This document shows positions 1 through 64,000 of a stretch of 64,000 nucleotides of DNA, piece by piece. The first letter of the stretch is position 1. Each line of letters begins with the position of its first letter. Source of the DNA: Verrucomicrobiota bacterium. GTDB lineage: Bacteria > Verrucomicrobiota > Verrucomicrobiia > Limisphaerales > Palsa-1400. The translations under genes were made by a program, and so were the position numbers. Location of the stretch: contig JBEKYR010000008.1 of assembly GCA_049510745.1 (NCBI GenBank), positions 210,232 through 274,231 on the forward strand. The letters run 5' to 3'. Under the pieces are notes generated by a model that saw only the letters and a program-made list of their open reading frames with translations, was not told where the DNA came from and searched no databases.

Positions 1-2
1 AT

Positions 3-332
3 GACAAAGGCGTCATTGCCAAGGCCCTGATGCCGCTGGGGCGGAGCGTCGAGCTGGTGCAACGGCACAAGGCGGAGGAGGACCTGGCCGTCGCGGCGGC
101 GTCCATTCTGGCGCGCAATGAATTTGTCACGCGCCTGCGCGACCTGGGCAAACACTACGAGATGGAATTTCCCAAAGGCGGCTCGGCCGCCGTCGATGCC
201 GCCGCCAAAGAATTTGTCGCCCGGCACGGCGCGGAGAACCTGGGCAAAGTGGCCAAGATGCATTTCCGCACCGCCTTGCGCGCCCAAGGGCTGCCCGAAC
301 CGCCCAAGGTGAAATGGAAACGGCGCGGGTGA
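3..332 (+). CDS. rnhC: Ribonuclease HIII, 3' part (truncated by window start)
   Basis: Frame open from position 3. Motifs KAEEDLAVAAASILAR, FPKGGS and KVAKMHFRT are typical of the RNase HIII C-terminal half. Confidence 0.85.
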   Translation, partial: DKGVIAKALMPLGRSVELVQRHKAEEDLAVAAASILARNEFVTRLRDLGKHYEMEFPKGGSAAVDAAAKEFVARHGAENLGKVAKMHFRTALRAQGLPEPPKVKWKRRG

Positions 333-335
333 GGG

Positions 336-863
336 CTATTTCTTTTCCGCCGCTTCGAGGCGTTTGAGGTCTTCGGCCAGAAATTGCGCGACGTCTTTGA
401 ATTTTCGGACGTTTTCCGGTTTGATCTCCATCAACGTCTTGTGCGCCTCCAGACAGGCGCGGGTGATTTCGGCGCGCGACTCGCCGCCGGCCTTGGCCAG
501 CGGCTCGAAATGGTCCGTCAACGGCTCCGCGCCGGAGGTGATCCGAAAGAGATGCGCCACGCCGAGGTTCTCGAGCACTTCGGCGATGCGCGCATTGGGA
601 TTGGACAATTCCAGCGGCGATTCCCGGGGGTTGGCGCCGTCGCAGAATTTCAAGCCGATGCCCGACAACATCCCCAGGAAGGTGCTGTCCATCATGGCGC
701 AATCGCGCAACTCGAAGATGAAGCGGCGGTAGCCGCGCTGCCAGAGTTCGAGGATCAGTTTCTTCAAATCCACGCTGCAAGTGAAATCGGCGCGGCCATT
801 GATCCTGACGCAGACCGCCTGGTCACATACCGCCACCATTAAATTTGCCGGAGTCGGATTCAT
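336..863 (-). CDS. STAS-domain anti-sigma factor antagonist
   Basis: VRINGRADF...MMDSTFLGML carries the STAS DS(S/T) phosphorylation motif. Confidence 0.85.
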   Translation of the reverse strand: MNPTPANLMVAVCDQAVCVRINGRADFTCSVDLKKLILELWQRGYRRFIFELRDCAMMDSTFLGMLSGIGLKFCDGANPRESPLELSNPNARIAEVLENLGVAHLFRITSGAEPLTDHFEPLAKAGGESRAEITRACLEAHKTLMEIKPENVRKFKDVAQFLAEDLKRLEAAEKK

Positions 864-902
864 GAGAAAACCGGGGCAATATCCCGCCGGAAAGCCGGGG
901 AG

Positions 903-2066
903 TCAAGCGGCGGCGGGCAAAACTGCATTGCCGGCCTGGCCCTCGGGGCGGCTGGCGATGCGCACCAAGGCCTGCTGCAAGACCAGCGCCGGGTCCAGGT
1001 TGCGCGAAATGAGCCTCTGGTTGCACTCCAGCAACAGGGCCATGGCCGCGATCAATTCCTCCCGGCTGTAGTTGCGCGCCTGCGCCGCCGCCCGATACAA
1101 CACATACGGATTCAACGCGAGCGGGTTGAATTTTTTGTCCTCGGGCAGCCCTTCGGCCGGAATGCGCGCCAACTGCGCTTTGAAGCGGTGGAATTCGGAT
1201 TCCGGTGTGAGCCATTTTTGCGCCATCATTTCCCGCGCGAAAATCAGCGCCCGCACCTTGCTGATCAGCCCGTAGAGCAGCCCGATCTCGTTGCGTTGCG
1301 GGTCGCGCCGCACTTCCCACAACTCCTCGTCCAGGCAGCGCAGCACCTTCGGCAAATCCCGCTCGCCCAAGGCGTCCCCCAAGGCAAAGGCGCGGGCCTG
1401 CTTGTTCCGGGTGACAATGGCATCGACGTCGGCGGCCTCCAGGCGCGGCCGCGCCCCGGCGTAGAGGGTGAGCTTTTCGATCTCGGAGCGCAACGAGCGG
1501 GGGTTGGGGCCGGCATTGGCGATCAAGCTGGCCAGGGCCTCGTCGGAGATTTCCCGGCCCAACTCGCCCAACGCCCCCAAGGCGAAGGCCTCGGCCTGCT
1601 GCACCCAGTCGCTGTCGTCGGCCGACCAGCCGGCCCGGAATTCGACCGAGCCGATTTTCTCCAGCGTCTTGTAAAAGAGCTTGCGCTTGTCCACTTTCCC
1701 GGCGCTGACCAGCAGCCGGACATCGCGCCAGTCAAAGGCCTTCAGTTCCCGGGCCAGCTCGGCGAGCTTTTCGGTGACGGCCTGGGCGGCGGCGGCGCGT
1801 TCTTCGCCCAGGAAATTGCAGTTTTGCAGCCAGACGACTTTGCCGTCGCCGAAGAAAGGGAGGGTCTGCAAGGCGGCGCGCAGCCTGGCCAGCGCGGCCA
1901 GCGCCTCGCCGCTGTTATTGACAGCAGCGTCGATGATTTCGTGGTCCGAGCCGCCGATGGCGGCGCTCCAGCCCTGGAAGACCTCGCGGGCGCGCTCTTT
2001 GACGGCGAATTCGTCCTCGCCACAGACCAGGAGGACGGGGCTTTTGGGGAGGGCGGCGGCGGGCAT
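903..2066 (-). CDS. holA: DNA polymerase III subunit delta
   Basis: LLVCGEDEF, LQTLPFFG, DKRKLFYK, LRSEIEKLTLY and AFALGDALG match the HolA pattern. Confidence 0.9.
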   Translation of the reverse strand: MPAAALPKSPVLLVCGEDEFAVKERAREVFQGWSAAIGGSDHEIIDAAVNNSGEALAALARLRAALQTLPFFGDGKVVWLQNCNFLGEERAAAAQAVTEKLAELARELKAFDWRDVRLLVSAGKVDKRKLFYKTLEKIGSVEFRAGWSADDSDWVQQAEAFALGALGELGREISDEALASLIANAGPNPRSLRSEIEKLTLYAGARPRLEAADVDAIVTRNKQARAFALGDALGERDLPKVLRCLDEELWEVRRDPQRNEIGLLYGLISKVRALIFAREMMAQKWLTPESEFHRFKAQLARIPAEGLPEDKKFNPLALNPYVLYRAAAQARNYSREELIAAMALLLECNQRLISRNLDPALVLQQALVRIASRPEGQAGNAVLPAAA

Positions 2067-2078
2067 GGGCGGGAGGCG

Positions 2079-2540
2079 CTATTCGGGTTCCTCGGATTCG
2101 CCCGTGTTCTCGTTGATCCGCTCCAGGGTCGCGCTCATGTCTTCGACCTGTTCGAAGAGAGAGGAGGAAACGAAGATGGGCCGCTTTTGCGCGGTGGCCA
2201 GGGCCAGGCAATCGCTGGGACGGGCGTCAACCTCGACGATTTTGCGTCCCAACTCATTTTCCTGCTGCAAGATCAGACGGGCGTAAAAGGTCGCGTTTTT
2301 CAATTCGGTGATGACCACCCGCTCAATGGTGATGTTGAGGCCTTTAAAGATATTGTTCACCAAGTCGTGGGTCAGCGGCCGTTCCTTGTGCGTGTCGCGC
2401 AGAAACATGCCGATGACGACTCCCATGTTCGGTTCAACCTGGATGACGAACACCTTCCGCGCATTGCCCAAAAAAATCGCGCAGCCGCTATTCATCGGCA
2501 GGATCCCGCGAATTTCCACCGGCAAGACATCATTCTTCAT
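2079..2540 (-). CDS. Bifunctional nuclease family protein (DUF151)
   Basis: ERPLTHDL, TFYARL and VDARPSDCLALA motifs. Confidence 0.9.
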   Translation of the reverse strand: MKNDVLPVEIRGILPMNSGCAIFLGNARKVFVIQVEPNMGVVIGMFLRDTHKERPLTHDLVNNIFKGLNITIERVVITELKNATFYARLILQQENELGRKIVEVDARPSDCLALATAQKRPIFVSSSLFEQVEDMSATLERINENTGESEEPE

Positions 2541-2737
2541 ACCCTCAGGTTAGACGTTTATGCCAAAAACTCAAGCGGGCGTTGCGGATGCCCCGGAAAC
2601 CCGGCCGGGGGCTGCCTTTGACCTTGACAGCAGCCGCGGCGGAAGGGAACGTGGGCACACTGGCGTTGTGCAGCGGCACTGAACCGCGGCGCGAAACAAC
2701 AGAGTCGAGGCCGCCGACAGCGCCGGCCCAAAACAAC

Positions 2738-3067
2738 ATGCCCCGCGTTAAAACCGGCGAGTTAAAGGAAGGAATGGTCGTCGCCAAAGATGTCAAGAAT
2801 ATCGACGACATGCTCCTTCTGCCCGCCAAGGCCGTCCTGACCGGGCGGCAGATCGACATCCTCCAGGCCTGGGGCGTGGCGGAGCTTGAGGTGGAAGCGT
2901 CCGACCTGCTGGGGGACGCCGATCCGCTGGCCCGGCTGCCGCCGGAAGTGGCCGCCCAGTTGGCCGCCCAGATCAAGGCCCTGTTCTGGCAGGCGGATGA
3001 TTCCAACCCTGTCTTCGCCGAGATTTTCAAGCTGATGCTCTGGCGCCGTGCGCGCAAAGAACCGTAA
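2738..3067 (+). CDS. Small hypothetical protein resembling HD-GYP/HDOD-associated N-terminal domains
   Basis: ELKEGMVVAKDV...LLLPAKAVLTGRQIDILQAWGV. ATG at 2738 preferred over the 2582 ORF start; stop lies 3 nt before the HDOD gene. Confidence 0.65.
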   Translation: MPRVKTGELKEGMVVAKDVKNIDDMLLLPAKAVLTGRQIDILQAWGVAELEVEASDLLGDADPLARLPPEVAAQLAAQIKALFWQADDSNPVFAEIFKLMLWRRARKEP

Positions 3068-3070
3068 GCC

Positions 3071-3925
3071 ATGAGGCTGCCCTCCATTACTGAATTGATC
3101 AGCGGCATTCCCTCCAGCCTCGGTTCCTGCGGCCCGGTGCTCAAGGAAATCGAAGCGGAATTGCAGTCGCCCCAGTGCAGCCTCAGCACGGTCGGGGAAG
3201 CGATCGAAAAGGACCCCGACCTGACCTCCCGCCTGCTGCGGTTGGGCAACAGTCCCTTTTACGGATACAGCACCCGGCTGACCAGCGTGGCCGAGGCCGT
3301 CAGTTTGATCGGGATTCGCCAGGTGCAGGACCTCCTTCTGGCCTCGAGCATCATTGAACGGTTCGCCGGCGTGCCGGAGAAATATGTGAGCATGGAATCG
3401 TTCTGGCGGCACAGCCTGGCTTGCGGGATTGCCGCCCGGCTGGTGGCCATGGAACGGCGGCTGCCCAAGCCGGACAAGTATTTCGTGGCGGGGCTGCTGC
3501 ACGACGTGGGCCGATTGGTTCTCCTTGGGCAGGGCGCGCAGGCGGCCCATCAGGTGTTCCAACTTTGCCAGAAAGAACGGATGCTCCTGCGGGAAGCGGA
3601 AATGCGGGTGTTGGGCTTTGACCACCAGCAGATCGGCGGGGCCTTGCTCCGCCACTGGAGATACCCCACCACCCTCATCGAGGCCGTCGCCTGCCATCAT
3701 CAACCGGCCCTGGCGGAGCTGGGCCGCGAAGAAGCCGCCACCGTTCATTTCTGCGATCACCTGGTCAACGCCATGCAGATCGGCTGTTCCGGCGAGCGTT
3801 ATGTGCCGCCCCTGAACATGAAGGCGTGGGAGCGGCTCCATCTTCCGCTGGAGACGCTGCCCTCGATCGTCGGCGCCGTGGACGAACAGATCGAGGCGGT
3901 GATCGAGGTCTTTTTGAAGCATTGA
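3071..3925 (+). CDS. HDOD domain signal-transduction protein
   Basis: IEKDPDLTSRLLRLGNSPFYG, FWRHSLACG, AGLLHDVGRL and GFDHQQIG motifs. Confidence 0.92.
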   Translation: MRLPSITELISGIPSSLGSCGPVLKEIEAELQSPQCSLSTVGEAIEKDPDLTSRLLRLGNSPFYGYSTRLTSVAEAVSLIGIRQVQDLLLASSIIERFAGVPEKYVSMESFWRHSLACGIAARLVAMERRLPKPDKYFVAGLLHDVGRLVLLGQGAQAAHQVFQLCQKERMLLREAEMRVLGFDHQQIGGALLRHWRYPTTLIEAVACHHQPALAELGREEAATVHFCDHLVNAMQIGCSGERYVPPLNMKAWERLHLPLETLPSIVGAVDEQIEAVIEVFLKH

Positions 3926-3928
3926 GGC

Positions 3929-4681
3929 ATGGAACCGCCGGGCGACATTTTTGATTCCATTTATCCCGACATGCTCAAGACCGGCTTGGGAAAACTCGGG
4001 CTGCTGGATGCGCAACGGGAGTTGCTGGCGCTCTTTTCCGCCCTCGAACATTTCCGCCGCGACCTGCACGCGCAGGAAAGCGCCGACGGCATCCTGCGCC
4101 TGAGCCAGCAGTATATCCAGGGCCTGAACCTGTTCCGCGCCGCCGGTTTCTGGCTGGTGTCTCCGGCGGAACTGAGCTTCGAGATTGCGTTGGCGTCGCC
4201 GGAATCGGAGCGGGAGCGGCTGGACGGGGTGGTGCGCGGGGAAATCCGCGCCGGCCGGTTTGCGTGGGCATTGCGGCAAAGCGCGCCGGTCTTTTTCGCG
4301 GCGGGACCGCCCGAAAACCCGGAGCGCGGGCTGCTCCATGCGCTGGCGGTTTCCAGCCAGGTGGTCGGGATGTTCTGCGGCCTCCTGCGGCGCGAACTGG
4401 CGCCGAACCAGGAAATCGTTTTCAGCCTGCTCTCGTTGCTTTTGGGCGGCAGCGCGGACGCCCTGGCCACGTTGCGCAAGACAGCGAGTTTGACCAGCCA
4501 GATCAACACCTTGAGCGGGCTGCTGCCCGTCTGCTCGTGGTGCCGGAAGGTCCGCGATGATCGCGGGTACTGGGAGCAGATCGAGAAGTATATCAGCAGC
4601 CGCACCGCGGCTTCGTTCACCCACGGGATTTGTCCGGAGTGCCGGCAGAAATGGCTGGAGGATCCAGGCGCCGGCTCGTGA
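3929..4681 (+). CDS. Sensor-like protein: GAF-like N-terminus plus C-terminal CxxC...HGICPEC zinc-binding domain
   Basis: C-terminus LSGLLPVCSWCRKVRDDRGYWEQIEKYI...FTHGICPEC is a common signalling-protein tail. Confidence 0.7.
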   Translation: MEPPGDIFDSIYPDMLKTGLGKLGLLDAQRELLALFSALEHFRRDLHAQESADGILRLSQQYIQGLNLFRAAGFWLVSPAELSFEIALASPESERERLDGVVRGEIRAGRFAWALRQSAPVFFAAGPPENPERGLLHALAVSSQVVGMFCGLLRRELAPNQEIVFSLLSLLLGGSADALATLRKTASLTSQINTLSGLLPVCSWCRKVRDDRGYWEQIEKYISSRTAASFTHGICPECRQKWLEDPGAGS

Positions 4682-4858
4682 GGTTCTCGCGCGGAGGCCG
4701 AAGAAAAAAACTGTTTCTTTTTCCCTCTCCGCGCCTTGCGCGAGCATTCCCGCTCGGAGCGTTTTCACACAGCGGAAACGATTCATTCCCAGATCGGCAC
4801 GAGACGAAGAATTTTATCCTGCACCCGATGGTTTAGACTTGTCCGATTTCAATTTGCG

Positions 4859-5122
4859 TCAAATCGTTGAAGTCATTTTTGCTGAAGACCGGACATCCCT
4901 GTCTGCGCGGAGGGCGGCGCGGATGGCGTCCCGGCTGACTTTGACCGGCAACATCAGAAAACCTTCCCGCGTGCGGATGGGCTTTACTACAGGAACTTCC
5001 TTTTCCACCAATTGCACCACGCGCACACTTCCATCCGGCTGGCGGGAGGCGTCAAACGCGGTGCGCGGCGGAAATAAATCAGCGGAGCAGATGCGGCCAT
5101 TTTTATCAGCAACCAATTTCAT
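4859..5122 (-). CDS. Small hypothetical protein, possible AbrB/VapB-like antitoxin
   Basis: 87 aa; N-terminal VADKNGRI resembles the AbrB 'D.kGRi' beta-hairpin; C-terminus is helical (DAIRAALRADRD). Confidence 0.45.
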   Translation of the reverse strand: MKLVADKNGRICSADLFPPRTAFDASRQPDGSVRVVQLVEKEVPVVKPIRTREGFLMLPVKVSRDAIRAALRADRDVRSSAKMTSTI

Positions 5123-5230
5123 AATGGGATTATCCCATAAGCCGGAGCAGTTTCAAGGGCATTTTCCAAAGCTGTTTTCCCGCCCGGGGGCGTCACAAAG
5201 GGCAAACCCGGCAGGCCAACCTTCCGAGGT

Positions 5231-5497
5231 TCAAATCGAGGCCGGTTTGTCGGAAGCGCGCAGGTGCCGGCGGCACCTGAGAATGACGGCTTTCTGGAAT
5301 ACATGAAACTCCGGCTTGGGCGGCGCCAACCGATCATAGCGGTTTGCGATTTCCTGGTGGAATACGCGCTCCGCTTGGTCGCGTTCGGCTGAGAATGGAT
5401 CGAGGGCGTGCGCGAACTTGTCATAGAGTTGGGCCAGGCTCGCAATCTGCTCCCGGGAGATGGCCTCTACGAGTGCATCTGGTGGAGGCGTTGGCAT
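5231..5497 (-). CDS. Hypothetical protein
   Basis: Helical-looking ORF from ATG 5497, overlapping the 3' end of 5467-5826. Confidence 0.5.
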   Translation of the reverse strand: MPTPPPDALVEAISREQIASLAQLYDKFAHALDPFSAERDQAERVFHQEIANRYDRLAPPKPEFHVFQKAVILRCRRHLRASDKPASI

Positions 5498-5826
5498 CTG
5501 TTTCTCAAGTCGAGCACCCGGTCGTAGAAAAACGCCGCGCCGCAATCGGGGTGGGCGAGCGACAACTGGTGGAGCCGTTTGGCGAATTCATCGCATTGGG
5601 AAACCATCGTACCCCACCATCCCGCGACCTTTGCCAAGTCCTCCTCGCGGCGCGCGAACTGGACCACGAACTTGTAGATGGTCAGCAGTTGGGCCTCCAG
5701 TCGCGCGGCAGCATCGTTAAACGGCACACAAACGTCTTGCGGCAGGGTCGCCACTTCCTGGTCAAATGCGGCCAGCGTTGACTCGGCCAATACCTTGACA
5801 TCCGATTCGGTTAGACATTCTGTCAT
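5467..5826 (-). CDS. Hypothetical protein
   Basis: 119-aa ORF with ordinary globular composition, co-oriented with its neighbours. Confidence 0.55.
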   Translation of the reverse strand: MTECLTESDVKVLAESTLAAFDQEVATLPQDVCVPFNDAAARLEAQLLTIYKFVVQFARREEDLAKVAGWWGTMVSQCDEFAKRLHQLSLAHPDCGAAFFYDRVLDLRNRCQRLHQMHS

Positions 5827-5943
5827 CGCGGCACAAGCCTATTCAAGAAACCCAAGCGTGTAAAGCTCGCAACGCGCTCCCCGAAATCAACCGCATGCTT
5901 CCGTAAGTGCCATCAGTACCCCATCCACGGGGGTTGAGGCGAC

Positions 5944-6504
5944 TCAACGTTTCAATAATTCGGCAACATCGACGATGGCGTCCGGGAAGCGGGCGGGGCT
6001 GGCCTGGTCTCCGGCGTTTAGGATTTTAGACGAGCCGTAGCCGGTGAAATGCGGCTCGCGATAAACCTCCAGCGTCCCATTGACCAAATTCACGATCCAC
6101 ACCTCCGCGATGCCGGCGCGTCCGTAAGCCGGCAGCTTCACTTCACGGTCGGACTCCAGCGTCGAGTCAGACACTTCGATGAGCAGGAAGACGTCTTCGG
6201 GTCCGGGGTGGCGGCTGGTGTAATCGTCCGCCGCCGGATTGAGCAGCATCAAATCGGGCTGCGGCTCGGAATAGTCATCCAGATGAACAGGGTTTCGCAC
6301 CGACAGCAACCAGCGATCCTTTGATAACGGGGTGAAAAGACGGTTGAGCCGTCTAACGATACCGCCATGATATGGGCTAATTCGTGGTGTATCGATGATT
6401 TGGCCGTCGAGCAGTTCCACGCGGGCGCCCGGGCGGAGCACGCCGGTTTCACCCATGCGGTAATACTCCTTGACGCTAAAACGATGCCGGGGCTGCATCG
6501 GCAT
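5944..6504 (-). CDS. Uma2 family (DUF820) endonuclease
   Basis: RFSVKEYYRM, RVELLDGQI, SEPQPDL, LLIEVSDST and KLPAYGRAGIAEVWIVNL motifs. Confidence 0.93.
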   Translation of the reverse strand: MPMQPRHRFSVKEYYRMGETGVLRPGARVELLDGQIIDTPRISPYHGGIVRRLNRLFTPLSKDRWLLSVRNPVHLDDYSEPQPDLMLLNPAADDYTSRHPGPEDVFLLIEVSDSTLESDREVKLPAYGRAGIAEVWIVNLVNGTLEVYREPHFTGYGSSKILNAGDQASPARFPDAIVDVAELLKR

Positions 6505-6507
6505 GGG

Positions 6508-7680
6508 CTAAATCTTCCCGTAAAACTCTTCGACCACGGCGCGGAAATTGTTCTCGGCCACGTTGATGATTTTCATCTCGCGCTCGGCGCTTTCCACCGA
6601 ATCGCTGGCGTGGGCGGCGTTGACCATGATGGTGGAGCCGAACTCGCGGCGCACGGAACCGGGCGGCGCTTTGGAAGGATCGGTCGGCCCCAGCACGTCG
6701 CGAATTTTCCCGATGGCCGCGACTCCTTCGTAAATGAGCGCGATACACTTTTCGGTGCCGGGCTGGGTTAACAGGGCCGGGTCGCACTCGGCGGGGGAGC
6801 GGCCGGACATGAATTTGACGATGTTCTCAAACTGGTTGTCGCCAAAAGAGGGTCCGAGGATTTCCCCGAGTTGTTTCTCGTCCCCCGGCGGCACCTTGAA
6901 ACCGAATTCCTTTTCCAAGGCCGCCTTGGCGCGGGCGGCGACGACGTCTTTGAGCTTGGTGCGCAAGACCTCGCGGACGGGGCTGTAAAACTCGGAGGCC
7001 TCGGCCACACTCATGCGATGGACTTTGATGCCGACAATGAAAAGACCGGTGCGCGAAAGGAAATCAATGACGTTGCCGGGCCGCCCGGTGGCGAAGCGGA
7101 AATTGTCCGGCTTGATGAGGACCAGGGTGCGCTGGGGCGTTTCGCCCGGCCCATAGGCCAGCGTGCCGTTGACAATGCCGCCGTCGGAATCCGAGTAGCG
7201 GGCCCAGAGTTTGAGTTTCAGGCCCGCTTCTTCCGGCATGGGCGAGGCCAGCACGGCCGGCTCGAAATAGCGCACCTGGTCGTGTTCGTCCATGACGAGG
7301 TCGCCGTAGGTGTCGCGGATGGTCTCGCCCCCGTGGCGGCCGGGGGCGATGTTGCCGATGACGGAGCGGGTTTTGCGCACGGCTTCCTCGCCGCGGAACA
7401 AGAGCATCATGACGCGGCGGTGCCGCTTGCTCTTCGGGTCCGGGGCCAGATTGCGCAGGATGTAGTCGCGGATCAATTCCTGGACGCGGCGGTCTTGCGG
7501 ATCGGCGGCGGAAATGATGAGGTCTGAGTATTGCTGGACCAGCTCGGCGCTGGGGGCGAACATGCGCGCCGCCACCAATTCCAGTCCGGTGCGGGTGATC
7601 AAACGCGCCAGGATGCCGCCGGTGCGCGATTTGTGCAGCGTGTAGGGGGTGATGATGACGTAGGCCAGTTGTTGCGCCAT
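6508..7680 (-). CDS. ndk: Nucleoside-diphosphate kinase with two tandem NDK domains
   Basis: C-domain QRTLVLIKPD...LGPTDPSKAPPGSVRREFG...NAAHASDS; the N-domain is a divergent copy. Start ATG at 7680. Confidence 0.85.
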   Translation of the reverse strand: MAQQLAYVIITPYTLHKSRTGGILARLITRTGLELVAARMFAPSAELVQQYSDLIISAADPQDRRVQELIRDYILRNLAPDPKSKRHRRVMMLLFRGEEAVRKTRSVIGNIAPGRHGGETIRDTYGDLVMDEHDQVRYFEPAVLASPMPEEAGLKLKLWARYSDSDGGIVNGTLAYGPGETPQRTLVLIKPDNFRFATGRPGNVIDFLSRTGLFIVGIKVHRMSVAEASEFYSPVREVLRTKLKDVVAARAKAALEKEFGFKVPPGDEKQLGEILGPSFGDNQFENIVKFMSGRSPAECDPALLTQPGTEKCIALIYEGVAAIGKIRDVLGPTDPSKAPPGSVRREFGSTIMVNAAHASDSVESAEREMKIINVAENNFRAVVEEFYGKI

Positions 7681-7687
7681 AGGGAAG

Positions 7688-7885
7688 TCAGCTTGGCTGG
7701 TTGGTGGGCTTGGAAGCAGTGGCTGTCGTCGCGGACGCTTTGCTGCCGCCAAGGATTTTGAACATCACCACGCCGCAAGTCGGACACTTGCCCTTGATCG
7801 CTTTGCGCCCATTCTTCATCGTCTCTTCAACGGCCTCGGCAATTTCTTTTTTTGCTTTGCACTTAAAACAATATCCTTCAGCCAT
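7688..7885 (-). CDS. DUF5679-like small zinc-ribbon protein
   Basis: YCFKCKAKKE...MKNGRKAIKGKCPTCG: two CxxC pairs in a basic protein. Confidence 0.8.
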   Translation of the reverse strand: MAEGYCFKCKAKKEIAEAVEETMKNGRKAIKGKCPTCGVVMFKILGGSKASATTATASKPTNQPS

Positions 7886-8044
7886 AAAATCGGACTCGAC
7901 AAGACGCTTCAAGCAGTCCCGTCGCAGTGCCGGCAGTGTAAAGGTTAGACCTTGCAACCGTCAACTCGTAAAAGTCCGCCTGATATGTAAGTCCTTCTTA
8001 AATAAGATGATATGCTGGGACGGCTTTTCGTCAAAAGAACGCGG

Positions 8045-9529
8045 CTACGGGGCTTTCGAGGCGATTTTGCGCAGTTCCGTTTTCAGGATCTTGCCCGTCG
8101 CGTTATGCGGCAGGGCGGACACAAAAACCACGCGCCGGGGAATTTTGTAGTCGGCCAATCGCTCGCGCGCGAAGGCCAGCAGCGGCCCCTCCTCCAGTTG
8201 GACGCCCTCGTGCGGCGCGACAAACGCCAGCGGCTGCTCTCCGCGCCGCGCGTCGGGCACGCCGATGACGGCGGCTTCCCTGACTCCGGGATATTTGTAG
8301 AGGATTTCCTCAATCTCGCGGGGATAGACGTTGATGCCGTTGACCAGGAGCATGTCCTTCTTGCGGTCGGTGATGTAGAAGTAACCGTCGGCGTCACTGT
8401 GGCCGATGTCGCCGGTCAAGAGCCAGCCGTTGCGCAGGACGTGGGCTGTGGCGGCGGGCTGATTCCAGTAGCCCTGCATGACGTTGGGGCCGCGCACACA
8501 GACTTCGCCCGTCTGCCCTGGCGGCAGCATCTCCCCGGCCTCGTTCTGAATGGTGACCTCGACGTTGGCAATGGGTTTGCCAATCGATCCCGCCTTCCAC
8601 GGGCCGCGAATGGGCTGAAAGGAAACGACCGGACTGGCCTCGCTCAAGCCGTAGCCTTCGAGCAGCGGAATGGGAAAGCAGGCGGTGAATTCCCGCAGCG
8701 TTTCGGCCGGCAACGGCGCGCCGCCGCTGATGCACAGGCGCAACGGAAAGGCGGGCGGCACCGCGCTGCGCGCCAGGGCGCGAAAGAATTGCGGCACGGC
8801 CGGCAGCAACGTGGCCTGATGCTGGAGGATTTCCAGGAGGACATTCTTGGGCGGATGCAGCGTTTTAATGAGAACCATTGAGCCGCCGACCAGCATCGGC
8901 AGCAGCAGGCCGACCGTCAGCATGAAACTATGAAACAGGGGCAGGACCACGACAAACCGATCCGTCCCCACCGCTTCGAGCGCCACGCGGCAACTCTGCA
9001 CGTTGGCCAGCAGATTGCCGTGGGAGAGCATCGCCCCCTTGGGATGGCCGGTGGTGCCCGATGTGTAAACGAGCACCGCCAGGTCCGCCTCGGTCAAATC
9101 GGAAGGGGCCGCCGCGCCGGCGTCCTCCAGCCGGCCAAAGGAGCTGGCGCGGAGCGATTTCAATTCGGGGCGCCCGGCCGCCAATTTTGCCAAACCCTCA
9201 TCCATCGTTTCATCCACAATCAGAACATTGATGCCGGCATCGGCGAGAATGAAGCTGACTTCAGCCGGCTTGAGAAAATTGTTGATCGGCACCGCCACCG
9301 CGCCCGCCTGTAAAATGCCGAAGAGCGCCGGGACAAATTCCGGGCAATTCCTGAGCCAGATTCCGACCCGGTCGCCGCGCCGGACGCCGAAGCCAGCGCG
9401 CAACCGTTCCGCCACCCAGAGGGACTGCGACCAGAGATCGAGGTAAGAGAAGCGGGCGTCGCCCCAAAAGAGGGCGGTCTTGGCGGGATCGCCGCGGGCG
9501 TTGGAAGCGAAAGCGAGTGCCAGGTTCAT
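8045..9529 (-). CDS. Long-chain-fatty-acid--CoA ligase (AMP-binding)
   Basis: YTSGTTGHPKG, EGYGLSE, WLLTGDIG, DRKKDM and TGKILK adenylation motifs. Confidence 0.93.
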   Translation of the reverse strand: MNLALAFASNARGDPAKTALFWGDARFSYLDLWSQSLWVAERLRAGFGVRRGDRVGIWLRNCPEFVPALFGILQAGAVAVPINNFLKPAEVSFILADAGINVLIVDETMDEGLAKLAAGRPELKSLRASSFGRLEDAGAAAPSDLTEADLAVLVYTSGTTGHPKGAMLSHGNLLANVQSCRVALEAVGTDRFVVVLPLFHSFMLTVGLLLPMLVGGSMVLIKTLHPPKNVLLEILQHQATLLPAVPQFFRALARSAVPPAFPLRLCISGGAPLPAETLREFTACFPIPLLEGYGLSEASPVVSFQPIRGPWKAGSIGKPIANVEVTIQNEAGEMLPPGQTGEVCVRGPNVMQGYWNQPAATAHVLRNGWLLTGDIGHSDADGYFYITDRKKDMLLVNGINVYPREIEEILYKYPGVREAAVIGVPDARRGEQPLAFVAPHEGVQLEEGPLLAFARERLADYKIPRRVVFVSALPHNATGKILKTELRKIASKAP

Positions 9530-9689
9530 TGAAGTTCCGAATGTTCCCAAGGGGGCCGGAGAAGCGCAAGGTTGAAAGGGTCGAAATATCAGGGTAGGGG
9601 CCGCTTTGGTTTGCTTTGCCTGATCTTGGGTTGTGGGCTACTTTGAATTTCCGCTGGCACGTTGACCGCAAAAGCGGCACGTTGCCAGC

Positions 9690-9821
9690 ATGATTAAACC
9701 GAAGAAGAAGCGCAAGGGAGATGCGGCCCAAGTCGCTTAAAGCGTCATGCAGGAGGTTATCCGAATGAGCAATAAGCCCATTGTCGCCCCGCCCGCCACA
9801 AAGCCCAAGAAAAAGCGGTAA
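9690..9821 (+). pseudogene. Small basic ORF interrupted by an in-frame TAA
   Basis: MIKPKKKRKGDAAQVA*SVMQEVIRMSNKPIVAPPATKPKKKR*, internal TAA at 9738-9740, just inside the left TIR. Confidence 0.45.
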
Positions 9822-9868
9822 TTTTCGGGCTTTCTTCATGGGCGGAATTGGGGCTTTATGCGGTGATT

Positions 9869-10468
9869 ATGCCGAAACCGCAACCGAAGCGCTCCAAGGT
9901 CAAAAAGGACACCCCAACGCGTAGGCTTAAATTTGCTGGTCAAATCAGGGAGTGGGCCAAAAAAGATATTGTGACCGCAACATTTTTCGCGCAAAGAGGG
10001 AGAATATTCAGCGACATGGAATTGGCATTGGTGTGTTATTACTTCATCTGGGATAAATTTAAAGTCCTGCAATCCGGTCAAAATCCAATCGAACAAGGAA
10101 TTTTGGGGGAACTATGGACAAAGGAGGTGTCGGACGCATACTCAAAAAACATTTCGCAACTTTTTGCCCAAGATCGAAGAAAACTATGCGGGATATTCTT
10201 GAATGCAGTGGAAAACCGCGATGCTGGAAAGATTTTAGAGATTGCCAAGGCGGTCAAATTCTTAAAGACATTCAAAGAGAATAGCGACCATTGCCGGGCT
10301 GGCATCTTGGGTTTGAAAAGTGTACTGGATAAAAATAACCGAAAAATGCCAATCAGCGAACTGGCGCGGGCGGTCAAATGGCCTGCAAGTGACGCAAAGC
10401 ACGGATTTTGGAGACTTCGCAGAATCGCCAAGGAATTGAATTTCCCGCTGGAGCCTCAACACAAATAA
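9869..10468 (+). CDS. Hypothetical protein with possible C-terminal HTH
   Basis: AT-rich ORF; C-terminal MPISELARAVKW...LRRIAKELNFP looks helix-turn-helix-like. Confidence 0.6.
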   Translation: MPKPQPKRSKVKKDTPTRRLKFAGQIREWAKKDIVTATFFAQRGRIFSDMELALVCYYFIWDKFKVLQSGQNPIEQGILGELWTKEVSDAYSKNISQLFAQDRRKLCGIFLNAVENRDAGKILEIAKAVKFLKTFKENSDHCRAGILGLKSVLDKNNRKMPISELARAVKWPASDAKHGFWRLRRIAKELNFPLEPQHK

Positions 10469-10683
10469 GGCCGTGCAAACCGCGATAATGTGTTGAGTGT
10501 GTTTCAACTTCATAGGGTAAATTCCCCTCACGGAACTGCAATTCCGCAATAGGCGCATGTAATTTAGAAACCGCTTTGTGTCCAATGCCCGCGCCGGGTG
10601 TTTTGCAGTTGGATGCGAGGCGGTTTTCGTTTTTGCGATTATGAAATTAAAACGGTCGCGCTTGCGTAGCCATTAAGGGCGGA

Positions 10684-10759
10684 TACGTGGAGCGCGGACA
10701 AATGGGCACGGCCCGCTTGGTGATTCTTTGGCAAGACAACCAAGCGGGCCGCAAACGTA
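10684..10759 (+). ncRNA. Structured RNA segment directly upstream of the tRNA-like gene
   Basis: Perfect 13-bp stem CGGCCCGCTTGGT (10709-10721)/ACCAAGCGGGCCG (10739-10751), inner TCTT/AAGA stem, outer TACGT/ACGTA stem. Confidence 0.4.
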
Positions 10760-10765
10760 ATGAAT

Positions 10766-10861
10766 GGGGCCAGTCCCCTTTGGCTGGACGCCGTAACGCG
10801 GGTTTAGACCGCTAGGGGCATTGTGTAATGCAATGGGGTTCGACTCCCACTGGTTCCACCA
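10766..10861 (+). tRNA. Non-canonical tRNA-like gene (allo-tRNA-like 9/3 fold, Ala identity G3:U70/A73, possible anticodon UUA)
   Basis: GGGGCCAGT pairs with ACTGGTTCC (9 bp), followed by A and an encoded CCA. T arm GGG-TTCGACT-CCC; V-like arm CATTG/CAATG; GCGG-GTTTAGA-CCGC hairpin; TGGC-TGGAC-GCCG D-like hairpin. Confidence 0.65.
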
Positions 10862-11017
10862 TTTACGCGGATACAGAACCACAGTCTGCCGCTGAAAGCA
10901 AGACTTTTCTGGCCCATTTCGACTGCGACAGGCCAGATTTGACGATTGTCGCATCAATTGTTTTGCGCTCGCCAGCCGTGAACCGGAGTTTTATGGCGTG
11001 CAAACAGGACAACATAC

Positions 11018-11566
11018 CTAGTCCGCCATCTCGCCGGTAAAAAACTCCACTATTTGTTCTTTTGTTCGCGGCTTGGTGCCGCGCTTCTGCACTACTTCGT
11101 GGTAAACTAAATAGAATCCAGTCCAGACGTCAGATTCATCGCCCTTTTGCTTTCTTATCACCTGGTCAAAACACGTCTCCCAGTAATATTGAATGTAAAT
11201 CGAGTAGTCGCAATAAATCCTACTTTTCTGCATTTCATGGTCTTCAAGCGCGGAGCCAAGATCATTAAAGAAATCAATTATATCCTCGCTTATGTCGGCT
11301 GGTTTATCCAGGTTTTCCAAGATTATTTTTGCGGCTTTTTGGCGCTTTGGTTCAAGCCGTTCCCAGCGTTCCTCGAAGTAATTGGCCCTTTCTTCGGCTT
11401 TTTCACCCCACTTGAACCGAGATATGAGAACGCAAAGGATTGCGCTTATGATAAACCATTTGCCTGCAATCGCGTGGTCTTGTGATGCGATGGCGGCAAA
11501 AAGCGGGGCACCAACTAACACAACCAGCCCCTCCGCTCGAATCCATCTGTGGAGCCAAGGAAACAT
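11018..11566 (-). CDS. Membrane-anchored hypothetical protein (DUF4760-like)
   Basis: Two N-terminal hydrophobic helices, then IIDFFNDLG...IY.DYSIYIQYYW resembling DUF4760. AT-rich. Confidence 0.6.
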   Translation of the reverse strand: MFPWLHRWIRAEGLVVLVGAPLFAAIASQDHAIAGKWFIISAILCVLISRFKWGEKAEERANYFEERWERLEPKRQKAAKIILENLDKPADISEDIIDFFNDLGSALEDHEMQKSRIYCDYSIYIQYYWETCFDQVIRKQKGDESDVWTGFYLVYHEVVQKRGTKPRTKEQIVEFFTGEMAD

Positions 11567-11689
11567 TTGGCCAGATTGACCCTAAATCCGATGTTGAAAA
11601 GGCATTTTTTGAGCCTGTTTTGCTTTCACATCCCGAATTTATACCACTACTATTCAGAAAATACGTGCTTCATGTTGAATATCAGAGGT

Positions 11690-11727
11690 TTACAAATCGC
11701 GCCGCAGAGCGGCGGCGCGATTTGTAA
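11690..11727. repeat. Perfect 16-bp inverted repeat
   Basis: TTACAAATCGCGCCGC (11690-11705)/GCGGCGCGATTTGTAA (11712-11727), 6-nt loop. Confidence 0.8.
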
Positions 11728-11862
11728 GATCTCTCAATTTCTCCGTTGACAGGTTCTTGGCTGAAAACGCGGCGGGCGCGATTACAAGCTTCAAAGTAGC
11801 CCACTACCTGGCCTTGACTGGGCTTGACCGGACAAGGAGGAAGGCAGGATGAATTCAGCGGT

Positions 11863-13203
11863 TCAACGGCGGCGCGCCGTCAACGAGGAGGGTCGGGATT
11901 TCTTCCGGGTGCTTTTCGCCGCCGCCGGTTTTGCGCCTGTCCGGGCGTGTTGTTCCATCGCGGCTTCGACCCGGGCGCGGTCGGTTTCGACAAAGCACTG
12001 GAGTTGTTCGGCGGAGGGCAGCACCGTGAGATAGCGGGAAACGAAGAGGCGGTTGTCCATGCCCGCCGTGGCGAACTGCACCTTGGTGTGGTCCTTGTCG
12101 CTACAGAGGAGGATGCCGACGGGCGGTTGATCGCCCTCCGCCATCATGCGGTCCTTAAAATAGTTGAGGTAATAATTCATCTGGCCCGCGTCGCCGTGTT
12201 GGAAGGGGCGGACTTTCAGATCGAGCAGGACGTGGCAACGGAGGCGCCGTTGATAGAAGACCAAATCCACGTAGTCGTGCTCGTTGCCAAGGGTCACCCG
12301 GAACTGGCGGGCCTCGAAACAAAAGCCCGTGCCGAGTTCGAGCAGGAATTTTTGCAGGTGGTCGAGCAGGGCCGTTTCGAGATCGCTCTCGGTGTATTGC
12401 GGCAATTGGGCGAGGCCGGTGAATTCGAGGACGTAGGGATCGCGGATCAGGTCTTCGATGGTTTCCTGCGGCTCTTGAGCGCGGGCGCGTTTGATGACGG
12501 CGGCTTTATTTCTGGAAAGACCGGTCCGCTCAAAAAGGAGTGACCCAATCTGGCGTTGAAGCTGGCGCTTCGACCAGTTGCCCTTGAGACACTCGTTTTC
12601 ATAGAAGGCGCGCTTTAGCGGGTCGTCGATGCGAATGAGTTCAAGGATGTGCGTCCAGGAGAAATGAAGGACGGCTTCGGGAGAAAGAGGCGTTATGCCG
12701 GAAGATTGGCCAACCCGTGGTTGGCCAATTCCGTAACCGGTGGTGACGGAATGACCAGCCAGACCAGAGGTTGCCGGCGCGCTCAATTCCGTAAGCGGTG
12801 AGGACGGAATTTTGCCGCCAAAAGCGCGCCGGGAAATCCTCACCGGTGGTGAGGATTTTTGACTCCCACCGCCTGGCAGAAGGAGACGATTGCCCAATTC
12901 CCTCACCAGCGGTGAGGAAATCTTTGAGCCAAGTTGAGGATAAACTCCGTAGAGCAGGCGTGTGCGTTCCAACATCTGAACGCTTAAGCCACCGATCCCA
13001 CGTTGTTTCAGGTCAGCGGCAAGCCGTGACAACAATCGGACTCCGTATTTCGCGCGATCCTCGCCATTCTGCTCGAATTCCACGAGGTATGCCCCAACCA
13101 GCCAGTTACGGATGACGAGGGATTGATTGACGACGGCGGCGGCGCGACCGAGCAACTCCCGGCTGGCCGAATCAATCGCTTTGACAAGTTGATTGTATCT
13201 CAT
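11863..13203 (-). CDS. DUF1016/YhcG family PD-(D/E)XK nuclease with expanded internal region
   Basis: RNWLVGAYLVEFEQNGEDRAKYG, FSWTH, WSKRQLQRQI, IRDPYVLEFTG, FLLELGTGFCFEARQ, VDLVFY and GQMNYYLNY motifs. Confidence 0.92.
   Translation of the reverse strand: MRYNQLVKAIDSASRELLGRAAAVVNQSLVIRNWLVGAYLVEFEQNGEDRAKYGVRLLSRLAADLKQRGIGGLSVQMLERTRLLYGVYPQLGSKISSPLVRELGNRLLLPGGGSQKSSPPVRISRRAFGGKIPSSPLTELSAPATSGLAGHSVTTGYGIGQPRVGQSSGITPLSPEAVLHFSWTHILELIRIDDPLKRAFYENECLKGNWSKRQLQRQIGSLLFERTGLSRNKAAVIKRARAQEPQETIEDLIRDPYVLEFTGLAQLPQYTESDLETALLDHLQKFLLELGTGFCFEARQFRVTLGNEHDYVDLVFYQRRLRCHVLLDLKVRPFQHGDAGQMNYYLNYFKDRMMAEGDQPPVGILLCSDKDHTKVQFATAGMDNRLFVSRYLTVLPSAEQLQCFVETDRARVEAAMEQHARTGAKPAAAKSTRKKSRPSSLTARRR
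12728..12921. repeat. Four degenerate 25-bp palindromes (11-3-11) with unique spacers inside the DUF1016 gene
   Basis: Units at 12728-12752, 12786-12810, 12834-12858 and 12897-12921; spacers of 33, 23 and 38 nt. Confidence 0.8.
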
Positions 13204-13548
13204 GGGCGTCAGCGGGTGGCGTCACAAACTTCGTGCAGATGTCGCGCTCGCTGAGGGCCTCTTTCTCGGCTGAGGCCGTTCCAACTTCCGGTCGAGCGCA
13301 CCGGCGGCGGCAACGACACGAGGGAGATCAAGGTGTCCAGTCGGGGGCGCTTGCCCGGCGATTGGTGAAACTTTCGCGTCTTCAGCCATTGTGACTTCCG
13401 AGAGGATGGGCCGTAATGAGCAGACTTGCAGCAAAAAACGTCCTCCCGGGTGACTTGGGCGGGGCGGAGCGCATGAAGGCATTTGCAATTTTCGCGCGCG
13501 GAGATACAATAGGAGGAGTTGTTGAACCGGTTCAATCGTTGTTTTTCT

Positions 13549-14079
13549 ATGAGTTGGATGCTTTTTGCTTTGATGACGGTCGTTTCGTGGGGGCTTTATG
13601 GAATCTTTCTGCACAGCGGCCAGACGGCCATGGCGGACAAATCCAACGGCCTCTTTAAATCGTTCTTATTCGTCGGCCTGGCTTACTTCTTGACAGCCGT
13701 GCTCGCCCCGCTGGCCATGCTGGCGACGCGCAAGACGGACTGGAGTTTTCCAACCGCCGGCATGGGATGGTCGCTCCTGGCCGGGATCGTCGGCGCGGCG
13801 GGGGCGTTTTGCGTCCTGCTGGCCTTCGGCGCCAAAGGAACGCCGGGAGTGGTGATGGCGATTGTTTTTGCCGGCGCCCCCATCATCAACGCGGTCGTGG
13901 CGATGATCGAGTATCCGCCGGAAGGCGGCTGGGGGGCGGTTCGCTGGCCGTTTTATCTGGGCATTGTCCTGGCGGCGACGGGCGGGTGTTTGGTGACGTT
14001 CTTCAAGCCGCCGCCCGCCCGGCCGCACGCGCCCGCGCCGACGGCGCAGAGGACAATGGCCAATCAGGCGCGGAACTAA
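13549..14079 (+). CDS. Small multi-pass membrane protein (EamA/DMT half-transporter-like)
   Basis: About five hydrophobic helices; LMTVVSWGLYG and VMAIVFAGAPIINAVV. Confidence 0.7.
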   Translation: MSWMLFALMTVVSWGLYGIFLHSGQTAMADKSNGLFKSFLFVGLAYFLTAVLAPLAMLATRKTDWSFPTAGMGWSLLAGIVGAAGAFCVLLAFGAKGTPGVVMAIVFAGAPIINAVVAMIEYPPEGGWGAVRWPFYLGIVLAATGGCLVTFFKPPPARPHAPAPTAQRTMANQARN

Positions 14080-15356
14080 TGCCTTTCCCCACGCATGAGT
14101 CGATGGCGGCCGATCAGCTTGCGCAATTGCGCCGTTTGCTCGCCGCCCTTTTGCCGGGCAACGCTTTTTACCGGAAGAAACTCGCCGGACTCGACCCGGC
14201 CATCGCAAGCCTGGAGGATTTTTCGGCGCGATTTCCCTTCACGACGAAGCAGGAATTGGCGGAGGACCAGCGCGAGTCGCCGCCCTTCGGCACAAACCTC
14301 ACTTTCCCGATCGCCCGCTACACCAGGTTTCACCAAACCAGCGGGACGGCCAGCGCGCCGTTGCGCTGGGTGGATACGCCGGAAAGCTGGAATGGGATGG
14401 TGGAGAGTTGGAAGGACATTTTCCGGGCGGCGGGCGTGGGCGCGGCGGACCGCGTTTATTTTGCGTTTTCGTTCGGGCCGTTCATCGGATTCTGGCTGGC
14501 GTTTGACGCGGCCCAACAGTTGGGTTGCCTGTGCCTGCCCGGCGGCGGCTTGAGCAGCGCCGGGCGGCTGCAAGGCATCCTGGACAACCGGGCGACGGTG
14601 GTGTGCTGCACGCCCAGTTATGCCGCCCACCTGGCGGAGACGGCGGCGCGGAAGAGAATCGATCTCAAATCCGGCGCGGTGCACGCCTTGATCGTGGCCG
14701 GGGAACCCGGCGGCAGCATTCCCGCCACGCGCCGGCGGCTGCGCGAACTTTGGCCGGGCGCCAGGATTTTCGATCATCATGGCATGACGGAAACCGGGCC
14801 GGTGTCGCACGAATGCCCGCAAGAGCCGGGGACGCTGCACGTTTTGGAGCGAGCCTACCTGGCGGAAGTGGTCGATGCCCGCGGGCAGCCGGCGCGGGCG
14901 GGCGAGGCGGGAGAATTAGTTTTGACGACATTGGGGCGGACCGGCTCGCCGGTCTTGCGCTACCGCACGGGCGACGTGGCGCGGGCCAAAGCGCGAGGGG
15001 AGGCCTGCGCCTGCGGGCGGCACGACCTGGCGCTGGCCGGCGGAATCCTCGGACGGACAGACGAAATGCTGATCGTTCGCGGGGTGAACATTTATCCGAC
15101 GGCGGTGGAGGAGGTGTTGCGCGGTTTTCCGGAGCTGGCGGAATACCGGGTGGACGTGGACGGGTCGCGCAGCCTCGTGGAGTTGCGCCTGTGCGTGGAG
15201 CCGCGGGCGGACTGCGCGGAACCGGCGGCGCTGGCGGCGCGGGTGCAAGAGGCGCTGCACGGGGTCTTCAATTTGCGCATGCCCGTGACGCTGGCCCCGG
15301 CGGGCAGCCTGCCGCGCTTCGAGATGAAAGCCAAGAGGTGGCAGTTTGCGCCGTGA
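14079..15356 (+). CDS. Phenylacetate--CoA ligase family protein
   Basis: FPFTTKQEL, HQTSGT, AGEPGG, DHHGMTE, LRYRTGD and RGVNIYP motifs; ATG 14079 overlaps the upstream TAA. Confidence 0.88.
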   Translation: MPFPTHESMAADQLAQLRRLLAALLPGNAFYRKKLAGLDPAIASLEDFSARFPFTTKQELAEDQRESPPFGTNLTFPIARYTRFHQTSGTASAPLRWVDTPESWNGMVESWKDIFRAAGVGAADRVYFAFSFGPFIGFWLAFDAAQQLGCLCLPGGGLSSAGRLQGILDNRATVVCCTPSYAAHLAETAARKRIDLKSGAVHALIVAGEPGGSIPATRRRLRELWPGARIFDHHGMTETGPVSHECPQEPGTLHVLERAYLAEVVDARGQPARAGEAGELVLTTLGRTGSPVLRYRTGDVARAKARGEACACGRHDLALAGGILGRTDEMLIVRGVNIYPTAVEEVLRGFPELAEYRVDVDGSRSLVELRLCVEPRADCAEPAALAARVQEALHGVFNLRMPVTLAPAGSLPRFEMKAKRWQFAP

Positions 15357-15421
15357 CATTGGTTTTGCGGGAATAACCTCTCCCGCGTGAGGAGAAAGGG
15401 CGCGCTTTGTCCAATTGAACG

Positions 15422-17389
15422 GTGAAACCGGACGACTTGCGCAACGAAGCCCAATACACCACCGGCAAAATCCTTCGTCTCTGGGCCGTGGCAACTTTGC
15501 CGCTGGCGCTTCTCGGCTGGGGTGTGGCGCCCGTCCTGGCGGCGCGCGCTCCCTTGGCTGCGCCCATTCTTTACTGGCTGCTGATGTCGGCCGGGATGGG
15601 CTGGGTGTGTTTTGTCGCATTCTGGATCATCCGGCGTGAAGAAGGAGACCTGAGCCGGCAAACTCTCTCGCAACGTTTATGGCTCAACGGGCCGCGGTCG
15701 CCTCGAACGGACCAACCGCAGGCCCGGCTGTTGTGGTGGTTGCTGCCTTGTCTTCTGATTGCCTTCCTCGGCCTGGCCCTTCAACTGGCGCTGATGGCAC
15801 TCGTCCACAGCGTCTGGAGTTTCCAGTTCCCGCACGCCCGATGGTCCCTGTTGTGGCCCGCGTATGCCAACCTTCTTGAACTGGTCAGTCCGCAATACGC
15901 CGCTCTTTGGTGGCTGGGCGCCGGGGTGATGGGCCTTTGGTTTGTCAGCAGCCTGGTGGCGGAAGAGACCCTCTTTCGCGGCGTGCTCCTTCCCAAAATG
16001 CAGGGGGCGTTTGGCAGGAAAGACTGGATGGCTAACGGGTTCCTCTACGCTGCTTTCTCAATCTTCCAGCCCTGGATGATTCCAGTGCGGGTGCTGGATG
16101 CATTCGCCATTGTCTGGCCGGTCCGCCGCTTTCGCAGTCTGCCTATGGGCATCATCGTCCGCGGCTTTTCAACGGCTGGCTTGCTGGCGGCTTTTTGGCT
16201 TGGGTTTTATGAGGCGCCGCTCAAGCCGTTGCCGGCTTCGTTGAACCTCCCTTACATCTGCTGTCATCCGCAACCGGTTAGTTTTAGGAGCTGGCCCGGC
16301 TGGCGCGCTCCGCTGACCAACCTGCCGGAGTTTAATCCGGACAACCCGTGGTTCTCGGTCGATTTGCGCTCCCGCGATGCGTCGGGTCTGGATTTGCGCG
16401 ATTCGGGAAAAGACCTGGAACACGCCGATTATGACAGTCAAACCATCTGGCCGCCGAAAGATCGAATGCCGCCCGGCTTTGATCCGGCCCAGATCCTTGA
16501 ACTCGGAAAGAATCCCGGCTTGGGCGTCCGCGGGTTGCACACGCAAGGCATCACCGGACGCGGGATCGGTATTGGCATTGTTGACCATTTCCCGCTGACC
16601 GATCACCGCGAGTACGCGGGGCAGGTCAAATGGTACGAGGAAATCAACGTGTGGGGAGCGTCAACGGCCCAAATGCACGGCCTGGCCGTGGCCTCCATCG
16701 CCGTTGGCAGGACCGTGGGAGTGGCGCCCGAAGCGGAACTCTACTTCGTCGGCTTTGGCGACAACCTGCGAATCGGGTCATTCCTGCCGCACTACTATGC
16801 TCAAGGCGTGCGCCGGCTCTTGCAGGTCAGCCGGCGCCTCCCGCACGAGCACAGGATTCGGGCGATGTCATTGTCTTTCGGGCCGGGGCCCGGCCTGCTC
16901 GGGTATGAAGACTTCATCAGCGCCATCAAGGAGGCTGAAGCCGAGGGTATCTTTGTTGCGTGGTGCGGGGAGGGGCGGTTTCCGATTTCGGGGTTGGGCG
17001 TTGCACCGGCAGCCGATCGCGATGACTTTCAATCCTATTCCGTTCCGCCGTGGATTCTCTGGCGCCTGCCCCGGGCCGGTCCCGTTTCCGGGCGGCTGTT
17101 TGTTCCCATGGACTCGCGGACAACCGCCAGTCCAACCGGCGTGAACGATTACGTGTTCTATGGTCCCGGAGGCGCAAGCTGGACTGTGCCATACGCGGCC
17201 GGCGCCTATGCCCTCGCGGCCCAGGTTGCTCCGGACATCACGCCCGAACAGTTCTGGTCGCTGGCCCTCAAGACCGGGCGCAACGTCCAGGCGAAATCCA
17301 ATGGCCGCGACGTGGCCGTCGGACCGCTCATTAACATGGCGGCCTTGGTCAAGGCCCTGGCCGACAAGGAAGGGATGCGGGTAAAATAG
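15422..17389 (+). CDS. Fusion of CPBP (Abi/CAAX) membrane domain and S8 subtilase domain
   Basis: N-half multi-TM with AEETLFRG; C-half GIGIGIVD, MHGLAVASIAVG and GGASWTVP give a D/H/S triad. Confidence 0.8.
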   Translation: MKPDDLRNEAQYTTGKILRLWAVATLPLALLGWGVAPVLAARAPLAAPILYWLLMSAGMGWVCFVAFWIIRREEGDLSRQTLSQRLWLNGPRSPRTDQPQARLLWWLLPCLLIAFLGLALQLALMALVHSVWSFQFPHARWSLLWPAYANLLELVSPQYAALWWLGAGVMGLWFVSSLVAEETLFRGVLLPKMQGAFGRKDWMANGFLYAAFSIFQPWMIPVRVLDAFAIVWPVRRFRSLPMGIIVRGFSTAGLLAAFWLGFYEAPLKPLPASLNLPYICCHPQPVSFRSWPGWRAPLTNLPEFNPDNPWFSVDLRSRDASGLDLRDSGKDLEHADYDSQTIWPPKDRMPPGFDPAQILELGKNPGLGVRGLHTQGITGRGIGIGIVDHFPLTDHREYAGQVKWYEEINVWGASTAQMHGLAVASIAVGRTVGVAPEAELYFVGFGDNLRIGSFLPHYYAQGVRRLLQVSRRLPHEHRIRAMSLSFGPGPGLLGYEDFISAIKEAEAEGIFVAWCGEGRFPISGLGVAPAADRDDFQSYSVPPWILWRLPRAGPVSGRLFVPMDSRTTASPTGVNDYVFYGPGGASWTVPYAAGAYALAAQVAPDITPEQFWSLALKTGRNVQAKSNGRDVAVGPLINMAALVKALADKEGMRVK

Positions 17390-17458
17390 CGTGGATTTCC
17401 CCCGAGAAATCGACGTTTTTTTTCCAGCGGCTCAGGGAGGACCGTCGATTGCCGAAAG

Positions 17459-17508
17459 AATGACGAAGCCCCAACGACGAAATTCGCGCGGGCCGACTTT
17501 TCGTCATT
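17459..17508. terminator. Inverted repeat between convergent genes, possible terminator
   Basis: AATGACGAA (17459-17467)/TTCGTCATT (17500-17508). Confidence 0.3.
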
Positions 17509-17534
17509 GAGTCATTTAAGCCTTCTTTTGTCAG

Positions 17535-19013
17535 TCACAGCCCCAAGACTCGGCAGGTCTTGCGGAAGTGGTGGCCGTAGATGGAGAAAGTAACGGCCAT
17601 CGGGAACAGAGTGGGGCGGCGGAAGAATGTCCAGAGCAGCAAACCCCAGTAATGGAAACGTTCGCGGCCAAAAATCCCAAGACGGAGATTGGCCTGAAGA
17701 AACGCCAGGAAGGAACGCCAGTTCAACGAGCTGGAAATCTTCGGACGCTGGTACTCGCGCAGGAACGTGCGGATCCGCCGGTAATACGGCCCCGGCGCAT
17801 AAAGGCGCCCCATGAGGCTCCTGTACCCTTCGCGTAATGTCTCCCGATTCATCCGCGGAATGAAGTTGGTTGTCCCGTCCAGGTTGTTGCCGGTGGTCTG
17901 GCCGGTCAGGCGGCCCTCGAGGTTGAGCCGCTGGTGAAGCTTCGTGCCGGGGATGGCTTGCAGCAGGCCGACCATCGCCGTGACAATGCCGCTTTTCTGG
18001 ATGAACTCGATCTGCCGCGCAAAAATCGTGGGCGTGTCGCTGTCAAACCCAACGATAAACCCGCCCTGCACCTCCAACCCCGCGCGCTGGATGCGCTTGA
18101 CATCGGCGACCAGGTTGCGCTTCTGGTTCTGGCGCTTGTTGCACTCGGCCAGGCCCGCTTCCTCCGGCGTCTCGATGCCGACAAACACCTGGTTGAACCC
18201 CGCTTCGACCATCAACCGCATCAACTCCTCATCGTCGGCCAGATTGATGGACGCTTCCGTGAAGAACGGCGTGCCGCGCCCGCCGTGCTGCCACTGGATC
18301 AGCGCCGGCAGCAACTCCTCCTTGAGCGCGCGTTTGTTGCCGATGAAATTGTCGTCCACGAAAAAAACCGCCCCGATCCAGCCCGCCCGGCGCAGACCGT
18401 CCAACTCCGCGATCACTTGCGCCGTTGTCTTGGTGCGCGGCCGATGGCCGAACATCGCGGTGATGTTGCAGAACTCGCAATCAAACGGGCAGCCGCGCGA
18501 GAACTGCACGCTCATCGCCGCGTAACGTGGCAGGTCGGCCAACTCCCACCGCGGTGGCGGCGTCTGCCGGATATCGGGGAACAGAGGTGAAGCATACACG
18601 CGCCGCGCCGTGTGGCGCTGGAAGTCACGCAAAAACTCCGGCAGCGTCGCCTCGGCCTCATTGAGGACGAAATGGTCAACTTCGGGAAACTGTTCGTGGC
18701 CCAAGGTGAAGAGCGGGCCGCCCGCCACGATCGTCTTGCCTGCCGCGCGGCAGCGCGCGATCAGTTCGCGCGCCGAGGCCTGCTGGGCGATCATCCCGCT
18801 GATGAACACGACATCGGCCCAGTCCAGATCGTTCTGGCGCAGCTTCCGCACGTTGACATCCACAAGGCGCCTGGCCCAATCCTCCGGCAGCATCGCGGCC
18901 ACGGTGAGCAGGCCCAGGGGCGGCAGCGAAGCTTTCTTGCGGATGAATTTCAAGGCGTGCTTGAAACTCCAGAATGTGTCAGGAAACTCCGGGTAGAGCA
19001 GCAACACCTTCAT
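17535..19013 (-). CDS. B12-binding radical SAM protein (DUF4070)
   Basis: PPLGLLTVAA and VAGGP cobalamin-binding region; RGCPFDCEFC (CxxxCxxC). Confidence 0.92.
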   Translation of the reverse strand: MKVLLLYPEFPDTFWSFKHALKFIRKKASLPPLGLLTVAAMLPEDWARRLVDVNVRKLRQNDLDWADVVFISGMIAQQASARELIARCRAAGKTIVAGGPLFTLGHEQFPEVDHFVLNEAEATLPEFLRDFQRHTARRVYASPLFPDIRQTPPPRWELADLPRYAAMSVQFSRGCPFDCEFCNITAMFGHRPRTKTTAQVIAELDGLRRAGWIGAVFFVDDNFIGNKRALKEELLPALIQWQHGGRGTPFFTEASINLADDEELMRLMVEAGFNQVFVGIETPEEAGLAECNKRQNQKRNLVADVKRIQRAGLEVQGGFIVGFDSDTPTIFARQIEFIQKSGIVTAMVGLLQAIPGTKLHQRLNLEGRLTGQTTGNNLDGTTNFIPRMNRETLREGYRSLMGRLYAPGPYYRRIRTFLREYQRPKISSSLNWRSFLAFLQANLRLGIFGRERFHYWGLLLWTFFRRPTLFPMAVTFSIYGHHFRKTCRVLGL

Positions 19014-19130
19014 CCATTCCCATCGATACCACGAAACGGCGCCCGCGCAATGGGGTGTTCACCCCATTCGCTTCTCCGCGTCCAAGAGATACAATCTTCG
19101 GATTGGATCAATGTGAAAACTGAAAAATAA

Positions 19131-21073
<1,943 letters not shown>

Positions 21074-21081
<8 letters not shown>

Positions 21082-21406
21082 CGAGCCAAAGAAAACCTCA
21101 AAAGACGAGCCGACGTTCGCCGGGCAGGTTGGCGCGAAGGCGGCGCGCAAGCTCAAGGCGCAACGCAACGCCCAAGGCGTCTGGTTTGGCTTGGGCATGA
21201 TGGGGCTGATCGGCTGGTCGGTGGCAGTGCCGACGCTGCTCGGCGCGGCGCTCGGAATCTGGTTGGACAAACATCATGCGGGCAAGCATCCCTGGACGCT
21301 GGCGCTGTTGGTGGCAGGGCTTATGATCGGCTGCTTAAACGCGTGGCATTGGGTCGCCAAGGAAGACAAAGCCATTCGAGAGGAACAGGAGGATGACGAT
21401 GAATGA
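21074..21406 (+). CDS. atpQ: N-ATPase AtpQ (AtpZ/AtpI-like) membrane subunit
   Basis: WFGLGMMGLIGWSVAVPTLLGAALGIWLD; fits N-ATPase gene order. Confidence 0.88.
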
Positions 21407-21713
21407 AACTCTGACACTGGCGCTGGCGTGGGCGGCGGGGGGCGTGCTGGGCGCGATTTTTTTCGGCGGCCTTTGGTGGACGGTTCGCAAGGGCGTTTCG
21501 TCCAAACAGCCGGCGCTTTGGTTCTTCGGCAGCCTGCTGTTGCGCATGAGCATTGCCCTGGCTGGATTTTATTTTATCGGGCGCGGGCATTGGGAGCGGC
21601 TGCTGCTGTGTCTCCTTGGATTTGTCATCGCACGTCTGGTCGTGACGTGGCTGACCCGGCTGCCGGGAGAAAACCAAACCCGCCCGGCACAGGAGGCCAG
21701 CCATGCGCCTTAG
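21399..21713 (+). CDS. atpR: N-ATPase AtpR membrane subunit
   Basis: GAIFFGGLWWTVR...SLLLRM...LLGFVIAR; fits N-ATPase gene order. Confidence 0.88.
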   Translation: MNETLTLALAWAAGGVLGAIFFGGLWWTVRKGVSSKQPALWFFGSLLLRMSIALAGFYFIGRGHWERLLLCLLGFVIARLVVTWLTRLPGENQTRPAQEASHAP

Positions 21714-22398
21714 TCCCGATGAGATGATCTTCTGGCAACACGGGTATCTCAAACTCAACGCCACCATTGTGTTCACTTGGGGATTGATGCTCGTGCTGGC
21801 CGTCGGTTCAAAACTCATCACCCGCAAACTTTCCACGGGTTTGGAACGTTCCCGCTGGCAGAACCTTTTGGAAATCGTCGTCACCGCCATCGAGAAACAA
21901 ATCGAAGACGTCGGCCTCCGCCATCCGGAGAAGTATATTGGCTTTCTCGGCACGCTCTTCCTGTTCATCGCCCTGGCCAACCTCTGCACTGTCATTCCCG
22001 GTTACGAGCCGCCGACGAGTTCGCTCTCGACCACTGCGGCGCTCGCGCTGAGCGTGTTTGTGGCCGTGCCGCTTTTCGGCATCGAGGACCAAGGCATGGG
22101 GGCCTACCTCAAGTCCTACGCGGAGCCGACGGTTATCATGTTGCCGTTTAACATTATCAGTGAGCTTTCGCGCACGCTGGCCCTGGCCGTCCGCCTGTTC
22201 GGCAACATGATGAGCGGAGCGATGATTATCGGCATTCTGCTGACCATCACGCCCTTTATCTTTCCGATCGTCATGACGGCGCTCGGTCTGCTCACTGGCA
22301 TGGTGCAAGCCTACATTTTCAGCATTCTGGCCGCCGTTTACATCGCGGCCGCCACGGGCACTGGCAAGCCCAAGCCTGAGCCGGCGCCCAAAACTTGA
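21703..22398 (+). CDS. atpB: N-ATPase Fo a subunit
   Basis: SRTLALAVRLFGNM (essential Arg) and QAYIFSILAAVYI. Confidence 0.95.
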   Translation: MRLSPDEMIFWQHGYLKLNATIVFTWGLMLVLAVGSKLITRKLSTGLERSRWQNLLEIVVTAIEKQIEDVGLRHPEKYIGFLGTLFLFIALANLCTVIPGYEPPTSSLSTTAALALSVFVAVPLFGIEDQGMGAYLKSYAEPTVIMLPFNIISELSRTLALAVRLFGNMMSGAMIIGILLTITPFIFPIVMTALGLLTGMVQAYIFSILAAVYIAAATGTGKPKPEPAPKT

Positions 22399-22428
22399 AA
22401 CTGCAACGAAATAACAAAAGGACATAAT

Positions 22429-22719
22429 ATGGATAGCATGACCCTCATCGCAGTCGCCTCAATCGTCACCGCCGGCCTCACGACTGGTTTCGGCTGCATG
22501 GGTCCGGCGCTGGGCGAAGGGCGGGCGGTCGCGACGGCGCTGACGGCGCTGGCGCAGCAACCCGACGCCTCCGCCACCATCACCCGGACCCTGTTTGTCG
22601 GTCTGGCGATGATCGAGTCCACGGCCATCTACTGCTTCGTGGTCTCGATGATTCTCATTTTCGCCAACCCGTTCTGGAACCACGTCATCGCCCAGGCGAC
22701 CACGGCGGCAGCAAAGTGA
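22429..22719 (+). CDS. atpE: N-ATPase Fo c subunit (Na+-binding signature)
   Basis: GPALGEG, QQPD loop and MIESTAIY. Confidence 0.95.
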   Translation: MDSMTLIAVASIVTAGLTTGFGCMGPALGEGRAVATALTALAQQPDASATITRTLFVGLAMIESTAIYCFVVSMILIFANPFWNHVIAQATTAAAK

Positions 22720-22723
22720 GCCT

Positions 22724-23545
22724 ATGCTGATCGACTGGTTCACCATCGGCGCGCAAGCGCTCAACTTCCTCATCCTGGTCTGGCTGATGAAGCGCTTTCT
22801 TTACAAGCCGATCCTAAACGCGATCGACGCGCGCGAGAAGCGGATCGCCGCGGAACTCGCGGACGCGGACGCGAAAAAGGCCGAGGCGCAAAAGGAGCGC
22901 GACGAGTTTCAGCACAAGAACGAGGAGTTCGACCAGCAGCGCGCCGCGCTCTGGAGCAAGGCGGCAGACGAGGCGAAAGCCGAACGTCAGCGGCTTCTCG
23001 ACGAAGCGCGGAAAGCGGCCAACGCCTTGAGTGCCAAGCGGCAGGAAACGCTGGCAAACGACGCCCACACCCTGAATCAAGCCATCAGTCGCCGGACCCA
23101 GCAGGAAGTCTTTGCCATCACCCGAAAGGCGCTGATGGATCTCGCCACGACGAGTCTGGAAGAACGGCTGGGCGAGGTGTTCACCCGCCGCTTGCGCACG
23201 ATGGACGCCAAGTCAAAACAAGGCCTCGCCGAGGCCCTTAAGAGAGCTTCCGACCCCGCGCTCGTGCGCAGCGCGTTTGACCTGCCTGCGGAGCAGCGCG
23301 CGGCGATACAAAATGCGCTCAACGAAACCTTCTCGGCTGAAATCCGCCTCCGGTTCGAGACCGCGCCGGACCTGGTCAGCGGGATCGAACTCACCGCCAA
23401 TGGACAAAAAGTGGCTTGGAGCATCGCCGATTATCTCGCGTCGCTGGAAAAGGGCGTCAGTGAACTTTTGAAAGAGAAGGACAAATCTGAAGCCAAAGCC
23501 GCGCCTAAACCTGAAGAACCCAAGCCCGTTCCAAAAGGCCAATGA
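22724..23545 (+). CDS. atpF: N-ATPase b subunit with delta-like C-terminal extension
   Basis: [30 protein letters not shown], coiled coil, then DLVSGIEL...KVAWSI. Confidence 0.92.
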
Positions 23546-25173
23546 ACACTGCGCCTGAGAGTTTGCAGAGTGTCTTTGACCGCGCGTTCGCTGAAATCAG
23601 CCAGGTGCGGGGAGCCTTCACGCCGCAACTGACCCCGCGCGAGGTGGGCACGATCACGAACATTTCCACCGGCATCGCCAGGGTTTCCGGCCTTCCCGGC
23701 GTTGGCTTTGACGAGCTTCTCGAGTTTCCCGGCGGCGTCTTCGGCATTGCGTTCAACGTGGACGAGGACGAAATCGGCGTCGTGCTGCTCGGCGAGTTTC
23801 AAGATTTGCACGCGGGCGACGAAGTCGAGCGCACGGGCCGGGTCCTGGACGTGGCCGTGGGCGAGGGATTGCTGGGCCGCGTCATCGACCCGCTTGGCCG
23901 GCCCCTCGATGGGAACGGGCCCGTGACCGCCAGCGAGCGCCTGCCCATCGAACGCCCCGCCGCGCCCATCATGGATCGCGCGCCCGTCACCGTGCCGCTC
24001 CAGACCGGCCTCAAAGTCATCGATGCGCTCATTCCCATCGGGCGCGGCCAGCGCGAGTTGATTCTGGGTGACCGGCAGACGGGCAAAACCGCCATTGCGA
24101 TCGACACCATCCTGAACCAGCGCGGGAAGAATGTGCTCTGCGTCTATTGTGTGATCGGCCAGCGCGCTTCCGCCGTCGCCAAGGTCGTGGCCAACCTCCG
24201 CGAAAAAGGCGCGATGGATTACACCGCGGTCGTTGTCGCCGAAGGCAACGACGCGCCCGGCCTTGCCTACATCACGCCCTACGCCGCGACCAGCATCGCG
24301 GAGCATTTTATGGAAGCGGGTCGCGATGTGCTGATCGTCTATGACAACCTCACGCAGCACGCCCAAGCCTATCGCGAGCTTTCCCTCCTGCTCCGCCGGC
24401 CACCCGGACGCGAAGCCTTCCCCGGCGACATCTTTTATATTCACTCGCGGCTGCTGGAGCGGGCGACCCATCTGCGCGAGGAACGCGGGGGCGGCTCGCT
24501 CACGGCCCTGCCCATCATCGAGACCGAAGCGCAGAACATCTCCGCCTACATTCCGACCAACCTGATTTCCATCACCGACGGGCAGATCTACCTCTCGCCG
24601 TCGCTGTTCGAATTGGGCGTGCTGCCCGCCGTCGATGTCGGCAAATCCGTTTCGCGCGTTGGCGGCAAGGCGCAGCGGGCGGCCTACCGCGCGGTGGCGG
24701 GCGACCTCAAGCTCGGCTACGCGCAGTTCGAGGAACTCGAGGCCTTTGCCCGGTTCGGCGCCCGCCTGGATGAAGACACCCGCAAGATCATCGAGCATGG
24801 AGGGCGCATCCGCGCCTGCCTCCAGCAGCCGGAATTCGCCCCGGTGTCCGTGCCCGCGCAAATCACCGTCCTGCTGGCCTTGACGGCGGAACTCTTCGAT
24901 TCGGTGCCAATGGACCAGATGAAAGACGCCGAGCATGCCGTGCAGGAAGCGGCGGCGAACATCCCGGCGGAGGTGTGCGCACGATTCGAAACCGCCGCAA
25001 AACTCAATGACGAGGATCGCAAGGCAATTATCGAAATCGCCCGCAGATCGCTCACCCGTTTTCAACCCAAACCCGAAGCTAAAGTCGAGACCAAGCCGGA
25101 AGCCGAGTCCAAGCCGGAGGCCCAAACGGAGGTCAAACCCAAGCCCAAGGCAGCGCTCAAGGAGAATTCATGA
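23542..25173 (+). CDS. atpA: N-ATPase F1 alpha subunit
   Basis: [20 protein letters not shown] and [10 protein letters not shown] motifs. Confidence 0.96.
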
Positions 25174-26066
25174 GCGACACCACGGCCAGCCTGCGGCGCA
25201 AGATCAAGAGCGCCGCAGACCTCCAATCCGTCGTCCGCACGATGAAAGCCTTGGCCGCCTCGAGTATCGGACAATACGAGAAATCGGTGCGCGCGCTGGC
25301 CGATTATTATCGGACCGTGGAGCTGGGGTTGGGCGCGTGCTTCCGGGAAAGCGGGCCGGCGGCCTTGAGGGGAGAACGGAAAGGACAAGCCGATGCGGGT
25401 GCAATCGGCGCGGTCGTTTTCGGATCCGACCAGGGACTGGTGGGCCAGTTTAATGACGTGGTGGCCGATTATGCGGTCAAGACCCTGGCGGGTCTGCCCG
25501 GCAACCCCCAAGTCTGGGCCGTCGGTGAGCGCGTTCATGCGCGCCTGACGGACGCGGGCCTGCCGCCCATGGGACTCTTCACCGTGCCGAATTCCGTCAA
25601 GGCCATCACCCCGCTCGTCGGGCGGATTCAAATCGAAAGCGAAGCGCATCGGGCCAAAGGCGAGTATGCGCGTGTTTATGTCTTCCATAACCGCCCGCGG
25701 TCCGGGGCACTCTATGAGCCGGTCAGCCAGCGGTTGTTGCCACTCGATGTGCAATGGCAACAAGGTCTGGCCAAAGTTCGCTGGCCGACCGGGACTTTGC
25801 CAGAGATCATGCACGGGGGCACCGCGACTTTGCGCGCACTCATTCGCGAATATCTTTTCATCTCGATCTTCCGGGCGTGCGCCGAATCCCTCGCGAGCGA
25901 GAACGCCAGCCGCCTGGCGGCGATGGAGCGCGCCGATAAAAACATCGACGAATTGCTGGAGAATCTCCACGGCACATTCCACCGTTTGCGCCAGAGCGGC
26001 ATTGACGAGGAACTGTTCGACGTGATCTCCGGCTTCGAGGCGCTGGCCGGACCGCGGCAGCAATAA
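25170..26066 (+). CDS. atpG: N-ATPase F1 gamma subunit
   Basis: [19 protein letters not shown] and [10 protein letters not shown]...RQSGIDEEL motifs. Confidence 0.94.
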
Positions 26067-26078
26067 TGTTGAAATGGG

Positions 26079-26771
26079 TCACTCCATCGCGGCCAGCAGT
26101 TCATCCAGGGAAACGGTGGCGAAGCTGGTGGCGGAGTCGCTCATGGCGTAGGGGATGATCACTTCGCGTCCCTGCAGCAGCGCGCCGCAGGTGTACACCA
26201 CGTTGGGAACATAACCTTCGCGTTCGGCTTCGTTCGGGGAGAGCAACGGCTCGCGCAAACGTCCGATGACGCGCGAGGGGTCCTCCAAGTCAAGCAGAAA
26301 TGCGCCCAGGCAATACTTGCGCATCGCGCCCACGCCGTGGCTTAACACCAGCCAGCCCCGTTCGGATTCCACCGGCGAACCGCAGTTGCCGATCTTGATG
26401 AATTCCCACGGCTGCGCGGGCGGCAGCAACAGCTTGGGCGTCTTCCAGAAATGGATGTTGTCGTAGGCGAGGTCACCAAGGTCAAGCTCTGGCCCCCTGA
26501 TGGCAAAATCGTCATGCTTCCCCAGAAAGAGCTTTACCGGATAAAGGCCGAGATTCTCCTTTTCGAATTCGCTGGCATTGAATCCGAAATCTTCAGGCAC
26601 GTCGCGGCGCTGAAATTGACTCCAGGCAAAGCAAAAATTTTTGCGCACGAGTTGCTTGTGCAGTTTTTCTTTGTCGCTGCGGGTTTTCTCCTCGCCAAAC
26701 GCATAGAAATCCAGTCCGCGATCTCGCAGCTTCTCAACCTTCCACGCGAATGTGGCAATCTGGCCTGTCAC
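26079..26771 (-). pseudogene. Chimeric ORF: unrelated AT-richer N-terminus fused to the C-terminal part of a GH130-like glycosidase
   Basis: 26079-26462 encodes DNIHFW...PWEFIKIGNCGSP...HGVGAMRKY...EREGYVPNVVYTCG...PYAMSD (GH130 C-terminus); the upstream part is unrelated. Confidence 0.7.
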
Positions 26772-27409
26772 TTTCTCATCTTCGGCTTCGGTGGGATGTC
26801 TTCCAGGTCATCATAGTAAAACCGGACCTCAACCAGTTGACCGTTTTTCGCCTGGCCGCAGATTTCCTTTCCAAAGTGCTTCTGTTTTTCTGAAGCAAGA
26901 TTGCGAACAAAACCGCTGGAACAGACGATGGCATGCATAACTTTTCTCTGTCCGTTGTGCTCACGTTCCGTGCCATCTGCAAAGTCCATGATCCGCTGTG
27001 TCAGGTTCATTGCACTGCTGCAAAAGTTTTGACAACCCGAAGTGCCGAGTGTCGCACGTGCAACGGCTCCTTCGTGAATCCCAACGCGCAAGAAGAGCTT
27101 CAAGATGTGCATATCGATCAGGAGTTTCGTGGCAAATGCCAAGACGGCATCATGCGTCACTCCATTTCCTGGCCGGATTAAGAGCACCGCTCCGTCGCCA
27201 GTTGGAAGCCTCCCAATGAGTTGCCGGATTCCGTGCGCCAGCAGAGCTTGCTCCATAGCCGTGTTCAATTTTTCGGCAGCTTGCAGTTGCTCTTCCTGCC
27301 CGACCTTCGAATAGCCGATCAAATCCACGAATACGATGATGAATGGTGAGCCTGGGCGAGGTGCTTCCGATTCACTTCTGGATCCAAAAGCAGCGGTTGA
27401 GTTACTCAT
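26768..27409 (-). CDS. Stand-alone class III nucleotide cyclase domain protein
   Basis: FVDLIGYS (first Asp), PTGDGA (second Asp), LRVGIHEG and MNLTQRI (N...R). Stop overlaps the next GTG start (GTGA). Confidence 0.75.
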   Translation of the reverse strand: MSNSTAAFGSRSESEAPRPGSPFIIVFVDLIGYSKVGQEEQLQAAEKLNTAMEQALLAHGIRQLIGRLPTGDGAVLLIRPGNGVTHDAVLAFATKLLIDMHILKLFLRVGIHEGAVARATLGTSGCQNFCSSAMNLTQRIMDFADGTEREHNGQRKVMHAIVCSSGFVRNLASEKQKHFGKEICGQAKNGQLVEVRFYYDDLEDIPPKPKMRK

Positions 27410-27740
27410 GTGTTGTGTAAAGGAATTGCGCCAAGGAGCCTTTGATGGGGGCGTCGTCAAGCCGCAGGGGTATGAAGCGGCGCTCTCGGTTCAGCGGGTT
27501 GCGAAACCGGAACGTGCCGGCCTCCAACCGCGCCCAGTCCGCGCCGAACGCGCACGCCAGCGTGCCCGAGGTGATTTGCGCCTCGGTCAGATACGGCGTC
27601 AGATAAATGTCCGCCGCGCCGATAAACCGCATCAATTCCTCCAGCTCGACGAAGCGATTGAAGAACACCACGTGTTTCTGCACGCCGAGGTCTTTGGCCA
27701 GCCTTTCCAGGCTCAAGCGATAAGCCTCGCCCTCGTCACG
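27402..27740 (-). pseudogene. Fused fragments of a GT4 glycosyltransferase and a TIR-like domain
   Basis: EGEAYRLSL...FIGAADIYLTPY...QITSGTLACAFGA (GT4) runs into DWARLEAGTFRFRNPLNRERRFIPLRLDDAPIKGSLAQFLY (TIR_2-like). Confidence 0.65.
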
Positions 27741-28086
27741 CGGCCGCTTTTACCAAGACCCATTTCCAGTTTTCCAGCAGGGTGAACACCCCAAAGCGCC
27801 CGGTTGGTTTCGGTTCCATTCTCAGGTCGTGAACAGCAGACCACTCATCCACAATGGAAGGTGAGACGGCGCACGAAAACGGTTGGCGGGCCGGCCGAAC
27901 CCATTCGCGCTTTGAAAAAACCTCCGTTTGAGTCTCAACTCCCTAACGTCGCGCAATTTCGGACAGAGAATTGCCAAAAGATGGTGAGCTTTCTCGCGCT
28001 CCGATCAGTACTTATCTCATCCACGTGGAACTGTGGTCGCGGGCCGGCCGCAATGCGGGCCGGGCAGTTGGCGTCGGCTGTTTGGT

Positions 28087-31000
28087 ATGCGTTTCGTAAA
28101 GCAAGAACGTTTTGGCTTGTCGCGGGCGCGCCTTTCTCTCGCGGTTGGCACCGCGCAAATGCTCCTGTTGTGTCATCTCGCCGGAGCCGTCACGTTCAGC
28201 GTCACGCCCGCCGCCGTCGGCAACACTTACAACGGCGTCATCACGCTGCAAGTGGGCGGCTTGACCAACAACGAAACAGTGGTCGTCCAGAAATTCCTGG
28301 ACCTCAACACCAATGGCGTCATTGACGCCGGCGATTGGCTCGTGCAGCAGTTTAACCTGACTGACGGGCAGCCGGGCATGGTGATCGGCGGCATCGTCAA
28401 CTCCAACGTGCCCGGCGACACCGACACGACGCCGGGACAAATCACCGCGCAGTTGAATTTCCGGAACGGCGATATGGTCCAGAACTTTGTCGGGCAATAT
28501 GCGTTCAAGCTGTCCAGTCCGGGCGGGCATTTTGAGCCGATCACGAATTTTTTCAGCGTCACCAACTTCCCTTACGCGCAAAAGTTCACCGGCAACGTGG
28601 TCAGCAACGGCACTGGCACGACGGTGCCCAATGCCCTTGTCCTGTTGCTCGGTTCCGGCAACAAAAAGGCGCTGGCGGGCGCGGTGGCGGACAATTCCGG
28701 CGGCTACACCATTGCGGCGCCGCCGGGGACTTATATGCCGGTGGCATTGAAGAGCGGTTATGTCGCCAATTTTTCGACGCCGCCGGTTCTCACCTTGAGC
28801 AGCGGCCAGACCAACACCACAAACCTGACGTTGCTGAGCGCCACCGCCAGCATCTCCGGCCAACTGGCCGATGCCAACAATTCCAGCATCGGACTGCCCG
28901 GCATTCTTCTCTCGGCCAGAGCAACCAACGGCCTGATGGGTGTAAGCTTCACGGACGGCAACGGCAATTTCAGCGTGAGCGTCCAAACCAACCTCGGCCA
29001 GTGGGAGGTCGCCCCCAATGAGTCGGGCTTGATTGTCCACGGCTATCTTGAATTGCAGAATAAAGGAACCAGTGCCACCGCCGGCCAAACCAATGTCACC
29101 CTCGCCCTGCCCCGGGCCACCGCGCTGTTTTACGGCAGTGTGAAGGACAACCTGGGGAATCCCATGCCGGGGCTTGAGATTTACGCCGACGACAACAATA
29201 ATGTCTATGAAGGCGACGGCTACACCGATGCGAATGGGAATTACGCCGCCGTCGCGCTGGGCGGCTTGAACAACGACCCGTGGAGGACCCAAATCAGCAG
29301 TGACACCAGTCCCACCAATTATTTTTTTTCGCAGCCGGACTTTGATTGGAACGACGGCACAAACATCAGCGCCGGAGAGGCGGTGCTGGCGAACTTCACC
29401 GCCGTTCTTGCGACCAATACCATCTCCGGCTCTCTCAAGGATGGCAGCGGCCACCCCCTCGGCGGCATCGGGGTGGAGGCCAGCGCCACGATCAACGGGG
29501 TGTACTACCAACTGGAAGCCGTGGACACCGACACCAATGGCAAGTATTCGCTGAACGTGGCCAACAGCACATGGACGGTCGCCGTATTACAGTACGGCTC
29601 CAGCGATAGTTTGCCCGCCAACTATTTCTGTCTCTCGCAAACGGTGGTGATTTCCAACAACAATGCCACGGTGAATTTGACCGCCCTTTTTGGGACCAAT
29701 ACCATCTCCGGCTCTCTCAAGGATGACAGCGGCAACCCCATCGCCGGGGTCTGGGTGTGGGACAACGCCTGGATCAACGGCGTGACCTACTACCAGGGTG
29801 GCAAGGAGACCGACGCCAATGGCAATTATTCGCTTAACGTGGTCAACAGCACGTGGACGGTTGGTGTCAATTCCTGCAGCGATTGCGGTGATGGTTTGCC
29901 CGTCAAGTATCTCTGCCCTCCAACTCAAACGGTGGTGATTTCCAACAACAACGGCACGGCAAATTTCACCGCCCTTCTTGCGACCAATGACATTACCGGC
30001 GTCGTGAAGGACAGCAACGGCAACCCCATCGGCGGCGTGGGCGTCTGGGCCAACGCGACCATCAATGGCGCGGGTTACTTTCAATATGTGGACGCCGACA
30101 CCAATGGCAACTATTCGCTGAACGTGGCCAATGGCAGTTGGACGGTCGGCGTCGAATGCAACGGCGGCAGCGACAGCCTGGACAACATTCTCGGCAGCGG
30201 CAATTACCAGTGCCCGAACAATCAGAGTGTGGGCATCACCAACAACAATGGCGTGGCGAATTTCGCGGTGCCACTTTGCAGCGGCCTCACCATCACAACC
30301 ACTTCACTGCCCGCCGGCGAGGTCAATGTCTATTACGATCAGTTTCTCCAGGCTTCCAGTTGCAGTTCCACTCTCACCTGGTCGCTCCTTGCCGGTTCAC
30401 TGCCGCCGGGTTTGACCGGGGACCCTTTCTCCGGCGAAATCTATGGCACGGCCACCAGTGCCGGCGCCTACGATTTCATCGTCCAGGTCATCGACGGCAA
30501 CGGCCTGAGAGCCAATCAGGCCTTGTCGCTGACAATCAACGGCGGCGAGTTGCAGGTGACGACGACTTCACTGTCCAGCGGCACAACCAACGTGGCCTAC
30601 ACCAGCCGGCAGTTGACGGCCCGCGGCGGTCAGCCGCCGTATCGCTGGTCGCTGGCGTCGGGGATGCTGCCGCCCGGAATGAGTTTGTCCACCAACGGGG
30701 TGATAAGCGGGACACCGACAGTCGCCGGGAATTCCAATTTCGTCGTGCAAGTGACGGACAGCGTATCTGCCACGGCAACGAAGGCGCTGTCGCTGGTCAT
30801 CTATCCGTTTTCAACTTCCGTCAGCTTTAATGTTACGCCCCCTGCCGTAAGCAACTTTTACACCGGGATTATTACGCTGCAGGTGGGCGGGCTGGTCACC
30901 GGCGAGACGGTACTGGTCAAGAAATACCGCGACAACAACGGCAACGGACTGATCGACGCGGGGGATTCGGAGGTGCAGCAGTTCCAGTTGACAGACGGCC

Positions 31001-34000
31001 AGGCGAGCGTGTTTTACGATGGAACAACCGCGGTAACGAACTTCAACGTCGCGGGAGACCTGACCCCGGCGGATGGCGCGATCACGGCGCAGTTGCCTCT
31101 GGCCCTCAGCGGGTCGTCGCAGATGACGGTGGCGCAATACGCGTTCAGGCTGTCCAGCCCCACCGGCCGGTTCGCGCCGATCACCAACCTCTTCAACGTC
31201 ACCAACTCCGCCTTTGCGCAGTCGTTCACCGGCAACGTGGTCTGTAGCGGCACCAATGTCCCCCATGCTCTGGCCTGTTTGTTTATCCCGCCTTTCAGCG
31301 CGAACATCACTCTAATCGCCAGCAGTCTGGCTGATGGCGACGGCGGCTACCGCCTCAGCGCCCCGCCCGGAACCTATCTGCTCTGCGCTTTCAAGAGCGG
31401 CTTCGTGGCTGACGCCGGAAACGCCCCGGTGCTGGCGCTGGGCGCCAATGCCACGATCCCCACGAACCTGAGTCTGCTTCCGGCCACGTGCAGCCTCTCC
31501 GGCCGATTCGTGGATGCCGCCAACACCAACGCCGGGCTGCCGTGCGTCCATGTGAAAGGAGGCTCGGCAAACGGCCTGGTGACGTCCGGTACCGCGGATG
31601 GCAATGGAAACTTTGCCCTGCCAGCCACGACCGATTGGTGGGGTGTTTTGGGTGACAGTCAGAGCCTTGATTCCCAAGGGTATCTCGGTTTGCAGTCCGC
31701 CGCCATCGTCAACGCCAACGCCGGCAGCGTTGCGGGCGTGACCATCGCGTTGGCCAGGGGAACGGCCCTGGTCTATGGCGCCGTCCAGGATGGGCAGAAC
31801 CATCCGCTGTCAGGTGTCCGGCTCTCCGGCAGTCAAAATGACGGCGCCAGCCCTTATGTGGGCGACGCCACCAGTGACCAGAACGGGAACTACGCGATGG
31901 CGGTCAATGATGCCGGAGTTTGGAACGCCGGCATCAGCGGCAACAATCCAGCCTTTCCCAATTACCTGTGGTCTGCCGGGCTGGGGGATACGACGTTCGC
32001 CAACGGGCAGGCGGTGCAGTGCAATTTCACCGCTCTTGTTGCGACCAACTATATCACCGGCTCGGTCCTGGACAGTTCCAACAATCCCATCACCAACATC
32101 CAGGTCTATGGTTCTGCCACCATCGGCAACCAAGACTACAACGCCGCCAGCGCCTTCACCGATGCCAACGGCAACTATTCGCTGACCGTGGCCAGCGGCG
32201 CCTGGCAGATAACCTTGGATTGCGATGCGCTGGGTTGGCTGGGCTATTGTTGTCCCAACTACCCACCCGTCATTGTTTCCGGCGGCAACGCCGTGGAGAA
32301 TTTTGCGCTCGTGCTCAACAGCGAGGTCCAAGTCACCACTACAAACCTGCCTCCCGGCTACGTCGGCTCTCCTTACGATGTTTTCCTTCAGGCTGCCGGT
32401 TGCCAGCCTCCGTTTGCCTGGTCGGTGGTTTCCGGTTCCCTGCCCTCGGGCCTGCAACTGGCCTCCACCGGAGAGCTTTCCGGCACTCCCAATAACGCCG
32501 ACGCCTTCAATTTCACGGCGCAGGTCAGCGATGCCAACAACAATACGGCGAACCAGGCTTTGTCGCTCATCGTCAATACCAACACGCCGCTGGAAATCAC
32601 GACGGTCTCGCTGCTCACGGCCACCCAGGCCGTGTTTTACACGGCGACGCTGGGGGCTTCCGGCGGGCAGAAGCCTTACAGTTGGTCCCTTGCCCCGGGT
32701 TCAGGCCCGCTGCCGGCCACCTTGTCTTTGGCGACCAACGGCGTCCTCTCCGGCACTCCGGCCACCAACGGGACCTTTTACTTCTACGTGCGCGCGACCG
32801 ACGCGATCAAGACGACGGCTGACCAACTTCTGACCCTGACGGTCAACGGCCTGACCAACAACCCGTACGACTCGAACGTCACTTTTTCCGTCACCCCGTC
32901 CGCCGTGAGCAATTCGTACATGGGAGCCATCACGCTTGAGATTGGCGGTTTGGCCAACGGCGAGACAGTGGTGGTCCAGAAGTATCTTGACGCCAACTCC
33001 AACGGGCTGGTGGACGCGGGCGACTGGCTGGTCCAGCAGTTCAGCTTGTCGGATGGCCTGGCGAGCATGATTGACGGTGTGACCAACAGCAATATTCCCG
33101 GCGACACCGACACGACGCCGGGACAAATCACCGCGAAGTTGAATTTCCGGAACGGCGACTTTATGCAGAACATTGTCGGGCAATATGCGTTCAAACTGTC
33201 CAGCCCGACGGGGCGTTTTGCGCCGATAACGAACCTTTTCAGCGTCACGAACTTCCCCTACGCGCAAAAGTTCACCGGCAACGTGGTCAGCAACGGCACG
33301 AGCACGACGGTGTCCAACGCCCTTGTGCTTTTGTTCCCGCCTCCCCGTGCGGGAAAGAGCGGGCCAAGCGGGTCGCCGCTGGCGGGCGCGGTGGCGGACA
33401 ATTCGGGCAGCTACAGCATTCAAGCGCCTCCGGGGACTTATTCGCTGTGTGCTTTCAAGAGCAATTATCTCGCCAACTTCTCCACCATGCCGGTTCTCAC
33501 TTTGGGCAGCGGCGCGACCGTCACCACGAACCTGGCGCTCACGAACGCCACGTCCAGCATCTCCGGCAACCTGGTCGATGCCAACAATTCCAGCATCGGA
33601 CTGCCCGCCATTCTTTTGTCGGCCCAAGCGGCCAACGGCCTGATGGATGTGAGCTTCACGGACACCAACGGCAATTTCACCGTGGGTGTCGCATCCGGCC
33701 AGTGGGGTCTGCGCGCCGATGACACCAGCCTGATTGTCCACGGCTATCTTGGATTGCAGAATAGAACCTACGCCAACGCCGGGCAGACTGGTGTTGCCCT
33801 CGCCGTGCCGCAGGCCACGGCGCTGTTTTACGGCAGCGTGAAGGACACTCTGGGAAATCCTTTGACGGGAATTGACGTTTATGCCAGCGACAACAATGAC
33901 GGCCTCTATGAAACCGACGGCTACACCGATGCGAACGGGAATTATTGGGCCGCTGTGCTGGGCGGCCTGGGCAGCGACGATCCATGGCAGGTGGATCTCA

Positions 34001-37000
34001 GCAGCAACAGTCGTCTTGCCAATTACCTTGTTTCGCCGCCGGGCTTTGATTCAAACGGCGGCACGAACATGGGCGCCGGACAGGCGGCGCTGGCGAACTT
34101 CACCGCCCTTCTTGCGACCAATTACGTCTCCGGCTCTGTCAAGGACAACAACGGCAGTCCGATCGCCGGTGTCGGGGTCTGGGCCGGCACAACCATCAAC
34201 GGGTTGAACTACAACGCGCAGACCGTGGACACAGACACCAATGGCAATTATTCGGTGATGGTGGGCAATGGCACTTGGACGATTGGCATCAACTTCGGCC
34301 AATGCGGTGACTGCCTTCCCGGCGAGTATCTCTGCCCCCCGACTCAATCGGTTGTGATTTCCAACAACAATGGCACGGCCAATTTCACCGCCCTTCTCGC
34401 CACCAATGAAATCACCGGCTCGGTCACGGATAGCAGCGGCCATCCCATCGGCGGCGTTCGGCTCTTTGCCAATGGCACTGTTGGCGGCGTGTCTTACCAA
34501 AGCCGCCAGGACACCGAGGGCAACGGCAGTTGCAGCCTGAACGTGGCCAACGGCACTTGGTCTGTCGGCCTCTATTGCAGCGGCTCCGACAGCGACACTT
34601 TGGACAACATTCTCGGCCCCGGCAATTACATCTGTCCGGCCAGCCAGAATGTGACCATTACCAACAACAATGGCACGGCGAGTTTTATCGTGCAACTTTG
34701 CGGCGTCACCATCACGACCACTTCACTGCCCGCCGGCCAGATCAATGTCTATTACGATCAGTTCCTCCAGGGTTCGAGTTGCAGCGGCACGCTCAGTTGG
34801 TCGCTCCTTTCCGGTTCCCCGCCGCCGGGTTTGACCTGGAACCCTTCATCCGCCGAAATCAATGGCACACCCACCACGGCCGGCACATACGATTTCACCG
34901 TCCAGGTCACTGACGGCCTCGGCCACTGGACGAATCAGAATTTCTCGCTTTACATCGCTTCGTCTCCTTCGCCGCTGCAAGTGACGACCGCCTCCCTGCC
35001 CAACGCCACCCAGGGGGTCTTTTACAATCAACAACTCCAGGCGTCTGGCGGACAACCGCCCTATGCGTGGTCCCTTACCCCGGGGTCGGGCAGCCTGCCG
35101 ACGGGATTATCGCTGGCAACCAACGGCGTCATTTCCGGCGCCCCGGCCCTCCATGGAACTTTCTACTTTTACGTGCGGGTCGCCGATGCGGCGAGTGCGA
35201 CGGCGGACCGGGTCTTGAGTCTTGCATTGCAGCCCGCCGCCACCATCACCAACGGTGTCACACTCAGCACTTGGTACCAGTTTACCGGCGGCAACGATGG
35301 CGGGAGTCCCAAGGCCGGACTGGTGCAGGGCAACGATGGCGCTTTTTATGGCACGGCATACAGCGGCGGCACGATGGGCGATGGCACGGTCTTCCGCATA
35401 GCCACCAACGGCGTGCCCATTGCCTCGGTATCGTTCGATTATGCCAACGGCGGCGGTCCCGAAGACGGGTTGGTGGAAGGCCGGGACGGCAGTTTTTACG
35501 GCACGACATCCTATGGCGGGGCGAACGGCTGGGGCGCGCTGTTCAACGCCACCACCAACGGCGCGCTCACCGCTCTCCACTCGTTCAGCTTCGGTGACGG
35601 CGGCAACAATCCGTGTGCCGGGTTGGTGCAGGGCGGCGATGGGAATCTCTATGGCACGACACCCTATTGGGGCACGATCTACTTCACCACGAACTACAAT
35701 GGCACGGTATTCAGGATAAGCACCAACGGAGCGTTCCAATCCCTCTACTCATTCACCGGCGGCAACGATGGGGCCAATCCCACCGCCCAACTGGCACAGG
35801 GCAACGATGGCAGTCTCTACGGGACGACACACGATGGCGGCTCGAACGGCAGCGGCACGGTATTCAAGATAAGCACCAACGGGGCGTTCCAATCCCTCTA
35901 CTCATTTACCGGCGGCAACGATGGGGGCCATCCTTTGGCCGGGCTGGCGCTGGGGAGCAATGGAATTTTTTATGGCACAACCACGGGAGGAGGCGCGGGC
36001 GGTTGCGGCACTGTGTTTGGCATAACCACCAACGGCGCGTTCAATGCGTTGTACTCGTTCACCGGCGGCAACGATGGCAATTCTCCGTATGCCGGCTTGG
36101 CGCAGGGCAGTGATGGCAATTTGTATGGAACCACACTCTATGGAGGCGCGGTTGGCTCCGGCACCGTGTTTGGCATGACCACCAATGGCGTCCTTGCCAC
36201 CCTCTACTCCTTCTCCGGGTCTGGCGACGGCTCCCAGCCCCTCGGAAGCCTTCTGCAAGGAAGCGATGGCTGTTTTTATGGCACGACGAGCAGAGGCGGC
36301 GCCCAGGACGATGGAACTGTTTTCCGCTTGAGCCTCACTTCCGCGCCGTCGCCCGACTTGGCGCCCCTCTCGGTGGCGGCGCCGGCCAGCGTGATCACCC
36401 CGCAGCCCAACGCGGCGGTCCAGGTGGCTTGGAGTGTGACCAACCAGGGAGCCGGGCAGGCGCCGGGCGGTTGGTGTGACCGGGTCTGGTTCTCCACCAA
36501 CGGAGTGCTGGACGGAAATTCGGCGGCGCTGGGCGACTTTTTCAACAGTCAAACATTGCCTCCCGGCGGCAGCTACCGGCAGACCAACACCGTGACCCTC
36601 CCTCTGCCCGCGATTGCCGGCGGCAGTTACACCCTGTTCGTGCAGGCGGATGTCTATGGCCAGATTTACGAATTCAACAAATCGAACAACATTTCGGCGG
36701 GCGCGCACGGCCTCTTCACCCTTGCCCCTCCCGACCTGGCTGTTTTGGCGGTAAATCCGGCGACCAACAACGTGGTGTTTTATCCGGCCAGCCCGCAGTC
36801 GCCCACCGTTCAGTTGACTTGGGCGGTGACCAACCAGGGCGCGGGGCCGGCTGCGGGCAATTGGTATGACAGGGTTTGCGTCTCGACCAGCGTCTCCATT
36901 GCCGACGGGGTCAGTTCACAGTACTTCTGGCAGGACTGGACCTCGCCTCCGTTCGCGGTGGGAGAAGAGTATCAAGTAACCAACACGATCTGGCTGCCGC

Positions 37001-40000
37001 AACAGAGCGGGACGTATTACCTCATCGTCAGCGTCGATGACGGCAATTACATTTATGAGGCCGACAAGACCAACAACGTGCTGGCGTCGGCCCCGTTGAC
37101 AGTCAACTACCAGGTGCGCCCGCCGGATTTGGCCGTCGTGTCGGCGTCAGCGCCGGCCACGGTGGCTTCCACCCAGCCCTATCCGGGTGTCCAGGTGACT
37201 TGGAGCGTCACCAACCAAGGGACGGGCGTTGCGTCGGGCGGCTGGTATGATCGCGTGTGGTTTTCCACCAACGGAGTGTTGGATGGAAATTCAAGGGACA
37301 TCGGCGACTTCTACCAAAGCCAAAACCTGGCGGCAGGCGGCAATTATCAGCAAACCAACGCGGTGATATTGCCGGTGACAAACAGCCTCAGCTACACACT
37401 GTTCGTGCAGGTCGATGTGTACGACCAGGTCTATGAGCCGAACAAGTTGAACAACCTCTCGGCCGGCGTGCCCGAAGCCTTTACTCTCACGCCGCTCTGG
37501 ACGATTTTCGCCACGAACAATCCCCCGGCCGACGGCTACATCAGCGGGACCGGCTCCTACCTCACCGGCGCCACCAACGTTCTCACCGCCCATCCCAACT
37601 TCGGCTATCTCTTCGTCAACTGGACGGAAGGCGCAAACGTCGCCGGCACAAATCTCTCCCTGACGAACGTGGTGTTCACGAATCATGTGTTCGCCGCCAA
37701 TTATGCTGATGCCACTCCCACCCATGTCGTGACCACCGCAACGTCACCCGCGGGCTTGGCGGCGGTGGCCGGCGCGGGCACTTACAGCAACGGCCAGACC
37801 GCGCACTTCAGCGCGCCTCTGGCCATCACCAATCCGCCCAGCCTCTACACCTTCGAGCAATACACGGAAGGCAACAACCCGGTCAGCTCGGCCGCCGCCT
37901 TCAGCAAGACCTTCTCGACGTTTGACCCGGCCTCGGGACAGTACGTGGCGGTTTACAGCGCCAGTCCGCTTCTCCCCATCGTGGTCAATGTCAGCCTGAA
38001 CCTCGCCAATCCCGTGCCCGCGACCACCAACTTCATCGTCACCGTTCAATTCGACCGCTCCATGCGGACGAACCCTTCCCCGATAATCGTGTTGACAAAT
38101 AGCGCCGCGACTCTCCAGCCCGCCGTTTCCGGCAACGGGTCGTGGTCCGCCACGGCGTTGAGCAACGACACCTACTCCACGCCGCCTGTCACCTTTATTT
38201 CCGGCATGGACGGCACCAACCAGATAATTGTGTCCGGGGCGCAGGACCTGGCGGGCAATGTCATGGCGCTCACCAACGCCGGCAGCGCCATCGTGGACGC
38301 CACGCCGCCGCCCGTCCCGGTCCTGGCCGTGACGGCTTCCAACAGTTCGTCGGTAACCGTCGCCTGGGCGGCCTATGCTGCGCCGCCGGACTTGAGCTAT
38401 TTCCGGGTATTCTTCCAACCCACCAACTTCACTTCCGTGGCGGGATTGCCGATTTTGACGAGTCTGGGTTCCGGCGCCCGCAGTTTCCAATTCGGCGGCC
38501 TGGCCTTGGACACAAGGTATTACGCCGCCGTCCAAGCCGTGGATTACGCGGGCAACGCCAGCGGCCTCAGCGTGCTGCCCGTCATTCTGCCCGAAACCGT
38601 CCCCCCGCCCGTCAGTGTCCAAGCCGCTCCCGTGGGCGCGGATTCCGTGCTGCTCTCCTGGAATTCCTACAATACGGCCGCCTTGCTGGGTTTCGCCGGC
38701 TTCACGCTCTATGAAGCGCCGGGCAATTTTACGTCCGTGCCCGGCTCGCTCGTCGGGGTGCCGCTCGGCCCGTCGGTCCAGTCATACCAAGTCAGCGGAC
38801 TTGACCGCGCCAAAACCTATTACTTCGCCGTCGTGGGCTTCAATCTCACGAATGGATTCAACCCGAATGTCACCACCGCCGTCTGGTCCGATCCTTACGC
38901 CGGAAACATCGGCATCGACACCACCATCGGCGGCGCGGGCCAAAGCCAGGTGCCTGTTTATCACAGCATTGTCGTCGTCAGCAACGCCACCTTGACCCTT
39001 GAGCCTGGAACGACGCTGCTCTTTGCTCCCGGCGCGAGCCTGACCGTGCAGCAGGGCAGCCTCGCGGCCAACGGCACGGCGTTGGCTCCGATCATCCTGG
39101 ATTCCGCCAACGACACCCCCGGCCACATTCCCGCCCCCGGCGACTGGGGCGGAGTCATACTTGGCAGCGGCGCCGGCTCCTCCAGCTTGAATTTCGTGGA
39201 AGTGCTTTACGGCGGCGGCCTGACCGTGAGCGGATGCTCCCCGGCTGTCTCTGCTTTTACCGCCAACAACAATATCCCCTGCGGCCTGGCCCTGCAAAAT
39301 GGCGCGGCCCTCACCACCAGCGATGCGCTGTTGACGGCCAATGGCATCGGCATACAGCAATCCGACACCTCCGCGCTGACGATTCAAAACTCCGTCATCC
39401 AAAACAACGGCACCAACGCCGTCGCCTCCGGCAGTTCTCCGCTCAACGCGGCCTCGGACTGGTGGGGCACGGCACAGGCGGGAACTCTGGCCGCCCAGTT
39501 GCAGGGCAATATCGTTTACACTCCTTTTCTCACCTACGAACCGGTCCTGACGCCCGCGATTGGAACTTCCAACGGCCTGACGCAGGTCGGCAGCGGCCTG
39601 GTCAATCTGCAACTTGCCTGCCGCACGGCCGAGGGCATGCGGCTGAGCGAGGACTACACGTTCACCGGAGTCTTCTTCACGCCGTTCACCAACAACACGA
39701 CCTTCCCGCTCTCCGCCGGCGGCGGCTTGAAACGCGTCTATGCGCAATTCCGCAGCGTCACCGGCCAGACCAACGCGCCGCTCGAAGTGGACGTGAATTA
39801 CATCACGGCCGGCCCGGTCATCCAGTCGTTCAGCCTCGCCCAGGGACAGACCTTGAACCGTCCGCTCACTGTCACCGGCTCGGCCACGGCGGTTTTGGGG
39901 ATGCAGGACATGGAGTTTTACGTGGACGGTGTTTTGGCGGGGACCAACGCCGGCGGAAATTTGTCGCAGTTCTTTGACATCCGCGCGCTGCCCAACGCCA

Positions 40001-43000
40001 TTCACGAGGTCAAATTGCTCGCCCGCGACCAGAGCGGCAACATCGCCACCCTCCAGAACACGGTGATCATCGCCCTCACGCCGCCGCCGGCCCCGGTCAT
40101 CACGTCCCCCGCCGCCGGCCTCATCGTCAAGACGAATCTTCTCTCCGTCAGCGGCTCGGCCGAGGCGGGCATGAACATTCAGTTGACACGCAACGGCCAG
40201 ATTGTCGGCGCCACCGTCGCGGATGGCACGGGCTTGTTCACCGTCTCCAATGCCACGCTGGTGGAAGGCCTCAACACCCTGGTGGCGGTCGCCTTTGACA
40301 GCACCGGCACGACCCCTTCGGCGGCCAGGAATGTTATCGTCGAAACCATCCCGCCGGCGGCCTTGGTGATGAACACGCCCGTTTATGCTCCCGGAACCGG
40401 CCTGAATGTGTCCTGGAATTTTCCGCCCACCGGCAAACTGGCCGTCACCTTCCAGTTGTTCTGGAGTCAGGCGCCGTTTGGAGAGACCAACGAGGCGACC
40501 GGGCACAGCATCGTTCTTACGGGCATGGCGGATACCCTCCAAGGCCTCTCCGATGGGCTTTATTATTTTGGGGTGGTCGGTTACGATGTCACGGGCGCGG
40601 CCAGCCCGCTCTCGGCCTTGGTCTCGACGGTGTATGACGCCACTCCGCCGGCGTTGACCGTTTCTTACAGCCGCGCGCCGCCCTTGGGGGTCGGGCCGGT
40701 CGCCATTTCCCTGACCTCCAGCGAGGCGCTGGCGGGGACGCCCTCTTTGACCCTGCAGCCGTGCGGAAGCGTCTCGCCGGTTTTGCTGAGTCTGACCAAC
40801 GTGGCTGTCAATACCTGGCAAACAGCGTTCACCGTGACATCCTCAACACCCTCCGGGCCGGTCGCGGTGACGGCGTCCGCGCAGGACTTGGCCGGCAATG
40901 TTTTCAACGGCGTTCCCAATGGCCCGGCGCTGGCCATTGACACCGTTGCGCCCGCCGCCAGCATCACCACGGTCCCGCCGCCGCCGGTGCAGACCACCAA
41001 CAATGTCAACGTGGCGGTGAGCCTGGCGCTGACCAAACCAGCCGGGCCGGGAACAATGCCCACCCTGAGCTTCACAACGCCGACTGGCACGAACATCGTC
41101 CTGACGCTGTCCGGCGGCGGCAGCAATTGGAGCGGAACGCTGCCGTTGACGCCGGCGGCAGGCGCCGGTTTTGGCCAGTTTTCCTTCAGCGCCCAGGACG
41201 CCGTGGGCAACGTGGGCAGCAATCTCCTCGCGGGAGGCCAACTTGAGCTTTACAACACCGCTTTGCCGTCGGCTCCGGCCGCGCCTTCGGGCCTGAGCGC
41301 GACCAGCCTGGCGGGCGGCTATGTCTGGCTGGCTTGGAACGCGGTCAGCAACGCGCAGATTTACCGCGTTTACCGCGAACCCGGGACGAATTTGGTTCCG
41401 CCCGCCGTGCTGGATCTTGACCACATCACCAGCAATGGCGTGGCCGATCTGCCGCCCTCGGATGGTTCTTACCGTTACGGCGTCACCGCCAGCCGTCTTG
41501 GCTCGGAAAGCGGGATTTCCAACGTGGTGGTGGCGGTTTCCGTTCGCACGCCGCCTTTGGCGCCGACCAACGTGACAGCCAATCTGGCCGCCAGCGGGGT
41601 GCAAATTTCCTGGCAGGAGCCTGCGGGCGGGACCACCCCGGACCATTACAACGTCTATCGCAATGGAACTTTGATCCAAACCGTCTCCAGCGTTTCTCCG
41701 GTGGTGGATTATCCGCCGCTGGGAACCAACAGCTATGTCGTGGCGGCCGTTGATGCCGTGGGCAACCAGAATCCGAGCGCTCCCGCCGTGCTGTTCCTGC
41801 CCGTCGCTCCGGTCAGCAACCTTGCGGCGTTGTCAATTGCCGGACAGGCCCCGGTTCTGACGTGGAACACCGGCGGCGGCAGTGTTGGCTGCAATGTTTA
41901 TCGCAACGGCATCCGGCAGAACGCCGCCCTGATCACCGGGACCAATTACACGGACAATCTGCCGTTGTCGGATGTGGTGCGGTACGCCGTCACCGCCGTG
42001 AACGGCTCCGCGCAGGAAAGTCCGCCGAGAATGGTCACGGTTTATCCGGTCCGTCTGAGTCTCCTGGTGAACTCGTTGGGACGCGGCGCGGACAACCCGC
42101 TGTTGACCGGTTATTTCGACCAGTTCCAGGTGGGAGTTTCCAATCTGGGCAGCAGCAACAGTCTCCCGCTCCAGCAGGTGCAATTGCTGCGGACGATCAC
42201 CGGCCTTGAACCGTTGGTGGTCACCCTGGGCGCGCCCACCAACGTGAGCGCGGGGACGCAACTCCAGGAGCTGATCACCGTTCCAGAATCATCCGTCGTC
42301 GCCGCGCAAAGCGTGCAGGTGACCGTGTTCCAACAGACTGACAGCGCGGGCAGCACCGTGGTCTATGAGAATACGTTTAACCTGACCGACAGCCGGTTGC
42401 CGGGCACGGAAATCGCCCTGTCGGTCAATCAACTGCCGCTGGTTGGCGGAGTGACCCCATTCCAGCTTCAAATTTTCAATCGGGGTTATGCCGACATGGA
42501 AGTGATCGTGTCGCGCGCCTTCGGGGCGCAGCCGGGCGATGTTTTCGTCTCCGTCCAAAACAGCTTTGGCCAGGAAGTCAGCCGCACCGCGTTGTCGGGC
42601 CTGGTGTCCGGCGCAACCTACCTTATGGACGGCACGGCGTATGTGACCATCCCGCCGGGCGCATCACATATCCTGACCATCACCAATGTGCTTGTGCCGG
42701 CGGCGCTGGGTGGGGCGACCAACGTCACGTTCCTGGGCGTGGCCAGCGAGATTTACAATCAGTTGGAAACGACCAACCAACAGGTGTCCGGGCCGTTGAG
42801 CGGGAGCATGGTTTCGCCGAGCTTGGCGCAGACGCCTTATTACGGGACGGCCCAGACGGACAAAGCGGACTACTCGAATAACGATCCCATCCTTATCAGC
42901 GGGCAGGCGCTGGATCGCACTTCGGGTTTGCCCGTGCCGAATGTGCCCCTGAATATCGGATTCGCCGCCCGCGGTTTCCACTGGTATCAAAGCGTGACGA

Positions 43001-45234
43001 CGGACAGCGACGGGAATTACCAGCTTACATACAATCCATTGGCCGGCTTCGCCGGCACGCTGACCATCTGGGCGGCAAATCCGCTGGTGGTGGACGTTTT
43101 GAATGAGGCGCAAGTCGTCATCTTCCGCATGTACGCGGTGCCTTCGGCGGCGGACGTGCAGATGTCCAAAAACGGCCAGTTGAGTTTTTCAATCCAGTTG
43201 TTGAACCCCGGCGATGTGCCGCTGACCGGTTTTACCAGTTCGGTTCAGGCCTGGCAACTGTCCGGCACCAACCAGATTCCAATTGGCACAGTCACGGGAA
43301 CCAACCAGATTCCGCCGGGTTTTGTGCTGGGTCCCGGCCAGACAGAAACGGTCAACCTGCAATTGTCCGCCGCCATCAACGCGCCGGATAACGCGCAGGC
43401 GCAATTCACGATCACCTCGGCCGAGGGCGCCACGGCCACCCTGACCGCCAGTTTGGATCTGTTCCCGGCCGTGCCGGTGCTCTCGGTGGTGAATCCGGCG
43501 GCGGGCTATTTGGAGGTGAGCCTGAACCGCGGCGACCAGCTTAGCGGCCAGATCACCATCGCCAACAGCGGGTTGATGGCGTTGCAGGGCATCACGCTTG
43601 CGCCGCCGACGAACAGTTGGATGGCGGTCAACCTGCCCGTGGCCAGCGACGGCCGGATTCACCTGCCGGATTTGGGGATCGGCCAGTCCAACACCTTTGC
43701 CGTCGTGTTCACGCCGCCGACCAATACGGTTCTGGGGTTTTATCAGGACGCGATCACGGTTCAGGGAACCAATGCGGCCAGTCCGTTCCCGGTGAATGTC
43801 TATGCCCAAGTCACCTCGTCGCAGACGGGCGGCATTCAGTTCGAAGTGGACGACATCCTCGGCGAGCAGGTGCCCAACGCCGCGATCCGCCTGCACAATA
43901 ACGCGCTGTTGTCCGACTGGGGACCATTCTACACCGATACCAACGGCTTGGTCACGGTCACCAATTTGCAGGAGGGCGATTGGAACTGGCAGGTCACGGC
44001 CGCCGGCTGCTCGGGCAATGTCGGCACGGTAACGGTCATTGCCGATCAAATCGTTTACCAGCCCACCCGTCTTTCCCGAAGCCTGGTCACGGTGAACTTC
44101 ACCGTGGTGCCGGTGCCTTTTACGGATTCATACCAAATCCAGGTGGAACAGACCTATGAAACCTACGTGCCGGTGGGGGTCCTGGTGCTCGACCCGCCGT
44201 ACCTGGGTTTCACCAATCTTCCCTCCGGCTTCCAGGCCACATTCACGACGAGCGCGGAAAACCAGGGCTTGGCGCAAATGACCGATGTGACGTTGACCGG
44301 TTCCGAAGCCAACGGCTTTTCCGTAACCCCTTTGATTACTTACATTCCAGTTCTCCTGCCGATGCAGTCGGTGGAAGTGCCTATGGTCGTGGCTCTGGAT
44401 TCTCCAGGGGTTGCCGGAGGCCAGAATGCACAGGCACGACAGTCCACCTCCGACTGCGTCAGTGCGCAAAACATTCAGGACTTCCTAACCGGAGTGATGG
44501 TCCTCGCGCAGGCCCTTCAAATGTGCCCCAAAGACAGCGCGCCGGAGACGAGCCTGGCCAATGAAATCCTCGAGGATGAAATTGAAGAAGCAACCATCGG
44601 GGAAAGTTTGGAAGGATCCGTCGCAGGAGCCACTGTGGCAGCCGAATTAGCCGGCGCGCTGATTGGGTGTGCCCATCCTGGCATCTCCAGTTTCTTCCTG
44701 GGGACCGGCGGCTACAGTGGCCCTTCCTACAACACACCGGTTGCTGCGCCAGGTTTTAACTTGCCCAATGGCTGTTTCTCCGCCTCCACCTCCGTCCTGA
44801 TGGGCGATGGAACGGAAAAACCGATCTCGGAGATTCGCATCGGCGACACCGTTCGCAGCGGTCCAAAGCCGGGAAACATCGCGGTTGTCTATGCCGTCTA
44901 TTCGCTGACCGCCACCAATTTCCAGGAAATCCGGTTTGTCAGCGCCGACGCGAAGAACGCGAGGAGTTTGACCGCCACCGACGAGCACCGGTTCTGGGTT
45001 GATGGCAAAGGCTGGGTGGCCGCCGGAGTTGTGGCCGCCGGTGACTGGCTGTTCGATTCGTCTGGCCGGCGCCTCAGCGTGGTTGCCAGCCAGTCCGTGA
45101 CCCGCAGCATGCCGGCTTATACCTTTAGTCTCGCCGATGACAACGCGTTCTACGCCAACGGCGTTTTGGTCCATGACCTGTGCGGCGCGCCGCCAGCCGG
45201 ATCGCGAGTCCGGACATCGGAGGTGGCCAAATGA
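28087..45234 (+). CDS. Giant (~5,700 aa) secreted multidomain surface protein with C-terminal Hint domain
   Basis: Signal peptide ending LAGA; carboxypeptidase-regulatory-like and putative-Ig repeats; GNLYGTT beta-propeller repeats (~35260-36330); three CARDB-like PDLA units (~36350-37490); FN3/Ig domains; Hint at 44773-45177. Confidence 0.9.
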   Translation: MRFVKQERFGLSRARLSLAVGTAQMLLLCHLAGAVTFSVTPAAVGNTYNGVITLQVGGLTNNETVVVQKFLDLNTNGVIDAGDWLVQQFNLTDGQPGMVIGGIVNSNVPGDTDTTPGQITAQLNFRNGDMVQNFVGQYAFKLSSPGGHFEPITNFFSVTNFPYAQKFTGNVVSNGTGTTVPNALVLLLGSGNKKALAGAVADNSGGYTIAAPPGTYMPVALKSGYVANFSTPPVLTLSSGQTNTTNLTLLSATASISGQLADANNSSIGLPGILLSARATNGLMGVSFTDGNGNFSVSVQTNLGQWEVAPNESGLIVHGYLELQNKGTSATAGQTNVTLALPRATALFYGSVKDNLGNPMPGLEIYADDNNNVYEGDGYTDANGNYAAVALGGLNNDPWRTQISSDTSPTNYFFSQPDFDWNDGTNISAGEAVLANFTAVLATNTISGSLKDGSGHPLGGIGVEASATINGVYYQLEAVDTDTNGKYSLNVANSTWTVAVLQYGSSDSLPANYFCLSQTVVISNNNATVNLTALFGTNTISGSLKDDSGNPIAGVWVWDNAWINGVTYYQGGKETDANGNYSLNVVNSTWTVGVNSCSDCGDGLPVKYLCPPTQTVVISNNNGTANFTALLATNDITGVVKDSNGNPIGGVGVWANATINGAGYFQYVDADTNGNYSLNVANGSWTVGVECNGGSDSLDNILGSGNYQCPNNQSVGITNNNGVANFAVPLCSGLTITTTSLPAGEVNVYYDQFLQASSCSSTLTWSLLAGSLPPGLTGDPFSGEIYGTATSAGAYDFIVQVIDGNGLRANQALSLTINGGELQVTTTSLSSGTTNVAYTSRQLTARGGQPPYRWSLASGMLPPGMSLSTNGVISGTPTVAGNSNFVVQVTDSVSATATKALSLVIYPFSTSVSFNVTPPAVSNFYTGIITLQVGGLVTGETVLVKKYRDNNGNGLIDAGDSEVQQFQLTDGQASVFYDGTTAVTNFNVAGDLTPADGAITAQLPLALSGSSQMTVAQYAFRLSSPTGRFAPITNLFNVTNSAFAQSFTGNVVCSGTNVPHALACLFIPPFSANITLIASSLADGDGGYRLSAPPGTYLLCAFKSGFVADAGNAPVLALGANATIPTNLSLLPATCSLSGRFVDAANTNAGLPCVHVKGGSANGLVTSGTADGNGNFALPATTDWWGVLGDSQSLDSQGYLGLQSAAIVNANAGSVAGVTIALARGTALVYGAVQDGQNHPLSGVRLSGSQNDGASPYVGDATSDQNGNYAMAVNDAGVWNAGISGNNPAFPNYLWSAGLGDTTFANGQAVQCNFTALVATNYITGSVLDSSNNPITNIQVYGSATIGNQDYNAASAFTDANGNYSLTVASGAWQITLDCDALGWLGYCCPNYPPVIVSGGNAVENFALVLNSEVQVTTTNLPPGYVGSPYDVFLQAAGCQPPFAWSVVSGSLPSGLQLASTGELSGTPNNADAFNFTAQVSDANNNTANQALSLIVNTNTPLEITTVSLLTATQAVFYTATLGASGGQKPYSWSLAPGSGPLPATLSLATNGVLSGTPATNGTFYFYVRATDAIKTTADQLLTLTVNGLTNNPYDSNVTFSVTPSAVSNSYMGAITLEIGGLANGETVVVQKYLDANSNGLVDAGDWLVQQFSLSDGLASMIDGVTNSNIPGDTDTTPGQITAKLNFRNGDFMQNIVGQYAFKLSSPTGRFAPITNLFSVTNFPYAQKFTGNVVSNGTSTTVSNALVLLFPPPRAGKSGPSGSPLAGAVADNSGSYSIQAPPGTYSLCAFKSNYLANFSTMPVLTLGSGATVTTNLALTNATSSISGNLVDANNSSIGLPAILLSAQAANGLMDVSFTDTNGNFTVGVASGQWGLRADDTSLIVHGYLGLQNRTYANAGQTGVALAVPQATALFYGSVKDTLGNPLTGIDVYASDNNDGLYETDGYTDANGNYWAAVLGGLGSDDPWQVDLSSNSRLANYLVSPPGFDSNGGTNMGAGQAALANFTALLATNYVSGSVKDNNGSPIAGVGVWAGTTINGLNYNAQTVDTDTNGNYSVMVGNGTWTIGINFGQCGDCLPGEYLCPPTQSVVISNNNGTANFTALLATNEITGSVTDSSGHPIGGVRLFANGTVGGVSYQSRQDTEGNGSCSLNVANGTWSVGLYCSGSDSDTLDNILGPGNYICPASQNVTITNNNGTASFIVQLCGVTITTTSLPAGQINVYYDQFLQGSSCSGTLSWSLLSGSPPPGLTWNPSSAEINGTPTTAGTYDFTVQVTDGLGHWTNQNFSLYIASSPSPLQVTTASLPNATQGVFYNQQLQASGGQPPYAWSLTPGSGSLPTGLSLATNGVISGAPALHGTFYFYVRVADAASATADRVLSLALQPAATITNGVTLSTWYQFTGGNDGGSPKAGLVQGNDGAFYGTAYSGGTMGDGTVFRIATNGVPIASVSFDYANGGGPEDGLVEGRDGSFYGTTSYGGANGWGALFNATTNGALTALHSFSFGDGGNNPCAGLVQGGDGNLYGTTPYWGTIYFTTNYNGTVFRISTNGAFQSLYSFTGGNDGANPTAQLAQGNDGSLYGTTHDGGSNGSGTVFKISTNGAFQSLYSFTGGNDGGHPLAGLALGSNGIFYGTTTGGGAGGCGTVFGITTNGAFNALYSFTGGNDGNSPYAGLAQGSDGNLYGTTLYGGAVGSGTVFGMTTNGVLATLYSFSGSGDGSQPLGSLLQGSDGCFYGTTSRGGAQDDGTVFRLSLTSAPSPDLAPLSVAAPASVITPQPNAAVQVAWSVTNQGAGQAPGGWCDRVWFSTNGVLDGNSAALGDFFNSQTLPPGGSYRQTNTVTLPLPAIAGGSYTLFVQADVYGQIYEFNKSNNISAGAHGLFTLAPPDLAVLAVNPATNNVVFYPASPQSPTVQLTWAVTNQGAGPAAGNWYDRVCVSTSVSIADGVSSQYFWQDWTSPPFAVGEEYQVTNTIWLPQQSGTYYLIVSVDDGNYIYEADKTNNVLASAPLTVNYQVRPPDLAVVSASAPATVASTQPYPGVQVTWSVTNQGTGVASGGWYDRVWFSTNGVLDGNSRDIGDFYQSQNLAAGGNYQQTNAVILPVTNSLSYTLFVQVDVYDQVYEPNKLNNLSAGVPEAFTLTPLWTIFATNNPPADGYISGTGSYLTGATNVLTAHPNFGYLFVNWTEGANVAGTNLSLTNVVFTNHVFAANYADATPTHVVTTATSPAGLAAVAGAGTYSNGQTAHFSAPLAITNPPSLYTFEQYTEGNNPVSSAAAFSKTFSTFDPASGQYVAVYSASPLLPIVVNVSLNLANPVPATTNFIVTVQFDRSMRTNPSPIIVLTNSAATLQPAVSGNGSWSATALSNDTYSTPPVTFISGMDGTNQIIVSGAQDLAGNVMALTNAGSAIVDATPPPVPVLAVTASNSSSVTVAWAAYAAPPDLSYFRVFFQPTNFTSVAGLPILTSLGSGARSFQFGGLALDTRYYAAVQAVDYAGNASGLSVLPVILPETVPPPVSVQAAPVGADSVLLSWNSYNTAALLGFAGFTLYEAPGNFTSVPGSLVGVPLGPSVQSYQVSGLDRAKTYYFAVVGFNLTNGFNPNVTTAVWSDPYAGNIGIDTTIGGAGQSQVPVYHSIVVVSNATLTLEPGTTLLFAPGASLTVQQGSLAANGTALAPIILDSANDTPGHIPAPGDWGGVILGSGAGSSSLNFVEVLYGGGLTVSGCSPAVSAFTANNNIPCGLALQNGAALTTSDALLTANGIGIQQSDTSALTIQNSVIQNNGTNAVASGSSPLNAASDWWGTAQAGTLAAQLQGNIVYTPFLTYEPVLTPAIGTSNGLTQVGSGLVNLQLACRTAEGMRLSEDYTFTGVFFTPFTNNTTFPLSAGGGLKRVYAQFRSVTGQTNAPLEVDVNYITAGPVIQSFSLAQGQTLNRPLTVTGSATAVLGMQDMEFYVDGVLAGTNAGGNLSQFFDIRALPNAIHEVKLLARDQSGNIATLQNTVIIALTPPPAPVITSPAAGLIVKTNLLSVSGSAEAGMNIQLTRNGQIVGATVADGTGLFTVSNATLVEGLNTLVAVAFDSTGTTPSAARNVIVETIPPAALVMNTPVYAPGTGLNVSWNFPPTGKLAVTFQLFWSQAPFGETNEATGHSIVLTGMADTLQGLSDGLYYFGVVGYDVTGAASPLSALVSTVYDATPPALTVSYSRAPPLGVGPVAISLTSSEALAGTPSLTLQPCGSVSPVLLSLTNVAVNTWQTAFTVTSSTPSGPVAVTASAQDLAGNVFNGVPNGPALAIDTVAPAASITTVPPPPVQTTNNVNVAVSLALTKPAGPGTMPTLSFTTPTGTNIVLTLSGGGSNWSGTLPLTPAAGAGFGQFSFSAQDAVGNVGSNLLAGGQLELYNTALPSAPAAPSGLSATSLAGGYVWLAWNAVSNAQIYRVYREPGTNLVPPAVLDLDHITSNGVADLPPSDGSYRYGVTASRLGSESGISNVVVAVSVRTPPLAPTNVTANLAASGVQISWQEPAGGTTPDHYNVYRNGTLIQTVSSVSPVVDYPPLGTNSYVVAAVDAVGNQNPSAPAVLFLPVAPVSNLAALSIAGQAPVLTWNTGGGSVGCNVYRNGIRQNAALITGTNYTDNLPLSDVVRYAVTAVNGSAQESPPRMVTVYPVRLSLLVNSLGRGADNPLLTGYFDQFQVGVSNLGSSNSLPLQQVQLLRTITGLEPLVVTLGAPTNVSAGTQLQELITVPESSVVAAQSVQVTVFQQTDSAGSTVVYENTFNLTDSRLPGTEIALSVNQLPLVGGVTPFQLQIFNRGYADMEVIVSRAFGAQPGDVFVSVQNSFGQEVSRTALSGLVSGATYLMDGTAYVTIPPGASHILTITNVLVPAALGGATNVTFLGVASEIYNQLETTNQQVSGPLSGSMVSPSLAQTPYYGTAQTDKADYSNNDPILISGQALDRTSGLPVPNVPLNIGFAARGFHWYQSVTTDSDGNYQLTYNPLAGFAGTLTIWAANPLVVDVLNEAQVVIFRMYAVPSAADVQMSKNGQLSFSIQLLNPGDVPLTGFTSSVQAWQLSGTNQIPIGTVTGTNQIPPGFVLGPGQTETVNLQLSAAINAPDNAQAQFTITSAEGATATLTASLDLFPAVPVLSVVNPAAGYLEVSLNRGDQLSGQITIANSGLMALQGITLAPPTNSWMAVNLPVASDGRIHLPDLGIGQSNTFAVVFTPPTNTVLGFYQDAITVQGTNAASPFPVNVYAQVTSSQTGGIQFEVDDILGEQVPNAAIRLHNNALLSDWGPFYTDTNGLVTVTNLQEGDWNWQVTAAGCSGNVGTVTVIADQIVYQPTRLSRSLVTVNFTVVPVPFTDSYQIQVEQTYETYVPVGVLVLDPPYLGFTNLPSGFQATFTTSAENQGLAQMTDVTLTGSEANGFSVTPLITYIPVLLPMQSVEVPMVVALDSPGVAGGQNAQARQSTSDCVSAQNIQDFLTGVMVLAQALQMCPKDSAPETSLANEILEDEIEEATIGESLEGSVAGATVAAELAGALIGCAHPGISSFFLGTGGYSGPSYNTPVAAPGFNLPNGCFSASTSVLMGDGTEKPISEIRIGDTVRSGPKPGNIAVVYAVYSLTATNFQEIRFVSADAKNARSLTATDEHRFWVDGKGWVAAGVVAAGDWLFDSSGRRLSVVASQSVTRSMPAYTFSLADDNAFYANGVLVHDLCGAPPAGSRVRTSEVAK
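44773..45177 (+). other. Hint (intein-like) domain within the giant protein
   Basis: Block A CFSASTSVLMGDG.KPISEIRIGD, block B LTATDEHRFWV, block F/G YTFSLADDNAFYANGVLVHD. Confidence 0.88.
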
Positions 45235-48200
45235 GATATTTGCCTGACTTCGGGTGTCGTTTCCGGGCGGGTGTTCTGCTCCTGCTCTTGTTGCCTTGGA
45301 CCGGCGCGGCCCAGGAGCAACAACAGGGACTCTGCGCCCAGGTCAAGATCATGATTTCGCAGCAAATGACCCTGGAACGGATCGGCTTTCAGGCCACCCT
45401 GCAAATCACGGACAATGACCCGAACGATCCGATCACTGGGTTTGCCGCCAATCTGACCTTTGAGAATCCCGCCCTCTCCACCAACGGAACGGTCAACGAT
45501 TCCTCCAGCCTGTTCTTCGTCCAGCCGCCGACCCTGCAAAACGTGGCCAGCGTCAACGGCAGCGGCGTCTTCTCGCCGGGGCAGACCGCGACGATCGTCT
45601 GGTTCATTATCCCCACGACCAATGCCGGCGGCATGAGTCCCAACGGCGTTGTCTATAATGTCGGGGCCAAGTTGAGCGGGCAGATTCGCGGGGTGGATAT
45701 CCCCGCCTCCAGCCTGACGGTCTATCCGGCGCCGATCACCGTCCAACCCGACGCCCAGCTTGCCATCACCTACTTCACGCCGCGCGATGTGACGGGGGAC
45801 AACCCGTTTACGCCGCAGGTGGAAAGTCCCATCCCGTTCACCTTCGGGGTGCTGGTGCAAAATGTCGGCTACGGGACGGCCAACAGCGTGATCATCAACT
45901 CGCAGCAGCCCAAGATCGTTGAAAACACGCAGAATCTGCCATTGATCGCCCAACTGCTCGGATCGCGGGTGAATGATTCGCCGCTGGCCAACGCCAATCT
46001 GACGGTCAACCTGGGCAATCTCTTGCCTGGCCAGGCCAGCAAGGGGGCCTGGGACATGATTTGCTCGATCTCGGGCACGTTCCTTTCCGTCAACGCCACC
46101 TACACCCACTCCACCGCGCTGGGCGGCGCGGAAACTTCGCTCATCAGGTCGGTCAACGCCTATCTTTTCTTGCACGAGGTGCTGGACGACCTGCCGGGCC
46201 GCGACAGCGTCCGCGATTTCCTGGCCGACACGAGCGGGACATTGGATGCTGTCAACAATCTGATCCCCGACTCGCTCTACGAGAGCGAGGGCGGCGTCTT
46301 TCCGGTCAACTTCATGACCAACGCCTCGGTGTCCGGCTCGGGCAACCCGGTGCAGGTGAACCTGAACGCGAATTTCGCCGGCTGGGGTTACATCCGCCTG
46401 AACGACCCCATGCAAGCGGCTTTGCCCATCGCCAGCGTGGTGCGCTCGGACGGCAAGGTTCTGAACACGAACAACTATTGGACGAGCATTCACTACGAGC
46501 CGGCAACCAATTTCAAGGATACCTACCTGAACTTGTTTGATTACACGGGCCTGGGTTCCTACACCTACACGGTGACGTACGCCAATTCCGTGGCCAGCAC
46601 CAACCCGCCCGTGACGAGCCTGCTGTTCGCCGGACCGTCCACGTTCACCAATGGCGCCTATTATGTCACGCCCGAAACCCAGATGTATTTCATCTCCCAG
46701 GACACAACTCCGGTCAGCATCTATTATAGTCTCACCAACGGCCCGTTCCAGCCCGCCTACCCCTTCAGCTTGAGCAGTCCGGGCCAGTATCAGGTGACGT
46801 ATTACGCCACGGACGCCAACGGCAACCAGGAAACCAATCACACGGCCACGCTGGTGGTGGCGGGGGCGGCTTCATTGGGCTTCGCCAGCGTCAACGTGCC
46901 GGCCCAGCCGCTCTTTGTTCCGGGGGACGCGCTGTCCGTCCGGCCGGGAATTGCTCCGATCACTTTCCAGGCGTTGGCCAATCCGACAACTGTCAATGCG
47001 CGGGTGGACATTTTCCAGGGGGTGGCCGGCTGGGCCATGGTGGCCGGCGTGCCTTCCTCGCCGACGGCCGGCGCCTCGGCGTCGTTGAGGATTGGGGGCG
47101 GCAACGTGGATTTCTACATTTATCAGGTGAATTCCGGCGCCTGGAGCGCGGAGCAACCGGTCAGTTCTCCGCTCACTTTGTCCGGTTTGGGGCCGGGAAG
47201 CAACACGGTGTCCGTCCTCGGCCGCTCGCAATACGGAACGTATTTGGACCCGAGCAATGCGGTGAGCGTGGGTTGGGTGGTTGATTCGGCGGCGCCGGCC
47301 ACGGTCATCACGGGCGCGCCGGCCACTCCAAGTCTTGACACCTCGGCCCAATTGACCGTCGGCGGCGCCAACGTCACCGGCTATCGCTGGACCATTAACA
47401 ACGGGTATTACCGCCCGGACACCAACGTGGCCAGTTCGATTGTCCTGACCAATCTTACCGGGACGCAACAGGTCGTGGCCGTGCTTGGCGACATCAACGG
47501 CATCGAGCAGCCGACCAATAATCCCACCACCGTGGCGTGGACCATCAATGCGCTCTACGGTTACGACCTCAGTTCGCTCACGGCGGTAAGGAGCGTGGCG
47601 TTCACGAACATCAGCGGACCGATTACCTTTGACTGGGATGGGAGCAGTGACGCCGGAGTGCCGCAGCCGCCGGGATGGTACACGGTGCGGGTGACGCTCA
47701 GTGACACGCTGGGTCACACCAACTTCACCACCGGCCTGGCGCAAATCAACGCGTTGTCCGGGACGAACATCACCCTGGCCGATTTCACCCGCGGTTCCCA
47801 GAGTCCTTATGCGCGCGGACGCCGGGTGGTGTGGCAGGACCAGAGCGACGGCAACTGGGAAATCTACGCCCGCGATCTAACCGCCAGCAACGGCGCCATT
47901 GTGCAAGTCACGCACACCAATTTGAGCCAGGAAAATCCCCGCACCGACGGCCGTTACGTCGTCTGGCAGGCCCAGCAGCCCAATGGGACTTGGAATGTCT
48001 ATTGGGACGATTTGGACGGCACCAACGGGCCGCAGGCGCTGACCAGCACGCCGACGATCAATGAAGTCAGTCCGGCGATGGATTGGCCGTGGGTGGTTTA
48101 TCAGGGGCGCTCGGCCCTCAACACCAACGCCCCCTGGCAGATCTTCGCCTGTGATTTGGTCACCACCCAAACCGTCCAGGTCTCCGTTTCCTCGCAGGAT

Positions 48201-49214
48201 GAGATTGCCCCCGATGTCCAGGCCGGCCGGGTCGTCTGGCAGGATTTCCGCAACGTCGGCCCCGGTCAAATTTATTTCAGCGACTTGTCCACCGGCCAGG
48301 TCAGGCGCCTTTCCACCAGCACCTTCGGCCAGTATAATCCCGCCATTTACGGCAATTGGATCGTCTGGGCCGACAACCGCAACATCGAACTGGATATTTG
48401 GGGATTTGATCTCTTGCGCAACAAGGAAATCCAGATCACCGACACTCCGGAGGATGAGTCCCAGCCTTTCCTGAACGGTCCGTGGGTGCTTTGCCAGGAG
48501 AATTCTCTCGGCCCGCAAACCGGCAACGGCCGATTGATCCACCTGCCCAGCCTGCTGACCGTGCCGGTGACCAGGACCGCCACGCTCAAGACTTGTCCGG
48601 CGCTGGCGGACGGTTGGGCGGTCTGGCAGGAAACCGTCAGCAACCAGTCGCGCATCGCGGCGGCGGCCTTGCCGGCATTGCAGCCGGTTTTCCAAAATCG
48701 CAACCTGGTGGCGGTGACCGCCGCCATGGCCGCATTCGCGCAAAATGCCTACGGCCTGTTGTCCAATTGGGGTGCCAACGGCGTGGAGGAAATCACCCAA
48801 TACACTTCCCTGACGCCGCAGGTGGCCAGCCAGACGGCGGTGTGGACCAATGGCGCGCCCTCCGGCCCCAATTTCAGCCTCGTAGCCGGGGCCTTCCTGG
48901 GGATGAAGTTCGACCGCCGGCAAGTGCTCGATCTTGGCGTCAACAATAGTTCCGCCCTGGACCTTTCCGCCGGGGCCAATGTCTTCGGCTACACTGGTTT
49001 TCCGGATTCCTACAGCGCCTTCCAGCTTCTGCGCCAGATTGGGACCAACACCGCCCTTTCCGTGCGCATGCTGGACGCGGAGTCGGGCAGTTGGCTGGTG
49101 GCGGAAGTGCAAAACGGCGCCCTGGTCGGGAACGATTTCCCGATTCCGGCCGTGGCGGTTTTGATGGTGAATCTGGCCGGGCCGGTGTCGCAGTTTATGC
49201 CGCAATCGCAATAG
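45231..49214 (+). CDS. Large secreted partner protein (N-terminal CAQVKI domain, Ig/FlgD-like domains, TolB-like beta-propeller)
   Basis: ATGA overlap with the giant gene and GGAGG RBS; signal peptide; FDWDG...PPGWYTVRV; repeated VVWQD.. blades. Confidence 0.88.
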   Translation: MRYLPDFGCRFRAGVLLLLLLPWTGAAQEQQQGLCAQVKIMISQQMTLERIGFQATLQITDNDPNDPITGFAANLTFENPALSTNGTVNDSSSLFFVQPPTLQNVASVNGSGVFSPGQTATIVWFIIPTTNAGGMSPNGVVYNVGAKLSGQIRGVDIPASSLTVYPAPITVQPDAQLAITYFTPRDVTGDNPFTPQVESPIPFTFGVLVQNVGYGTANSVIINSQQPKIVENTQNLPLIAQLLGSRVNDSPLANANLTVNLGNLLPGQASKGAWDMICSISGTFLSVNATYTHSTALGGAETSLIRSVNAYLFLHEVLDDLPGRDSVRDFLADTSGTLDAVNNLIPDSLYESEGGVFPVNFMTNASVSGSGNPVQVNLNANFAGWGYIRLNDPMQAALPIASVVRSDGKVLNTNNYWTSIHYEPATNFKDTYLNLFDYTGLGSYTYTVTYANSVASTNPPVTSLLFAGPSTFTNGAYYVTPETQMYFISQDTTPVSIYYSLTNGPFQPAYPFSLSSPGQYQVTYYATDANGNQETNHTATLVVAGAASLGFASVNVPAQPLFVPGDALSVRPGIAPITFQALANPTTVNARVDIFQGVAGWAMVAGVPSSPTAGASASLRIGGGNVDFYIYQVNSGAWSAEQPVSSPLTLSGLGPGSNTVSVLGRSQYGTYLDPSNAVSVGWVVDSAAPATVITGAPATPSLDTSAQLTVGGANVTGYRWTINNGYYRPDTNVASSIVLTNLTGTQQVVAVLGDINGIEQPTNNPTTVAWTINALYGYDLSSLTAVRSVAFTNISGPITFDWDGSSDAGVPQPPGWYTVRVTLSDTLGHTNFTTGLAQINALSGTNITLADFTRGSQSPYARGRRVVWQDQSDGNWEIYARDLTASNGAIVQVTHTNLSQENPRTDGRYVVWQAQQPNGTWNVYWDDLDGTNGPQALTSTPTINEVSPAMDWPWVVYQGRSALNTNAPWQIFACDLVTTQTVQVSVSSQDEIAPDVQAGRVVWQDFRNVGPGQIYFSDLSTGQVRRLSTSTFGQYNPAIYGNWIVWADNRNIELDIWGFDLLRNKEIQITDTPEDESQPFLNGPWVLCQENSLGPQTGNGRLIHLPSLLTVPVTRTATLKTCPALADGWAVWQETVSNQSRIAAAALPALQPVFQNRNLVAVTAAMAAFAQNAYGLLSNWGANGVEEITQYTSLTPQVASQTAVWTNGAPSGPNFSLVAGAFLGMKFDRRQVLDLGVNNSSALDLSAGANVFGYTGFPDSYSAFQLLRQIGTNTALSVRMLDAESGSWLVAEVQNGALVGNDFPIPAVAVLMVNLAGPVSQFMPQSQ

Positions 49215-49218
49215 ATCT

Positions 49219-50058
49219 ATGCATCGCAAACCTTCCATCTTGTTTCGGTGGCCGGCCTGGGGCGCGGCGGGCTGGGCCATGACGCTGGCTGCCGCCGGCG
49301 TGACCGTGTCCGATCTGCAAACGCAACTGGCCGGCGGCGGGAAGATCACGGTGGTTGATGTCCGCGACCCGGCGGTTTTTGCGCAGGCCCATATTCCCGG
49401 CGCGATCAACATTCCCGCCGAGGTGTGCCAGCGGAAGAATTTGCCGCCGCTGGGCCGGGTGGTCATTTACGGCGATGGCCTGGGCCGGGACGCCGCCAGC
49501 ATGGTGGATGAGGCGGCGGCGGCGCTGGGAAAAAAGCCGGGAATCACCGCGGAAATCCTCGAAGGCGGCTTTGCCGCCTGGGAAAGCGCGCATGGCCTGA
49601 CGACGCGCCGCGAGGGCAAGAGACCCGAAGCATTCAACTACATCACCTACGCCCAATTGAAGGCGGCCAAGGCGGGCGGCGTGATCCTGGTTGATTTGCG
49701 CAATCCCACGGCTGCCGCGCGGCAATCCCTGGCCGCCGGCTCCAATTCCCCCACCCAGCCGCTGACCGACCTGGGCCGGGAATTTCCCGGCCTGAGCCTG
49801 GCCAAATCCGTCCCGGAAAAAAGCGCCTCCGGCAAGTCCGGCGCCGCGCCTTTGCTGGTTTTGATTGACAGTGCCGATGGCGCGGCGGAGGCGGCGGCCC
49901 GGGCGCTCAAAGGGAGCGGCGTCAAACGTTATGCCATCCTGGCCGGCGGCGAGTTGATTCTGGCGCGCCACGGCCAGGCGGGTTCGCAGCGAAGCAGTGC
50001 GGGCATCGTTGGGTCAGGCCAAAACCCGGCCCCGGTCCAGGGCGCAACCAACTATTAA
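49219..50058 (+). CDS. Exported tandem rhodanese-like domain protein lacking catalytic Cys
   Basis: VVDVRDPAVFAQAHIPGAINIP...ILEGGFAAW; second domain LVDLR...ILAGG. Confidence 0.8.
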   Translation: MHRKPSILFRWPAWGAAGWAMTLAAAGVTVSDLQTQLAGGGKITVVDVRDPAVFAQAHIPGAINIPAEVCQRKNLPPLGRVVIYGDGLGRDAASMVDEAAAALGKKPGITAEILEGGFAAWESAHGLTTRREGKRPEAFNYITYAQLKAAKAGGVILVDLRNPTAAARQSLAAGSNSPTQPLTDLGREFPGLSLAKSVPEKSASGKSGAAPLLVLIDSADGAAEAAARALKGSGVKRYAILAGGELILARHGQAGSQRSSAGIVGSGQNPAPVQGATNY

Positions 50059-50063
50059 AGAAC

Positions 50064-53000
50064 ATGATTTCGTCAACCCCATCTTCCCTGCAGGCGCCCG
50101 GCCGGGCACGGTTCGGAGGGAATTGGGCGCTGACGTTGGCCCTCCTGATCCTCGGCGCGTATTCGGCCGCCGCGCAGATCGTCGTCACCAATGTCACGAC
50201 GGTCAATGTGACCCTCGGCGGTTTCTCCGTCGTCGGAGCCGTCTCGCCCGCGATCACGCCTTCGATGACGGCCTCCATTTCCGTTTTCGCTGATGCGGGG
50301 GGCGTGACCAACTTGGCGGGACAAGTGGGCATCGAATACTATCCGCTGCACACCGGCGATCCGACGCTGACCAATGCCTACGACCGCCTTGTGGGCGAGG
50401 CGGCCTTGCGCCAGCAGACCATGGGTTTGGGCCTCTTTTATGCGCGGGTCTCGGACTGCTCCCCCGGCACGGCTTACTTCTATCTTGTTGCAGTCTCCAA
50501 CACCAACGGCCAAACCACCCTCTTCCCCGCCTCAGGCCCGCTGCCGTCGGTGACAACGGCCCGGGAAACCTCTTTCGTGTTGGATTCCGAGCAACTGATT
50601 GTCACGCTCAACGACTCCAGCCCCGCCGGGGCCATCCTCACGCTTTCCAATACCAATACTCCCAGTGTTTTGGCGGCGGTGGTGGGCGATGGCGCGGGCG
50701 CCAACCAGGCGTTCTTCAGCCTGAATGATTTTATCGCCGCGGCGGGCGGGACGAATTATCTGCCGGTGGGAAACCAGCAGTTCACGGCCCATGTTCTGGG
50801 GCTGTCCCCGCAAGGTCTCTCGCAGACTTACACCGTGGCGTTTTCGACCAATTTTTCGGTCGGATCAGCGACGCCGGAGGTTCTTGGCGGCGGGTCGGCG
50901 ACGACCTTGGCGGCCTCGGCCATTACCGCCGGCAGCGCGACGTTGAACGCCTCGGTCAATCCGAACGGGGCGCCAACCACGGTCTATTTCGAATGGGGAG
51001 CGACCACCAATTACGGCAGTGTGACGAGCAGCGATGTTCTGTCGGCGAACTTGAACACCGCTCAACCCGTGGCGCTGGGCATAGGCGGATTGCTGCCGGG
51101 CGCCACCATCCACTTCCAGGTGGTGGCGGTGAACAGCGCCGGGACCAGTTACGGGGGCGATTTGACGCTGGTCACGCCCGCCTTGCCGCCGACGGACGTT
51201 ACCTTGCCCGCCTCAGGCATCACCCCGACCAATGCAACGCTCAATTCTTCTGTCACACCAAATGGCGCTCCCACCGCCGTTTTCTTCCGATGGGGCGCGA
51301 CGACCAATTACGGCAATTTCACCGCGACGAACACCATTTCTTCCAAGTTGAGCAGCGCCCGCGCGGTGGCGATGCCCATTGGCGGGCTGACACCCGGCGC
51401 GACCAATCACTTTCAGATCGTGGCGGTCAACAATAGCGGGACGGCCTACGGCGCGGACCTCACGGTTGTCACGCTGCCGTTGCCGCCGCTCGCGGTGACC
51501 TGGGCCGCTTCAGGCATCACCCCCACCAATGCGACGCTCAATGCTTCGGTCACGCCCAACGGCGCGCCCACCGCGGTTTTCTTTCAATGGGGTGCGACGA
51601 TAAATTACGGCAACTTCACGGCGGCCAATACGTTGTCGGCCAATTTGAGCACGGCGCAGGCGGTGTCGGCGCTCATCAGCAACTTATTGCCCGGCACGAC
51701 CAACCATTTCCAAGCGGCGGCCTCGAACAGCGCCGGAACCTCTTACGGCGCGGATTTGACGGTGGTCACGCCGTCTCAGCCGCCGATCGCCGTGACCCTG
51801 GCCGCCTCAGGCATTACTCCGACCAATGCAACGCTCAATGCTTCGGTCACACCCAATGGCGCGCCTACCGCGGTTTTCTTCCAATGGGGCGCGACGACCA
51901 ATTACGGCAACTTCACGGCGGCCAATACGTTGTCGGCCAGTTTTTACACGGCGCAGGCGGTGGCGCTGGTGATCAGCAACTTATTGCCCGGCACGACCAA
52001 CCATTTCCAAGCGGCGGCCTCGAACAGCGCCGGAACTTCTTACGGCGCGGATTTGACGGTGGTCACGCCGTCTCAGCCGCCAATCGCCGTGACCCTGGCC
52101 GCTTCAGGCGTCACCCTGACCAACGCAACGCTCAATGCTTCGGTGACACCCAATGGCGCGCCTGCCACGGTTTTCTTCCGATGGGGCGCGACAACCAATT
52201 ACGGCAACTTCACCGCGACGAACATCATTTCGTCCAAGTTGAGCAGCGCCCGCGCGGTGGCGATGACCATTGGCGGACTGGCGCCCGGCACAACCAACCA
52301 TTTCCAAGTGGTGGCCTCGAACAGCGCCGGAACCTCCTACGGTGCGGATTTGACGTTGGTCACGACGCTCCAACCGCCGCTGGCCGTGACCCTGGCGGCA
52401 ACGGGTGTCACCTCGAACAGCGTTGTGCTTAACGGCAGCGTCAATCCGAATGGCGCCGTTACAACGGTCTATTTTCAATGGGGCGGCAGCGCCAGCTATG
52501 GCAACTTCACGGCAACCAACACAATTCCCTCCGGCTACAGCGTTGTTTTCGTCAGCAACGGGATTTCAGGACTGGCGCCGTTGACGCTCTACCATTACCA
52601 GGTCATCGCCGCCAACAGCGCCGGAACAAATTACGGCGCCGATCAGACCGTCCTGACCCCGTTGCCGCCCGTGGCCGTCACCTCGCCGGGCGCCATCACG
52701 AACGCCGCGACAACGTTCAAAGCCGTGGTGACCCCCAACGGCGCGCCCACAACCAGTTGGTTTGAATGGGGCACAACGATCGCTTACGGCAACGCCACCC
52801 AGCCAGCCAGCGTCGGCGCTTCTCTCAGCGCGAATTCGTTCAGCAGTCTGCAAACCGGATTCCCGCCCGGCATCGTCTATCACTACCGGGCGGTCGCGAC
52901 CAATTACCTTGGCCGCGCCAACGGCGCCGATGCCCTTCTGGAGTCCGCGGTCATTTCGTTGAATGGCGCAAATCCGTTGACCAACCAATGCCATTCGCCC

Positions 53001-54446
53001 TTCGTTGATCCGGGCGTTCACTTGGTTTCGGCCGCGCCGCTGGCGATTGCGGCCGCCTCGGGTGGCGCTTTCAGCCTGGCCCTGAAGGCCGATGGCACGG
53101 TGGCTGGATGGGGCCAGAACACCTACCGTCAGGCCACGCCGCCACTGAATGTGAGTAACGTCCTTGCCGTCTCCGCCGGACAGGATTTTGGCCTGGCGCT
53201 GGTCACAGGAGGGACAGTCCGCGGATGGGGTTGGAATGGCCAGGGCCAGATTACCATCCCATCGAGCTTGACCAACGCCGTCGGCATCGCCGCCGGGCTG
53301 GATTTTGGTCTGGCCGTCAAAACCGATGGAACAGTGGCGGCCTGGGGCGACAGCAGCGATGGCGCGTTGAGCGTCCCTGCCAGCCTGACCAATGCGGTCT
53401 CGGCCGCCGCCGGCGGCTTTGGCGTTGCCCTGACACGCAACGGCACGGTAACGGGATGGGGCGATGATTCGTATGGGGAAACGATCATTCCGGCGAATCT
53501 GACCAACGTTGTCTCGGTTGCGGCCGGCATTTACCACGGCTTGGCGCTCAACGGTGACGGAACCGTGGTGGCTTGGGGCCAGGACTATTACGGTCAAACG
53601 GACGTTCCGTCCGGTCTGAGCAACGTCATCGCCATCGCCGCCGGCAGCTATCACAATCTGGCCCTGCGAGCCAATGGCACCGTGGCCGCGTGGGGTGATG
53701 ACAGCTACGGCGAGGCGGACGTTCCGGCCAATTTGACCAATGTGGTGGCCGTCGCCGCCAGCGATTTTCACAGTCTGGCGCTCCAATCCGGCGGCGCCGT
53801 GATCGCGTGGGGCGATAACAGCCTGGGAGAGTTGAACGTCCCGGCCACTCTCACCAATTTGAATGTCAGCGTCGCAGTCCTGAACCCTGTCGATACCAAT
53901 ACGCCCGACGCTTACGCGCTCAGCTATGCGGTCATCGATTTTCTTGGGGGCGTCGGCACGACCAACCGCAGCGTGGAGGTGGTGGACACCCTTCCGCCCG
54001 TTCTGACCCTTCTGGGCGCCAACCCGTTCACCAACCTGCTGAACACGCCGTGGGTCGATCCCGGAGCGAGTGCCATGGACGCTTGCGCGGGCAACTTGAC
54101 CGCCGGCATCGTGACCAATGGCGCGGTCAACACATCGGTGGCCGGAAGTTATGTCCTGACCTACTCGGTCGCCGATCCGAGCGGCAATACGGCCGTCACC
54201 AATCGCCTTGTGATCGTGAGCACTTCAGCGCCGATGTTTCAGCAGGCGACCGTGGCAAGTCACGCCATCACCTTCACTTGGAGTTCCGTGGCGGGCGCGA
54301 CCTACCAGGTGCAATACAAGAACAACCTTAATCAGCCGGCATGGAGCAATCTCGCGGCTCCCGTCGTCGCCGGCGGCGCCACGGTCTCCGCCAGCGACGG
54401 GATTACCAACACCGACCGCTTTTACCGCATCGTTCAATTGCCGTAG
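50064..54446 (+). CDS. Secreted protein with FN3-like tandem repeats, RCC1/BLIP-II-type repeats, Ig-like domain and C-terminal FYR domain
   Basis: About seven ATLNASVTPNG..FQWG.TTNYG units; HxLAL..dGTVvAWG repeats; DTLPPVLTLLGANP; ends FYRIVQLP. Confidence 0.88.
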   Translation: MISSTPSSLQAPGRARFGGNWALTLALLILGAYSAAAQIVVTNVTTVNVTLGGFSVVGAVSPAITPSMTASISVFADAGGVTNLAGQVGIEYYPLHTGDPTLTNAYDRLVGEAALRQQTMGLGLFYARVSDCSPGTAYFYLVAVSNTNGQTTLFPASGPLPSVTTARETSFVLDSEQLIVTLNDSSPAGAILTLSNTNTPSVLAAVVGDGAGANQAFFSLNDFIAAAGGTNYLPVGNQQFTAHVLGLSPQGLSQTYTVAFSTNFSVGSATPEVLGGGSATTLAASAITAGSATLNASVNPNGAPTTVYFEWGATTNYGSVTSSDVLSANLNTAQPVALGIGGLLPGATIHFQVVAVNSAGTSYGGDLTLVTPALPPTDVTLPASGITPTNATLNSSVTPNGAPTAVFFRWGATTNYGNFTATNTISSKLSSARAVAMPIGGLTPGATNHFQIVAVNNSGTAYGADLTVVTLPLPPLAVTWAASGITPTNATLNASVTPNGAPTAVFFQWGATINYGNFTAANTLSANLSTAQAVSALISNLLPGTTNHFQAAASNSAGTSYGADLTVVTPSQPPIAVTLAASGITPTNATLNASVTPNGAPTAVFFQWGATTNYGNFTAANTLSASFYTAQAVALVISNLLPGTTNHFQAAASNSAGTSYGADLTVVTPSQPPIAVTLAASGVTLTNATLNASVTPNGAPATVFFRWGATTNYGNFTATNIISSKLSSARAVAMTIGGLAPGTTNHFQVVASNSAGTSYGADLTLVTTLQPPLAVTLAATGVTSNSVVLNGSVNPNGAVTTVYFQWGGSASYGNFTATNTIPSGYSVVFVSNGISGLAPLTLYHYQVIAANSAGTNYGADQTVLTPLPPVAVTSPGAITNAATTFKAVVTPNGAPTTSWFEWGTTIAYGNATQPASVGASLSANSFSSLQTGFPPGIVYHYRAVATNYLGRANGADALLESAVISLNGANPLTNQCHSPFVDPGVHLVSAAPLAIAAASGGAFSLALKADGTVAGWGQNTYRQATPPLNVSNVLAVSAGQDFGLALVTGGTVRGWGWNGQGQITIPSSLTNAVGIAAGLDFGLAVKTDGTVAAWGDSSDGALSVPASLTNAVSAAAGGFGVALTRNGTVTGWGDDSYGETIIPANLTNVVSVAAGIYHGLALNGDGTVVAWGQDYYGQTDVPSGLSNVIAIAAGSYHNLALRANGTVAAWGDDSYGEADVPANLTNVVAVAASDFHSLALQSGGAVIAWGDNSLGELNVPATLTNLNVSVAVLNPVDTNTPDAYALSYAVIDFLGGVGTTNRSVEVVDTLPPVLTLLGANPFTNLLNTPWVDPGASAMDACAGNLTAGIVTNGAVNTSVAGSYVLTYSVADPSGNTAVTNRLVIVSTSAPMFQQATVASHAITFTWSSVAGATYQVQYKNNLNQPAWSNLAAPVVAGGATVSASDGITNTDRFYRIVQLP
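50899..52945 (+). repeat. Intragenic tandem repeat, 297-bp period in the core
   Basis: GC(C/T)TCAGGC... unit anchors near 51210, 51507, 51804 and 52101; central copies almost identical. Confidence 0.85.
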
Positions 54447-54507
54447 CGGGCGCTAAAATCCGAATTCCATGAGCGATGCGAATCTGCTCTTACAACAAGA
54501 TGAAACA

Positions 54508-56217
54508 ATGAAAACATTCAAAGCACGCACGAGGGTCACGGAAGTTTGCGCGTTCGCCGTCGCGCTTTCCCTGGCCTCCTCAGCTCCGAATTCCCGCGCC
54601 AATGTTTGCGCGACGGACATCAAACTGAACGGCGCGATGGCCAGCATCAAGACGCTCCCCGGCAGGAATGTTGTCAACATTAGCTACATCCTGAACGAGC
54701 CGGCTACCGCGGGCGTGACGATCAACGTTCTTTCAGGCAGCAATGTGATCCGCGCCATCAATCTTCCCGCCGGGAATCCGGGCGCGCTCCGGGGCACGAA
54801 TTTGGTCGTCTGGGATGGCAATGACAGCCATACAAACGCCGTGCCGGCCGGAACTTATTCCATTGCTGTGACGCCGGCGGCGACAGGTTACACCAACTGG
54901 ACGCAAATCAGCGTGGACACCAACGCCGGCAACTATGTGTATCACCCTTACGGCATCGCTGTGGATAACAATACCAACAGCCCGTACTATGGCCGCGTGC
55001 TGGTGGGGAATTCACAGACGGGGCCCAATTCCGCCACCGTCCCTGGCGACAAGGACGGCATCCTCAAATGCAACGCCGACGGCAGTTTTGCGGACGAGGG
55101 CGGTTTTGGAAACGGGGGCTATAACGTGTCGGACACCGGCGAAACCGCCGCGCCCGGCGAAATGGTGGACGATGGCTACAACGACCTGCCGCAAAAAATG
55201 AGGATCGGAGAGGATGACCGGCTTTACATGAACGATTGGACCGGTTATGGCCGGGTGGTCGCGTTTGACATGGCGGTGACGACCAATCAGACGGTGCTCA
55301 GTTCCGCCAATTACGCCAGCAACCCCTTTTTCGACAACAGCATGGCCACGGGCTGGAATTCCCTCGACGTGACGGGCGCCGGCACGACCAACGGCCTGCT
55401 CTGGTACGGCGCTTATGACTCCCCCAATTCCGCAGGCATCTGGATCTGGCATCTGACCAACGGCGTGGCCAACCCCGCTGACACCACCGGCACGCAGGCC
55501 ATCGGCGCGGGCGGCTCCTTGACGCAATCGGCCAACGGCGGGATCATGGTGGACACCAATTATGACATTTTCGCGGGCCAGTACGGGACCGCGGTCGGAA
55601 ACCAGAGATGCATGGTCTTCACGAATTGGAACAAAGGCAGCGCCTGGGGCGGGTCGGCGGAGCTGACGAGAACAGCCTGGGCCGCCGGCGGCGCCGATGG
55701 AACGTTTCTCAACAATTACGATCTCACGATCAATTCGCGCCAGCACCCGGTGTATGCGGCTTGCGCCATGGTGGGACCCAATGCCTTCGGCATCCGCATT
55801 CTGAATGCGACCAATGGAAGCACCATTCAAACCAATCTGGACTGGCCCAACGCTTATAGCATTACCGCCTGGGACAACGTGGGCAATCTCTACGCCGGCT
55901 CTCCTTCGTTGCATGTGTGGCGGGTCTTTTCACCGCCGGCCGGCGCCAACCAATCCACCACGATTGCCGTGGAGACAATCCAGGTGATTGCTTCGCCCTC
56001 ATTTACCGGTCTCTCGGATCTGAACGGCACTGTCACCCTCAACTTCACCGCCGCCTCCTCCGATTCCCCCGCGGCCTTTACGTTGCAGAGAGCGCCGTCG
56101 GTCGCGGGTCCGTACGCGGATGTGCCGGGCGCCCATGCGACGCAGAACAGCCCGGGCCTTTTCAGCTTTTCGACGACGACCAACGGCGCGACGCAATTCT
56201 ACCGCATTCGGCGTTAG
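54508..56217 (+). CDS. Secreted FlgD-Ig-like domain protein with beta-rich core and C-terminal FYR domain
   Basis: Signal peptide; ISYILNEPA...VWDGNDSHTNAVPAGTYSIAV; ends QFYRIRR. Confidence 0.8.
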   Translation: MKTFKARTRVTEVCAFAVALSLASSAPNSRANVCATDIKLNGAMASIKTLPGRNVVNISYILNEPATAGVTINVLSGSNVIRAINLPAGNPGALRGTNLVVWDGNDSHTNAVPAGTYSIAVTPAATGYTNWTQISVDTNAGNYVYHPYGIAVDNNTNSPYYGRVLVGNSQTGPNSATVPGDKDGILKCNADGSFADEGGFGNGGYNVSDTGETAAPGEMVDDGYNDLPQKMRIGEDDRLYMNDWTGYGRVVAFDMAVTTNQTVLSSANYASNPFFDNSMATGWNSLDVTGAGTTNGLLWYGAYDSPNSAGIWIWHLTNGVANPADTTGTQAIGAGGSLTQSANGGIMVDTNYDIFAGQYGTAVGNQRCMVFTNWNKGSAWGGSAELTRTAWAAGGADGTFLNNYDLTINSRQHPVYAACAMVGPNAFGIRILNATNGSTIQTNLDWPNAYSITAWDNVGNLYAGSPSLHVWRVFSPPAGANQSTTIAVETIQVIASPSFTGLSDLNGTVTLNFTAASSDSPAAFTLQRAPSVAGPYADVPGAHATQNSPGLFSFSTTTNGATQFYRIRR

Positions 56218-57854
56218 CGGGCCGTTGCCTGCACGCGGTAGAAGGACTCGCCAAAGGCGGGGGCGGGATCGGTCAGGATGATGAGGTTTCCATTGGTCGA
56301 AGCCGCGGAGTTGGTGACCGGTGACCAGAGAGGATTGGCCAGTTGTGGCGTTCGCCAAAGGGAGTAATCCAGGCCCGCCCGAAAATTGGCCGAGATAATG
56401 ATTTGATTGTTGGTCCACTGAATGTTGGAAAAGTTCGGCAGCGTGGCCGCCGCCGCCGCCGCCGCCGCCGCAAAATTGATCCGGCCCCAGCCGTAATACT
56501 CATCCCAGCCTGCCGAACCAAAGTCAACCGATGTGTCTTGCAAGATGGCAATGAGATCATCCGGGCCGAGCGTGGGATTCAGCCCCAGTATCCAGGCCGC
56601 CACGCCGCAGAATAACGGGGCGGCATAGCTGCAGCCGGTGCCGTAGGCATACCCTCCCGAAGTTGTGGTGGAATAAATCTGGTAACCGGGCGCGGCAAAA
56701 TCAATATACGGGCCGTACATGGTTCCCTGGAAATTGTCGGCGGCATCAGTCATGGAGATGCAATAAATGTCCGGCTGGTTGGGGCCGTCGAGCGGTCCGC
56801 TCCCATCGACGGCGGACATGACGAGGATGCCGGCGGCATTGGTCTTGAGATAATAGCCGGCGGTTTCCAGCGCGGCATTCGTGGCTCCGCTCCAGCTTAT
56901 GTTGACGACGCGCACGCCGTGATCCGCCGCCCAAATGGTGGCATTGTACATCTCGCTGATGGCGCCGTTGATGTTGATGGGGAGAATCCGGCAGTTGGCC
57001 GCGCCGGCGACTCCCAGGCCGTTGTTAATCACCGCCGCCGCCATGCCGGCGCACATCGTCGAATGCGCCAGGCCGGCGCTGGAATCGACCGGCACATTGG
57101 CGACGACGTCCCACCCGCTGACGGTGTTCCCGGCCAAATCCGGGTGATCCATCTGGAACGGCGTGTCCACTATCGCGATGCGGACCGTGTGCTGACCCAG
57201 ACCGTAATTCCATGCCAGATAACTGCCGATGACCTTGTGATGCCACTGCGCCCCGATCAGCTGGTCGTCAGGGGTAAACTGCCGCTGCTCAAAGGTGTCC
57301 AGTTCCGCAAAAGCGACGTCCGGCCGGGCCGCCAAAGCCCGGACGGCCTCCCATTCACGCATCGGTTCGACGCGCAAGGCGCTGACGTGCGCCTGGGCGC
57401 GGAACTTGAGCAGAATCGTTTCCGGATTGAAGAGGGTGACTTTGCCCGGACTTTCCAGGAGCCTGCCAAACCGTCGTTGCTGATAATTAAGATGGGCCAG
57501 AGTGTTGGCTTCGGGCAGTGGAACCGTGTGATTCGTCAATTGAGGGGAGGCCAATTCCGAAAAAAGCACAAGGCCGGGAATGCGCCGGCCCGGAAGTTCC
57601 CGGGATAATTGCCGCCGGGGAGCGGAGTCTGGCCAATCCGGAGGCAATCTTAAGACTTCGTCCGACACTGAAGCATAAGGCAGTTGTGTCTGGCGGAACT
57701 CTGCCGGAGGCTCAGTCAAGCTGTCCTTCCGCAAGATGGAAGGGGAAGCCGGGACGGGCTGAACGCTCTGCTTCGCCTCGCGGATGCCGGTTTCGGCGCT
57801 CCCACCGCCGGGCGAACACAGTGCCACGAAGAGGACCGCAACGCAGATTCTCAT
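56214..57854 (-). CDS. Secreted S8 (subtilisin-like) serine peptidase with C-terminal FYR domain
   Basis: IAIVDT..MDHPDL, AHSTMCAG, DFAAPG, TGCSYAAP and YYGWGRIN; ends SFYRVQATAR. Confidence 0.88.
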   Translation of the reverse strand: MRICVAVLFVALCSPGGGSAETGIREAKQSVQPVPASPSILRKDSLTEPPAEFRQTQLPYASVSDEVLRLPPDWPDSAPRRQLSRELPGRRIPGLVLFSELASPQLTNHTVPLPEANTLAHLNYQQRRFGRLLESPGKVTLFNPETILLKFRAQAHVSALRVEPMREWEAVRALAARPDVAFAELDTFEQRQFTPDDQLIGAQWHHKVIGSYLAWNYGLGQHTVRIAIVDTPFQMDHPDLAGNTVSGWDVVANVPVDSSAGLAHSTMCAGMAAAVINNGLGVAGAANCRILPININGAISEMYNATIWAADHGVRVVNISWSGATNAALETAGYYLKTNAAGILVMSAVDGSGPLDGPNQPDIYCISMTDAADNFQGTMYGPYIDFAAPGYQIYSTTTSGGYAYGTGCSYAAPLFCGVAAWILGLNPTLGPDDLIAILQDTSVDFGSAGWDEYYGWGRINFAAAAAAAAATLPNFSNIQWTNNQIIISANFRAGLDYSLWRTPQLANPLWSPVTNSAASTNGNLIILTDPAPAFGESFYRVQATAR

Positions 57855-57902
57855 CGCGACCAGCAATACCGGATGCGGAGTCGTTTTCCCAGCCCGTAAC
57901 GC

Positions 57903-60173
57903 TTAATTGGAGTTTGGGGCGGGTTCTCCGTAGATGACGCCGCGTCCGCCGGTGGCAAAATAAACCCGGCCATAAATGCGCGGGTCGCCCGTCACGCGGT
58001 TGATGTAACCGAATTGGTGTTGGTCGTCGTTGATGCGCACCCAAGTCAGGCCGATGTCATCGGAACGGAAGAGCGCTTGCAGTCCTCCGATTCTTCCGGC
58101 CAGATATAGCGCGGGAAATGGTTGTCCAGCCCCGGCCTTGCCGAAGCCAAGCGAAGCGGCTTCCTGCACGGACGGCAGCTTCGCAAAGCGGGCGCCGCCG
58201 TTGGTGGAGTGATGCAAACCAGCCCTGCGCAAAGCCAGCCACAGATCACCTTCGATGCCAGGGGTCGCGACCAGTTCCGCGCCGCCGCCAAAACCGGCTT
58301 CTTGCGCCGGTTCAAACCGGGCTTCGGTGGCGGAAAAATCCACGGCGCCATTTGTGCTGGCCAGCAGTTTGCCGGCGCCGGCGTCGTAAGCGTAAAACCG
58401 CGAAGAGTTCACGGTGTCGGCGACCACCCGGATTCCGGACCGCAAACCCGCGCAGGGCGTCCAGTTCGCGCCCCAATTCGTCGTCACGTACGGCGGGCTG
58501 CGCTGCGGCGTCCAAACGACGGTGGCGCCGTCGCAGGAAATTGAGATGGCGCCCGCGCTGGCGCCGTCGGACGGCCGGCTCCGCAGCCTTTCCCACGATT
58601 TGCCGCCATCGAGCGAAAACGCGGCGCGCGTTGCCTGGCCGTTCTCCGTGCCGCAACGAACAATCACTTGCGCTTTCTTGGCGGCGAACGCCAGGTCTTC
58701 CGTGTTGCCAAAACGCGGGCCGGAAAAAGTCCCTTGCGGCGGCGAAACCGTGAGATCGTCATGGACGAAGCCGTCAATATCGCCGACGCCGCTGATCAGG
58801 TGCGGGCCTTCGGGCGGACTGATGAGCGCCAGCGGAACCGTTTCTTCGAGGCCGTCATCGAAGAACACCCACCGCGTCGGATTCCCGGAGTCGGCCTTCG
58901 TCGCGTTCACGCAGGACCAGATTCCGTAACCGGTGGTGAACAGCGCCTGGTCCGAATCGAAAGGGTTGATCTTGATGTCGCCCATCCAATGCGGCGTGCG
59001 CGTCTTGGTGTACGGCGCGCTCGAATGATCCCACTCCGTGTTGTCCTGCCAGAGTTGCGTCCATCCCGCGCCGCTGTTGGTGCTGCGGAAAATCTCATCG
59101 TGCGGATGCCAGTGGGCGAACGTCGTGACCATGAGGGTGGCGGGATGCCGCGCATCCACCGCCACGGCGCCGTAGCCGAAAGGCTGGTCAGCCCCCGCGG
59201 GTTTTTCGGGCGTGATGTCGGCCCACGCGCCGTCCTTCGGATTGAATTTCCAGACCGCGCCGTCGGTCATCGTGTTCGGTCCCGGCTCCCTGCCGTAGGT
59301 GAGGTAAAACATTCCGTCCGGCGAGAGAACGGCGTGATTGGGCCGCAATCCAACCGGCTGGTTCATCACCGGCTGCCACGTCACACCGGCATCCGCGCTG
59401 CGATAAAAATTGGTCGCGGTGGTGGATGCCGCCGCAAAAATCACCGGCGTCGGACTGCCGGAGCGTCCGCTTGACGGATCAAAAACGACGCAAATGATTC
59501 CGACGGCCTGTTGCGGGCCGAAACCGCCGCGGTCGCGCGGCCGTGAATTTGTCGCGGAGATGGATGGCGCCGCCTGAGCCGGGCTGATCTCTGGAAAACC
59601 TTCCACTTTGTTCCAGGTCGCGCCGCGGTCAGCGCTTTTCCACAACCCGGCGGAGCGCGAACCGAAGAAAAGGATGTCACCGTCGTTGGGATCAACCGCG
59701 AGCCGTTCGCCGTTGGCGCGGCCCGTTTCGTTGCCGCCCATTTTGAAGGGCACGTCCGTGCGCGCGAAGGTCTTGCCCCGATTGGCCGACCGGAGGATCG
59801 CCGCCTTGCCGCGATTGTAAGTGCCGGCGGCCAGATAGACGCGATTTGGATCCGCCGGATCCAGGGCGAGGCTTTCGATGCCGGTGAGGTTCTCGTCCGC
59901 GACGCCGATCCAATCGGTGATAGGAATCCACTTTTGCGCCGCCGCCTCCCAGCGATACGCCCCGCCAACGTCGGTGCGGGCATAAATCAAGTTTTTCTCG
60001 CGCGGATGGAAAATGATGCCGGTCACGAAACCGCCGCCGCCCATGGTGACGTTTCGCCAGAGGTACGGCTCGGAGGCGGGCGGCCGGCTCGCCGGCGCTT
60101 GCGCCGCCGCCACGCGCGGCCATGCCAAACCCAACGCGAGCAGCCAACCGAAAAGTCTGACGGCTTTGGTCAT
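57903..60173 (-). CDS. GH74 xyloglucanase-like protein
   Basis: WRNVTMGGGGFVTG, YARTDVGGAYRW, GGNETGRANGERLAVDP, GLEETV and GDIDGF (both catalytic Asp present). Confidence 0.92.
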   Translation of the reverse strand: MTKAVRLFGWLLALGLAWPRVAAAQAPASRPPASEPYLWRNVTMGGGGFVTGIIFHPREKNLIYARTDVGGAYRWEAAAQKWIPITDWIGVADENLTGIESLALDPADPNRVYLAAGTYNRGKAAILRSANRGKTFARTDVPFKMGGNETGRANGERLAVDPNDGDILFFGSRSAGLWKSADRGATWNKVEGFPEISPAQAAPSISATNSRPRDRGGFGPQQAVGIICVVFDPSSGRSGSPTPVIFAAASTTATNFYRSADAGVTWQPVMNQPVGLRPNHAVLSPDGMFYLTYGREPGPNTMTDGAVWKFNPKDGAWADITPEKPAGADQPFGYGAVAVDARHPATLMVTTFAHWHPHDEIFRSTNSGAGWTQLWQDNTEWDHSSAPYTKTRTPHWMGDIKINPFDSDQALFTTGYGIWSCVNATKADSGNPTRWVFFDDGLEETVPLALISPPEGPHLISGVGDIDGFVHDDLTVSPPQGTFSGPRFGNTEDLAFAAKKAQVIVRCGTENGQATRAAFSLDGGKSWERLRSRPSDGASAGAISISCDGATVVWTPQRSPPYVTTNWGANWTPCAGLRSGIRVVADTVNSSRFYAYDAGAGKLLASTNGAVDFSATEARFEPAQEAGFGGGAELVATPGIEGDLWLALRRAGLHHSTNGGARFAKLPSVQEAASLGFGKAGAGQPFPALYLAGRIGGLQALFRSDDIGLTWVRINDDQHQFGYINRVTGDPRIYGRVYFATGGRGVIYGEPAPNSN

Positions 60174-60201
60174 GTGCGCCAGTGTATCAAGTCGCTGCGA
60201 G

Positions 60202-62469
60202 TTAGTCCCGCTCGAAAACAGTTTCGGCGAGCCGGTAATTTCCCCGAAAGGCAATATCCCGGGAAGAGCGTCCGACCAGAATTTGGTAATTCCCTTTTTC
60301 GGCCACCCATCCTTTTTTTTCAGTGTCATAAAACGCGAACGCGCCTGGATCGAGCCGGGCGGAAATTTTCCGCCGCTGGCCCGGCTGGAGCGATACTTTG
60401 GCGAACCCTTTCAGTTCCTTCAGGGGGCGCGCCACGCTGGGCTTCATTTCCCGCACATAAATCTGCGCGGCTTCGGCGCCCTCGCGATCGCCGGTGTTGG
60501 CGACTTCAAATTCAACGGTCACGCCGGGGTTTTTCGGATTCTTGTCCGATGTGAGTTTCAGTCCCGAATACTTGAACTCCGTGTAGGACAGGCCGTAGCC
60601 AAAGGGGAAAAGCGGCTCGATTTTCCTGGCGTCAAACCAGCGATAGCCCACCAGCAGCCCCTCCGCGTAAGTGACGGTTCCGTTCGTGCCGGGATAAGCG
60701 TTGAGCGCGTGCGCGGGTGAATCGGCCAGCCGTTTTGGAAACGTGCAGGGCAGCTTGCCCGACGGGTTCACGTCGCCGAAAAGCACTCGCGCCAGAGCGT
60801 TGCCGCCTTCCAATCCGGGGTACCAGGCGTAAAGCAGCGCGGGCGTCCCCGCAAGCCAGGAACCCATTTCAACGGCGCCGCCGCCCATGAACACAACGGC
60901 GGTTTTTGGATTGGCCCGCACGATCTTTTCCAGCAGTTCATCCTGGCCGCCGGGCAGTTTCAGATCGCGGCGATCCGTCCCTTCCGTGTCATAACCGCCG
61001 TTGTGATTGAGGCCGCCGACGTAGATGACGGCGTCCGCGGATTTCGCCGCGGCAACGGCCTCCGCAATCAGATTCGTATTGGCGGCTGGCGCCCCAGCCA
61101 CCTCGTCGCCGCGATCGCGCCGGCCGCGGCCCGCCGGCGGGTTATAGCCGGGCGCGTAAATGATTTTCACGCCGCCGCCGATCCGGTTGCTGATGCCTTC
61201 GAGCGCGGTGATTTCGTAGGGCGCCTTGAGGTTGGCCGCGCCGCCGCCGGCGGCGAACTTGCCGACGGCGTTGGCGCCGATGATGGCGATGGTCCTGAGT
61301 TTCGCCGGATTGAGCGGAAGAAGTTTTTCGTTCTTGAGCAGGACGATGGATTCCTCAGCGACGCGGCGGGCGATTTCCTGGTGCGCCTTGGTGCTCAGGA
61401 CGCCTTGGCTTTCGGAACTCCCCGGCGCCGCGGCGGGATCGCGAATCAGGTTCAGCTTGAACATCACGCAGAGGTGGCGCCGCACTTTGTCGTCGAGCAC
61501 GGACATGGGAAATTTGCCGGATTTCAGCCCTTCTAGAAACGGATTGGCCAGATAATTATTCGCGTACGGCGGACGGCTTCCCATTTCCAGGTCCATGCCG
61601 TTGAGGGCGGCGAGGCCGGTGCTGTGAACACCGCCCCAGTCCGACATGACCAGACCCTTGAAGCCCCATTCCTCTTTGAGAACCTTGTTCAACAGATAAT
61701 CATTCTCGCAGCAATGCTGGCCGCGAAAGCGGTTGTACGCGCCCATGATGCTCAGCACGCCCGCCTCCTGCACGCTGGCGCGAAAGGCCGGCAGATAAAT
61801 CTCGCGCAGCGTCCGCTCGTCCATCTCCACGTCGATCGAGCCGCGCTGAAACTCCTGGTTGTTGGCGGCAAAATGTTTCGCGCAACACGCCACGCCCTGG
61901 GCTTGTTCGCCTTGGATGTAATGGACCGCCATGCGCGAGGTGAGAAACGGGTCCTCGCCCATGTATTCAAAATTTCGCCCGCACAAGGGCGTGCGCTGGA
62001 TGTTCAGGCTCGGTCCGAGCATGATGTTCTTGTGGCGCTGTTTTGCCTCCTGGCCGATGACCGAGCCGTACGCGGCGGCCAGATCGGCGTTGAAGGTCGC
62101 GGCCAAACCAATCGTCGCGGGCATCGCCGTGGCGAAATCGTCCGTGCGATTGAGATTGCGAAATCCTTCGCCCACTTCTTCACGCACGCCCATCGGGCCG
62201 TCGTCCATCCACAAATCGGGAATGCCCAGCCGCGGCACACCTTCGGCGGCGAAAGTGGAATTGGCGTGAACCATCCCGACTTTCTCCTCGACAGTCAGGC
62301 GCGAAAGCAAATCGGCGGCGCGCGCGTCGATGGATTTTGTCCCGTCAAGATAGGCCGGCTCCGGCGCGCCCGGCGCCTGGCTGGCGGCGTCATCGGCGGC
62401 GAAGGCACCAGGGGCGGCGGCCAGGGCCAGCAGGCAGACGGACCAATTTCCGAGCAGTCGTGCGTTCAT
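60202..62469 (-). CDS. GH3 beta-glucosidase
   Basis: DGPMGVR, GRNFEYMGEDP, KHFAAN, VMSDW, SIVLLKN and PFGYGLSYT motifs; FN3-like C-terminus. Confidence 0.95.
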   Translation of the reverse strand: MNARLLGNWSVCLLALAAAPGAFAADDAASQAPGAPEPAYLDGTKSIDARAADLLSRLTVEEKVGMVHANSTFAAEGVPRLGIPDLWMDDGPMGVREEVGEGFRNLNRTDDFATAMPATIGLAATFNADLAAAYGSVIGQEAKQRHKNIMLGPSLNIQRTPLCGRNFEYMGEDPFLTSRMAVHYIQGEQAQGVACCAKHFAANNQEFQRGSIDVEMDERTLREIYLPAFRASVQEAGVLSIMGAYNRFRGQHCCENDYLLNKVLKEEWGFKGLVMSDWGGVHSTGLAALNGMDLEMGSRPPYANNYLANPFLEGLKSGKFPMSVLDDKVRRHLCVMFKLNLIRDPAAAPGSSESQGVLSTKAHQEIARRVAEESIVLLKNEKLLPLNPAKLRTIAIIGANAVGKFAAGGGAANLKAPYEITALEGISNRIGGGVKIIYAPGYNPPAGRGRRDRGDEVAGAPAANTNLIAEAVAAAKSADAVIYVGGLNHNGGYDTEGTDRRDLKLPGGQDELLEKIVRANPKTAVVFMGGGAVEMGSWLAGTPALLYAWYPGLEGGNALARVLFGDVNPSGKLPCTFPKRLADSPAHALNAYPGTNGTVTYAEGLLVGYRWFDARKIEPLFPFGYGLSYTEFKYSGLKLTSDKNPKNPGVTVEFEVANTGDREGAEAAQIYVREMKPSVARPLKELKGFAKVSLQPGQRRKISARLDPGAFAFYDTEKKGWVAEKGNYQILVGRSSRDIAFRGNYRLAETVFERD

Positions 62470-62608
62470 CCTGGCTCATTTACTCATATTGAACGTTTTC
62501 TTCAAATGAATATAAAAACAGGGCTGGAAGTCACATGCCCCGGCGCGCCCTGGGTTTATCCCAATAAAATCTGGTTGCGACGGCGAGGGAATATGCCACA
62601 GTAATTTC

Positions 62609-63790
62609 GTGGCTGCTTCCAAAGACCGTCGCCGGACTTGCGATCGCCGTGCTTTTCTTCGGCTGGGCGCGGCTCTGGCTGTCGGTTCCCCCCTTGCCCT
62701 GGGCTGGCCGCGCGCTTTTGCCCAAGCGAATCCTCTTTCCGCCGAGACGCGGTCCAAGGCCAGGGTCGCCCTGGTTTCATGCCCGGCTTATGGACCGGGG
62801 GTCAAAGCCGCCCTGCGACAATGTTTTGACCTGATCGGCGGGGTGGAAAAGATGGTTCGCAACAAGACGGTCACCGTCAAACTTAATCTGACCGGGACGA
62901 ATTTCACCTGGTTTTTGGGCCGGCCCGTCGGGGAAACTTTCATGACCCACAGCTCGACGGTCCAGGCGCTGCTGGCGCTGCTGTTTGATGCCGGCGCGGC
63001 CCGCGTGCGCCTGGTGGAATCGACGCAAAGCCACGCCGGCCTGAAAACGACGCTGGACACGGCGGGATGGGACGTGAACGCGCTCAGCGCATTGGGCAAG
63101 GTCGAATATGAAAACACCCGCAACCTGGGCGAGGGCAAATCTTACAGCACCTTGCCCGTTCCTTCCGGCGGCTACCTGTTTTCGAGCTTCGACCTGAACC
63201 ACTCCTATCACGATACCGACGTGATGGTTTCGCTGGCCAAACTCAAGCGCCACCTCACGGCGGGGGTGACGCTCTCGATGAAGAACATGTTCGGACTCAC
63301 GCCGACCTCGCTCTACGGCTCCGAAGCGGGCAGCGAAAAGGCCACCGACGGGCGGGCGCCGTTGCACGATCCCACCGGCTTTGAGAAGCTCAAGTTGCCG
63401 GGCCTCAAACCGACAGCGCCGTTCAAAGACCCGTTTTCCCGCGTGCCGCGCATCGTGGTGGATGTCTGCGCGGCGCGGCCCATCGACCTGGCTCTCATTG
63501 ACGGCATTTCCGCCATGACCGGCGGGGAAGGGCCGTGGTGCGCCCGGGCCGCCACGATCAAGCTGACCACTCCGGGGGTGCTCATCGCGGGATTGAATCC
63601 GGTTTCGACCGACGCGGTGGCGACGGCGGTGATGGGCTACGATCCGAGGGCGCCGCGCAAAACCCGCCCCTTCGAGTATTGTGACAATTACCTCTTGCTG
63701 GCCGAACAGGCCGGTTTGGGCAGCGCCGACCCGGCCCAAATCGACGTGCGCGGCCGGACCCTGGAACAGGCGCGTTACCCTTATGATTGA
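62609..63790 (+). CDS. DUF362 domain protein with Tat signal
   Basis: DRRAFL Tat motif; VTVKLNL, SLAKLKRH, TLSMKNMFG, IDGISAMTGGEGP and PVSTDAV. Confidence 0.88.
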   Translation: MAASKDRRRTCDRRAFLRLGAALAVGSPLALGWPRAFAQANPLSAETRSKARVALVSCPAYGPGVKAALRQCFDLIGGVEKMVRNKTVTVKLNLTGTNFTWFLGRPVGETFMTHSSTVQALLALLFDAGAARVRLVESTQSHAGLKTTLDTAGWDVNALSALGKVEYENTRNLGEGKSYSTLPVPSGGYLFSSFDLNHSYHDTDVMVSLAKLKRHLTAGVTLSMKNMFGLTPTSLYGSEAGSEKATDGRAPLHDPTGFEKLKLPGLKPTAPFKDPFSRVPRIVVDVCAARPIDLALIDGISAMTGGEGPWCARAATIKLTTPGVLIAGLNPVSTDAVATAVMGYDPRAPRKTRPFEYCDNYLLLAEQAGLGSADPAQIDVRGRTLEQARYPYD

Positions 63791-63883
63791 CTGATGCCGG
63801 CCGCCGGGCGGAACGCAGACGATGAAGGCGTGGATTTCCGGACTGGACTAAACCCCGCACCCGTAAATAAAGGGGTCAAACCC

Positions 63884-64000
63884 GAATGGCACTTAGTTAA
63901 GAGCACGGTAATTGCGTGGGTTTGAAGTCCAATAGCGATTGCGATGGAAGGACTCTTGGAAGAGCCGTCTAGGTTTGGTGAGCCAGCCGAAGTTTTTTGG
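63884..64000 (-). mobile_element. 3' end and terminal IR of an IS4-family-like element (truncated by window end)
   Basis: Minus strand reads PKNFGWLTKPRRLFQESFHRNRYWTSNPRNYRALN* (stop 63893-63895), running into TAAGTGCCATTC, which resembles IS4-type transposase tails and ends. Confidence 0.6.

What the first reader, a model, noticed from the sequence alone, without database searches (positions are those of the whole stretch)
10766..10861. Non-canonical mobile tRNA-like RNA: 9/3 fold, alanine identity, extra helix, possible ochre anticodon
Seen: 96 nt with encoded CCA; 9-bp acceptor (10766-74/10849-57) with G3:U70 and discriminator A; 3-bp T stem around TTCGACT; long V-like arm (10819-35); D-like hairpin with GG in its loop; a 7-nt loop GT-TTA-GA (TTA at 10804-06). 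In addition CCCCT (10775-79) can pair with AGGGG (10814-18), enclosing the D- and anticodon-like hairpins in an extra junction that normal tRNAs lack. Known: G3:U70 and A73 specify AlaRS charging; 9/3 acceptor/T geometry is described for allo-tRNAs. Inference: an Ala-chargeable tRNA mimic spread by a mobile element, acting as an ochre suppressor, a decoy for anticodon nucleases or an alanyl donor. The anticodon is uncertain because an alternative pairing gives a TTAG tetraloop.
Basis: partly seen in the sequence, partly recalled or inferred. Interest (0 to 1): 0.85.

Follow-up and report, generated by a model that had tools for sequence, protein, structure and literature searches.

The report
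Rewired alanine tRNA on a transposon
A small jumping DNA element in a peat bacterium carries an oddly folded transfer-RNA-like molecule that keeps the marks for alanine loading and a loop matching the UAA stop codon, so it may let ribosomes occasionally read through stop signals.

Summary
The 96-nt RNA is real and as described. ARAGORN and Rfam miss it. I found 13 further distinct homologs. Across the 14, 404 of 406 stem cells pair, and the extra helix, the D-like hairpin and the V arm show compensatory changes. G3:U70 and A73 are kept in 14 of 14; the UUA loop in 13 of 14. The RNA lies inside a 2.18-kb, low-GC element with 19-nt inverted ends that has no transposase; 10 of the 13 homologs lie beside an IS1-like transposase, five with perfect 8-bp target duplications. 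Related elements carry other alanine-marked odd tRNAs, often with UUA. It resembles the published 9/3 allo-tRNAs (alanine identity, UUA), but its nested extra helix, G32 and C/G37 differ. Best guess (about 0.4): a weak, alanine-inserting UAA reader; close rival: a charged non-decoding mimic. Transcription, charging and decoding are all untested. New variant of a known kind.

The parts
9621..9628 (.). Left copy of a decayed 8-bp target-site duplication (partner 11809-11816)
   Evidence: 6 of 8 letters match; homologous elements show 8 of 8
9629..9647 (+). Left terminal inverted repeat of an IS1-like element
   Evidence: 19 nt, 95% complementary to 11790-11808; same motif pairs flank transposase-bearing elements; loose contig ends fall at 9627-9629
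9869..10468 (+). Passenger ORF, 199 aa from ATG (206 aa from TTG at 9848), no known family
   Evidence: No Pfam or NCBIfam hit; atlas hits at 0.81 or below, leads only; a similar-looking ORF lies upstream of a transposase in G637 (judged by eye)
10656..10697 (+). Upstream hairpin A (predicted; similar hairpin seen upstream of most homologs)
   Evidence: MFE of the upstream 110 nt; judged by eye, not counted
10709..10751 (+). Upstream hairpin B, 13-bp stem with a 17-nt end loop, 14 nt before the RNA
   Evidence: Stem of 11 bp or more within 85 nt upstream in 13 of 14 family members versus 2 of 53 host tRNAs; sequences differ while pairing is kept
10766..10861 (+). The tRNA-like RNA (96 nt): 9-bp acceptor, extra helix, D-like hairpin, anticodon-like hairpin, V arm, 3-bp T stem, A73, CCA
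10766..10774 (+). Acceptor 5' strand (pairs with 10849-10857); G3:U70
   Evidence: G3:U70 in 14 of 14; CG/UA change at pair 6
10775..10779 (+). Extra helix 5' strand (pairs with 10814-10818)
   Evidence: Pair 1 CG 7 / UA 7; pair 3 CG 13 / UA 1; 56 of 56 cells pair over four pairs
10781..10793 (+). D-like hairpin, 4 bp with GG-containing loop
   Evidence: Covaries at two pairs, GG kept in 14 of 14
10798..10812 (+). Anticodon-like hairpin, 4 bp, 7-nt loop G-U-UUA-G-A (UUA at 10804-10806)
   Evidence: UUA in 13 of 14, G32 and A38 in all, position 37 C in 9 and G in 4 of the 13 seven-nt loops
10819..10835 (+). V arm
   Evidence: Covaries at two pairs; loop variable
10836..10848 (+). T arm, 3-bp stem
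   Evidence: GC pairs in 14 of 14, but forced by the search pattern for 10 of them
10858..10861 (+). Discriminator A73 and encoded CCA
   Evidence: A73 in 14 of 14 (not in the search pattern); CCA encoded in 4 of 14
10873..10901 (-). Conserved downstream motif; possibly an antisense promoter (-35-like box 10901-10896)
   Evidence: Motif in 14 of 14 versus 8 of 53 host tRNAs, but per-site promoter scores mostly not above shuffles; no hit in the consensus scan. Weak lead
11018..11566 (-). Passenger ORF, 182 aa, with N-terminal hydrophobic segments
   Evidence: Atlas DUF4760 clusters at 0.93 and 0.91; SLATT_5 E 0.002, far below cut-off
11790..11808 (-). Right terminal inverted repeat
   Evidence: loose contig ends at 11808 in runs X8 and X9

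Best explanation
This is a member of a conserved family of rewired, alanine-identity tRNA-like RNAs carried as cargo by IS1-like transposons of Verrucomicrobiota. That part is shown by covariation and context (confidence about 0.95). Inferred mechanism: it is transcribed with two upstream hairpins, cut out by RNase P, given or kept with CCA, and charged by the host AlaRS through G3:U70 and A73. The extra helix takes the place of the D stem under the anticodon-like stem. Four pairs, two junction steps and four pairs put the 7-nt loop ten steps from the junction, and ten bases follow the loop before the next arm, the same count as between the loop and the T stem in an ordinary short-armed tRNA. 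It then acts as a deliberately weak reader of UAA that inserts alanine. G32 and C/G37 would keep read-through low enough to tolerate. The benefit to the element (addiction-like toxicity, stress or anti-phage mistranslation) is a further inference.
For: Fold: 404 of 406 cells pair after hand segmentation; on the model-fitted alignment 8 pairs change on both sides versus 3.5 +/- 1.0 in shuffles, 0 of 500 as high, and slid controls reach at most 2. G3:U70 14 of 14 although the pattern allowed C70; A73 14 of 14, unforced. G3:U70 is the main AlaRS determinant (PMC9976931 section 22). UUA kept in 13 of 14 while the V loop and a linker vary. Other scaffolds with G3:U70/A73 carry a centred UUA: beside the same kind of transposase L067, L119, L143, L118, and without a transposase in the held DNA L180; phage contigs L165, L166, L169 carry the identical G-U-UUA-G-A loop and L161 a CUA loop. 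Published 9/3 allo-tRNAs with G3:U70 and natural UUA inserted mainly Ala (one also Ser) in E. coli once changed to amber, and expression of missense allo-tRNAs killed cells (PMC5389517). Host has AlaRS, RNase P RNA and a CCA-adding-family enzyme.
Against: G32 in 14 of 14 and C37 in 9 of 13; none of 53 host tRNA calls has G32 or C37. One member has C33 and one has a 6-nt loop without UUA. The nested helix has no counterpart in tRNAs known to me to work on ribosomes, and the arm-length argument is a count, not a model. Six allo-tRNA(UAU) junction variants were inactive in translation. This copy's own lowest-energy fold buries the UUA loop. Four of five full-length transposases beside the RNA end in TAA, and 753 of 2818 long host frames end in TAA, so strong suppression would be costly. 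No conserved toxin, antitoxin or read-through target was seen beside the homologs. The 14 members are related (71-86% to this copy), so invariance is partly ancestry.
Confidence: 0.4

Rival explanations
1. Charged or chargeable but non-decoding tRNA mimic: it soaks up or distracts a tRNA-directed protein (anticodon nuclease, tRNA-modifying toxin, AlaRS or EF-Tu), and the G-U-UUA-S-A loop is a protein-binding motif closed by a G-A pair.
For: Non-canonical G32/C37, one C33, one 6-nt loop; short 4-bp stem and nested helix; published precedent for irregular tRNAs that are charged but not used in translation (G-1 tRNA1 species).
Against: A decoy does not obviously need alanine identity; related scaffolds vary the centred triplet among stop and sense anticodons (UUA, CUA, GUA, UGU, UCC) in a 7-nt register, as an anticodon would; no cognate nuclease or toxin gene was seen travelling with it.
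Confidence: 0.3
2. Cis-acting processing or regulatory module of the transposon: the tRNA shape recruits RNase P and 3' nucleases to release the upstream hairpin RNA or to cut the transcript running towards the transposase.
For: A 12-15-bp hairpin lies just upstream in 13 of 14 members and also before two unrelated odd tRNAs (L067, L134); the RNA lies 250-450 nt upstream of a same-strand transposase match in 9 of 10 cases.
Against: Processing does not need G3:U70, A73 or a fixed loop triplet; most related elements lack the RNA (none of 31 transposase loci and 15 inverted-repeat loci searched holds this family); one member has the transposase on the other side and strand (L104), and this copy has none.
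Confidence: 0.15
3. Decayed fragment of a standard tRNA-Ala or tmRNA, or an integration-site relic, with no function.
For: The 3' 27 nt match host tRNA-Ala at 85%; the element here has lost its transposase and has a decayed target duplication.
Against: Compensatory changes in five of six helices and only 2 unpaired cells in 406; host has its own tmRNA and tRNA-Ala genes elsewhere; the RNA lies inside the element, not at its end.
Confidence: 0.04
4. Alanyl donor for a non-ribosomal transferase encoded by the element.
For: Alanine identity with a doubtful anticodon loop, as in tRNAs diverted from translation (recalled, not tested here).
Against: Cargo ORFs differ between elements and no shared transferase was seen (read by eye); this element's two ORFs match no such family.
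Confidence: 0.05

Closest known systems
(9/3) allo-tRNAs with G3:U70 and UUA anticodon (Mukai et al., PMC5389517)
   Same: 12-bp branch split 9/3, long V arm, G3:U70, UUA triplet, one published row with A73, soil habitat, link to transposon and toxin-antitoxin neighbourhoods.
   Different: Published rows have a plain five-arm cloverleaf, a longer D stem with tetraloop, a longer anticodon stem and a pyrimidine-32, A37 loop. This family has a sixth, nested helix, a 4-bp D stem with a 5-nt loop, a 4-bp anticodon-like stem, G32 and C/G37. Five short family motifs are absent from the paper's supplement and it does not mention Verrucomicrobia.
allo-tRNA(UAU) 'five-stem-junction' variants and E-loop tRNA1 (same paper)
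   Same: Irregular junctions, association with transposable elements, doubtful use in translation.
   Different: E-loop is an extra loop between acceptor and D arm in 8/4 RNAs without V arm, not a helix enclosing both arms; serine-type identity. Figure S5 could not be seen, so a similar junction there is not excluded.
tmRNA tRNA-like domain
   Same: G3:U70, A73, CCA, T loop; Rfam T-arm match E 0.22.
   Different: No tag frame or pseudoknots, 9/3 not 7/5, host tmRNA is elsewhere (C29).
Transporter insertion sequences (tIS) of the IS1 family
   Same: DDE transposase with best match to IS1 models, inverted ends, 8-bp target duplication, passenger genes.
   Different: Cargo includes odd tRNAs; NCBIfam IS1 score is below its cut-off (49-73 bits versus 100); this copy has no transposase.

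Membership tests
(9/3) allo-tRNA | 12-bp acceptor branch split 9/3 | tested here: met
   9 + 3 pairs in 14 of 14; part of it forced by the pattern for 10 members
(9/3) allo-tRNA | Long V arm | tested here: met
   5-6 bp, covarying
(9/3) allo-tRNA | tRNA-Sec-like D arm: long stem with tetraloop | tested here: not met
   4-bp stem, 5-nt loop in 13 of 14 versus definition
(9/3) allo-tRNA | Anticodon stem longer than canonical, plain cloverleaf junction | tested here: not met
   4-bp stem nested with the D hairpin inside an extra helix
(9/3) allo-tRNA | G73 or U73 serine identity (most members), or G3:U70 in the alanine subset | tested here: met
   Alanine subset: G3:U70 and A73 in 14 of 14
(9/3) allo-tRNA | Charged and active on the ribosome | not testable with these tools
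   needs experiment
Canonical tRNA-Ala / ochre suppressor | 7/5 cloverleaf with pyrimidine 32, U33, purine 37 | tested here: not met
   No ARAGORN or RF00005 call; G32 in 14 of 14, C37 in 9 of 13
tmRNA | Tag frame and pseudoknots, one- or two-piece | tested here: not met
   Only a 13-nt T-arm match; no tmRNA call in the window; host copy on C29
IS1-family transporter IS | Terminal inverted repeats and 8-9 bp target duplication | tested here: met
   Inverted ends here; duplication 6 of 8 here, 8 of 8 in the five other complete RNA-bearing elements. The 8-9 bp rule is recalled
IS1-family transporter IS | IS1-type DDE transposase | tested here: inconclusive
   Absent from this copy; in homologs PF03400 passes its cut-off in 2 of 3, NF033558 is best hit but under cut-off in 2 of 2

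The most novel reading that the evidence does not exclude
A naturally rewired tRNA topology (perfect four-way junction plus a nested three-way junction, no D-stem stack) works on the ribosome, and IS1-like transposons and some phages systematically traffic alanine-identity stop-codon readers in at least three scaffolds as a tunable mistranslation module, possibly held in check by antisense transcription.
Probability: 0.25. Interest if true: 0.87.

Novelty: new variant of a known kind. Interest (0 to 1): 0.68.

Why it matters
Standard tRNA finders miss this family, so it belongs to an unseen layer of mobile tRNA-like genes. If it decodes, it would be a natural tRNA with a junction unlike the cloverleaf, a possible new scaffold for code engineering and a natural UAA reader. 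If it does not, it is a conserved alanine-marked mimic with an unknown partner. Either way it turns the open question left by the allo-tRNA work (why mobile elements carry mismatched tRNAs) into a test on small, well-bounded elements with and without the RNA.

Tried and rejected
BLAST-type searches of 401 phylum and 301 order genomes found no full-length homolog (the RNA matches were mostly short 3'-end matches, apparently to tRNA-Ala); only the covariance model did. Family patterns found nothing real in viral contigs (5 hits, none family; 4 hits, none family; 0). No match in annotated phages or plasmids. Model R2 on 151 order genomes gave only 3 weak non-family hits. Of 17 metagenome hits, 1 (L103) was dropped as non-family and 6 as duplicates, leaving 10. 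The D helix scores only 41% paired on the model-fitted alignment because 10 members are shifted one column; it was re-counted by hand segmentation, which leans towards the proposed fold; mis-segmented L108 and L112 and was superseded. The tree is weak: the CG/UA change of extra-helix pair 1 needs 3-4 changes in bootstrap trees, but supported branches do not exclude one origin. No RNA holder was listed among sequencing runs; this says nothing about expression. No empty-site joint was seen in four DNA runs. The antisense promoter is weak: summed score 166 versus shuffle mean 156, maximum 169; only 1 of 14 sites clearly beats its shuffles. No in-frame TAA read-through target was noticed in the element-borne transposases. 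The minus strand as the structured strand is rejected because variation gives G-U pairs on the plus strand. Antisense ORFs over the RNA are rejected because homolog lengths differ by 1-3 nt. Four look-ups in earlier findings returned nothing. Literature searches listed no paper describing this family; most subscription papers are outside the library.

Full report
Observation. It folds better than all 200 shuffles (z -3.14). ARAGORN does not call it and Rfam gives only a 13-nt T-arm match. It is single-copy in the 5.6-Mb genome, which has its own tmRNA and tRNA-Ala genes. A layout descriptor hits only this locus in the genome. For this copy alone, the lowest-energy fold keeps acceptor, extra helix, V arm and T arm as a four-way junction with no unpaired bases, but merges the D-like and anticodon-like hairpins into one stem, 5.9 kcal/mol below the two-hairpin fold.

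Family. A one-sequence covariance model found three homologs in three other genera of the same family, 3 of 30 family genomes. An exact pattern over 185,579 species genomes returned three loci with the same RNAs, all titled Verrucomicrobiota. A looser pattern over metagenomes returned 17 loci: one is not family, six repeat known RNAs, ten are new. The 14 distinct RNAs are 93-96 nt and 71-86% identical to this copy. The pattern fixed acceptor positions 1-4 and 7-9 and the T stem for the ten metagenome members; it left free the extra helix, D hairpin, anticodon-like hairpin, V arm and A73, and allowed C at 70.

Structure. After hand segmentation 404 of 406 stem cells pair. Extra helix: pair 1 is CG in 7 and UA in 7, pair 3 is CG in 13 and UA in 1. 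D hairpin: GC 4 / AU 10 and GC 12 / CG 2. Anticodon-like stem: one CG to AU change. V arm: two covarying pairs. On the model-fitted alignment, 8 pairs change on both sides against 3.5 +/- 1.0 in shuffles (0 of 500) and at most 2 in slid controls; that alignment misregisters the D hairpin, and RNAalifold on it recovers the other five helices. These counts do not correct for kinship, and the tree is too weak to count independent events. G3:U70 and A73 are invariant; CCA is encoded in 4 of 14. The loop is G-U-UUA-(C/G)-A in 12, G-C-UUA-C-A in one, and a 6-nt loop without UUA in one. None of 53 host tRNA calls has G32 or C37.

Context. The RNA lies in a 2,180-bp segment of 48% GC (genome 60%) between 19-nt inverted repeats. 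The same repeat pair encloses a truncated transposase elsewhere in the genome. Of the 14 members, 10 have a transposase match within about 1.3 kb, this one has inverted ends only, and 3 show neither in the DNA held. Six elements are complete; five have a perfect 8-bp target duplication and this one 6 of 8. The transposase is closest to IS1 models, passing the Pfam cut-off in 2 of 3 and missing the NCBIfam cut-off. Cargo ORFs differ between elements. A 12-15-bp hairpin precedes the RNA in 13 of 14 against 2 of 53 host tRNAs, and a conserved motif follows it in 14 of 14 against 8 of 53; reading that motif as an antisense promoter is weak.

A wider pattern. Related elements carry other G3:U70/A73 RNAs near the transposase. 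Of 30 transposase loci from the order, four hold one (L118, L119, L134, L143), and two inverted-repeat loci add L067 and L072. These are 7/5 tRNAs or 71-nt minimal forms. Four of these six have a centred UUA, as does L180, which has no transposase in the held DNA. Of 12 viral hits to a loop-blind pattern for the minimal form, 7 fit it by eye; three have the identical G-U-UUA-G-A loop, one has CUA, three have sense triplets; two of the three had already come up in a loop-biased scan. In L165 the arm is four pairs, an internal loop, four pairs and the loop, like the extra helix plus anticodon-like stem here. This suggests, as inference, that the extra helix is the base of a ten-step anticodon arm with the D hairpin grafted onto its 5' strand.

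Mechanism. Shown: fold, identity marks, mobility. Inferred: RNase P maturation and AlaRS charging (host has both, and a CCA-adding-family enzyme; G3:U70 rule from PMC9976931 section 22). AlaRS ignores the anticodon (established knowledge), which suits a tRNA whose triplet is meant to differ from its amino acid. I favour a weak alanine-inserting UAA reader (0.4) over a charged non-decoding mimic (0.3), a cis-acting processing module (0.15), an alanyl donor (0.05) and a relic (0.04). Against decoding: G32, C37, the nested junction, one member without UUA, TAA at the end of 4 of 5 neighbouring full-length transposases and of 753 of 2818 long host frames. That non-A37 lowers suppressor efficiency is recalled, not tested. 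No expression data were available.

Comparison with what is known. PMC5389517 (read: parts 1-4 of 5 of the main text; supplement parts 1, 20, 22, 23 of 26 and five searches; figures not visible) describes 9/3 allo-tRNAs, two rows with UUA and G3:U70, active in E. coli after a change to amber, and links allo-tRNAs to transposons and toxin-antitoxin loci. So 9/3 geometry, alanine identity and UUA are not new. The nested helix, the short D and anticodon stems, the G32 loop, the Verrucomicrobiota host and the bounded IS1-like carrier were not found in what I read. It fails two defining allo-tRNA features, so it is filed as working like one, not as a member. Figure S5 ('five-stem-junction' variants) may bear on this and was not visible. 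Also seen: PMC7609411 (passages and section 7), PMC7590224 (part 1 of 7), PMC9976931 (passages), PMC7986276 (passages on tIS). Eight searches listed no description of this family.

Verdict. Real, conserved, mobile, structurally new variant of the mobile mismatched-tRNA class; function open but directly testable. Interest 0.68.

Noticed in passing
L067:2814-2889 (G603): Ordinary-shaped 7/5 tRNA with G3:U70, A73, CCA and a C-U-UUA-G-A loop inside a complete IS1-like element with 8-bp duplication: the best candidate for a true natural alanine ochre suppressor.
   Followed up: partly
L118, L072, L134, L160, L161, L163, L165, L166, L167, L169: A 71-72-nt minimal alanine-identity tRNA-like class (tiny D hairpin, long arm with internal loop, no V loop) in IS elements and phage contigs, with varied triplets; mostly missed by ARAGORN.
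   Followed up: partly
L068:3310-3384, L069:6448-6641, L108:1276-1362, L145:515-590: Further odd tRNAs in or beside IS1-like elements, without alanine marks.
   Followed up: no
L117:50-120 (G463): Minimal alanine-identity RNA preceded by a hammerhead-like core (recalled resemblance, no Rfam hit at gathering score in L115) in a region with no IS1-like transposase.
   Followed up: no
G000 contigs C73-C75: tRNA arrays (23 calls), one with a degenerate TTA anticodon (C73:2821-2897); probably a phage or island.
   Followed up: no
G000 C6:20325-45070: Two tRNA-Ala(CGC) copies and a 3' fragment, suggesting tandem integration at tRNA-Ala.
   Followed up: no
window 10516-10633: Structured stretch ending in a U-tailed stem, 74% identical in G637 upstream of a transposase without the RNA; possibly a cis-regulatory leader.
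   Followed up: partly
window 11690-11727: Perfect 16-bp inverted repeat just inside the right end of the element.
   Followed up: no
window 11863-13203 (-): DUF1016/YhcG PD-(D/E)XK protein right outside the element, with internal 27-nt repeats at 12726-12921.
   Followed up: no
window 9032-9067: A short stretch with many loose contig ends in all four runs laid, apparently a widespread repeat inside the acyl-CoA ligase gene.
   Followed up: no
L103:3001-3107: A 107-nt G3:U70 RNA with CCA inside a tRNA cluster; not this family.
   Followed up: no

Follow-up and report, generated by a model that had tools for sequence, protein, structure and literature searches.

The window analysed here, a stretch of 64,000 nucleotides from a Verrucomicrobiota bacterium, carries on its minus strand a yhcG/DUF1016 gene (11863..13203) coding for a protein of 446 amino acids with a split, predicted ParB-like DNA-binding domain and a PD-(D/E)XK nuclease domain. 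Both Pfam domains of the family (DUF1016_N, 95.7 bits against a cut-off of 32.8; YhcG_C, 179.8 bits against 32.5) and the PADLOC profile for the candidate defence system PDC-S02 (E 1.3e-121) identify the protein, at the level of sequence profiles, as a YhcG/DUF1016 member. Pfam found these two domains only, and an N-terminal CTPase domain is absent. The family is large and functionally uncharacterised, has a member in E. coli K-12 and is found with increased frequency next to restriction and CRISPR genes. Our literature search retrieved no validation of the anti-phage activity of PDC-S02.

The predicted recognition helix (residues S74-R82; 12958..12984, minus strand) corresponds to a helix spanning residues 75-87 in the structural model and aligns with the ParB helix that follows G-K-S. 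The N-terminal domain is then interrupted by a linker, and residues 94-167 were disordered in the full model, which reached a pLDDT of 56. The second half of the putative ParB-like domain (residues 181-225; 12529..12663, minus strand) contains T184 and K212, which covary with arm position 10 of the palindromes described below, and R213, which covaries with arm position 11. The nuclease domain (residues 251-400; 12004..12453, minus strand) was delimited by Pfam and column conservation. E289, D313, D328, K330, Q341 and Y345 are all present; among 203 genes D313 is conserved in 190 and K330 in 192, with 11 gaps each, and E289 and D328 are likewise conserved. The catalytic role of E289, D313, D328 and K330 is based on the PD-(D/E)XK motif as given in the accessible portion of PMC1189080. 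With these residues intact, the protein is predicted to be a nuclease.

A short segment at 13196..13257 (minus strand) is a scar of a collapsed type I restriction operon and comprises about 10 codons of an hsdR start and 23 nt around the yhcG start codon. It matches the hsdR start of locus L058 in 30/31 nt, where the ORF was assigned to HSDR_N by family search, and loci L004 and L006 around the yhcG start codon in 22/23 nt. As the hsdR start is fused to the sequence that precedes the gene in L004 and L006, yhcG appears to have outlasted the type I operon. Survival of yhcG past its restriction operon is seen here and in L004, L006 and L058, and the copy in the window lies outside any intact operon. 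The ORF upstream of yhcG in L004 and L006, which we read from its motifs as a RhuM-HsdM fusion remnant, gave no match in a Pfam search. In 5/5 relative genomes, the genes flanking yhcG here are on separate contigs. Neither a sigma-70-like promoter on the strand of the gene nor a second YhcG in the same genome (assembly 94% complete) was found.

The surroundings contain further features. Two A/T-rich ORFs, 9848-10468 (plus strand) and 11018-11566 (minus strand), lie in a low-GC stretch (0.49 vs about 0.61) and have no Pfam or PADLOC match; the latter has a weak likeness to the SLATT domain (E 0.002, below cut-off). A tRNA-like element of 96 nt (10766-10861, plus strand) has a paired acceptor stem, a T-arm, a CCA end and a long irregular body. 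ARAGORN with its default threshold does not report it, and BLAST gives no match to the tRNAs or tmRNA of the genome; a degenerate tRNA or an island-borne mini tmRNA-like RNA are possible identities. Downstream of yhcG, a perfect 16-bp inverted repeat with a 6-nt loop (11690-11727) is followed by a 52-nt segment (11778-11829) that is repeated at C2:26106-26157 (90%) and in other run contigs.

The palindromic array in the linker

A sequence-only reading of the gene had described an array of four palindromic units in the linker. These units are real and lie where they had been placed, with the arm symmetry that had been reported, but the array actually has five, a perfect unit at 12705-12729 having been missed. 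Each unit is an 11-3-11 palindrome of 25 bp, and symmetry is scored out of 11 arm pairs. In coding order they are unit 1 (12897..12921, 10/11), unit 2 (12834..12858, 11/11), unit 3 (12786..12810, a decayed dyad of 8/11), unit 4 (12728..12752, 10/11) and unit 5 (12705..12729, 11/11), which overlaps unit 4 by 2 nt. The spacer lengths of 38, 23 and 33 nt had been given correctly. The spacers are unrelated to one another, as claimed, although spacers 2 and 3 have orthologues in a relative (18/23 and 28/33 against L001); spacer 1 has diverged (19/38). Unit 4 is read in another frame (phase +1) while the ORF stays open, again as described, and unit 5 brings the reading frame back. Units 2 and 4 indeed differ by four compensated arm pairs, but one additional, uncompensated change had been overlooked. 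Orthologues of unit 3 occur in L001, L002, L004, L005, L052 and L058, and the tandem of units 4 and 5 recurs in L001, L003, L058 and L183.

The symmetry of the array goes beyond chance and beyond what the peptide forces. Four units of at least 10/11 lie within 251 nt, whereas 5000 base shuffles gave 0.0014 on average and never more than 1, and no other cluster of four within 220 nt exists in the 5.6-Mb genome. Synonymous recoding reached the observed symmetry with P <5e-5, 1e-4, 0.038, 4e-4 and 3e-3 for units 1 to 5, respectively. Together with the compensated changes, the recoding test supports the earlier suggestion that DNA symmetry rather than peptide is retained.

Assembly error as the cause of the array was ruled out by independent contigs: a contig of run X4, which is not marked as a possible source, covers all five units with zero differences, and contigs of X6 and X8 cover parts of the array, also with zero differences. 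The array is identical in metagenome contig L185, which may stem from the source sample. Tandem duplication of a unit with its spacer was rejected, the flanks of units within the gene being only 33-34% alike. A dispersed palindromic repeat (REP, Rickettsia palindromic element or MITE) was excluded by the presence of only two family-type sites of at least 10/11 elsewhere in the 5.6 Mb. Perfect family-type palindromes occur at G000 C5:2330 and C25:35307 with no YhcG gene nearby, the latter just past the 3′ fragment of a tRNA. Genes since lost may have left them as scars; a YhcG remnant at C5:2330 was discarded as tblastn detects none there. In addition, 11-3-11 palindromes are found at a fixed ORF position at G000 C1:10403, C22:24187, C8:44992, C2:70881 and C32:16541. 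Judged by their motifs, the first two ORFs are presumably ORF6N-like and the other three RhuM-like.

The dyad across the YhcG/DUF1016 family and its covariation with the protein

Homologs were drawn from collections of genomes, metagenomes and viruses as well as from relatives; 257 ORFs with both domain halves were reduced to 240 near-complete ones and to 215 at 95% identity. A linker unit of at least 9/11 is present in 198 of the 215 genes, 12 have one of 8/11 and 5 have none. The array is a local expansion of a dyad that the family at large possesses and that is not peculiar to this gene. Units of at least 10/11 with a 3-nt centre occur in 170/215 genes, those with even centres in 3-6 genes, and unit density is 373 in 27,249 linker windows versus 30 in 127,717 windows downstream. 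For the later tests, 203 genes were used whose units pass a filter for A/T-rich ends and the family centre, by which 12 genes were dropped and the outer consensus is shaped. Mean symmetry of the 389 family units is 9.95 versus 5.57 after recoding, a gap inflated by the choice of units for symmetry. The centre is purine-S-pyrimidine in 380/389 units and thus itself nearly symmetric, which makes the element close to a 12-1-12 dyad. Units per gene range from 1 to 6; 86 of the 203 genes have a single unit, hence no spacer, and 117 have several. The yhcG gene of E. coli K-12 has three, with symmetries of 10, 10 and 11 of 11 and starts at genome positions 3368130, 3368169 and 3368208. In short homologs, the palindrome codes for the helix that follows the recognition helix.

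Arm bases covary with individual residues of the protein. Mutual information with average-product correction was computed for 307 protein columns against 8 arm positions in the 203 genes, and the top corrected pairs were Q76-arm 6 (z 12.1), K212-arm 10 (10.5), E79-arm 5 (8.8), T184-arm 10 (7.6) and R80-arm 8 (6.6). The co-variation of the site with the N-terminal helix for which the sequence-only reading had proposed to look is thereby found, Q76-arm 6 and E79-arm 5 being the strongest helix pairs and R80-arm 8 the third. Summed uncorrected mutual information does not single out the recognition helix because phylogeny lifts many columns; the signal is pair-specific. In a test on 87 branch-disjoint pairs of genes, based on the nuclease-domain tree, the top four of 2456 tests were Q76-arm 6, K212-arm 10, E79-arm 5 and T184-arm 10 (P 9e-8 to 5e-6). 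These four pass Bonferroni correction and R80-arm 8 fails (P 5e-4); L78-arm 4 passes narrowly, for which we have no explanation.

The individual pairings agree with known protein-DNA chemistry (Arg/Lys with G, Asp/Glu with C, aromatic residues with T). At residue 76, Arg goes with G in 61/64 cases, Asp with C in 16/16 and Thr with T in 21/28. Residue 79 pairs Arg or Lys with G (69/82), Glu with C (32/35) and Trp, Tyr or Phe with T (29/30). Arg at position 80 is accompanied by C (50/53), and residue 212 combines Lys or Arg with C (61/65) and Thr with G (20/21).

A predictive code using four residues, trained on the 86 single-unit genes, gave 651 of 842 first-unit bases correctly in the 117 other genes (77%), compared with a mean of 36% and a maximum of 44% in shuffled controls. 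With relatives left out, it predicted 1132/1468 bases (77%) versus 60% from the nearest nuclease neighbour. Accuracy drops along the array from 77% for the first unit to 71% for the second and 60% from the third onward, and of 179 genes only 77 contain a fully matching unit (8/8). Unit 1 of E. coli yhcG fits the code in 7/8 bases. For the protein in the window, C is predicted at all four code positions; units 1 and 2 agree with 8/8 predicted bases each, and units 3, 4 and 5 with 3/8, 5/8 and 4/8. We therefore predict from the code that units 1 and 2 are the protein's own, cognate sites and that units 3-5 are non-cognate legacy sites, inherited from other specificity types. The proposal of intragenic sites for the protein's own DNA-binding domain, one of several in the earlier reading, is strongly favoured by this residue-to-base code.

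The structural model used for comparison is that of the short homolog L113 (alignment of 54 sequences, pLDDT 90) rather than of the window protein. Its best structural matches were a ParB-parS complex (Z 7.7, rmsd 3.7, 100 aligned residues) and Spo0J (Z 7.5, rmsd 2.6, 89 aligned). Among 48,161 chains, ParB and Spo0J ranked 1-2, KorB 4, SopB 11 and VirB 20. With Foldseek, all 17 matches listed down to rank 28 were ParB or Noc, at E 0.08 or worse, and profile comparison to ParB (22 proteins) gave a probability of 3.8% and E 0.011. These best matches suggest that the N-terminal domain of L113 adopts a ParB-type DNA-binding fold, every single score being weak (Z below 8 for a helical domain). Comparison of the N-domain profile with PDB sequences gave no meaningful match, Foldseek with the full-length low-confidence model gave weak nuclease matches only (best E 1e-3), and neither Pfam nor structural comparison found a KilA-N-like domain. 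Within the profile alignment, the helix after G-x-S, L-S-W-T-H and W-S-x-R fall on ParB helices reported to touch parS; T184 is aligned at ParB G201 and W-S-x-R at the following ParB helix. The covarying residues map to the equivalents of ParB helices 4, 6 and 8, the helices in contact with parS according to the available part of Jalal et al. (2020, PMC7383237). The N-terminus of L113 is one long helix, which forms the interface of the predicted dimer. The domain's homodimer score was 0.50, compared with 0.00 for the best control, a mark attained by 20/30 solved pairs and 1/23 single chains; contact agreement between runs was 100% and pLDDT at least 82. Dimerisation of the N-terminal domain via the long first helix, as a two-fold site requires, is thus predicted.

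Judged by sequence matching, cognate sites are found almost only inside the gene. Cognate-like sites outside it occur in 2/202 loci, compared with 2/1001 for the non-cognate control, which rules out operator copies upstream or in the flanks as a rule. The rest of this genome (assembly 94% complete) has no match to the cognate site better than 2 mismatches. Family-type sites outside the gene were found in 6/211 loci, for the most part at or close to the ends of YhcG genes or to remnants of them.

The homologs often sit closely behind other genes. In 64 of 129 cases the start lies at most 30 nt from the upstream ORF, and in 33 the two overlap by 4 nt. Among flanking ORFs, 16/68 match Cas and 11/68 restriction-modification families, shares that are biased because the 68 were picked from 109 with a preference for long same-strand ORFs. 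An enrichment beside such genes agrees with what can be seen of PMC9881135. In L022, L039, L041, L042 and L043, the YhcG gene (at about 3001) directly follows a Cas3 HD-domain ORF, and in L022 it is followed by a helicase ORF, placing YhcG between the two halves of a split cas3.

Proposed self-binding and rival explanations

Across relatives, particular residues of the protein and bases of the dyad vary together, which makes docking of the protein on its own gene likely. From this covariation we consider it very probable that YhcG binds the sites within its own gene. The palindromes would be double-stranded docking sites for the ParB-like domain encoded around them, and each subunit would read one 8-bp half-site, with Q76, E79 and R80 of the recognition helix reading the outer bases and T184, K212 and R213 the inner ones. 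Units 1 and 2 would suit the window protein; units 3-5 would suit other residue sets and be leftovers of earlier specificities. As the genes are often part of other operons and have no room for a promoter, an in-frame operator would be the one control site sure to travel along. Binding may lower transcription by acting as a roadblock and may keep the few dimers tethered to self DNA. If the site were lost or damaged, the nuclease would be freed, resulting in addiction or abortive defence. That a dimer binds its own gene and thereby restrains its own nuclease is, taken as a whole, the account we favour with moderate confidence, drawn from sequences and models. An observation that counts against self-restraint is that symmetry is no lower in non-cognate than in cognate units (mean 9.96-10.0 vs 9.96, subject to ascertainment, with a similar spread in a further analysis), which self-binding alone leaves unexplained. 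As far as PMC2672614 could be consulted, E. coli yhcG can be deleted and the deletion is synthetically lethal with replication mutants. Synthetic lethality of this kind points to repair rather than addiction; it neither needs nor excludes self-restraint.

Several observations would also fit a protein whose binding to its own sites serves to cut or nick the DNA close by and so initiate recombination, exchanging the helix together with the first unit between alleles, resizing the array and deleting neighbouring genes. DNA identity to the 22 closest homologs is 40-68% in the HTH segment and 64-89% in the flanking segments; close relatives have downstream units in common, but not helix and unit 1. 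Within a single clade of 51 genes, 27 different first half-sites occur, and unit number follows linker length (rho 0.74). At L004:2850-2940, immediately upstream of an intact paralog with another specificity, there is a deleted YhcG copy (first ten codons and two units). In this remnant the 5′ context of unit 1 is joined directly to unit 5, units 1 and 4 having collapsed onto each other, and deletion scars lie just upstream of the gene here and in L004, L006 and L058. The earlier suggestion of recombination sites that expand the linker is thus backed in part, by the length correlation and by this one direct example of recombination between units. Self-cutting, however, would be self-destructive unless rare, the collapse is explained by ordinary recombination between similar 25-mers, and no rearranged joints were seen in four runs, though contigs drop rare variants. 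We consider active self-cutting unlikely. Recombination between units and between alleles nevertheless probably builds the array, with units left over after a specificity switch becoming legacy sites. About equally unlikely, in our view, are cognate self-immunity marks resembling aba for BstA, with units 3-5 kept as immunity against alleles of other specificity. Such marks would accord with the rapid diversification of specificity, with non-cognate units that remain symmetric and persist across lineages, with the family's place among the PADLOC defence candidates and, as reported in the accessible text of PMC8585504, with a cognate DNA element of BstA that overlaps the gene start and acts in trans. 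Yet decay is under-seen since units were counted only if symmetric, and unit 3 here is down to 8/11; moreover, this genome yielded no second YhcG, and the domain matches only 11 of 50,697 phage records.

Neutral palindromes could arise through template switching at a quasi-palindrome, their covariation with residues reflecting hitchhiking of linked DNA, and compensated arm changes do dominate in the 87 independent pairs (199 compensated, 71 one-sided, 30 other). The signal, however, comes from individual residues along one face of a helix and from two helices on the opposite side of the array. In the 117 multi-unit genes, the first unit is predicted by T184 and K212 although they are far away (z 7.4 and 7.5), and residues 82-89, between helix and unit 1 and nearer to the latter, carry little signal (mean 0.30 vs 1.03), which makes linkage an unlikely cause. 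Furthermore, the pairings are chemical and hold in left-out clades. A purely neutral origin is accordingly improbable, even if template switching probably supplies the paired mutations and may keep legacy units symmetric. Least probable are mRNA hairpins or a CRISPR-like array giving guide RNAs for the nuclease, both of which the sequence-only reading had raised. The repeat/spacer layout and the many homologs beside cas genes (the biased 16/68 above) speak for guides. On the coding strand, however, arm mismatches comprise 76 G-T versus 98 A-C (P 0.11), and without a G-U excess mRNA hairpins are unsupported. The CRISPR-like framing likewise fails because the spacers are inherited vertically, spacers 2 and 3 being orthologous to those of L001, and match no phage or plasmid: comparison with such sequences gave best matches of E 3 or worse and no protospacer. 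Rfam returned three chance-level matches far below gathering scores, and the 86 single-unit genes offer no spacer at all.

Beyond self-restraint, a bolder extension can be sketched tentatively. YhcG might be a one-gene self/non-self system whose mark lies in the codons of its own domain and co-diversifies with it by the code. The array would then be a passport of marks, conferring immunity against rival alleles like orphan immunity genes, and ORF6N and RhuM genes might work alike.

Comparison with known systems

If the predictions hold, the family gains a fold and a DNA target. In the accessible text of Kosinski et al. (2005, PMC1189080), the N-terminal domain of YhcG/DUF1016 is left without a fold, and the available parts of that paper and of PMC4316617 treat the family without mention of palindromes. 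Our search of the open literature, with subscription papers largely outside it, found no published account of YhcG palindromes, ParB likeness or a code. The family would represent a natural library of ParB-like domains in which each gene states its own target, and, given the variety of half-sites within a single clade, the recognition code would cover far more specificities than ParB and Noc. A binding site that encodes part of its own binding domain would be an unusual evolutionary coupling, and multi-unit arrays would be a record of past specificity switches. The locus described here adds a five-unit array that can be divided, by prediction, into cognate and legacy sites side by side.

Some parS sites lie within parB. 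The closest parallel in recognition is offered by ParB-parS and Noc-NBS, which, following the accessible part of PMC7383237, have in common with YhcG the predicted fold, a site that is palindromic and its contact through three helices. T184 occupies the G201 specificity position, and outer and inner read-out are 5 bp apart in both systems (parS positions 1 and 6; YhcG arm positions 5 and 10). In contrast to ParB and Noc, YhcG is without a CTPase domain and has a nuclease fused instead, and its cognate sites were not found elsewhere in the genome beyond matches with 2 mismatches. Unlike parS, the YhcG site is built around 3 bp with A/T-rich ends, falls within the coding sequence of the domain itself and is gene-specific.

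CRISPR arrays resemble the YhcG array in their palindromic repeats with short unlike spacers in between. The YhcG array, however, is translated, its repeats vary with the protein, and its spacers are inherited vertically and lack protospacers. Coding palindromes kept by template switching, a subject of PMC6649704 and PMC3820800, likewise retain symmetry at the expense of the encoded peptide, but the length and position of the YhcG palindrome are fixed, and protein residues encoded elsewhere predict its bases. BstA-aba, as far as described in the available text of Owen et al. (2021, PMC8585504), is a single-gene module with a cognate, allele-specific DNA element that overlaps its own gene, as proposed here for YhcG. 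BstA has a KilA-N-like domain and the direct repeats of aba at the gene start, whereas YhcG has a predicted ParB-like domain and a mid-gene palindrome, often in arrays. By sequence and by analogy, the YhcG element appears ParB-parS-like in recognition and BstA-aba-like in logic, and a member of neither family.

What the first reader, a model, noticed from the sequence alone, without database searches (positions are those of the whole stretch)
45231..56217. Five-gene 28-kb assembly operon; the partner's N-terminal Cys is a candidate Hint acceptor
Seen: the giant gene overlaps its partner by ATGA, followed by 4-nt and 5-nt gaps to the rhodanese-like and FN3/RCC1 genes; all products look exported. 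The partner's predicted mature N-terminus is QEQQQGLCAQVKI (Cys at 45333). From recall (unverified), 'CA.VKI.I.Q..TL.R..F' domains follow 'V..DxY.I..E.T(F/Y)ET.VP' domains within single polypeptides in other giant proteins, and the latter motif lies just upstream of the Hint here (VPFTDSYQIQVEQTYETYVP). Inference: a split giant protein re-joined after export by Hint-mediated trans-ligation or a disulfide.
Basis: inference. Interest (0 to 1): 0.7.

Follow-up and report, generated by a model that had tools for sequence, protein, structure and literature searches.

The report
Split giant protein with self-cutting tail
A very large secreted bacterial protein is encoded in two pieces that most likely snap together to finish one shared fold, and the first piece ends in a conserved self-cutting domain that may staple it to the second piece, though not through the cysteine first proposed.

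Summary
The layout is real, and the recalled fusion is confirmed. The giant's 'A' domain and the partner's 'B' domain are joined in one chain in 151 proteins, none with a Hint between them. In a model of a natural fusion, A strands and B form one composite Ig domain, so docking needs no Hint.

The partner Cys is residue 8, not the N-terminus. It is present in 148 of 154 fused pairs, so it is an ancestral disulfide Cys and an unlikely acceptor.

The Hint is unusual. In 83 non-redundant copies, Cys1, Thr and His are kept, the terminal Asn is never present (mostly Asp), and a Cys two residues further on is invariant. Partners of this clade have a fixed x-x-Q-x-x-G-Φ-C arm. Other split forms carry RHS toxins or nothing after A, often beside an intact-triad transglutaminase-like gene, which 0 of 42 Hint loci show.

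Best reading: strand complementation plus disulfide, with Hedgehog-like one-sided autocleavage at Gly5580|Cys5581. Ligation to the partner's amine (0.2) or cis-splicing (0.2) remain open. The conserved core is four genes, not five.

The parts
28087..45234 (+). Giant exported protein (ORF opens at GTG 28033; ATG 28087 precedes the signal peptide). Three repeated CarboxypepD_reg/He_PIG blocks, GloVer repeats, 3 CARDB, FN3/Big domains, then a conserved core ending in A, linker, Hint and tail
   Evidence: core homologs in 51 loci, N-terminal repeat unit in none of the fetched stretches, which seldom reach that far upstream
44071..44172 (+). A-domain long beta-hairpin (aa 5347-5380), the donor strands that complete the partner's first Ig domain
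   Evidence: block pLDDT 43-58 in the giant's own C-terminus against 95-96 in a natural fusion; single Ig chains align to model residues 9..581
44173..44415 (+). A-domain Ig/MSP-like sandwich (aa 5381-5461)
44416..44772 (+). Payload slot: three conserved Cys (5475, 5498, 5546) around hypervariable, fairly hydrophobic helical inserts, then a Gly-rich linker ending F-x-x-x-x-G|
   Evidence: 25% identity to relatives, against 51% for A, 45% for Hint and 62% for B; no Pfam match
44773..45177 (+). Hint domain C5581-D5715: Cys1, T-x-x-H (T5649, H5652), ending His-Asp instead of His-Asn
45178..45231 (+). Short tail L-C5717-G-...EVAK. Cys5717 is invariant (83 of 83). The EV codons are the partner's GGAGGT ribosome-binding site
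45231..49214 (+). Partner (1327 aa): signal peptide, B domain, Ig/FlgD-like domains, beta-propeller repeats, conserved C-terminal domain
45312..45335 (+). Predicted mature N-terminal arm QEQQQGL plus Cys35; the arm motif x-x-Q-x-x-G-Φ-C is specific to the Hint clade
45312..46220 (+). B domain: two Ig-like sandwiches, the first completed by A strands; no Pfam family, no solved relative by sequence
   Evidence: (2461 clusters at 50% identity)
49219..50058 (+). Exported tandem rhodanese-like protein; no invariant Cys in the family alignment; conserved accessory of split systems
   Evidence: (38 of 42 Hint loci; the other 4 end too early)
50064..54446 (+). Gene 4: conserved N-terminal FN3-like domain (aa 39-280), variable middle (FN3, RCC1), lineage-specific C-terminal domain (FYR-type here, dockerin-bearing in L038); candidate surface anchor
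   Evidence: (33 of 42 Hint loci)
54469..56217 (+). Gene 5: FlgD-Ig protein with an FYR-type C-terminus; adjacent but not part of the conserved unit

Best explanation
The giant and its partner are the two halves of an ancestral single-chain surface protein, each now with its own signal peptide.
1) After export, the giant's A hairpin inserts into the partner's first Ig sandwich (strand complementation). Shown in a model of a natural fusion; inferred for this pair.
2) Partner Cys35 makes a disulfide with a giant-side Cys, most likely Cys5717 or Cys5498. Inferred.
3) The Hint does Hedgehog-like, one-sided chemistry: an N-to-S shift at Gly5580|Cys5581, gated or relayed by the invariant Cys5717, while C-terminal cleavage is weakened. 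The thioester is resolved by water or by a nucleophile other than the partner, which frees the Hint and tail from the giant's backbone and leaves a processed C-terminus next to the variable helical payload. Catalytic residues are shown conserved; the reaction is inferred.
4) The rhodanese-like protein and gene 4 are accessory and anchoring subunits. Inferred.
The Hint then fills the processing role that a transglutaminase-like Cys enzyme may fill in other split members.
For: - Fusions: 154 A..B pairs, 0 with a Hint between (the same HMM did detect a distant His-Asn Hint in L127).
- Composite Ig domain. Weak covariation in antiparallel register: G5359-P56, G5363-P52, G5374-P39, G5370-P41.
- Hint-free direct splits L054, L058, L059.
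- B Cys is lost in the Cys-poor fusions P0160, P0171, P0189, L108, L118, L178, L180, L182, L184, L185.
- Hint statistics over 83 copies (<90% identity, median 38%): Cys1 79 of 79 complete, Thr 80, His 83, terminal Asn 0, Cys+2 83, tail 9-42 aa.
- Hint similarity tracks B about as well as A does (Mantel r 0.50 against 0.54, n=32), so it is a resident domain.
- Hedgehog's downstream Cys400 appears to bond Cys258 (PMC4695875, passages).
- Animal fusions carry R-x-K/R-R sites in 4 of 5 linkers against 3 of 149 others, so cutting between A and B is compatible with the fold.
- System-type transglutaminase-like gene: 0 of 42 Hint loci against 11 others; 0 of 5 against 5 of 5 genomes.
Against: - No activity or interface was measured.
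- The pLDDT contrast compares two different proteins and two different alignments.
- The covariation is thin (effective 156 sequences) and many top pairs look like noise.
- Which Cys pairs with Cys35 is unresolved. P0014, P0023 and P0176 favour the Cys after the Gly-rich linker, but the minimal fusions lose several Cys at once and keep only C3.
- Pure hydrolysis gives no obvious reason to keep the Hint in every clade member.
- Residue -1 is Pro or Val in 10 of 83, which is recalled to slow N-terminal cleavage.
- Terminal Asp, Glu and Gln can cyclize in some inteins (PMC4031507, passages).
- The Hint clade is one lineage, so its contrast with the transglutaminase is a single event. 3 of the 5 control genomes were chosen knowing they had the gene.
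Confidence: 0.42

Rival explanations
1. Trans-ligation to the partner's alpha-amine. A:B docking and a Cys35-Cys5717 disulfide hold the 7-residue arm at the Hint active site. Its free N-terminus attacks the Gly5580 thioester, rebuilding one chain like the natural short fusions.
For: - Arm motif: Gly at -2 in 42 of 42 and Gln at -5 in 41 of 42 Hint-linked partners; a small residue at -8 (Ala 33, Gly 6) fixes the arm length. Outside the clade the arm is shorter and variable.
- The B tree has a long stem (0.7, support 100) for this clade.
- A clade-specific aromatic at -7 (54%) and Gly at -3 and -1 (60% each) precede Cys1.
- Type A BILs ligate by attack of a free amine (PMC4031507, passages). The closest solved Hint, BIL2, conjugates to other proteins (PMC8616854, passages).
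- No type II glutaminyl cyclase was found in this 94%-complete genome.
Against: - Residue 1 is Gln in 36 of 42 and can cyclize spontaneously (PMC5837995, passages). Five M28-family genes were not tested for cyclase activity.
- Six loci (L032-L034, L036, L037, L042) have the arm with no A or Hint detected upstream; L036 has only about 300 bases upstream.
- L161 has a shorter arm.
- Gly-Φ-Cys is also the fused consensus.
- Docking alone suffices in L054 and L058.
Confidence: 0.2
2. Cis-splicing by a slow, Asp-ending BIL. Asp5715 cyclizes and the Leu-Cys-Gly tail takes the acyl group. The giant then ends ...G-L-C-G-tail, restoring the ancestral Cys after the Gly-rich linker for a disulfide with the partner.
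For: - 79 of 83 copies end in Asp, Glu or Gln, all reported as usable for cyclization (PMC4031507).
- Hint-free splits end in a similar Gly-rich-Cys-short tail (L054 ...VRVCR, L058 ...SGGCGP).
- Fusions L167, L170, L171, L176, L181 have a Cys followed by a short linker to the B Cys.
- His-Asn-x-Cys also occurs in toxin-bearing PT-HINTs (L127, L133).
Against: - Asn, the efficient residue, is absent in 83 of 83.
- The penultimate His is replaced in 16 of 83 and the terminal residue is His in 4.
- Cys sits at +2, not +1.
Confidence: 0.2
3. The Hint is a disulfide-locked structural domain. Cys1 bonds Cys5717 or partner Cys35 in the oxidizing envelope, and nothing is cut.
For: - Both Cys are invariant.
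- Pro at -1 occurs in a sub-clade (L038, L040, L041, L043, L046).
- The distance from C3 to Cys1 (median 35) resembles C3 to C4 in fusions (median 40).
Against: Block B Thr (80 of 83) and His (83 of 83) are kept at a median 38% identity. These residues assist the N-terminal reaction (PMC4031507).
Confidence: 0.14
4. One reading: partner Cys35 is the acyl acceptor of the Hint thioester.
For: Cys35 is invariant in the 86-row B alignment and probably lies near the A/B junction.
Against: It is residue 8. It is present in 148 of 154 Hint-free fused pairs and in Hint-free split partners. The product would be a labile thioester.
Confidence: 0.04

Closest known systems
Type A bacterial intein-like / PT-HINT domains of polymorphic toxins (MafB, UmbC, RHS)
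   Same: PT-HINT match above cut-off; nearest solved sequences include 8W20 and 2LWY. Relatives of this very system carry RHS, PT-HINT and a toxin-like C-terminus in the same slot (L127, L065).
   Different: No terminal Asn, no toxin domain (tail 9-42 aa) and no immunity gene. The next gene is the missing half of an upstream domain.
Hedgehog autoprocessing domain
   Same: Secreted precursor, C-terminal Hint, intact Cys1 and block B, no terminal Asn, a second conserved Cys near the Hint end (PMC4695875, passages).
   Different: No ~70-residue sterol-recognition region. The second Cys lies two residues beyond the terminal position. The acceptor is unknown.
BIL2 of the Tetrahymena BUBL1 locus
   Same: Best sequence and fold match among solved Hints; precedent for Hint-driven conjugation to another protein (PMC8616854, passages).
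   Different: Part of a polyubiquitin locus, Lys acceptor, Asn-ending (solved as the N143A mutant).
Donor-strand-complemented Ig assemblies (chaperone-usher pilins; split MG6 of complement C3 / alpha-2-macroglobulin, recalled)
   Same: One Ig sandwich built from two segments with a variable insert between them.
   Different: Only generic Ig-level similarity (best Z 10.6, most about 9; TM-score about 0.1); no homology shown.
LapA/LapG adhesin release
   Same: Giant exported protein with a protease acting on it; LapG papers matched the term 'transglutaminase-like' (search listing and abstract starts only).
   Different: The enzyme here is PF01841 and is absent from this locus. Its substrate is unknown.

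Membership tests
Type A BIL / PT-HINT | Hint fold with Cys1 and block B T-x-x-H | tested here: met
Type A BIL / PT-HINT | C-terminal His-Asn | tested here: not met
   His-Asp here; Asn in 0 of 83
Polymorphic toxin system | Variable C-terminal toxin domain after the Hint | tested here: not met
   tail 9-42 aa in all 83; met only in relatives such as L127
Polymorphic toxin system | Immunity gene directly downstream | tested here: not met
   partner gene overlaps by 4 nt here and in 8 of 8 genome loci
Polymorphic toxin system | Hypervariable segment on a conserved chassis | tested here: met
   insert 25% against 45-62% for flanks; it lies before the Hint and toxicity is untested
Class 1 intein | Cys/Ser/Thr at +1 after a cyclizing residue | tested here: not met
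   +1 is Leu in 43, variable otherwise; Cys is at +2
Hedgehog Hog domain | Sterol-recognition region after the Hint | tested here: not met
   short variable tail
Hedgehog Hog domain | N-terminal thioester transferred to an outside nucleophile | not testable with these tools
   needs biochemistry
Active rhodanese (sulfurtransferase) | Catalytic Cys in the active-site loop | tested here: not met
   loops read IYGDG and LIDSA; no invariant Cys in 26 aligned homologs; loop position placed from recall
alpha-2-macroglobulin / complement family | MG-domain ring and CGEQ thioester domain | tested here: inconclusive
   only a sub-threshold MG4 hit and generic Ig matches; only the A/B region was modelled

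The most novel reading that the evidence does not exclude
A bacterial secretion system that makes a >700-kDa surface protein from two genes and staples the halves after export. An Asn-less Hint at the end of one chain activates Gly5580, and the conserved 7-residue arm of a separately exported partner, positioned by strand complementation and a disulfide, forms the peptide bond. In sister lineages a transglutaminase-like enzyme replaces this chemistry, and the same chassis carries RHS toxins.
Probability: 0.2. Interest if true: 0.87.

Novelty: new variant of a known kind. Interest (0 to 1): 0.66.

Why it matters
The A/B module is a large family without a Pfam model or solved relative (2461 clusters at 50% identity; 32 of 61 nearby genomes; animal members). 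It behaves as a chassis with an exchangeable slot: helical bundle, RHS toxin, or Hint. I found no description of it in my ten literature searches, which used Hint, toxin and giant-protein terms and no name for the module itself.

The Hint variant is a natural one-sided autoprocessor in exported bacterial proteins. If it ligates in trans, it is a natural extracellular protein-stapling reaction and a possible ligation tool for oxidizing conditions. If it only cuts, it is still a bacterial parallel to Hedgehog processing with an unknown acceptor. Two soluble fragments of about 400 and 300 residues are enough to decide between these.

Tried and rejected
A natural fusion (L113) was folded instead, and the output gave no atomic distances, so disulfide partners could not be read.
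- No RNA holder was listed. This is no evidence on expression.
- Earlier findings: five look-ups returned nothing.
- Internal Cys-Gln thioester in B: the conserved Gln residues are mostly kept when the Cys is lost; rejected.
- A shared aromatic register placing Hint Cys1 on the ancestral C4: not seen in 93 fusions; not supported for the family as a whole.
- The rhodanese-like protein as thiol donor: no invariant Cys.
- Lys39 (C-A-x-V-K) as acceptor: not conserved within the Hint clade.
- Solved-structure search with the B profile: 0 matches. Atlas: unnamed clusters for B and only leads below 0.9 for gene 4.
- Promoter/terminator scan of 54000-56800: at chance level.
- Whether orphan partners (L033, L042) have a Hint giant elsewhere could not be searched.
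- Pfam scan of relatives' helical linkers was not completed; only this window's linker was scanned, with no match.
- The tree is the quick version, left out 12 near-duplicate loci, and carried one wrong label (L059 marked RHS; it is a direct split without RHS).
- Supplements of the papers were not opened; a description of this family could sit in such tables.

Full report
OBSERVATION. The ORFs, the ATGA overlap, the 4- and 5-nt gaps and the Cys codon at 45333 are as described. The giant (5733 aa) ends in an A domain (aa 5347-5461), a 119-aa linker with three Cys, a Hint domain (Cys5581-Asp5715; PT-HINT above cut-off) and an 18-aa tail. Partner Cys35 is the eighth residue after the predicted signal cut; signal peptides were read by eye. 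The closest named loci are Verrucomicrobiota. The genome holds one copy of the A, Hint, B and partner sequences.

FUSED FORMS. The B domain matched 2461 clusters at 50% identity. Among the first 186 B-bearing proteins, 151 had B alone at the N-terminus. After a search aimed at fusions, 304 fetched proteins carried B; 151 had A upstream in the same chain (154 pairs, linker 67-870 aa), and none had a Hint between A and B. The Hint HMM was built from this clade but did detect a distant His-Asn Hint. B Cys is present in 148 of the 154 pairs. Two fusions are animal proteins (Saccoglossus, Halocaridina), and 4 of their 5 linkers hold R-x-K/R-R, against 3 of 149 other linkers. B was found in 23 of 401 genomes of the phylum and 32 of 61 near relatives; both same-genus genomes gave only a fused form.

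STRUCTURE. The giant's C-terminus alone folded a confident Hint and Ig domain, but the A hairpin scored 43-58. In the natural fusion L113 the hairpin scored 95-96. Single Ig chains of about 110 residues aligned to model residues 9 to 581, spanning an A strand and B. The gene split therefore falls inside one composite Ig domain. These two models differ in protein and alignment, so the contrast is suggestive only. A covariation run (212 rows, effective 156) gave four inter-domain pairs in antiparallel register among many noisy ones. No solved relative exists by sequence, and fold matches are generic.

SPLIT FORMS. Of 88 loci fetched by B, 42 show a Hint directly upstream (36 with A in the same ORF), 9 show A without a Hint, and 37 show neither, being truncated or orphan. 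Of the 9, three end in a Cys-bearing tail just before B (L054, L058, L059), three run on into RHS repeats (L070, L071, L083), L065 has RHS and PT-HINT in the next ORF, and L084/L086 end as L065 does, with RHS not verified. L127 has A, RHS, a His-Asn Hint, a toxin-like C-terminus, a small gene and then B; L126 has A, an RHS-like stretch and B in one chain. The region after A is therefore an exchangeable slot. In the Hint clade it holds hypervariable helices: 25% identity to this window against 51% (A), 45% (Hint) and 62% (B) over 36 loci. 17 of 37 reach a 19-residue hydropathy of 1.6, against 3 of the A-domain controls.

THE HINT. Over 83 copies below 90% identity (from 90; median identity 38%), Cys1 is present in 79 of 79 complete copies, Thr in 80 and His in 83. 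The terminal residue is Asp 72, Glu 6, His 4, Gln 1 and Asn 0; Cys at +2 is present in 83; the tail is 9-42 aa; residue -1 is Gly 45, Ala 15, Pro 5, Val 5. Part of this set was found by similarity to this Hint, but the Hint ends in the loci found through B show the same pattern. Hint similarity tracks B about as well as A does, so it is not a roaming element. The B domains of Hint loci form one clade (support 100, stem 0.7, quick tree), which also holds a few partners with no adjacent giant. All clade-level contrasts below are thus one evolutionary event. A conserved N-terminal site with a relaxed C-terminal site resembles Hedgehog, where a downstream Cys appears to bond Cys1 (PMC4695875, passages). 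But Asp, Glu and Gln can cyclize in some inteins, and type A BILs ligate by amine attack (PMC4031507, passages), so cis-splicing stays open.

THE PARTNER'S N-TERMINUS. In 42 Hint-linked partners, Gly at -2 is invariant, Gln at -5 is present in 41, and a small residue at -8 marks the signal cut, giving a 7-residue arm. Outside the clade the arm is shorter and variable. L161 is an exception with a shorter arm. Against it, residue 1 is Gln in 36 of 42 and may cyclize (PMC5837995, passages), although no type II cyclase was found here. BIL2, the closest solved Hint, conjugates to other proteins (PMC8616854, passages). The Cys itself is ancestral. It is lost in Cys-poor fusions, and three variants favour pairing with the Cys after the Gly-rich linker. 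The module's Cys count is odd in 129 of 154 pairs, so one Cys pairs elsewhere and the map is unresolved.

ACCESSORY GENES. The rhodanese-like gene follows the partner in 38 of 42 Hint loci and gene 4's N-domain in 33 of 42; seven of the nine misses end too early, and L007 and L008 lack it. The rhodanese lacks a conserved Cys. Gene 4's C-terminus varies by lineage; an FYR-type end occurs in 98 ORFs of this genome, which suggests an anchor (inference). Gene 5 occurs in none of the 102 loci searched. A transglutaminase-like gene with an intact Cys-His-Asp triad (PF01841) lies near B in 11 non-Hint loci and in 0 of 42 Hint loci. With at least 2.5 kb downstream of the partner the counts are 5 of 17 and 0 of 31. 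By genome it gave strong matches in 5 of 5 non-Hint genomes (3 chosen knowing this) and only weak ones (E at or above 8e-7) in 3 of 5 Hint genomes. L054 has neither Hint nor this gene in 20 kb, so neither is strictly required. PMC3482391 (passages) reads a similar exclusion of HINT and PVC metallopeptidase as functional equivalence.

VERDICT. Shown: the layout, the fusions, the payload slot, the motif conservation and the gene associations. Modelled: the composite Ig domain. Inferred: the disulfide, all Hint chemistry, and the roles of the accessory genes. Odds: one-sided autocleavage without partner ligation 0.42, ligation to the partner's amine 0.2, cis-splicing 0.2, locked Hint 0.14, Cys35 as acceptor 0.04. 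Ten literature searches showed no description of this module; the library lacks most subscription papers and I opened no supplements. Also seen: passages of PMC7664689, 10.1101/2023.12.09.570830, PMC4524018, 10.1101/2025.11.11.687626, PMC2362128 (which mentions a secreted bacterial group with a C-terminal Hint-like domain; I did not compare it with this one), PMC7765530 and PMC5874633, and the abstract of PMC8416519. Recalled, from no call: the effect of Pro at -1, native-ligation geometry, furin specificity and the C3 MG6 analogy.

Noticed in passing
window 19143-26066 (+): An F-type ATPase operon running beta ... alpha, gamma (Pfam), the gene order recalled for N-ATPases.
   Followed up: partly
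window 26079-27800 (-): A GH130 fragment, an unannotated 230-aa ORF with a cyclase-like look, and a glycosyltransferase-like remnant (by eye) directly upstream of the giant; suggests a disrupted locus at the operon's edge.
   Followed up: partly
window 56214-57866 (-): Subtilase with the same FYR-type C-terminal domain as genes 4 and 5, converging on gene 5 with a 4-nt overlap; L006 has a similar C-terminus downstream of its operon.
   Followed up: partly
genome G000; window 54230-54446 and 56000-56217: 98 ORFs end in an F-[YF]-R-x motif domain; candidate sorting signal with no NCBIfam or Pfam match in genes 4 and 5.
   Followed up: partly
L136, L137, L140: Proteins with several tandem Hint domains (...VHNKG-CF...) followed by a membrane-like segment.
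   Followed up: no
L126 (G200:C21): A, an RHS-like stretch and B in one open frame of 9429 codons, next to a second system ending in a lipase-like domain (L125).
   Followed up: partly
P0014, P0023: Animal proteins with two or three A/B modules and furin-like sites in the linker.
   Followed up: partly
L032-L034, L036, L037, L042: Hint-clade partners with the full arm but no A or Hint detected upstream and no rhodanese gene detected; in several, housekeeping genes lie upstream.
   Followed up: partly
L006:3-6140; L012: The giant (L006) and the partner (L006, L012) are broken by frameshifts or stops; decay or assembly error.
   Followed up: no

Follow-up and report, generated by a model that had tools for sequence, protein, structure and literature searches.

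The four-gene operon

The window, i.e., the whole 64,000-nucleotide stretch of Verrucomicrobiota DNA that was analysed, contains a conserved four-gene operon encoding a giant protein with a terminal Hint domain, a translationally coupled partner of 1,327 aa, a Cys-less rhodanese, and, as its fourth product, another secreted protein (Table 1). The giant starts with ATG at 28090 and stops with TGA at 45232-45234. Its signal peptide is followed by carboxypeptidase-regulatory-like/He_PIG Ig repeats, GloVer repeats, CARDB, FN3, and Big domains, and its C-terminal part comprises a putative partner-binding domain (the pre-Hint domain, 'dom'), a helical linker, and the terminal Hint. Three linker Cys residues are conserved, namely those at 44455 (55/56 sequences), 44524 (46/56), and 44668 (55/56). 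By eye, the giant has no C-terminal anchor, and the 'F[FY]R' tail that ends many of the 64 listed fused relatives is missing from it.

Table 1. Features of the operon, in positions of the window
Feature	Positions	Strand	Basis
Giant secreted protein, 5,714 aa	28090..45234	+	Visual assignment of start codon and signal peptide (about 28090-28191)
Pre-Hint domain ('dom'), conserved	43930..44397	+	Alignments A3/A6, complex model
Helical linker, variable, then Gly-rich tether	44398..44772	+	Conservation over 56 sequences, AlphaFold2 and complex models
Hint domain: Cys1 44773, Thr69 44977, His72 44986, His134-Asp135 45172-45177; no Asn, no block-F His	44773..45177	+	Sequence, Pfam, AlphaFold2, Foldseek
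18-aa tail LCGAPPAGSRVRTSEVAK with Cys137 (45181-45183) and Gly138	45178..45234	+	Cys in 101/101, Gly in 96/101 relatives
Partner protein, 1,327 aa	45231..49214	+	Signal-peptide cut inferred from conserved A-x-A/Q pattern
Tandem rhodanese-like protein, N-terminal signal-like segment	49219..50058	+	Pfam PF00581, alignment A5
Fourth gene: N-terminal region of ~285 aa conserved, middle variable (FN3, RCC1 repeats in the window), C-terminal 'FYRI' tail	50064..54446	+	

The partner consists of a signal peptide, an N-terminal arm, an all-beta 'CAQV' domain, and FlgD-Ig and beta-propeller repeats. The arm of the mature protein, QEQQQGLC, spans 45312-45335, with Cys8 at 45333. The tail of the giant ends in 'EVxK' because the Shine-Dalgarno sequence of the partner gene (GAGGTG, 45220-45225) and an ATGA stop/start overlap lie there; the two genes overlap in this way in 70 of 74 loci. 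The rhodanese gene is present in all 13 Hint loci with enough sequence, and what we take to be the usual active-site loop of its product lacks Cys in the window. Of the 12 Hint loci whose sequence extends beyond the rhodanese, 11 have the fourth gene, which was also found in G510 and G511.

The terminal Hint domain and its conservation

Judging from sequence and modelled fold, the terminal domain is a real Hint. It matches Pfam PT-HINT with 40.6 bits (cut-off 27.7) and Hint with 34.7 bits (cut-off 29.7), with no match to Hint_2 at E <= 0.01. The AlphaFold2 model (434 aa) has a pLDDT of 91-98 over residues 281-410, and its best Foldseek matches are BIL2 (6y75, E 1e-10) and the Clostridium thermocellum BIL 2lwy; 3nzm, a redox-trapped intein structure, is among the matches listed. 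Cys1, residue 5,562 of 5,714, is encoded by TGT, the T69-D-E-H72 motif spans 44977-44988, and His134-Asp135 is encoded by CAT-GAC. The block-F His is absent, since Asn124 of DDNAFYA aligns with this His in BIL2 (NNHNFFA) and PDB 8w20 (GFHSYYV), and the same register was obtained against the HN-type Hint of L219. No toxin domain or immunity gene follows the Hint in the window, where the next gene encodes the signal-peptide-bearing partner. The features listed by an earlier, sequence-only reading (Cys1, TDEH, HD, a missing block-F His, an 18-residue tail, and no toxin or immunity gene) are thus all confirmed.

Conservation was counted over 101 non-redundant Hint relatives. Cys1, His72, and Cys137 are invariant (101/101 each), and Thr69 is kept in 99, with Ser in the other 2. 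Residue 135 is Asp in 81, Glu in 9, Gln in 3, His in 8, and Asn in none; residue 134 is other than His in 27, and the block-F position is His in just 12. The +1 residue is variable and mostly no nucleophile, and the tails after the Hint are 8-42 aa long. Conservation of an HD-x-C ending among homologs, for which the sequence-only reading suggested a check, holds for the Cys; 'HD' itself is variable (62/101), and across these sequences the invariant feature is Cys137 and not 'HD'. The residue preceding Cys1 is Pro in 7 relatives and Val/Ile in 5; in engineered inteins, such residues slow or block thiol cleavage. The Hint sequence is under constraint; its median identity to the window is 0.44, while the linker reaches 0.15 and the tail 0.20.

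The window Hint resembles the A-type BIL/pretoxin HINT domains (Pfam PF07591; PDB 2lwy, 8w20) in fold, Cys1, TxxH, and an HxFWVxGKGW stretch. It differs from them in that its family lacks the terminal His-Asn, mostly lacks the block-F His, has no toxin or immunity gene, and is in all cases terminal, with a coupled partner gene; moreover, of 21 canonical HN-type Hints whose end is readable, only 4 have the +2 Cys that is fixed here. With the Hedgehog Hog domain (Pfam PF01079; PDB 1at0, 6tyy) it shares an exported precursor, a C-terminal position, Cys1 and TxxH, and the lack of Asn, whereas a sterol-recognition region is absent. The conserved Cys ending the fold could take a branched thioester like Hedgehog C143, as described in PMC12054796, but the Hedgehog match spans only the first ~75 residues, so that the equivalence of Cys137 and C143 is one of analogy and not of alignment. 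BIL2 of the Tetrahymena BUBL1 locus (PDB 6y75, 6tmm), the best structural match, is reported to pass its N-extein without ATP to an amine of another protein, namely to Lys (PMC8616854). Unlike the window Hint, it has Asn143 (mutated in the crystals) and ubiquitin-like flanking domains, and is eukaryotic. B-type BILs (Pfam Hint_2) and the bacterial proteins of Burglin 2008, the latter secreted with a C-terminal Hint as here, likewise have no intein C-terminal motif, and N-terminal cleavage is described or expected for them; the likeness to the Burglin proteins is taken from their description, and the account drawn on mentions no giant stalk or partner operon (PMC2362128).

Predicted association with the partner, and related architectures

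In 81 of the 167 proteins carrying the pre-Hint domain, it is fused to the core domain of the partner, and 20 of 20 selected loci encode the two in separate genes, 'dom' not being followed by a Hint there. Related loci have RHS genes (RHS toxins) between the pre-Hint domain and the partner gene, which recalls the Sec-exported RHS polymorphic toxin loci (PMC3482391); in 5 of 20 related loci, a canonical HN Hint lies inside the RHS gene, whereas the Hint clade has no RHS cage, toxin, or immunity gene. All Hint loci form a single clade (support 100), which derives from an already split type and did not arise by the breaking up of a fused gene. Among its members, L298 lacks the Hint, with a stop 11 residues past a Cys at a Cys1-like position. 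The arm motif Q-x-x-G-x-C was found in 73 of 75 Hint loci, but in none of 73 standalone loci lacking a Hint and in just 1 of 32 fused loci.

In the complex model, giant and partner reached a score of 0.87 versus 0.01 for the best control, with at least 90% of contacts shared between runs and a partner pLDDT of at least 86; 116 of 157 solved complexes reach the mark used, as do 2 of 215 mismatched pairs, and halves of a gene that is fused in relatives, as here, tend to pass. The giant is predicted to dock to the partner via a swapped beta-hairpin of 'dom' (44080-44178, chain 1 residues 51-83). The predicted interface of chain 1 further includes residues 26, 114-116, 143-145, and linker residues 197-200 (44518-44529, with Cys199), and places partner residues 5-36 at the same surface. 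It names no Hint residue, and the Hint lies outside the confident interface. Since fused and Hint-less split relatives exist as well, partner binding is predicted to be independent of the Hint.

Possible roles of the Hint domain

The explanation that we put first, and hold tentatively, is that the Hint forms an N-terminal thioester, relays it via Cys137 as in Hedgehog, and then removes itself. After export, the intact Hint would likely cut itself off at Gly/Cys1: Cys1, Thr69, and His72 suggest an N-S shift at Cys1, and the thioester would probably move to Cys137, by analogy with Hedgehog C143. The final acceptor may be water or a small thiol, regular C-terminal cleavage would be absent, and the giant would stay bound to the partner by the swapped beta-hairpin. 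Self-cleavage is considered likely because two Cys are invariant family-wide though the splicing Asn is missing, and self-removal is supported by the short tails without an adduct-binding region. Hedgehog C143 is reported to make a branched thioester and to be required even for N-terminal cleavage (PMC12054796), and BIL domains are described as giving mostly cleaved products (PMC7664689). The domain likely stems from the RHS-Hint-toxin cargo of related loci, since these hold RHS-Hint(HN)-toxin genes; RHS, toxin, and Asn would have been lost, and the Hint kept as a processing cap where relatives attach cargo. Several points sit less well with self-removal. Pro or Val/Ile precedes Cys1 in 12 of 101 relatives, and nothing follows the Hint, so that the gain from pure self-removal is unexplained. 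A ligation role would explain the strong conservation of the Hint no less well, and the arm motif confined to Hint loci is not explained by self-removal, unless the arm serves the helical linker. Cys137 could also form a disulfide instead of relaying.

It is possible, albeit doubtful, that the giant is ligated in trans, with an amine or thiol on the partner's 7-residue arm, or on another operon protein, attacking the thioester relayed via Cys137. If so, two separately exported products would be joined without ATP, sortase, or a second enzyme. The arm motif tracks the Hint loci and the stop/start overlap is widespread, but all Hint loci form one clade, so the match of arm and Hint counts as a single event, and the clade's origin from an already split type speaks against ligation too. 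The partner model shows arm residues 1-4 as disordered, so that they may be able to reach the thioester, and the partner is predicted to lie beside a tether of 27-49 residues in most relatives; however, the modelled contact of partner residues 5-36 with the linker around Cys199 could account for the arm without the Hint. In Hint-less L298, Asp replaces the otherwise near-invariant Gly of the arm, although the arm Gln is retained. A glutaminyl cyclase, which might block Gln1, turned up in 6 of 23 carrier genomes and not in G000. The Hint also stands where relatives carry RHS cargo, and the closest solved folds are BILs for which ligation in the absence of a +1 nucleophile is reported, namely BIL2 and the C. 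thermocellum BIL. Should ligation occur at all, its target would more probably be a protein of this operon than a lipid or glycan.

Transfer of the N-fragment to a lipid, glycan, or foreign surface, as a sortase-free anchoring of the giant, was proposed in part by the sequence-only reading and is improbable. Its Hedgehog-like logic stands as far as the residue set and the invariant C-terminal Cys are concerned, the giant shows neither anchor nor 'F[FY]R' tail, and G000 encodes a squalene-hopene cyclase. Lipid or glycan attachment nevertheless finds no adduct-recognition region of the sterol type, the tail being short, variable, and partly fixed by the partner's ribosome-binding site, and a strong cyclase match (E < 1e-100) is present in just 14 of 23 carrier genomes; G312 (98% complete) and G291 (100%) have no match, and those in G197 (94%) and G445 (96%) are weak. 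The bound partner offers another route of retention. A locked Hint, normally uncleaved, in which a Cys1-Cys137 disulfide formed after export serves as a redox-triggered switch or structural cap, is unlikely. In its favour, the two Cys of this exported protein never vary whereas His and Asp do, a residue unfavourable to cleavage stands before Cys1 in some relatives, and 3nzm provides a redox-trapped precedent, but Thr69 and His72, the N-S shift residues, are kept.

Atypical cis-splicing, with Asp/Glu/Gln135 cyclising and the giant being joined to its own x-Cys-Gly tail, has little probability. According to PMC4031507, cyclisation is possible in inteins with a terminal Asp, Gln, or Glu, for which reason 'N-terminal only', as deduced from HD by the sequence-only reading, does not follow. 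His135, mostly lost block-F His, the non-His residues at 134, and the mostly non-nucleophilic +1 residue argue against cis-splicing, and the first two would be the better argument for N-terminal-only chemistry. Lastly, a decaying remnant of an RHS-Hint-toxin gene, to which the HN Hints inside RHS genes and the Hint loss in L298 might point, is largely refuted: with no Asn and only short tails among the relatives, the homologs are not HN Hints plus toxin and the Hint is not a truncated toxin Hint, and the 101 divergent copies, which record titles place in several phyla, retain invariant catalytic residues and open frames.

The terminal Hint domain and its relatives

The giant exported protein of the window ends in a Hint domain that occurs once in its genome (G000). 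In Pfam, this domain scored 40.6 bits with the PT-HINT profile (cut-off 27.7), which places it by profile in the A-type BIL/PT-HINT family, and 34.7 bits with the Hint profile, likewise over the cut-off. Its AlphaFold2 model has a pLDDT >90, and the top Foldseek ranks were taken by BIL2 (6y75) and the C. thermocellum BIL (2lwy, E 6e-9); in the alignment with these relatives, Asn124 occupies the block-F His position. The features described in the sequence-only reading were borne out, i.e., Cys1 and the block-B TxxH are intact, the domain ends in HD instead of HN, the block-F His is missing, and only a tail of 18 aa follows, with no toxin domain and no immunity-like gene, the next gene encoding 1,327 aa.

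Relatives were collected as Hints located either behind the same upstream domain or ahead of the same partner gene, and the 130 sequences obtained were reduced to 101 by removing those at least 90% alike. Close relatives that carry a record title come mostly from Verrucomicrobiota. Cys1, His72, Trp75, Trp81, and Cys137 (the +2 Cys) are present in 101/101, Thr69 in 99/101, and Gly138 in 96/101. Position 134 is His in 74, Arg in 17, and Gln in 7 relatives, and position 135 is Asp in 81, Glu in 9, His in 8, Gln in 3, and Asn in none. The HD-x-C signature, suggested earlier as something to look for in homologs, is thus conserved in its Cys and less so in its HD pair (62/101). The +1 residue is variable (Leu 48, Met 11, Ser 10, Arg 9 of 101), and the chain stops after a tail of 8-42 aa past position 136 (clipped in L069, a locus whose frame runs on). 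In median identity to the window, the upstream domain (0.55) and the Hint (0.44) lie well above the linker (0.15) and the tail (0.20). Judged by these relatives, the window Hint is a genuine conserved feature and no truncation; the notion of a simply truncated copy, with homologs that mostly carry HN plus a toxin, does not survive the absence of Asn and the short tails among all 101.

Since a PT-HINT search of 301 genomes of the phylum gave only 4 matches at E <= 1e-10, the baseline for the +2 Cys was limited to 25 other PT-HINT loci, 4 of them without a readable end; the Cys was found in 4 of the 21 HN-ended Hints with a readable end. This suggests that Cys137 was a pre-existing option in the parent family, which was fixed here as HN vanished. 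In a genome of the same order, a single protein (L026) has three or more canonical Hints in tandem that end in HN-K, and similar HN-K-GGG ends occur in L320 and L332.

The window Hint shares fold and profile with A-type BILs/PT-HINTs and lacks their C-terminal His-Asn. Where PT-HINTs serve in pretoxins, a toxin domain and an immunity gene follow, in contrast to the short tail and the large gene found here. Cys1 and the block-B TxxH are held in common with Hedgehog Hog, whose sequence aligns over the first half only of the window Hint and whose sterol/adduct recognition region has no counterpart, the tail being short, variable, and overlapping the ribosome-binding site. The family profile of B-type BILs, Hint_2 (PF13403), was absent from the Pfam families matched by the window Hint at E <= 0.01, and precomputed annotation gives it for 2 of 39 homologues. 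A class 1 intein ends in Asn, Gln, or Asp, then has a +1 Cys, Ser, or Thr inside a host, unlike the window family with its variable +1 residue and its chain end after a short tail; BIL2-type BUBL domains have ubiquitin-like flanks and a terminal Asn, neither of which occurs in the window Hint. The domain is therefore not an A-type BIL (no HN), a Hog (no sterol region), or an intein (no +1 nucleophile) as these are defined. The parts of the literature covered describe A- and B-type BILs and how these cleave (PMC7765530), Hints ahead of toxin domains (PMC3482391), C-type BILs of Bdellovibrio, which are mentioned (PMC3403396), and bacterial secreted proteins whose C-terminal domain is Hint-like (PMC2362128), which may overlap the window family. 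The covered parts of a study of bacterial teneurin-like toxins (bioRxiv 10.1101/2025.11.11.687626) held no match to the giant-Hint operon. A search of a literature collection that covers few subscription papers returned no paper on this Hint family or its operon and no description of the giant/partner pair.

The operon, the partner arm, and a predicted complex

Coordinates of features in the window and in related loci
Feature	Sequence	Position	Strand	Remark
Giant ORF	window	28033/28090-45234	+	5,714 aa counted from ATG; C-terminal Hint
Hint landmarks	window	Cys1 44773; TDEH 44977-44988; His-Asp 45172-45177	+	18 more residues to end
Stop/start overlap	window	45231-45234		ATGA; stop of giant overlaps start of partner
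Duplications inside giant gene	window	28190-34600 and 35300-36200		1.7 kb, 75% DNA identity; GloVer repeats (TIGR03803)
ATP synthase cluster (Pfam)	window	19143-26066	+	beta subunit first
Two neighbouring 230-aa ORFs	window	26079-27460	-	directly upstream of giant gene, opposite strand
Ends of genes 4 and 5	window	54200-54446 and 56000-56217		~60-aa tail ending F[FY]R
Hint and partner in a single open frame	L069	3480-3800	-
Hint clade member without Hint	L298	1-4100		acidic tether instead of Gly-rich one; natural control
Tandem canonical Hints	L026	973-3453		before a membrane segment

The sequence GAGGTG ahead of the partner start doubles as the codons for 'EV' of the tail, and a stop/start overlap of this kind is found in 70/74 loci. 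The partner gene comes next in 14/14 extended loci, followed by a gene for a tandem rhodanese-like protein that lacks the usual Cys in 13/13 and by gene 4 in 11/12 of the loci with sequence there. Both of these genes also occur in two Hint-less sister loci (L216, L246), so they are older than the Hint in the operon and were rejected as Hint-specific helpers. The F[FY]R tail of genes 4 and 5 is found on many fused relatives as well and is absent from the giant and the partner; one speculation is that it acts as a sorting domain specific to the lineage. One contig of genome G014 carries two Hint operons, one with the partner frame split into two ORFs (L232), the other with rhodanese and gene 4 frames that look shifted (L233). 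A single-protein scan of genome contigs gave no relative. In L069, the joint is a Gly/Lys/Arg stretch of low complexity plus the remains of a signal-like segment, and reflects either a genuine fusion or a frameshift in the assembly. The ATP synthase cluster that precedes the giant gene has its beta subunit first, an order typical of N-type ATPases, and the first of the two opposite ORFs reads like a nucleotide-cyclase domain.

The mature partner probably begins seven residues before an invariant Cys, with an arm whose start is disordered in the partner model. The arm motif Q-x-x-G-x-C was found in 73/75 Hint loci versus 0/73 standalone Hint-less loci, as well as in 1/32 fused loci and 3/41 loci with too little upstream sequence. 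Among 66 metagenome loci, this N-terminus was readable in 65 and a Hint lay upstream in 59; of the other six, two had <450 bases upstream, three were of the sister type, and one was L298, a member of the Hint clade in which the giant ends 11 residues past a Cys that sits where Cys1 would be, and the arm Gly is replaced by Asp.

Complex prediction for 43930-45231 with 45312-46592 (56-row alignment per chain) gave 0.87 in three runs versus 0.01 for the best control, a score whose mark was reached by 116/157 solved complexes and 2/215 mismatched pairs, for a kind of pair prone to pass such a test, the two domains being fused in relatives. Contacts agreed by at least 90% between runs, and partner pLDDT was at least 86. 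The confident interface comprises the beta-hairpin 51-83 of chain 1, plus 26, 114-116, 143-145, and 197-200, and, on the partner, 5-36, 253-267, and others; Hint residues are not named in it, which according to the tool is no evidence of absent contact. The linker has a pLDDT of 29-53, so nothing is claimed of its fold beyond helices. Foldseek of the partner domain returned weak beta-sandwich matches (TM <=0.25) and no close solved fold, and mutual information over 56 paired rows gave phylogenetic signal only. The model supports a stalk-partner complex, as a prediction, and gives no demonstration of ligation.

Candidate reactions of the Hint

Cys1, Thr69, and His72 correspond to the residues that serve the N-S shift, and in Hedgehog C143 carries a branched thioester and is required for N-terminal cleavage (PMC4031507 and PMC12054796, respectively, each in part). 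By analogy, Cys137 would be a natural counterpart of C143, and the window Hint likely works like Hedgehog's first steps. Regular C-terminal cleavage across the family seems unlikely from the alignment, because position 135 can be His and the His residues that would assist it are no longer well conserved. The proposed logic of N-terminal activation only gains from both points, while its reliance on the terminal Asp is weakened, as Asp, Glu, and Gln ends are able to cyclise in inteins (part of PMC4031507).

The reading we rate highest, at somewhat below even, is that the Hint would remove itself through a Cys relay. Water or a thiol as the acceptor is favoured by the mostly cleaved products of BILs (PMC7664689, in part), by the lack of an adduct-binding region, and by a partner that is predicted to bind without the Hint. 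Ligation to an operon protein is rather less probable: the specificity and disorder of the arm, the translational coupling of giant and partner, the long tether, and the precedent of BIL2 for a protein acceptor (PMC8616854, in part) argue for it; against it, the match of arm and Hint amounts to one evolutionary event, the arm may contact the linker near Cys199 in the model, and a glutaminyl cyclase was found in 6/23 carrier genomes and not in G000. In its full form, which we consider unlikely, the operon would encode a single-turnover ligase of its own: the giant would first grip the partner by a hairpin swap, and its Hint would then pass the thioester via Cys137 onto the partner arm or onto a further protein of the operon. 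Two chains exported separately would thus be welded beyond the cytoplasm with no need for ATP, a sortase, or a split intein.

A disulfide-locked or structural domain is improbable. Cys parity in fused proteins, where the count from the pre-Hint domain to the partner Cys is even in 56/69, lent no support to a simple linker-Cys8 or Cys137-Cys8 disulfide. Transfer to a lipid, glycan, or foreign surface is more improbable still. G000 encodes a squalene-hopene cyclase, which was counted for a lipid, but a strong match occurs in only 14/23 carriers and is lacking in four genomes 94-100% complete, so a hopanoid was rejected as universal acceptor. Cis-splicing, with the +1 residues seen here, is very unlikely, and a decaying remnant is scarcely credible; Pro ahead of Cys1, which may inhibit cleavage, an effect for which a literature search gave no confirmation, occurs in 7/101 relatives and was counted against activity in general.

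To our knowledge, Hints that activate the N-flank only are represented by Hedgehog and B-type BILs, and we know of no bacterial acceptors. The present family supplies >100 naturally occurring Hints whose two-cysteine active site is Hedgehog-like, and the adjacent gene provides one fixed candidate for the acceptor. Fused and RHS forms, a member that lacks the Hint, and an in-frame fusion are available as controls from nature, so that small constructs would suffice to ask directly whether terminal Hints of bacteria ligate or simply cut. Expressed protein ligation could also profit from a natural thioester generator of ~140 aa that uses a Cys relay and lacks C-terminal cleavage.

Distribution and origin of the giant/partner pair

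The full pre-Hint domain was found in 167/190 proteins examined, of which 81 are fused to the N-terminal CAQV domain of the partner without a Hint, 43 end in a Hint (one a fragment and one the window's own), 43 have neither (many being fragments), and 0 have both. A pattern scan of genomes gave 120 CAQV loci with a Hint directly upstream in 12 and absent in 108, 65 of the latter having at least 1,500 bases available upstream; the pre-Hint domain is present in 39/50 genomes with such Hint-less loci. In 20 loci chosen for having both domains close together on one contig, a giant gene is followed by a separate CAQV gene in 20/20, with no Hint after the pre-Hint domain. RHS was flagged by motif count in 18/20, a canonical HN Hint lies within the RHS gene in 5/20, and 13 giants end at the pre-Hint domain or after a short Cys/Gly tail, with a large gene next.

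In trees of the CAQV domain (FastTree, 116 rows; IQ-TREE quick, 38 rows; rooted by midpoint or chosen outgroup), all Hint loci fall on one branch (support 100) that is nested among standalone partners and adjoins Geothermobacter and Thermodesulfovibrio loci, away from fused forms. Both this nesting and the common occurrence of split pairs without a Hint weaken an initial idea, namely that a fused ancestor broke at the site of the Hint, which would rejoin the halves. The simplest history may be that an RHS-Hint-toxin cargo lost RHS, toxin, and Asn. Giant and partner, whose predicted mode of association is strand swapping, resemble the conserved core of a surface system that is widespread and carries RHS toxins or other cargo.

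The pair is widespread, record titles placing it in Pseudomonadota, Desulfobacterota, Verrucomicrobiota, and others (L181-L230, e.g., L211, L213, L219, L223; P0042-P0191), where it occurs fused or split around RHS toxin genes. A further architecture is seen in three giants (P0069, P0110, P0127) that stop ~250 aa past the pre-Hint domain, without Hint or CAQV, and share a 'KYGGKEVRxxIRCY'-like tail.
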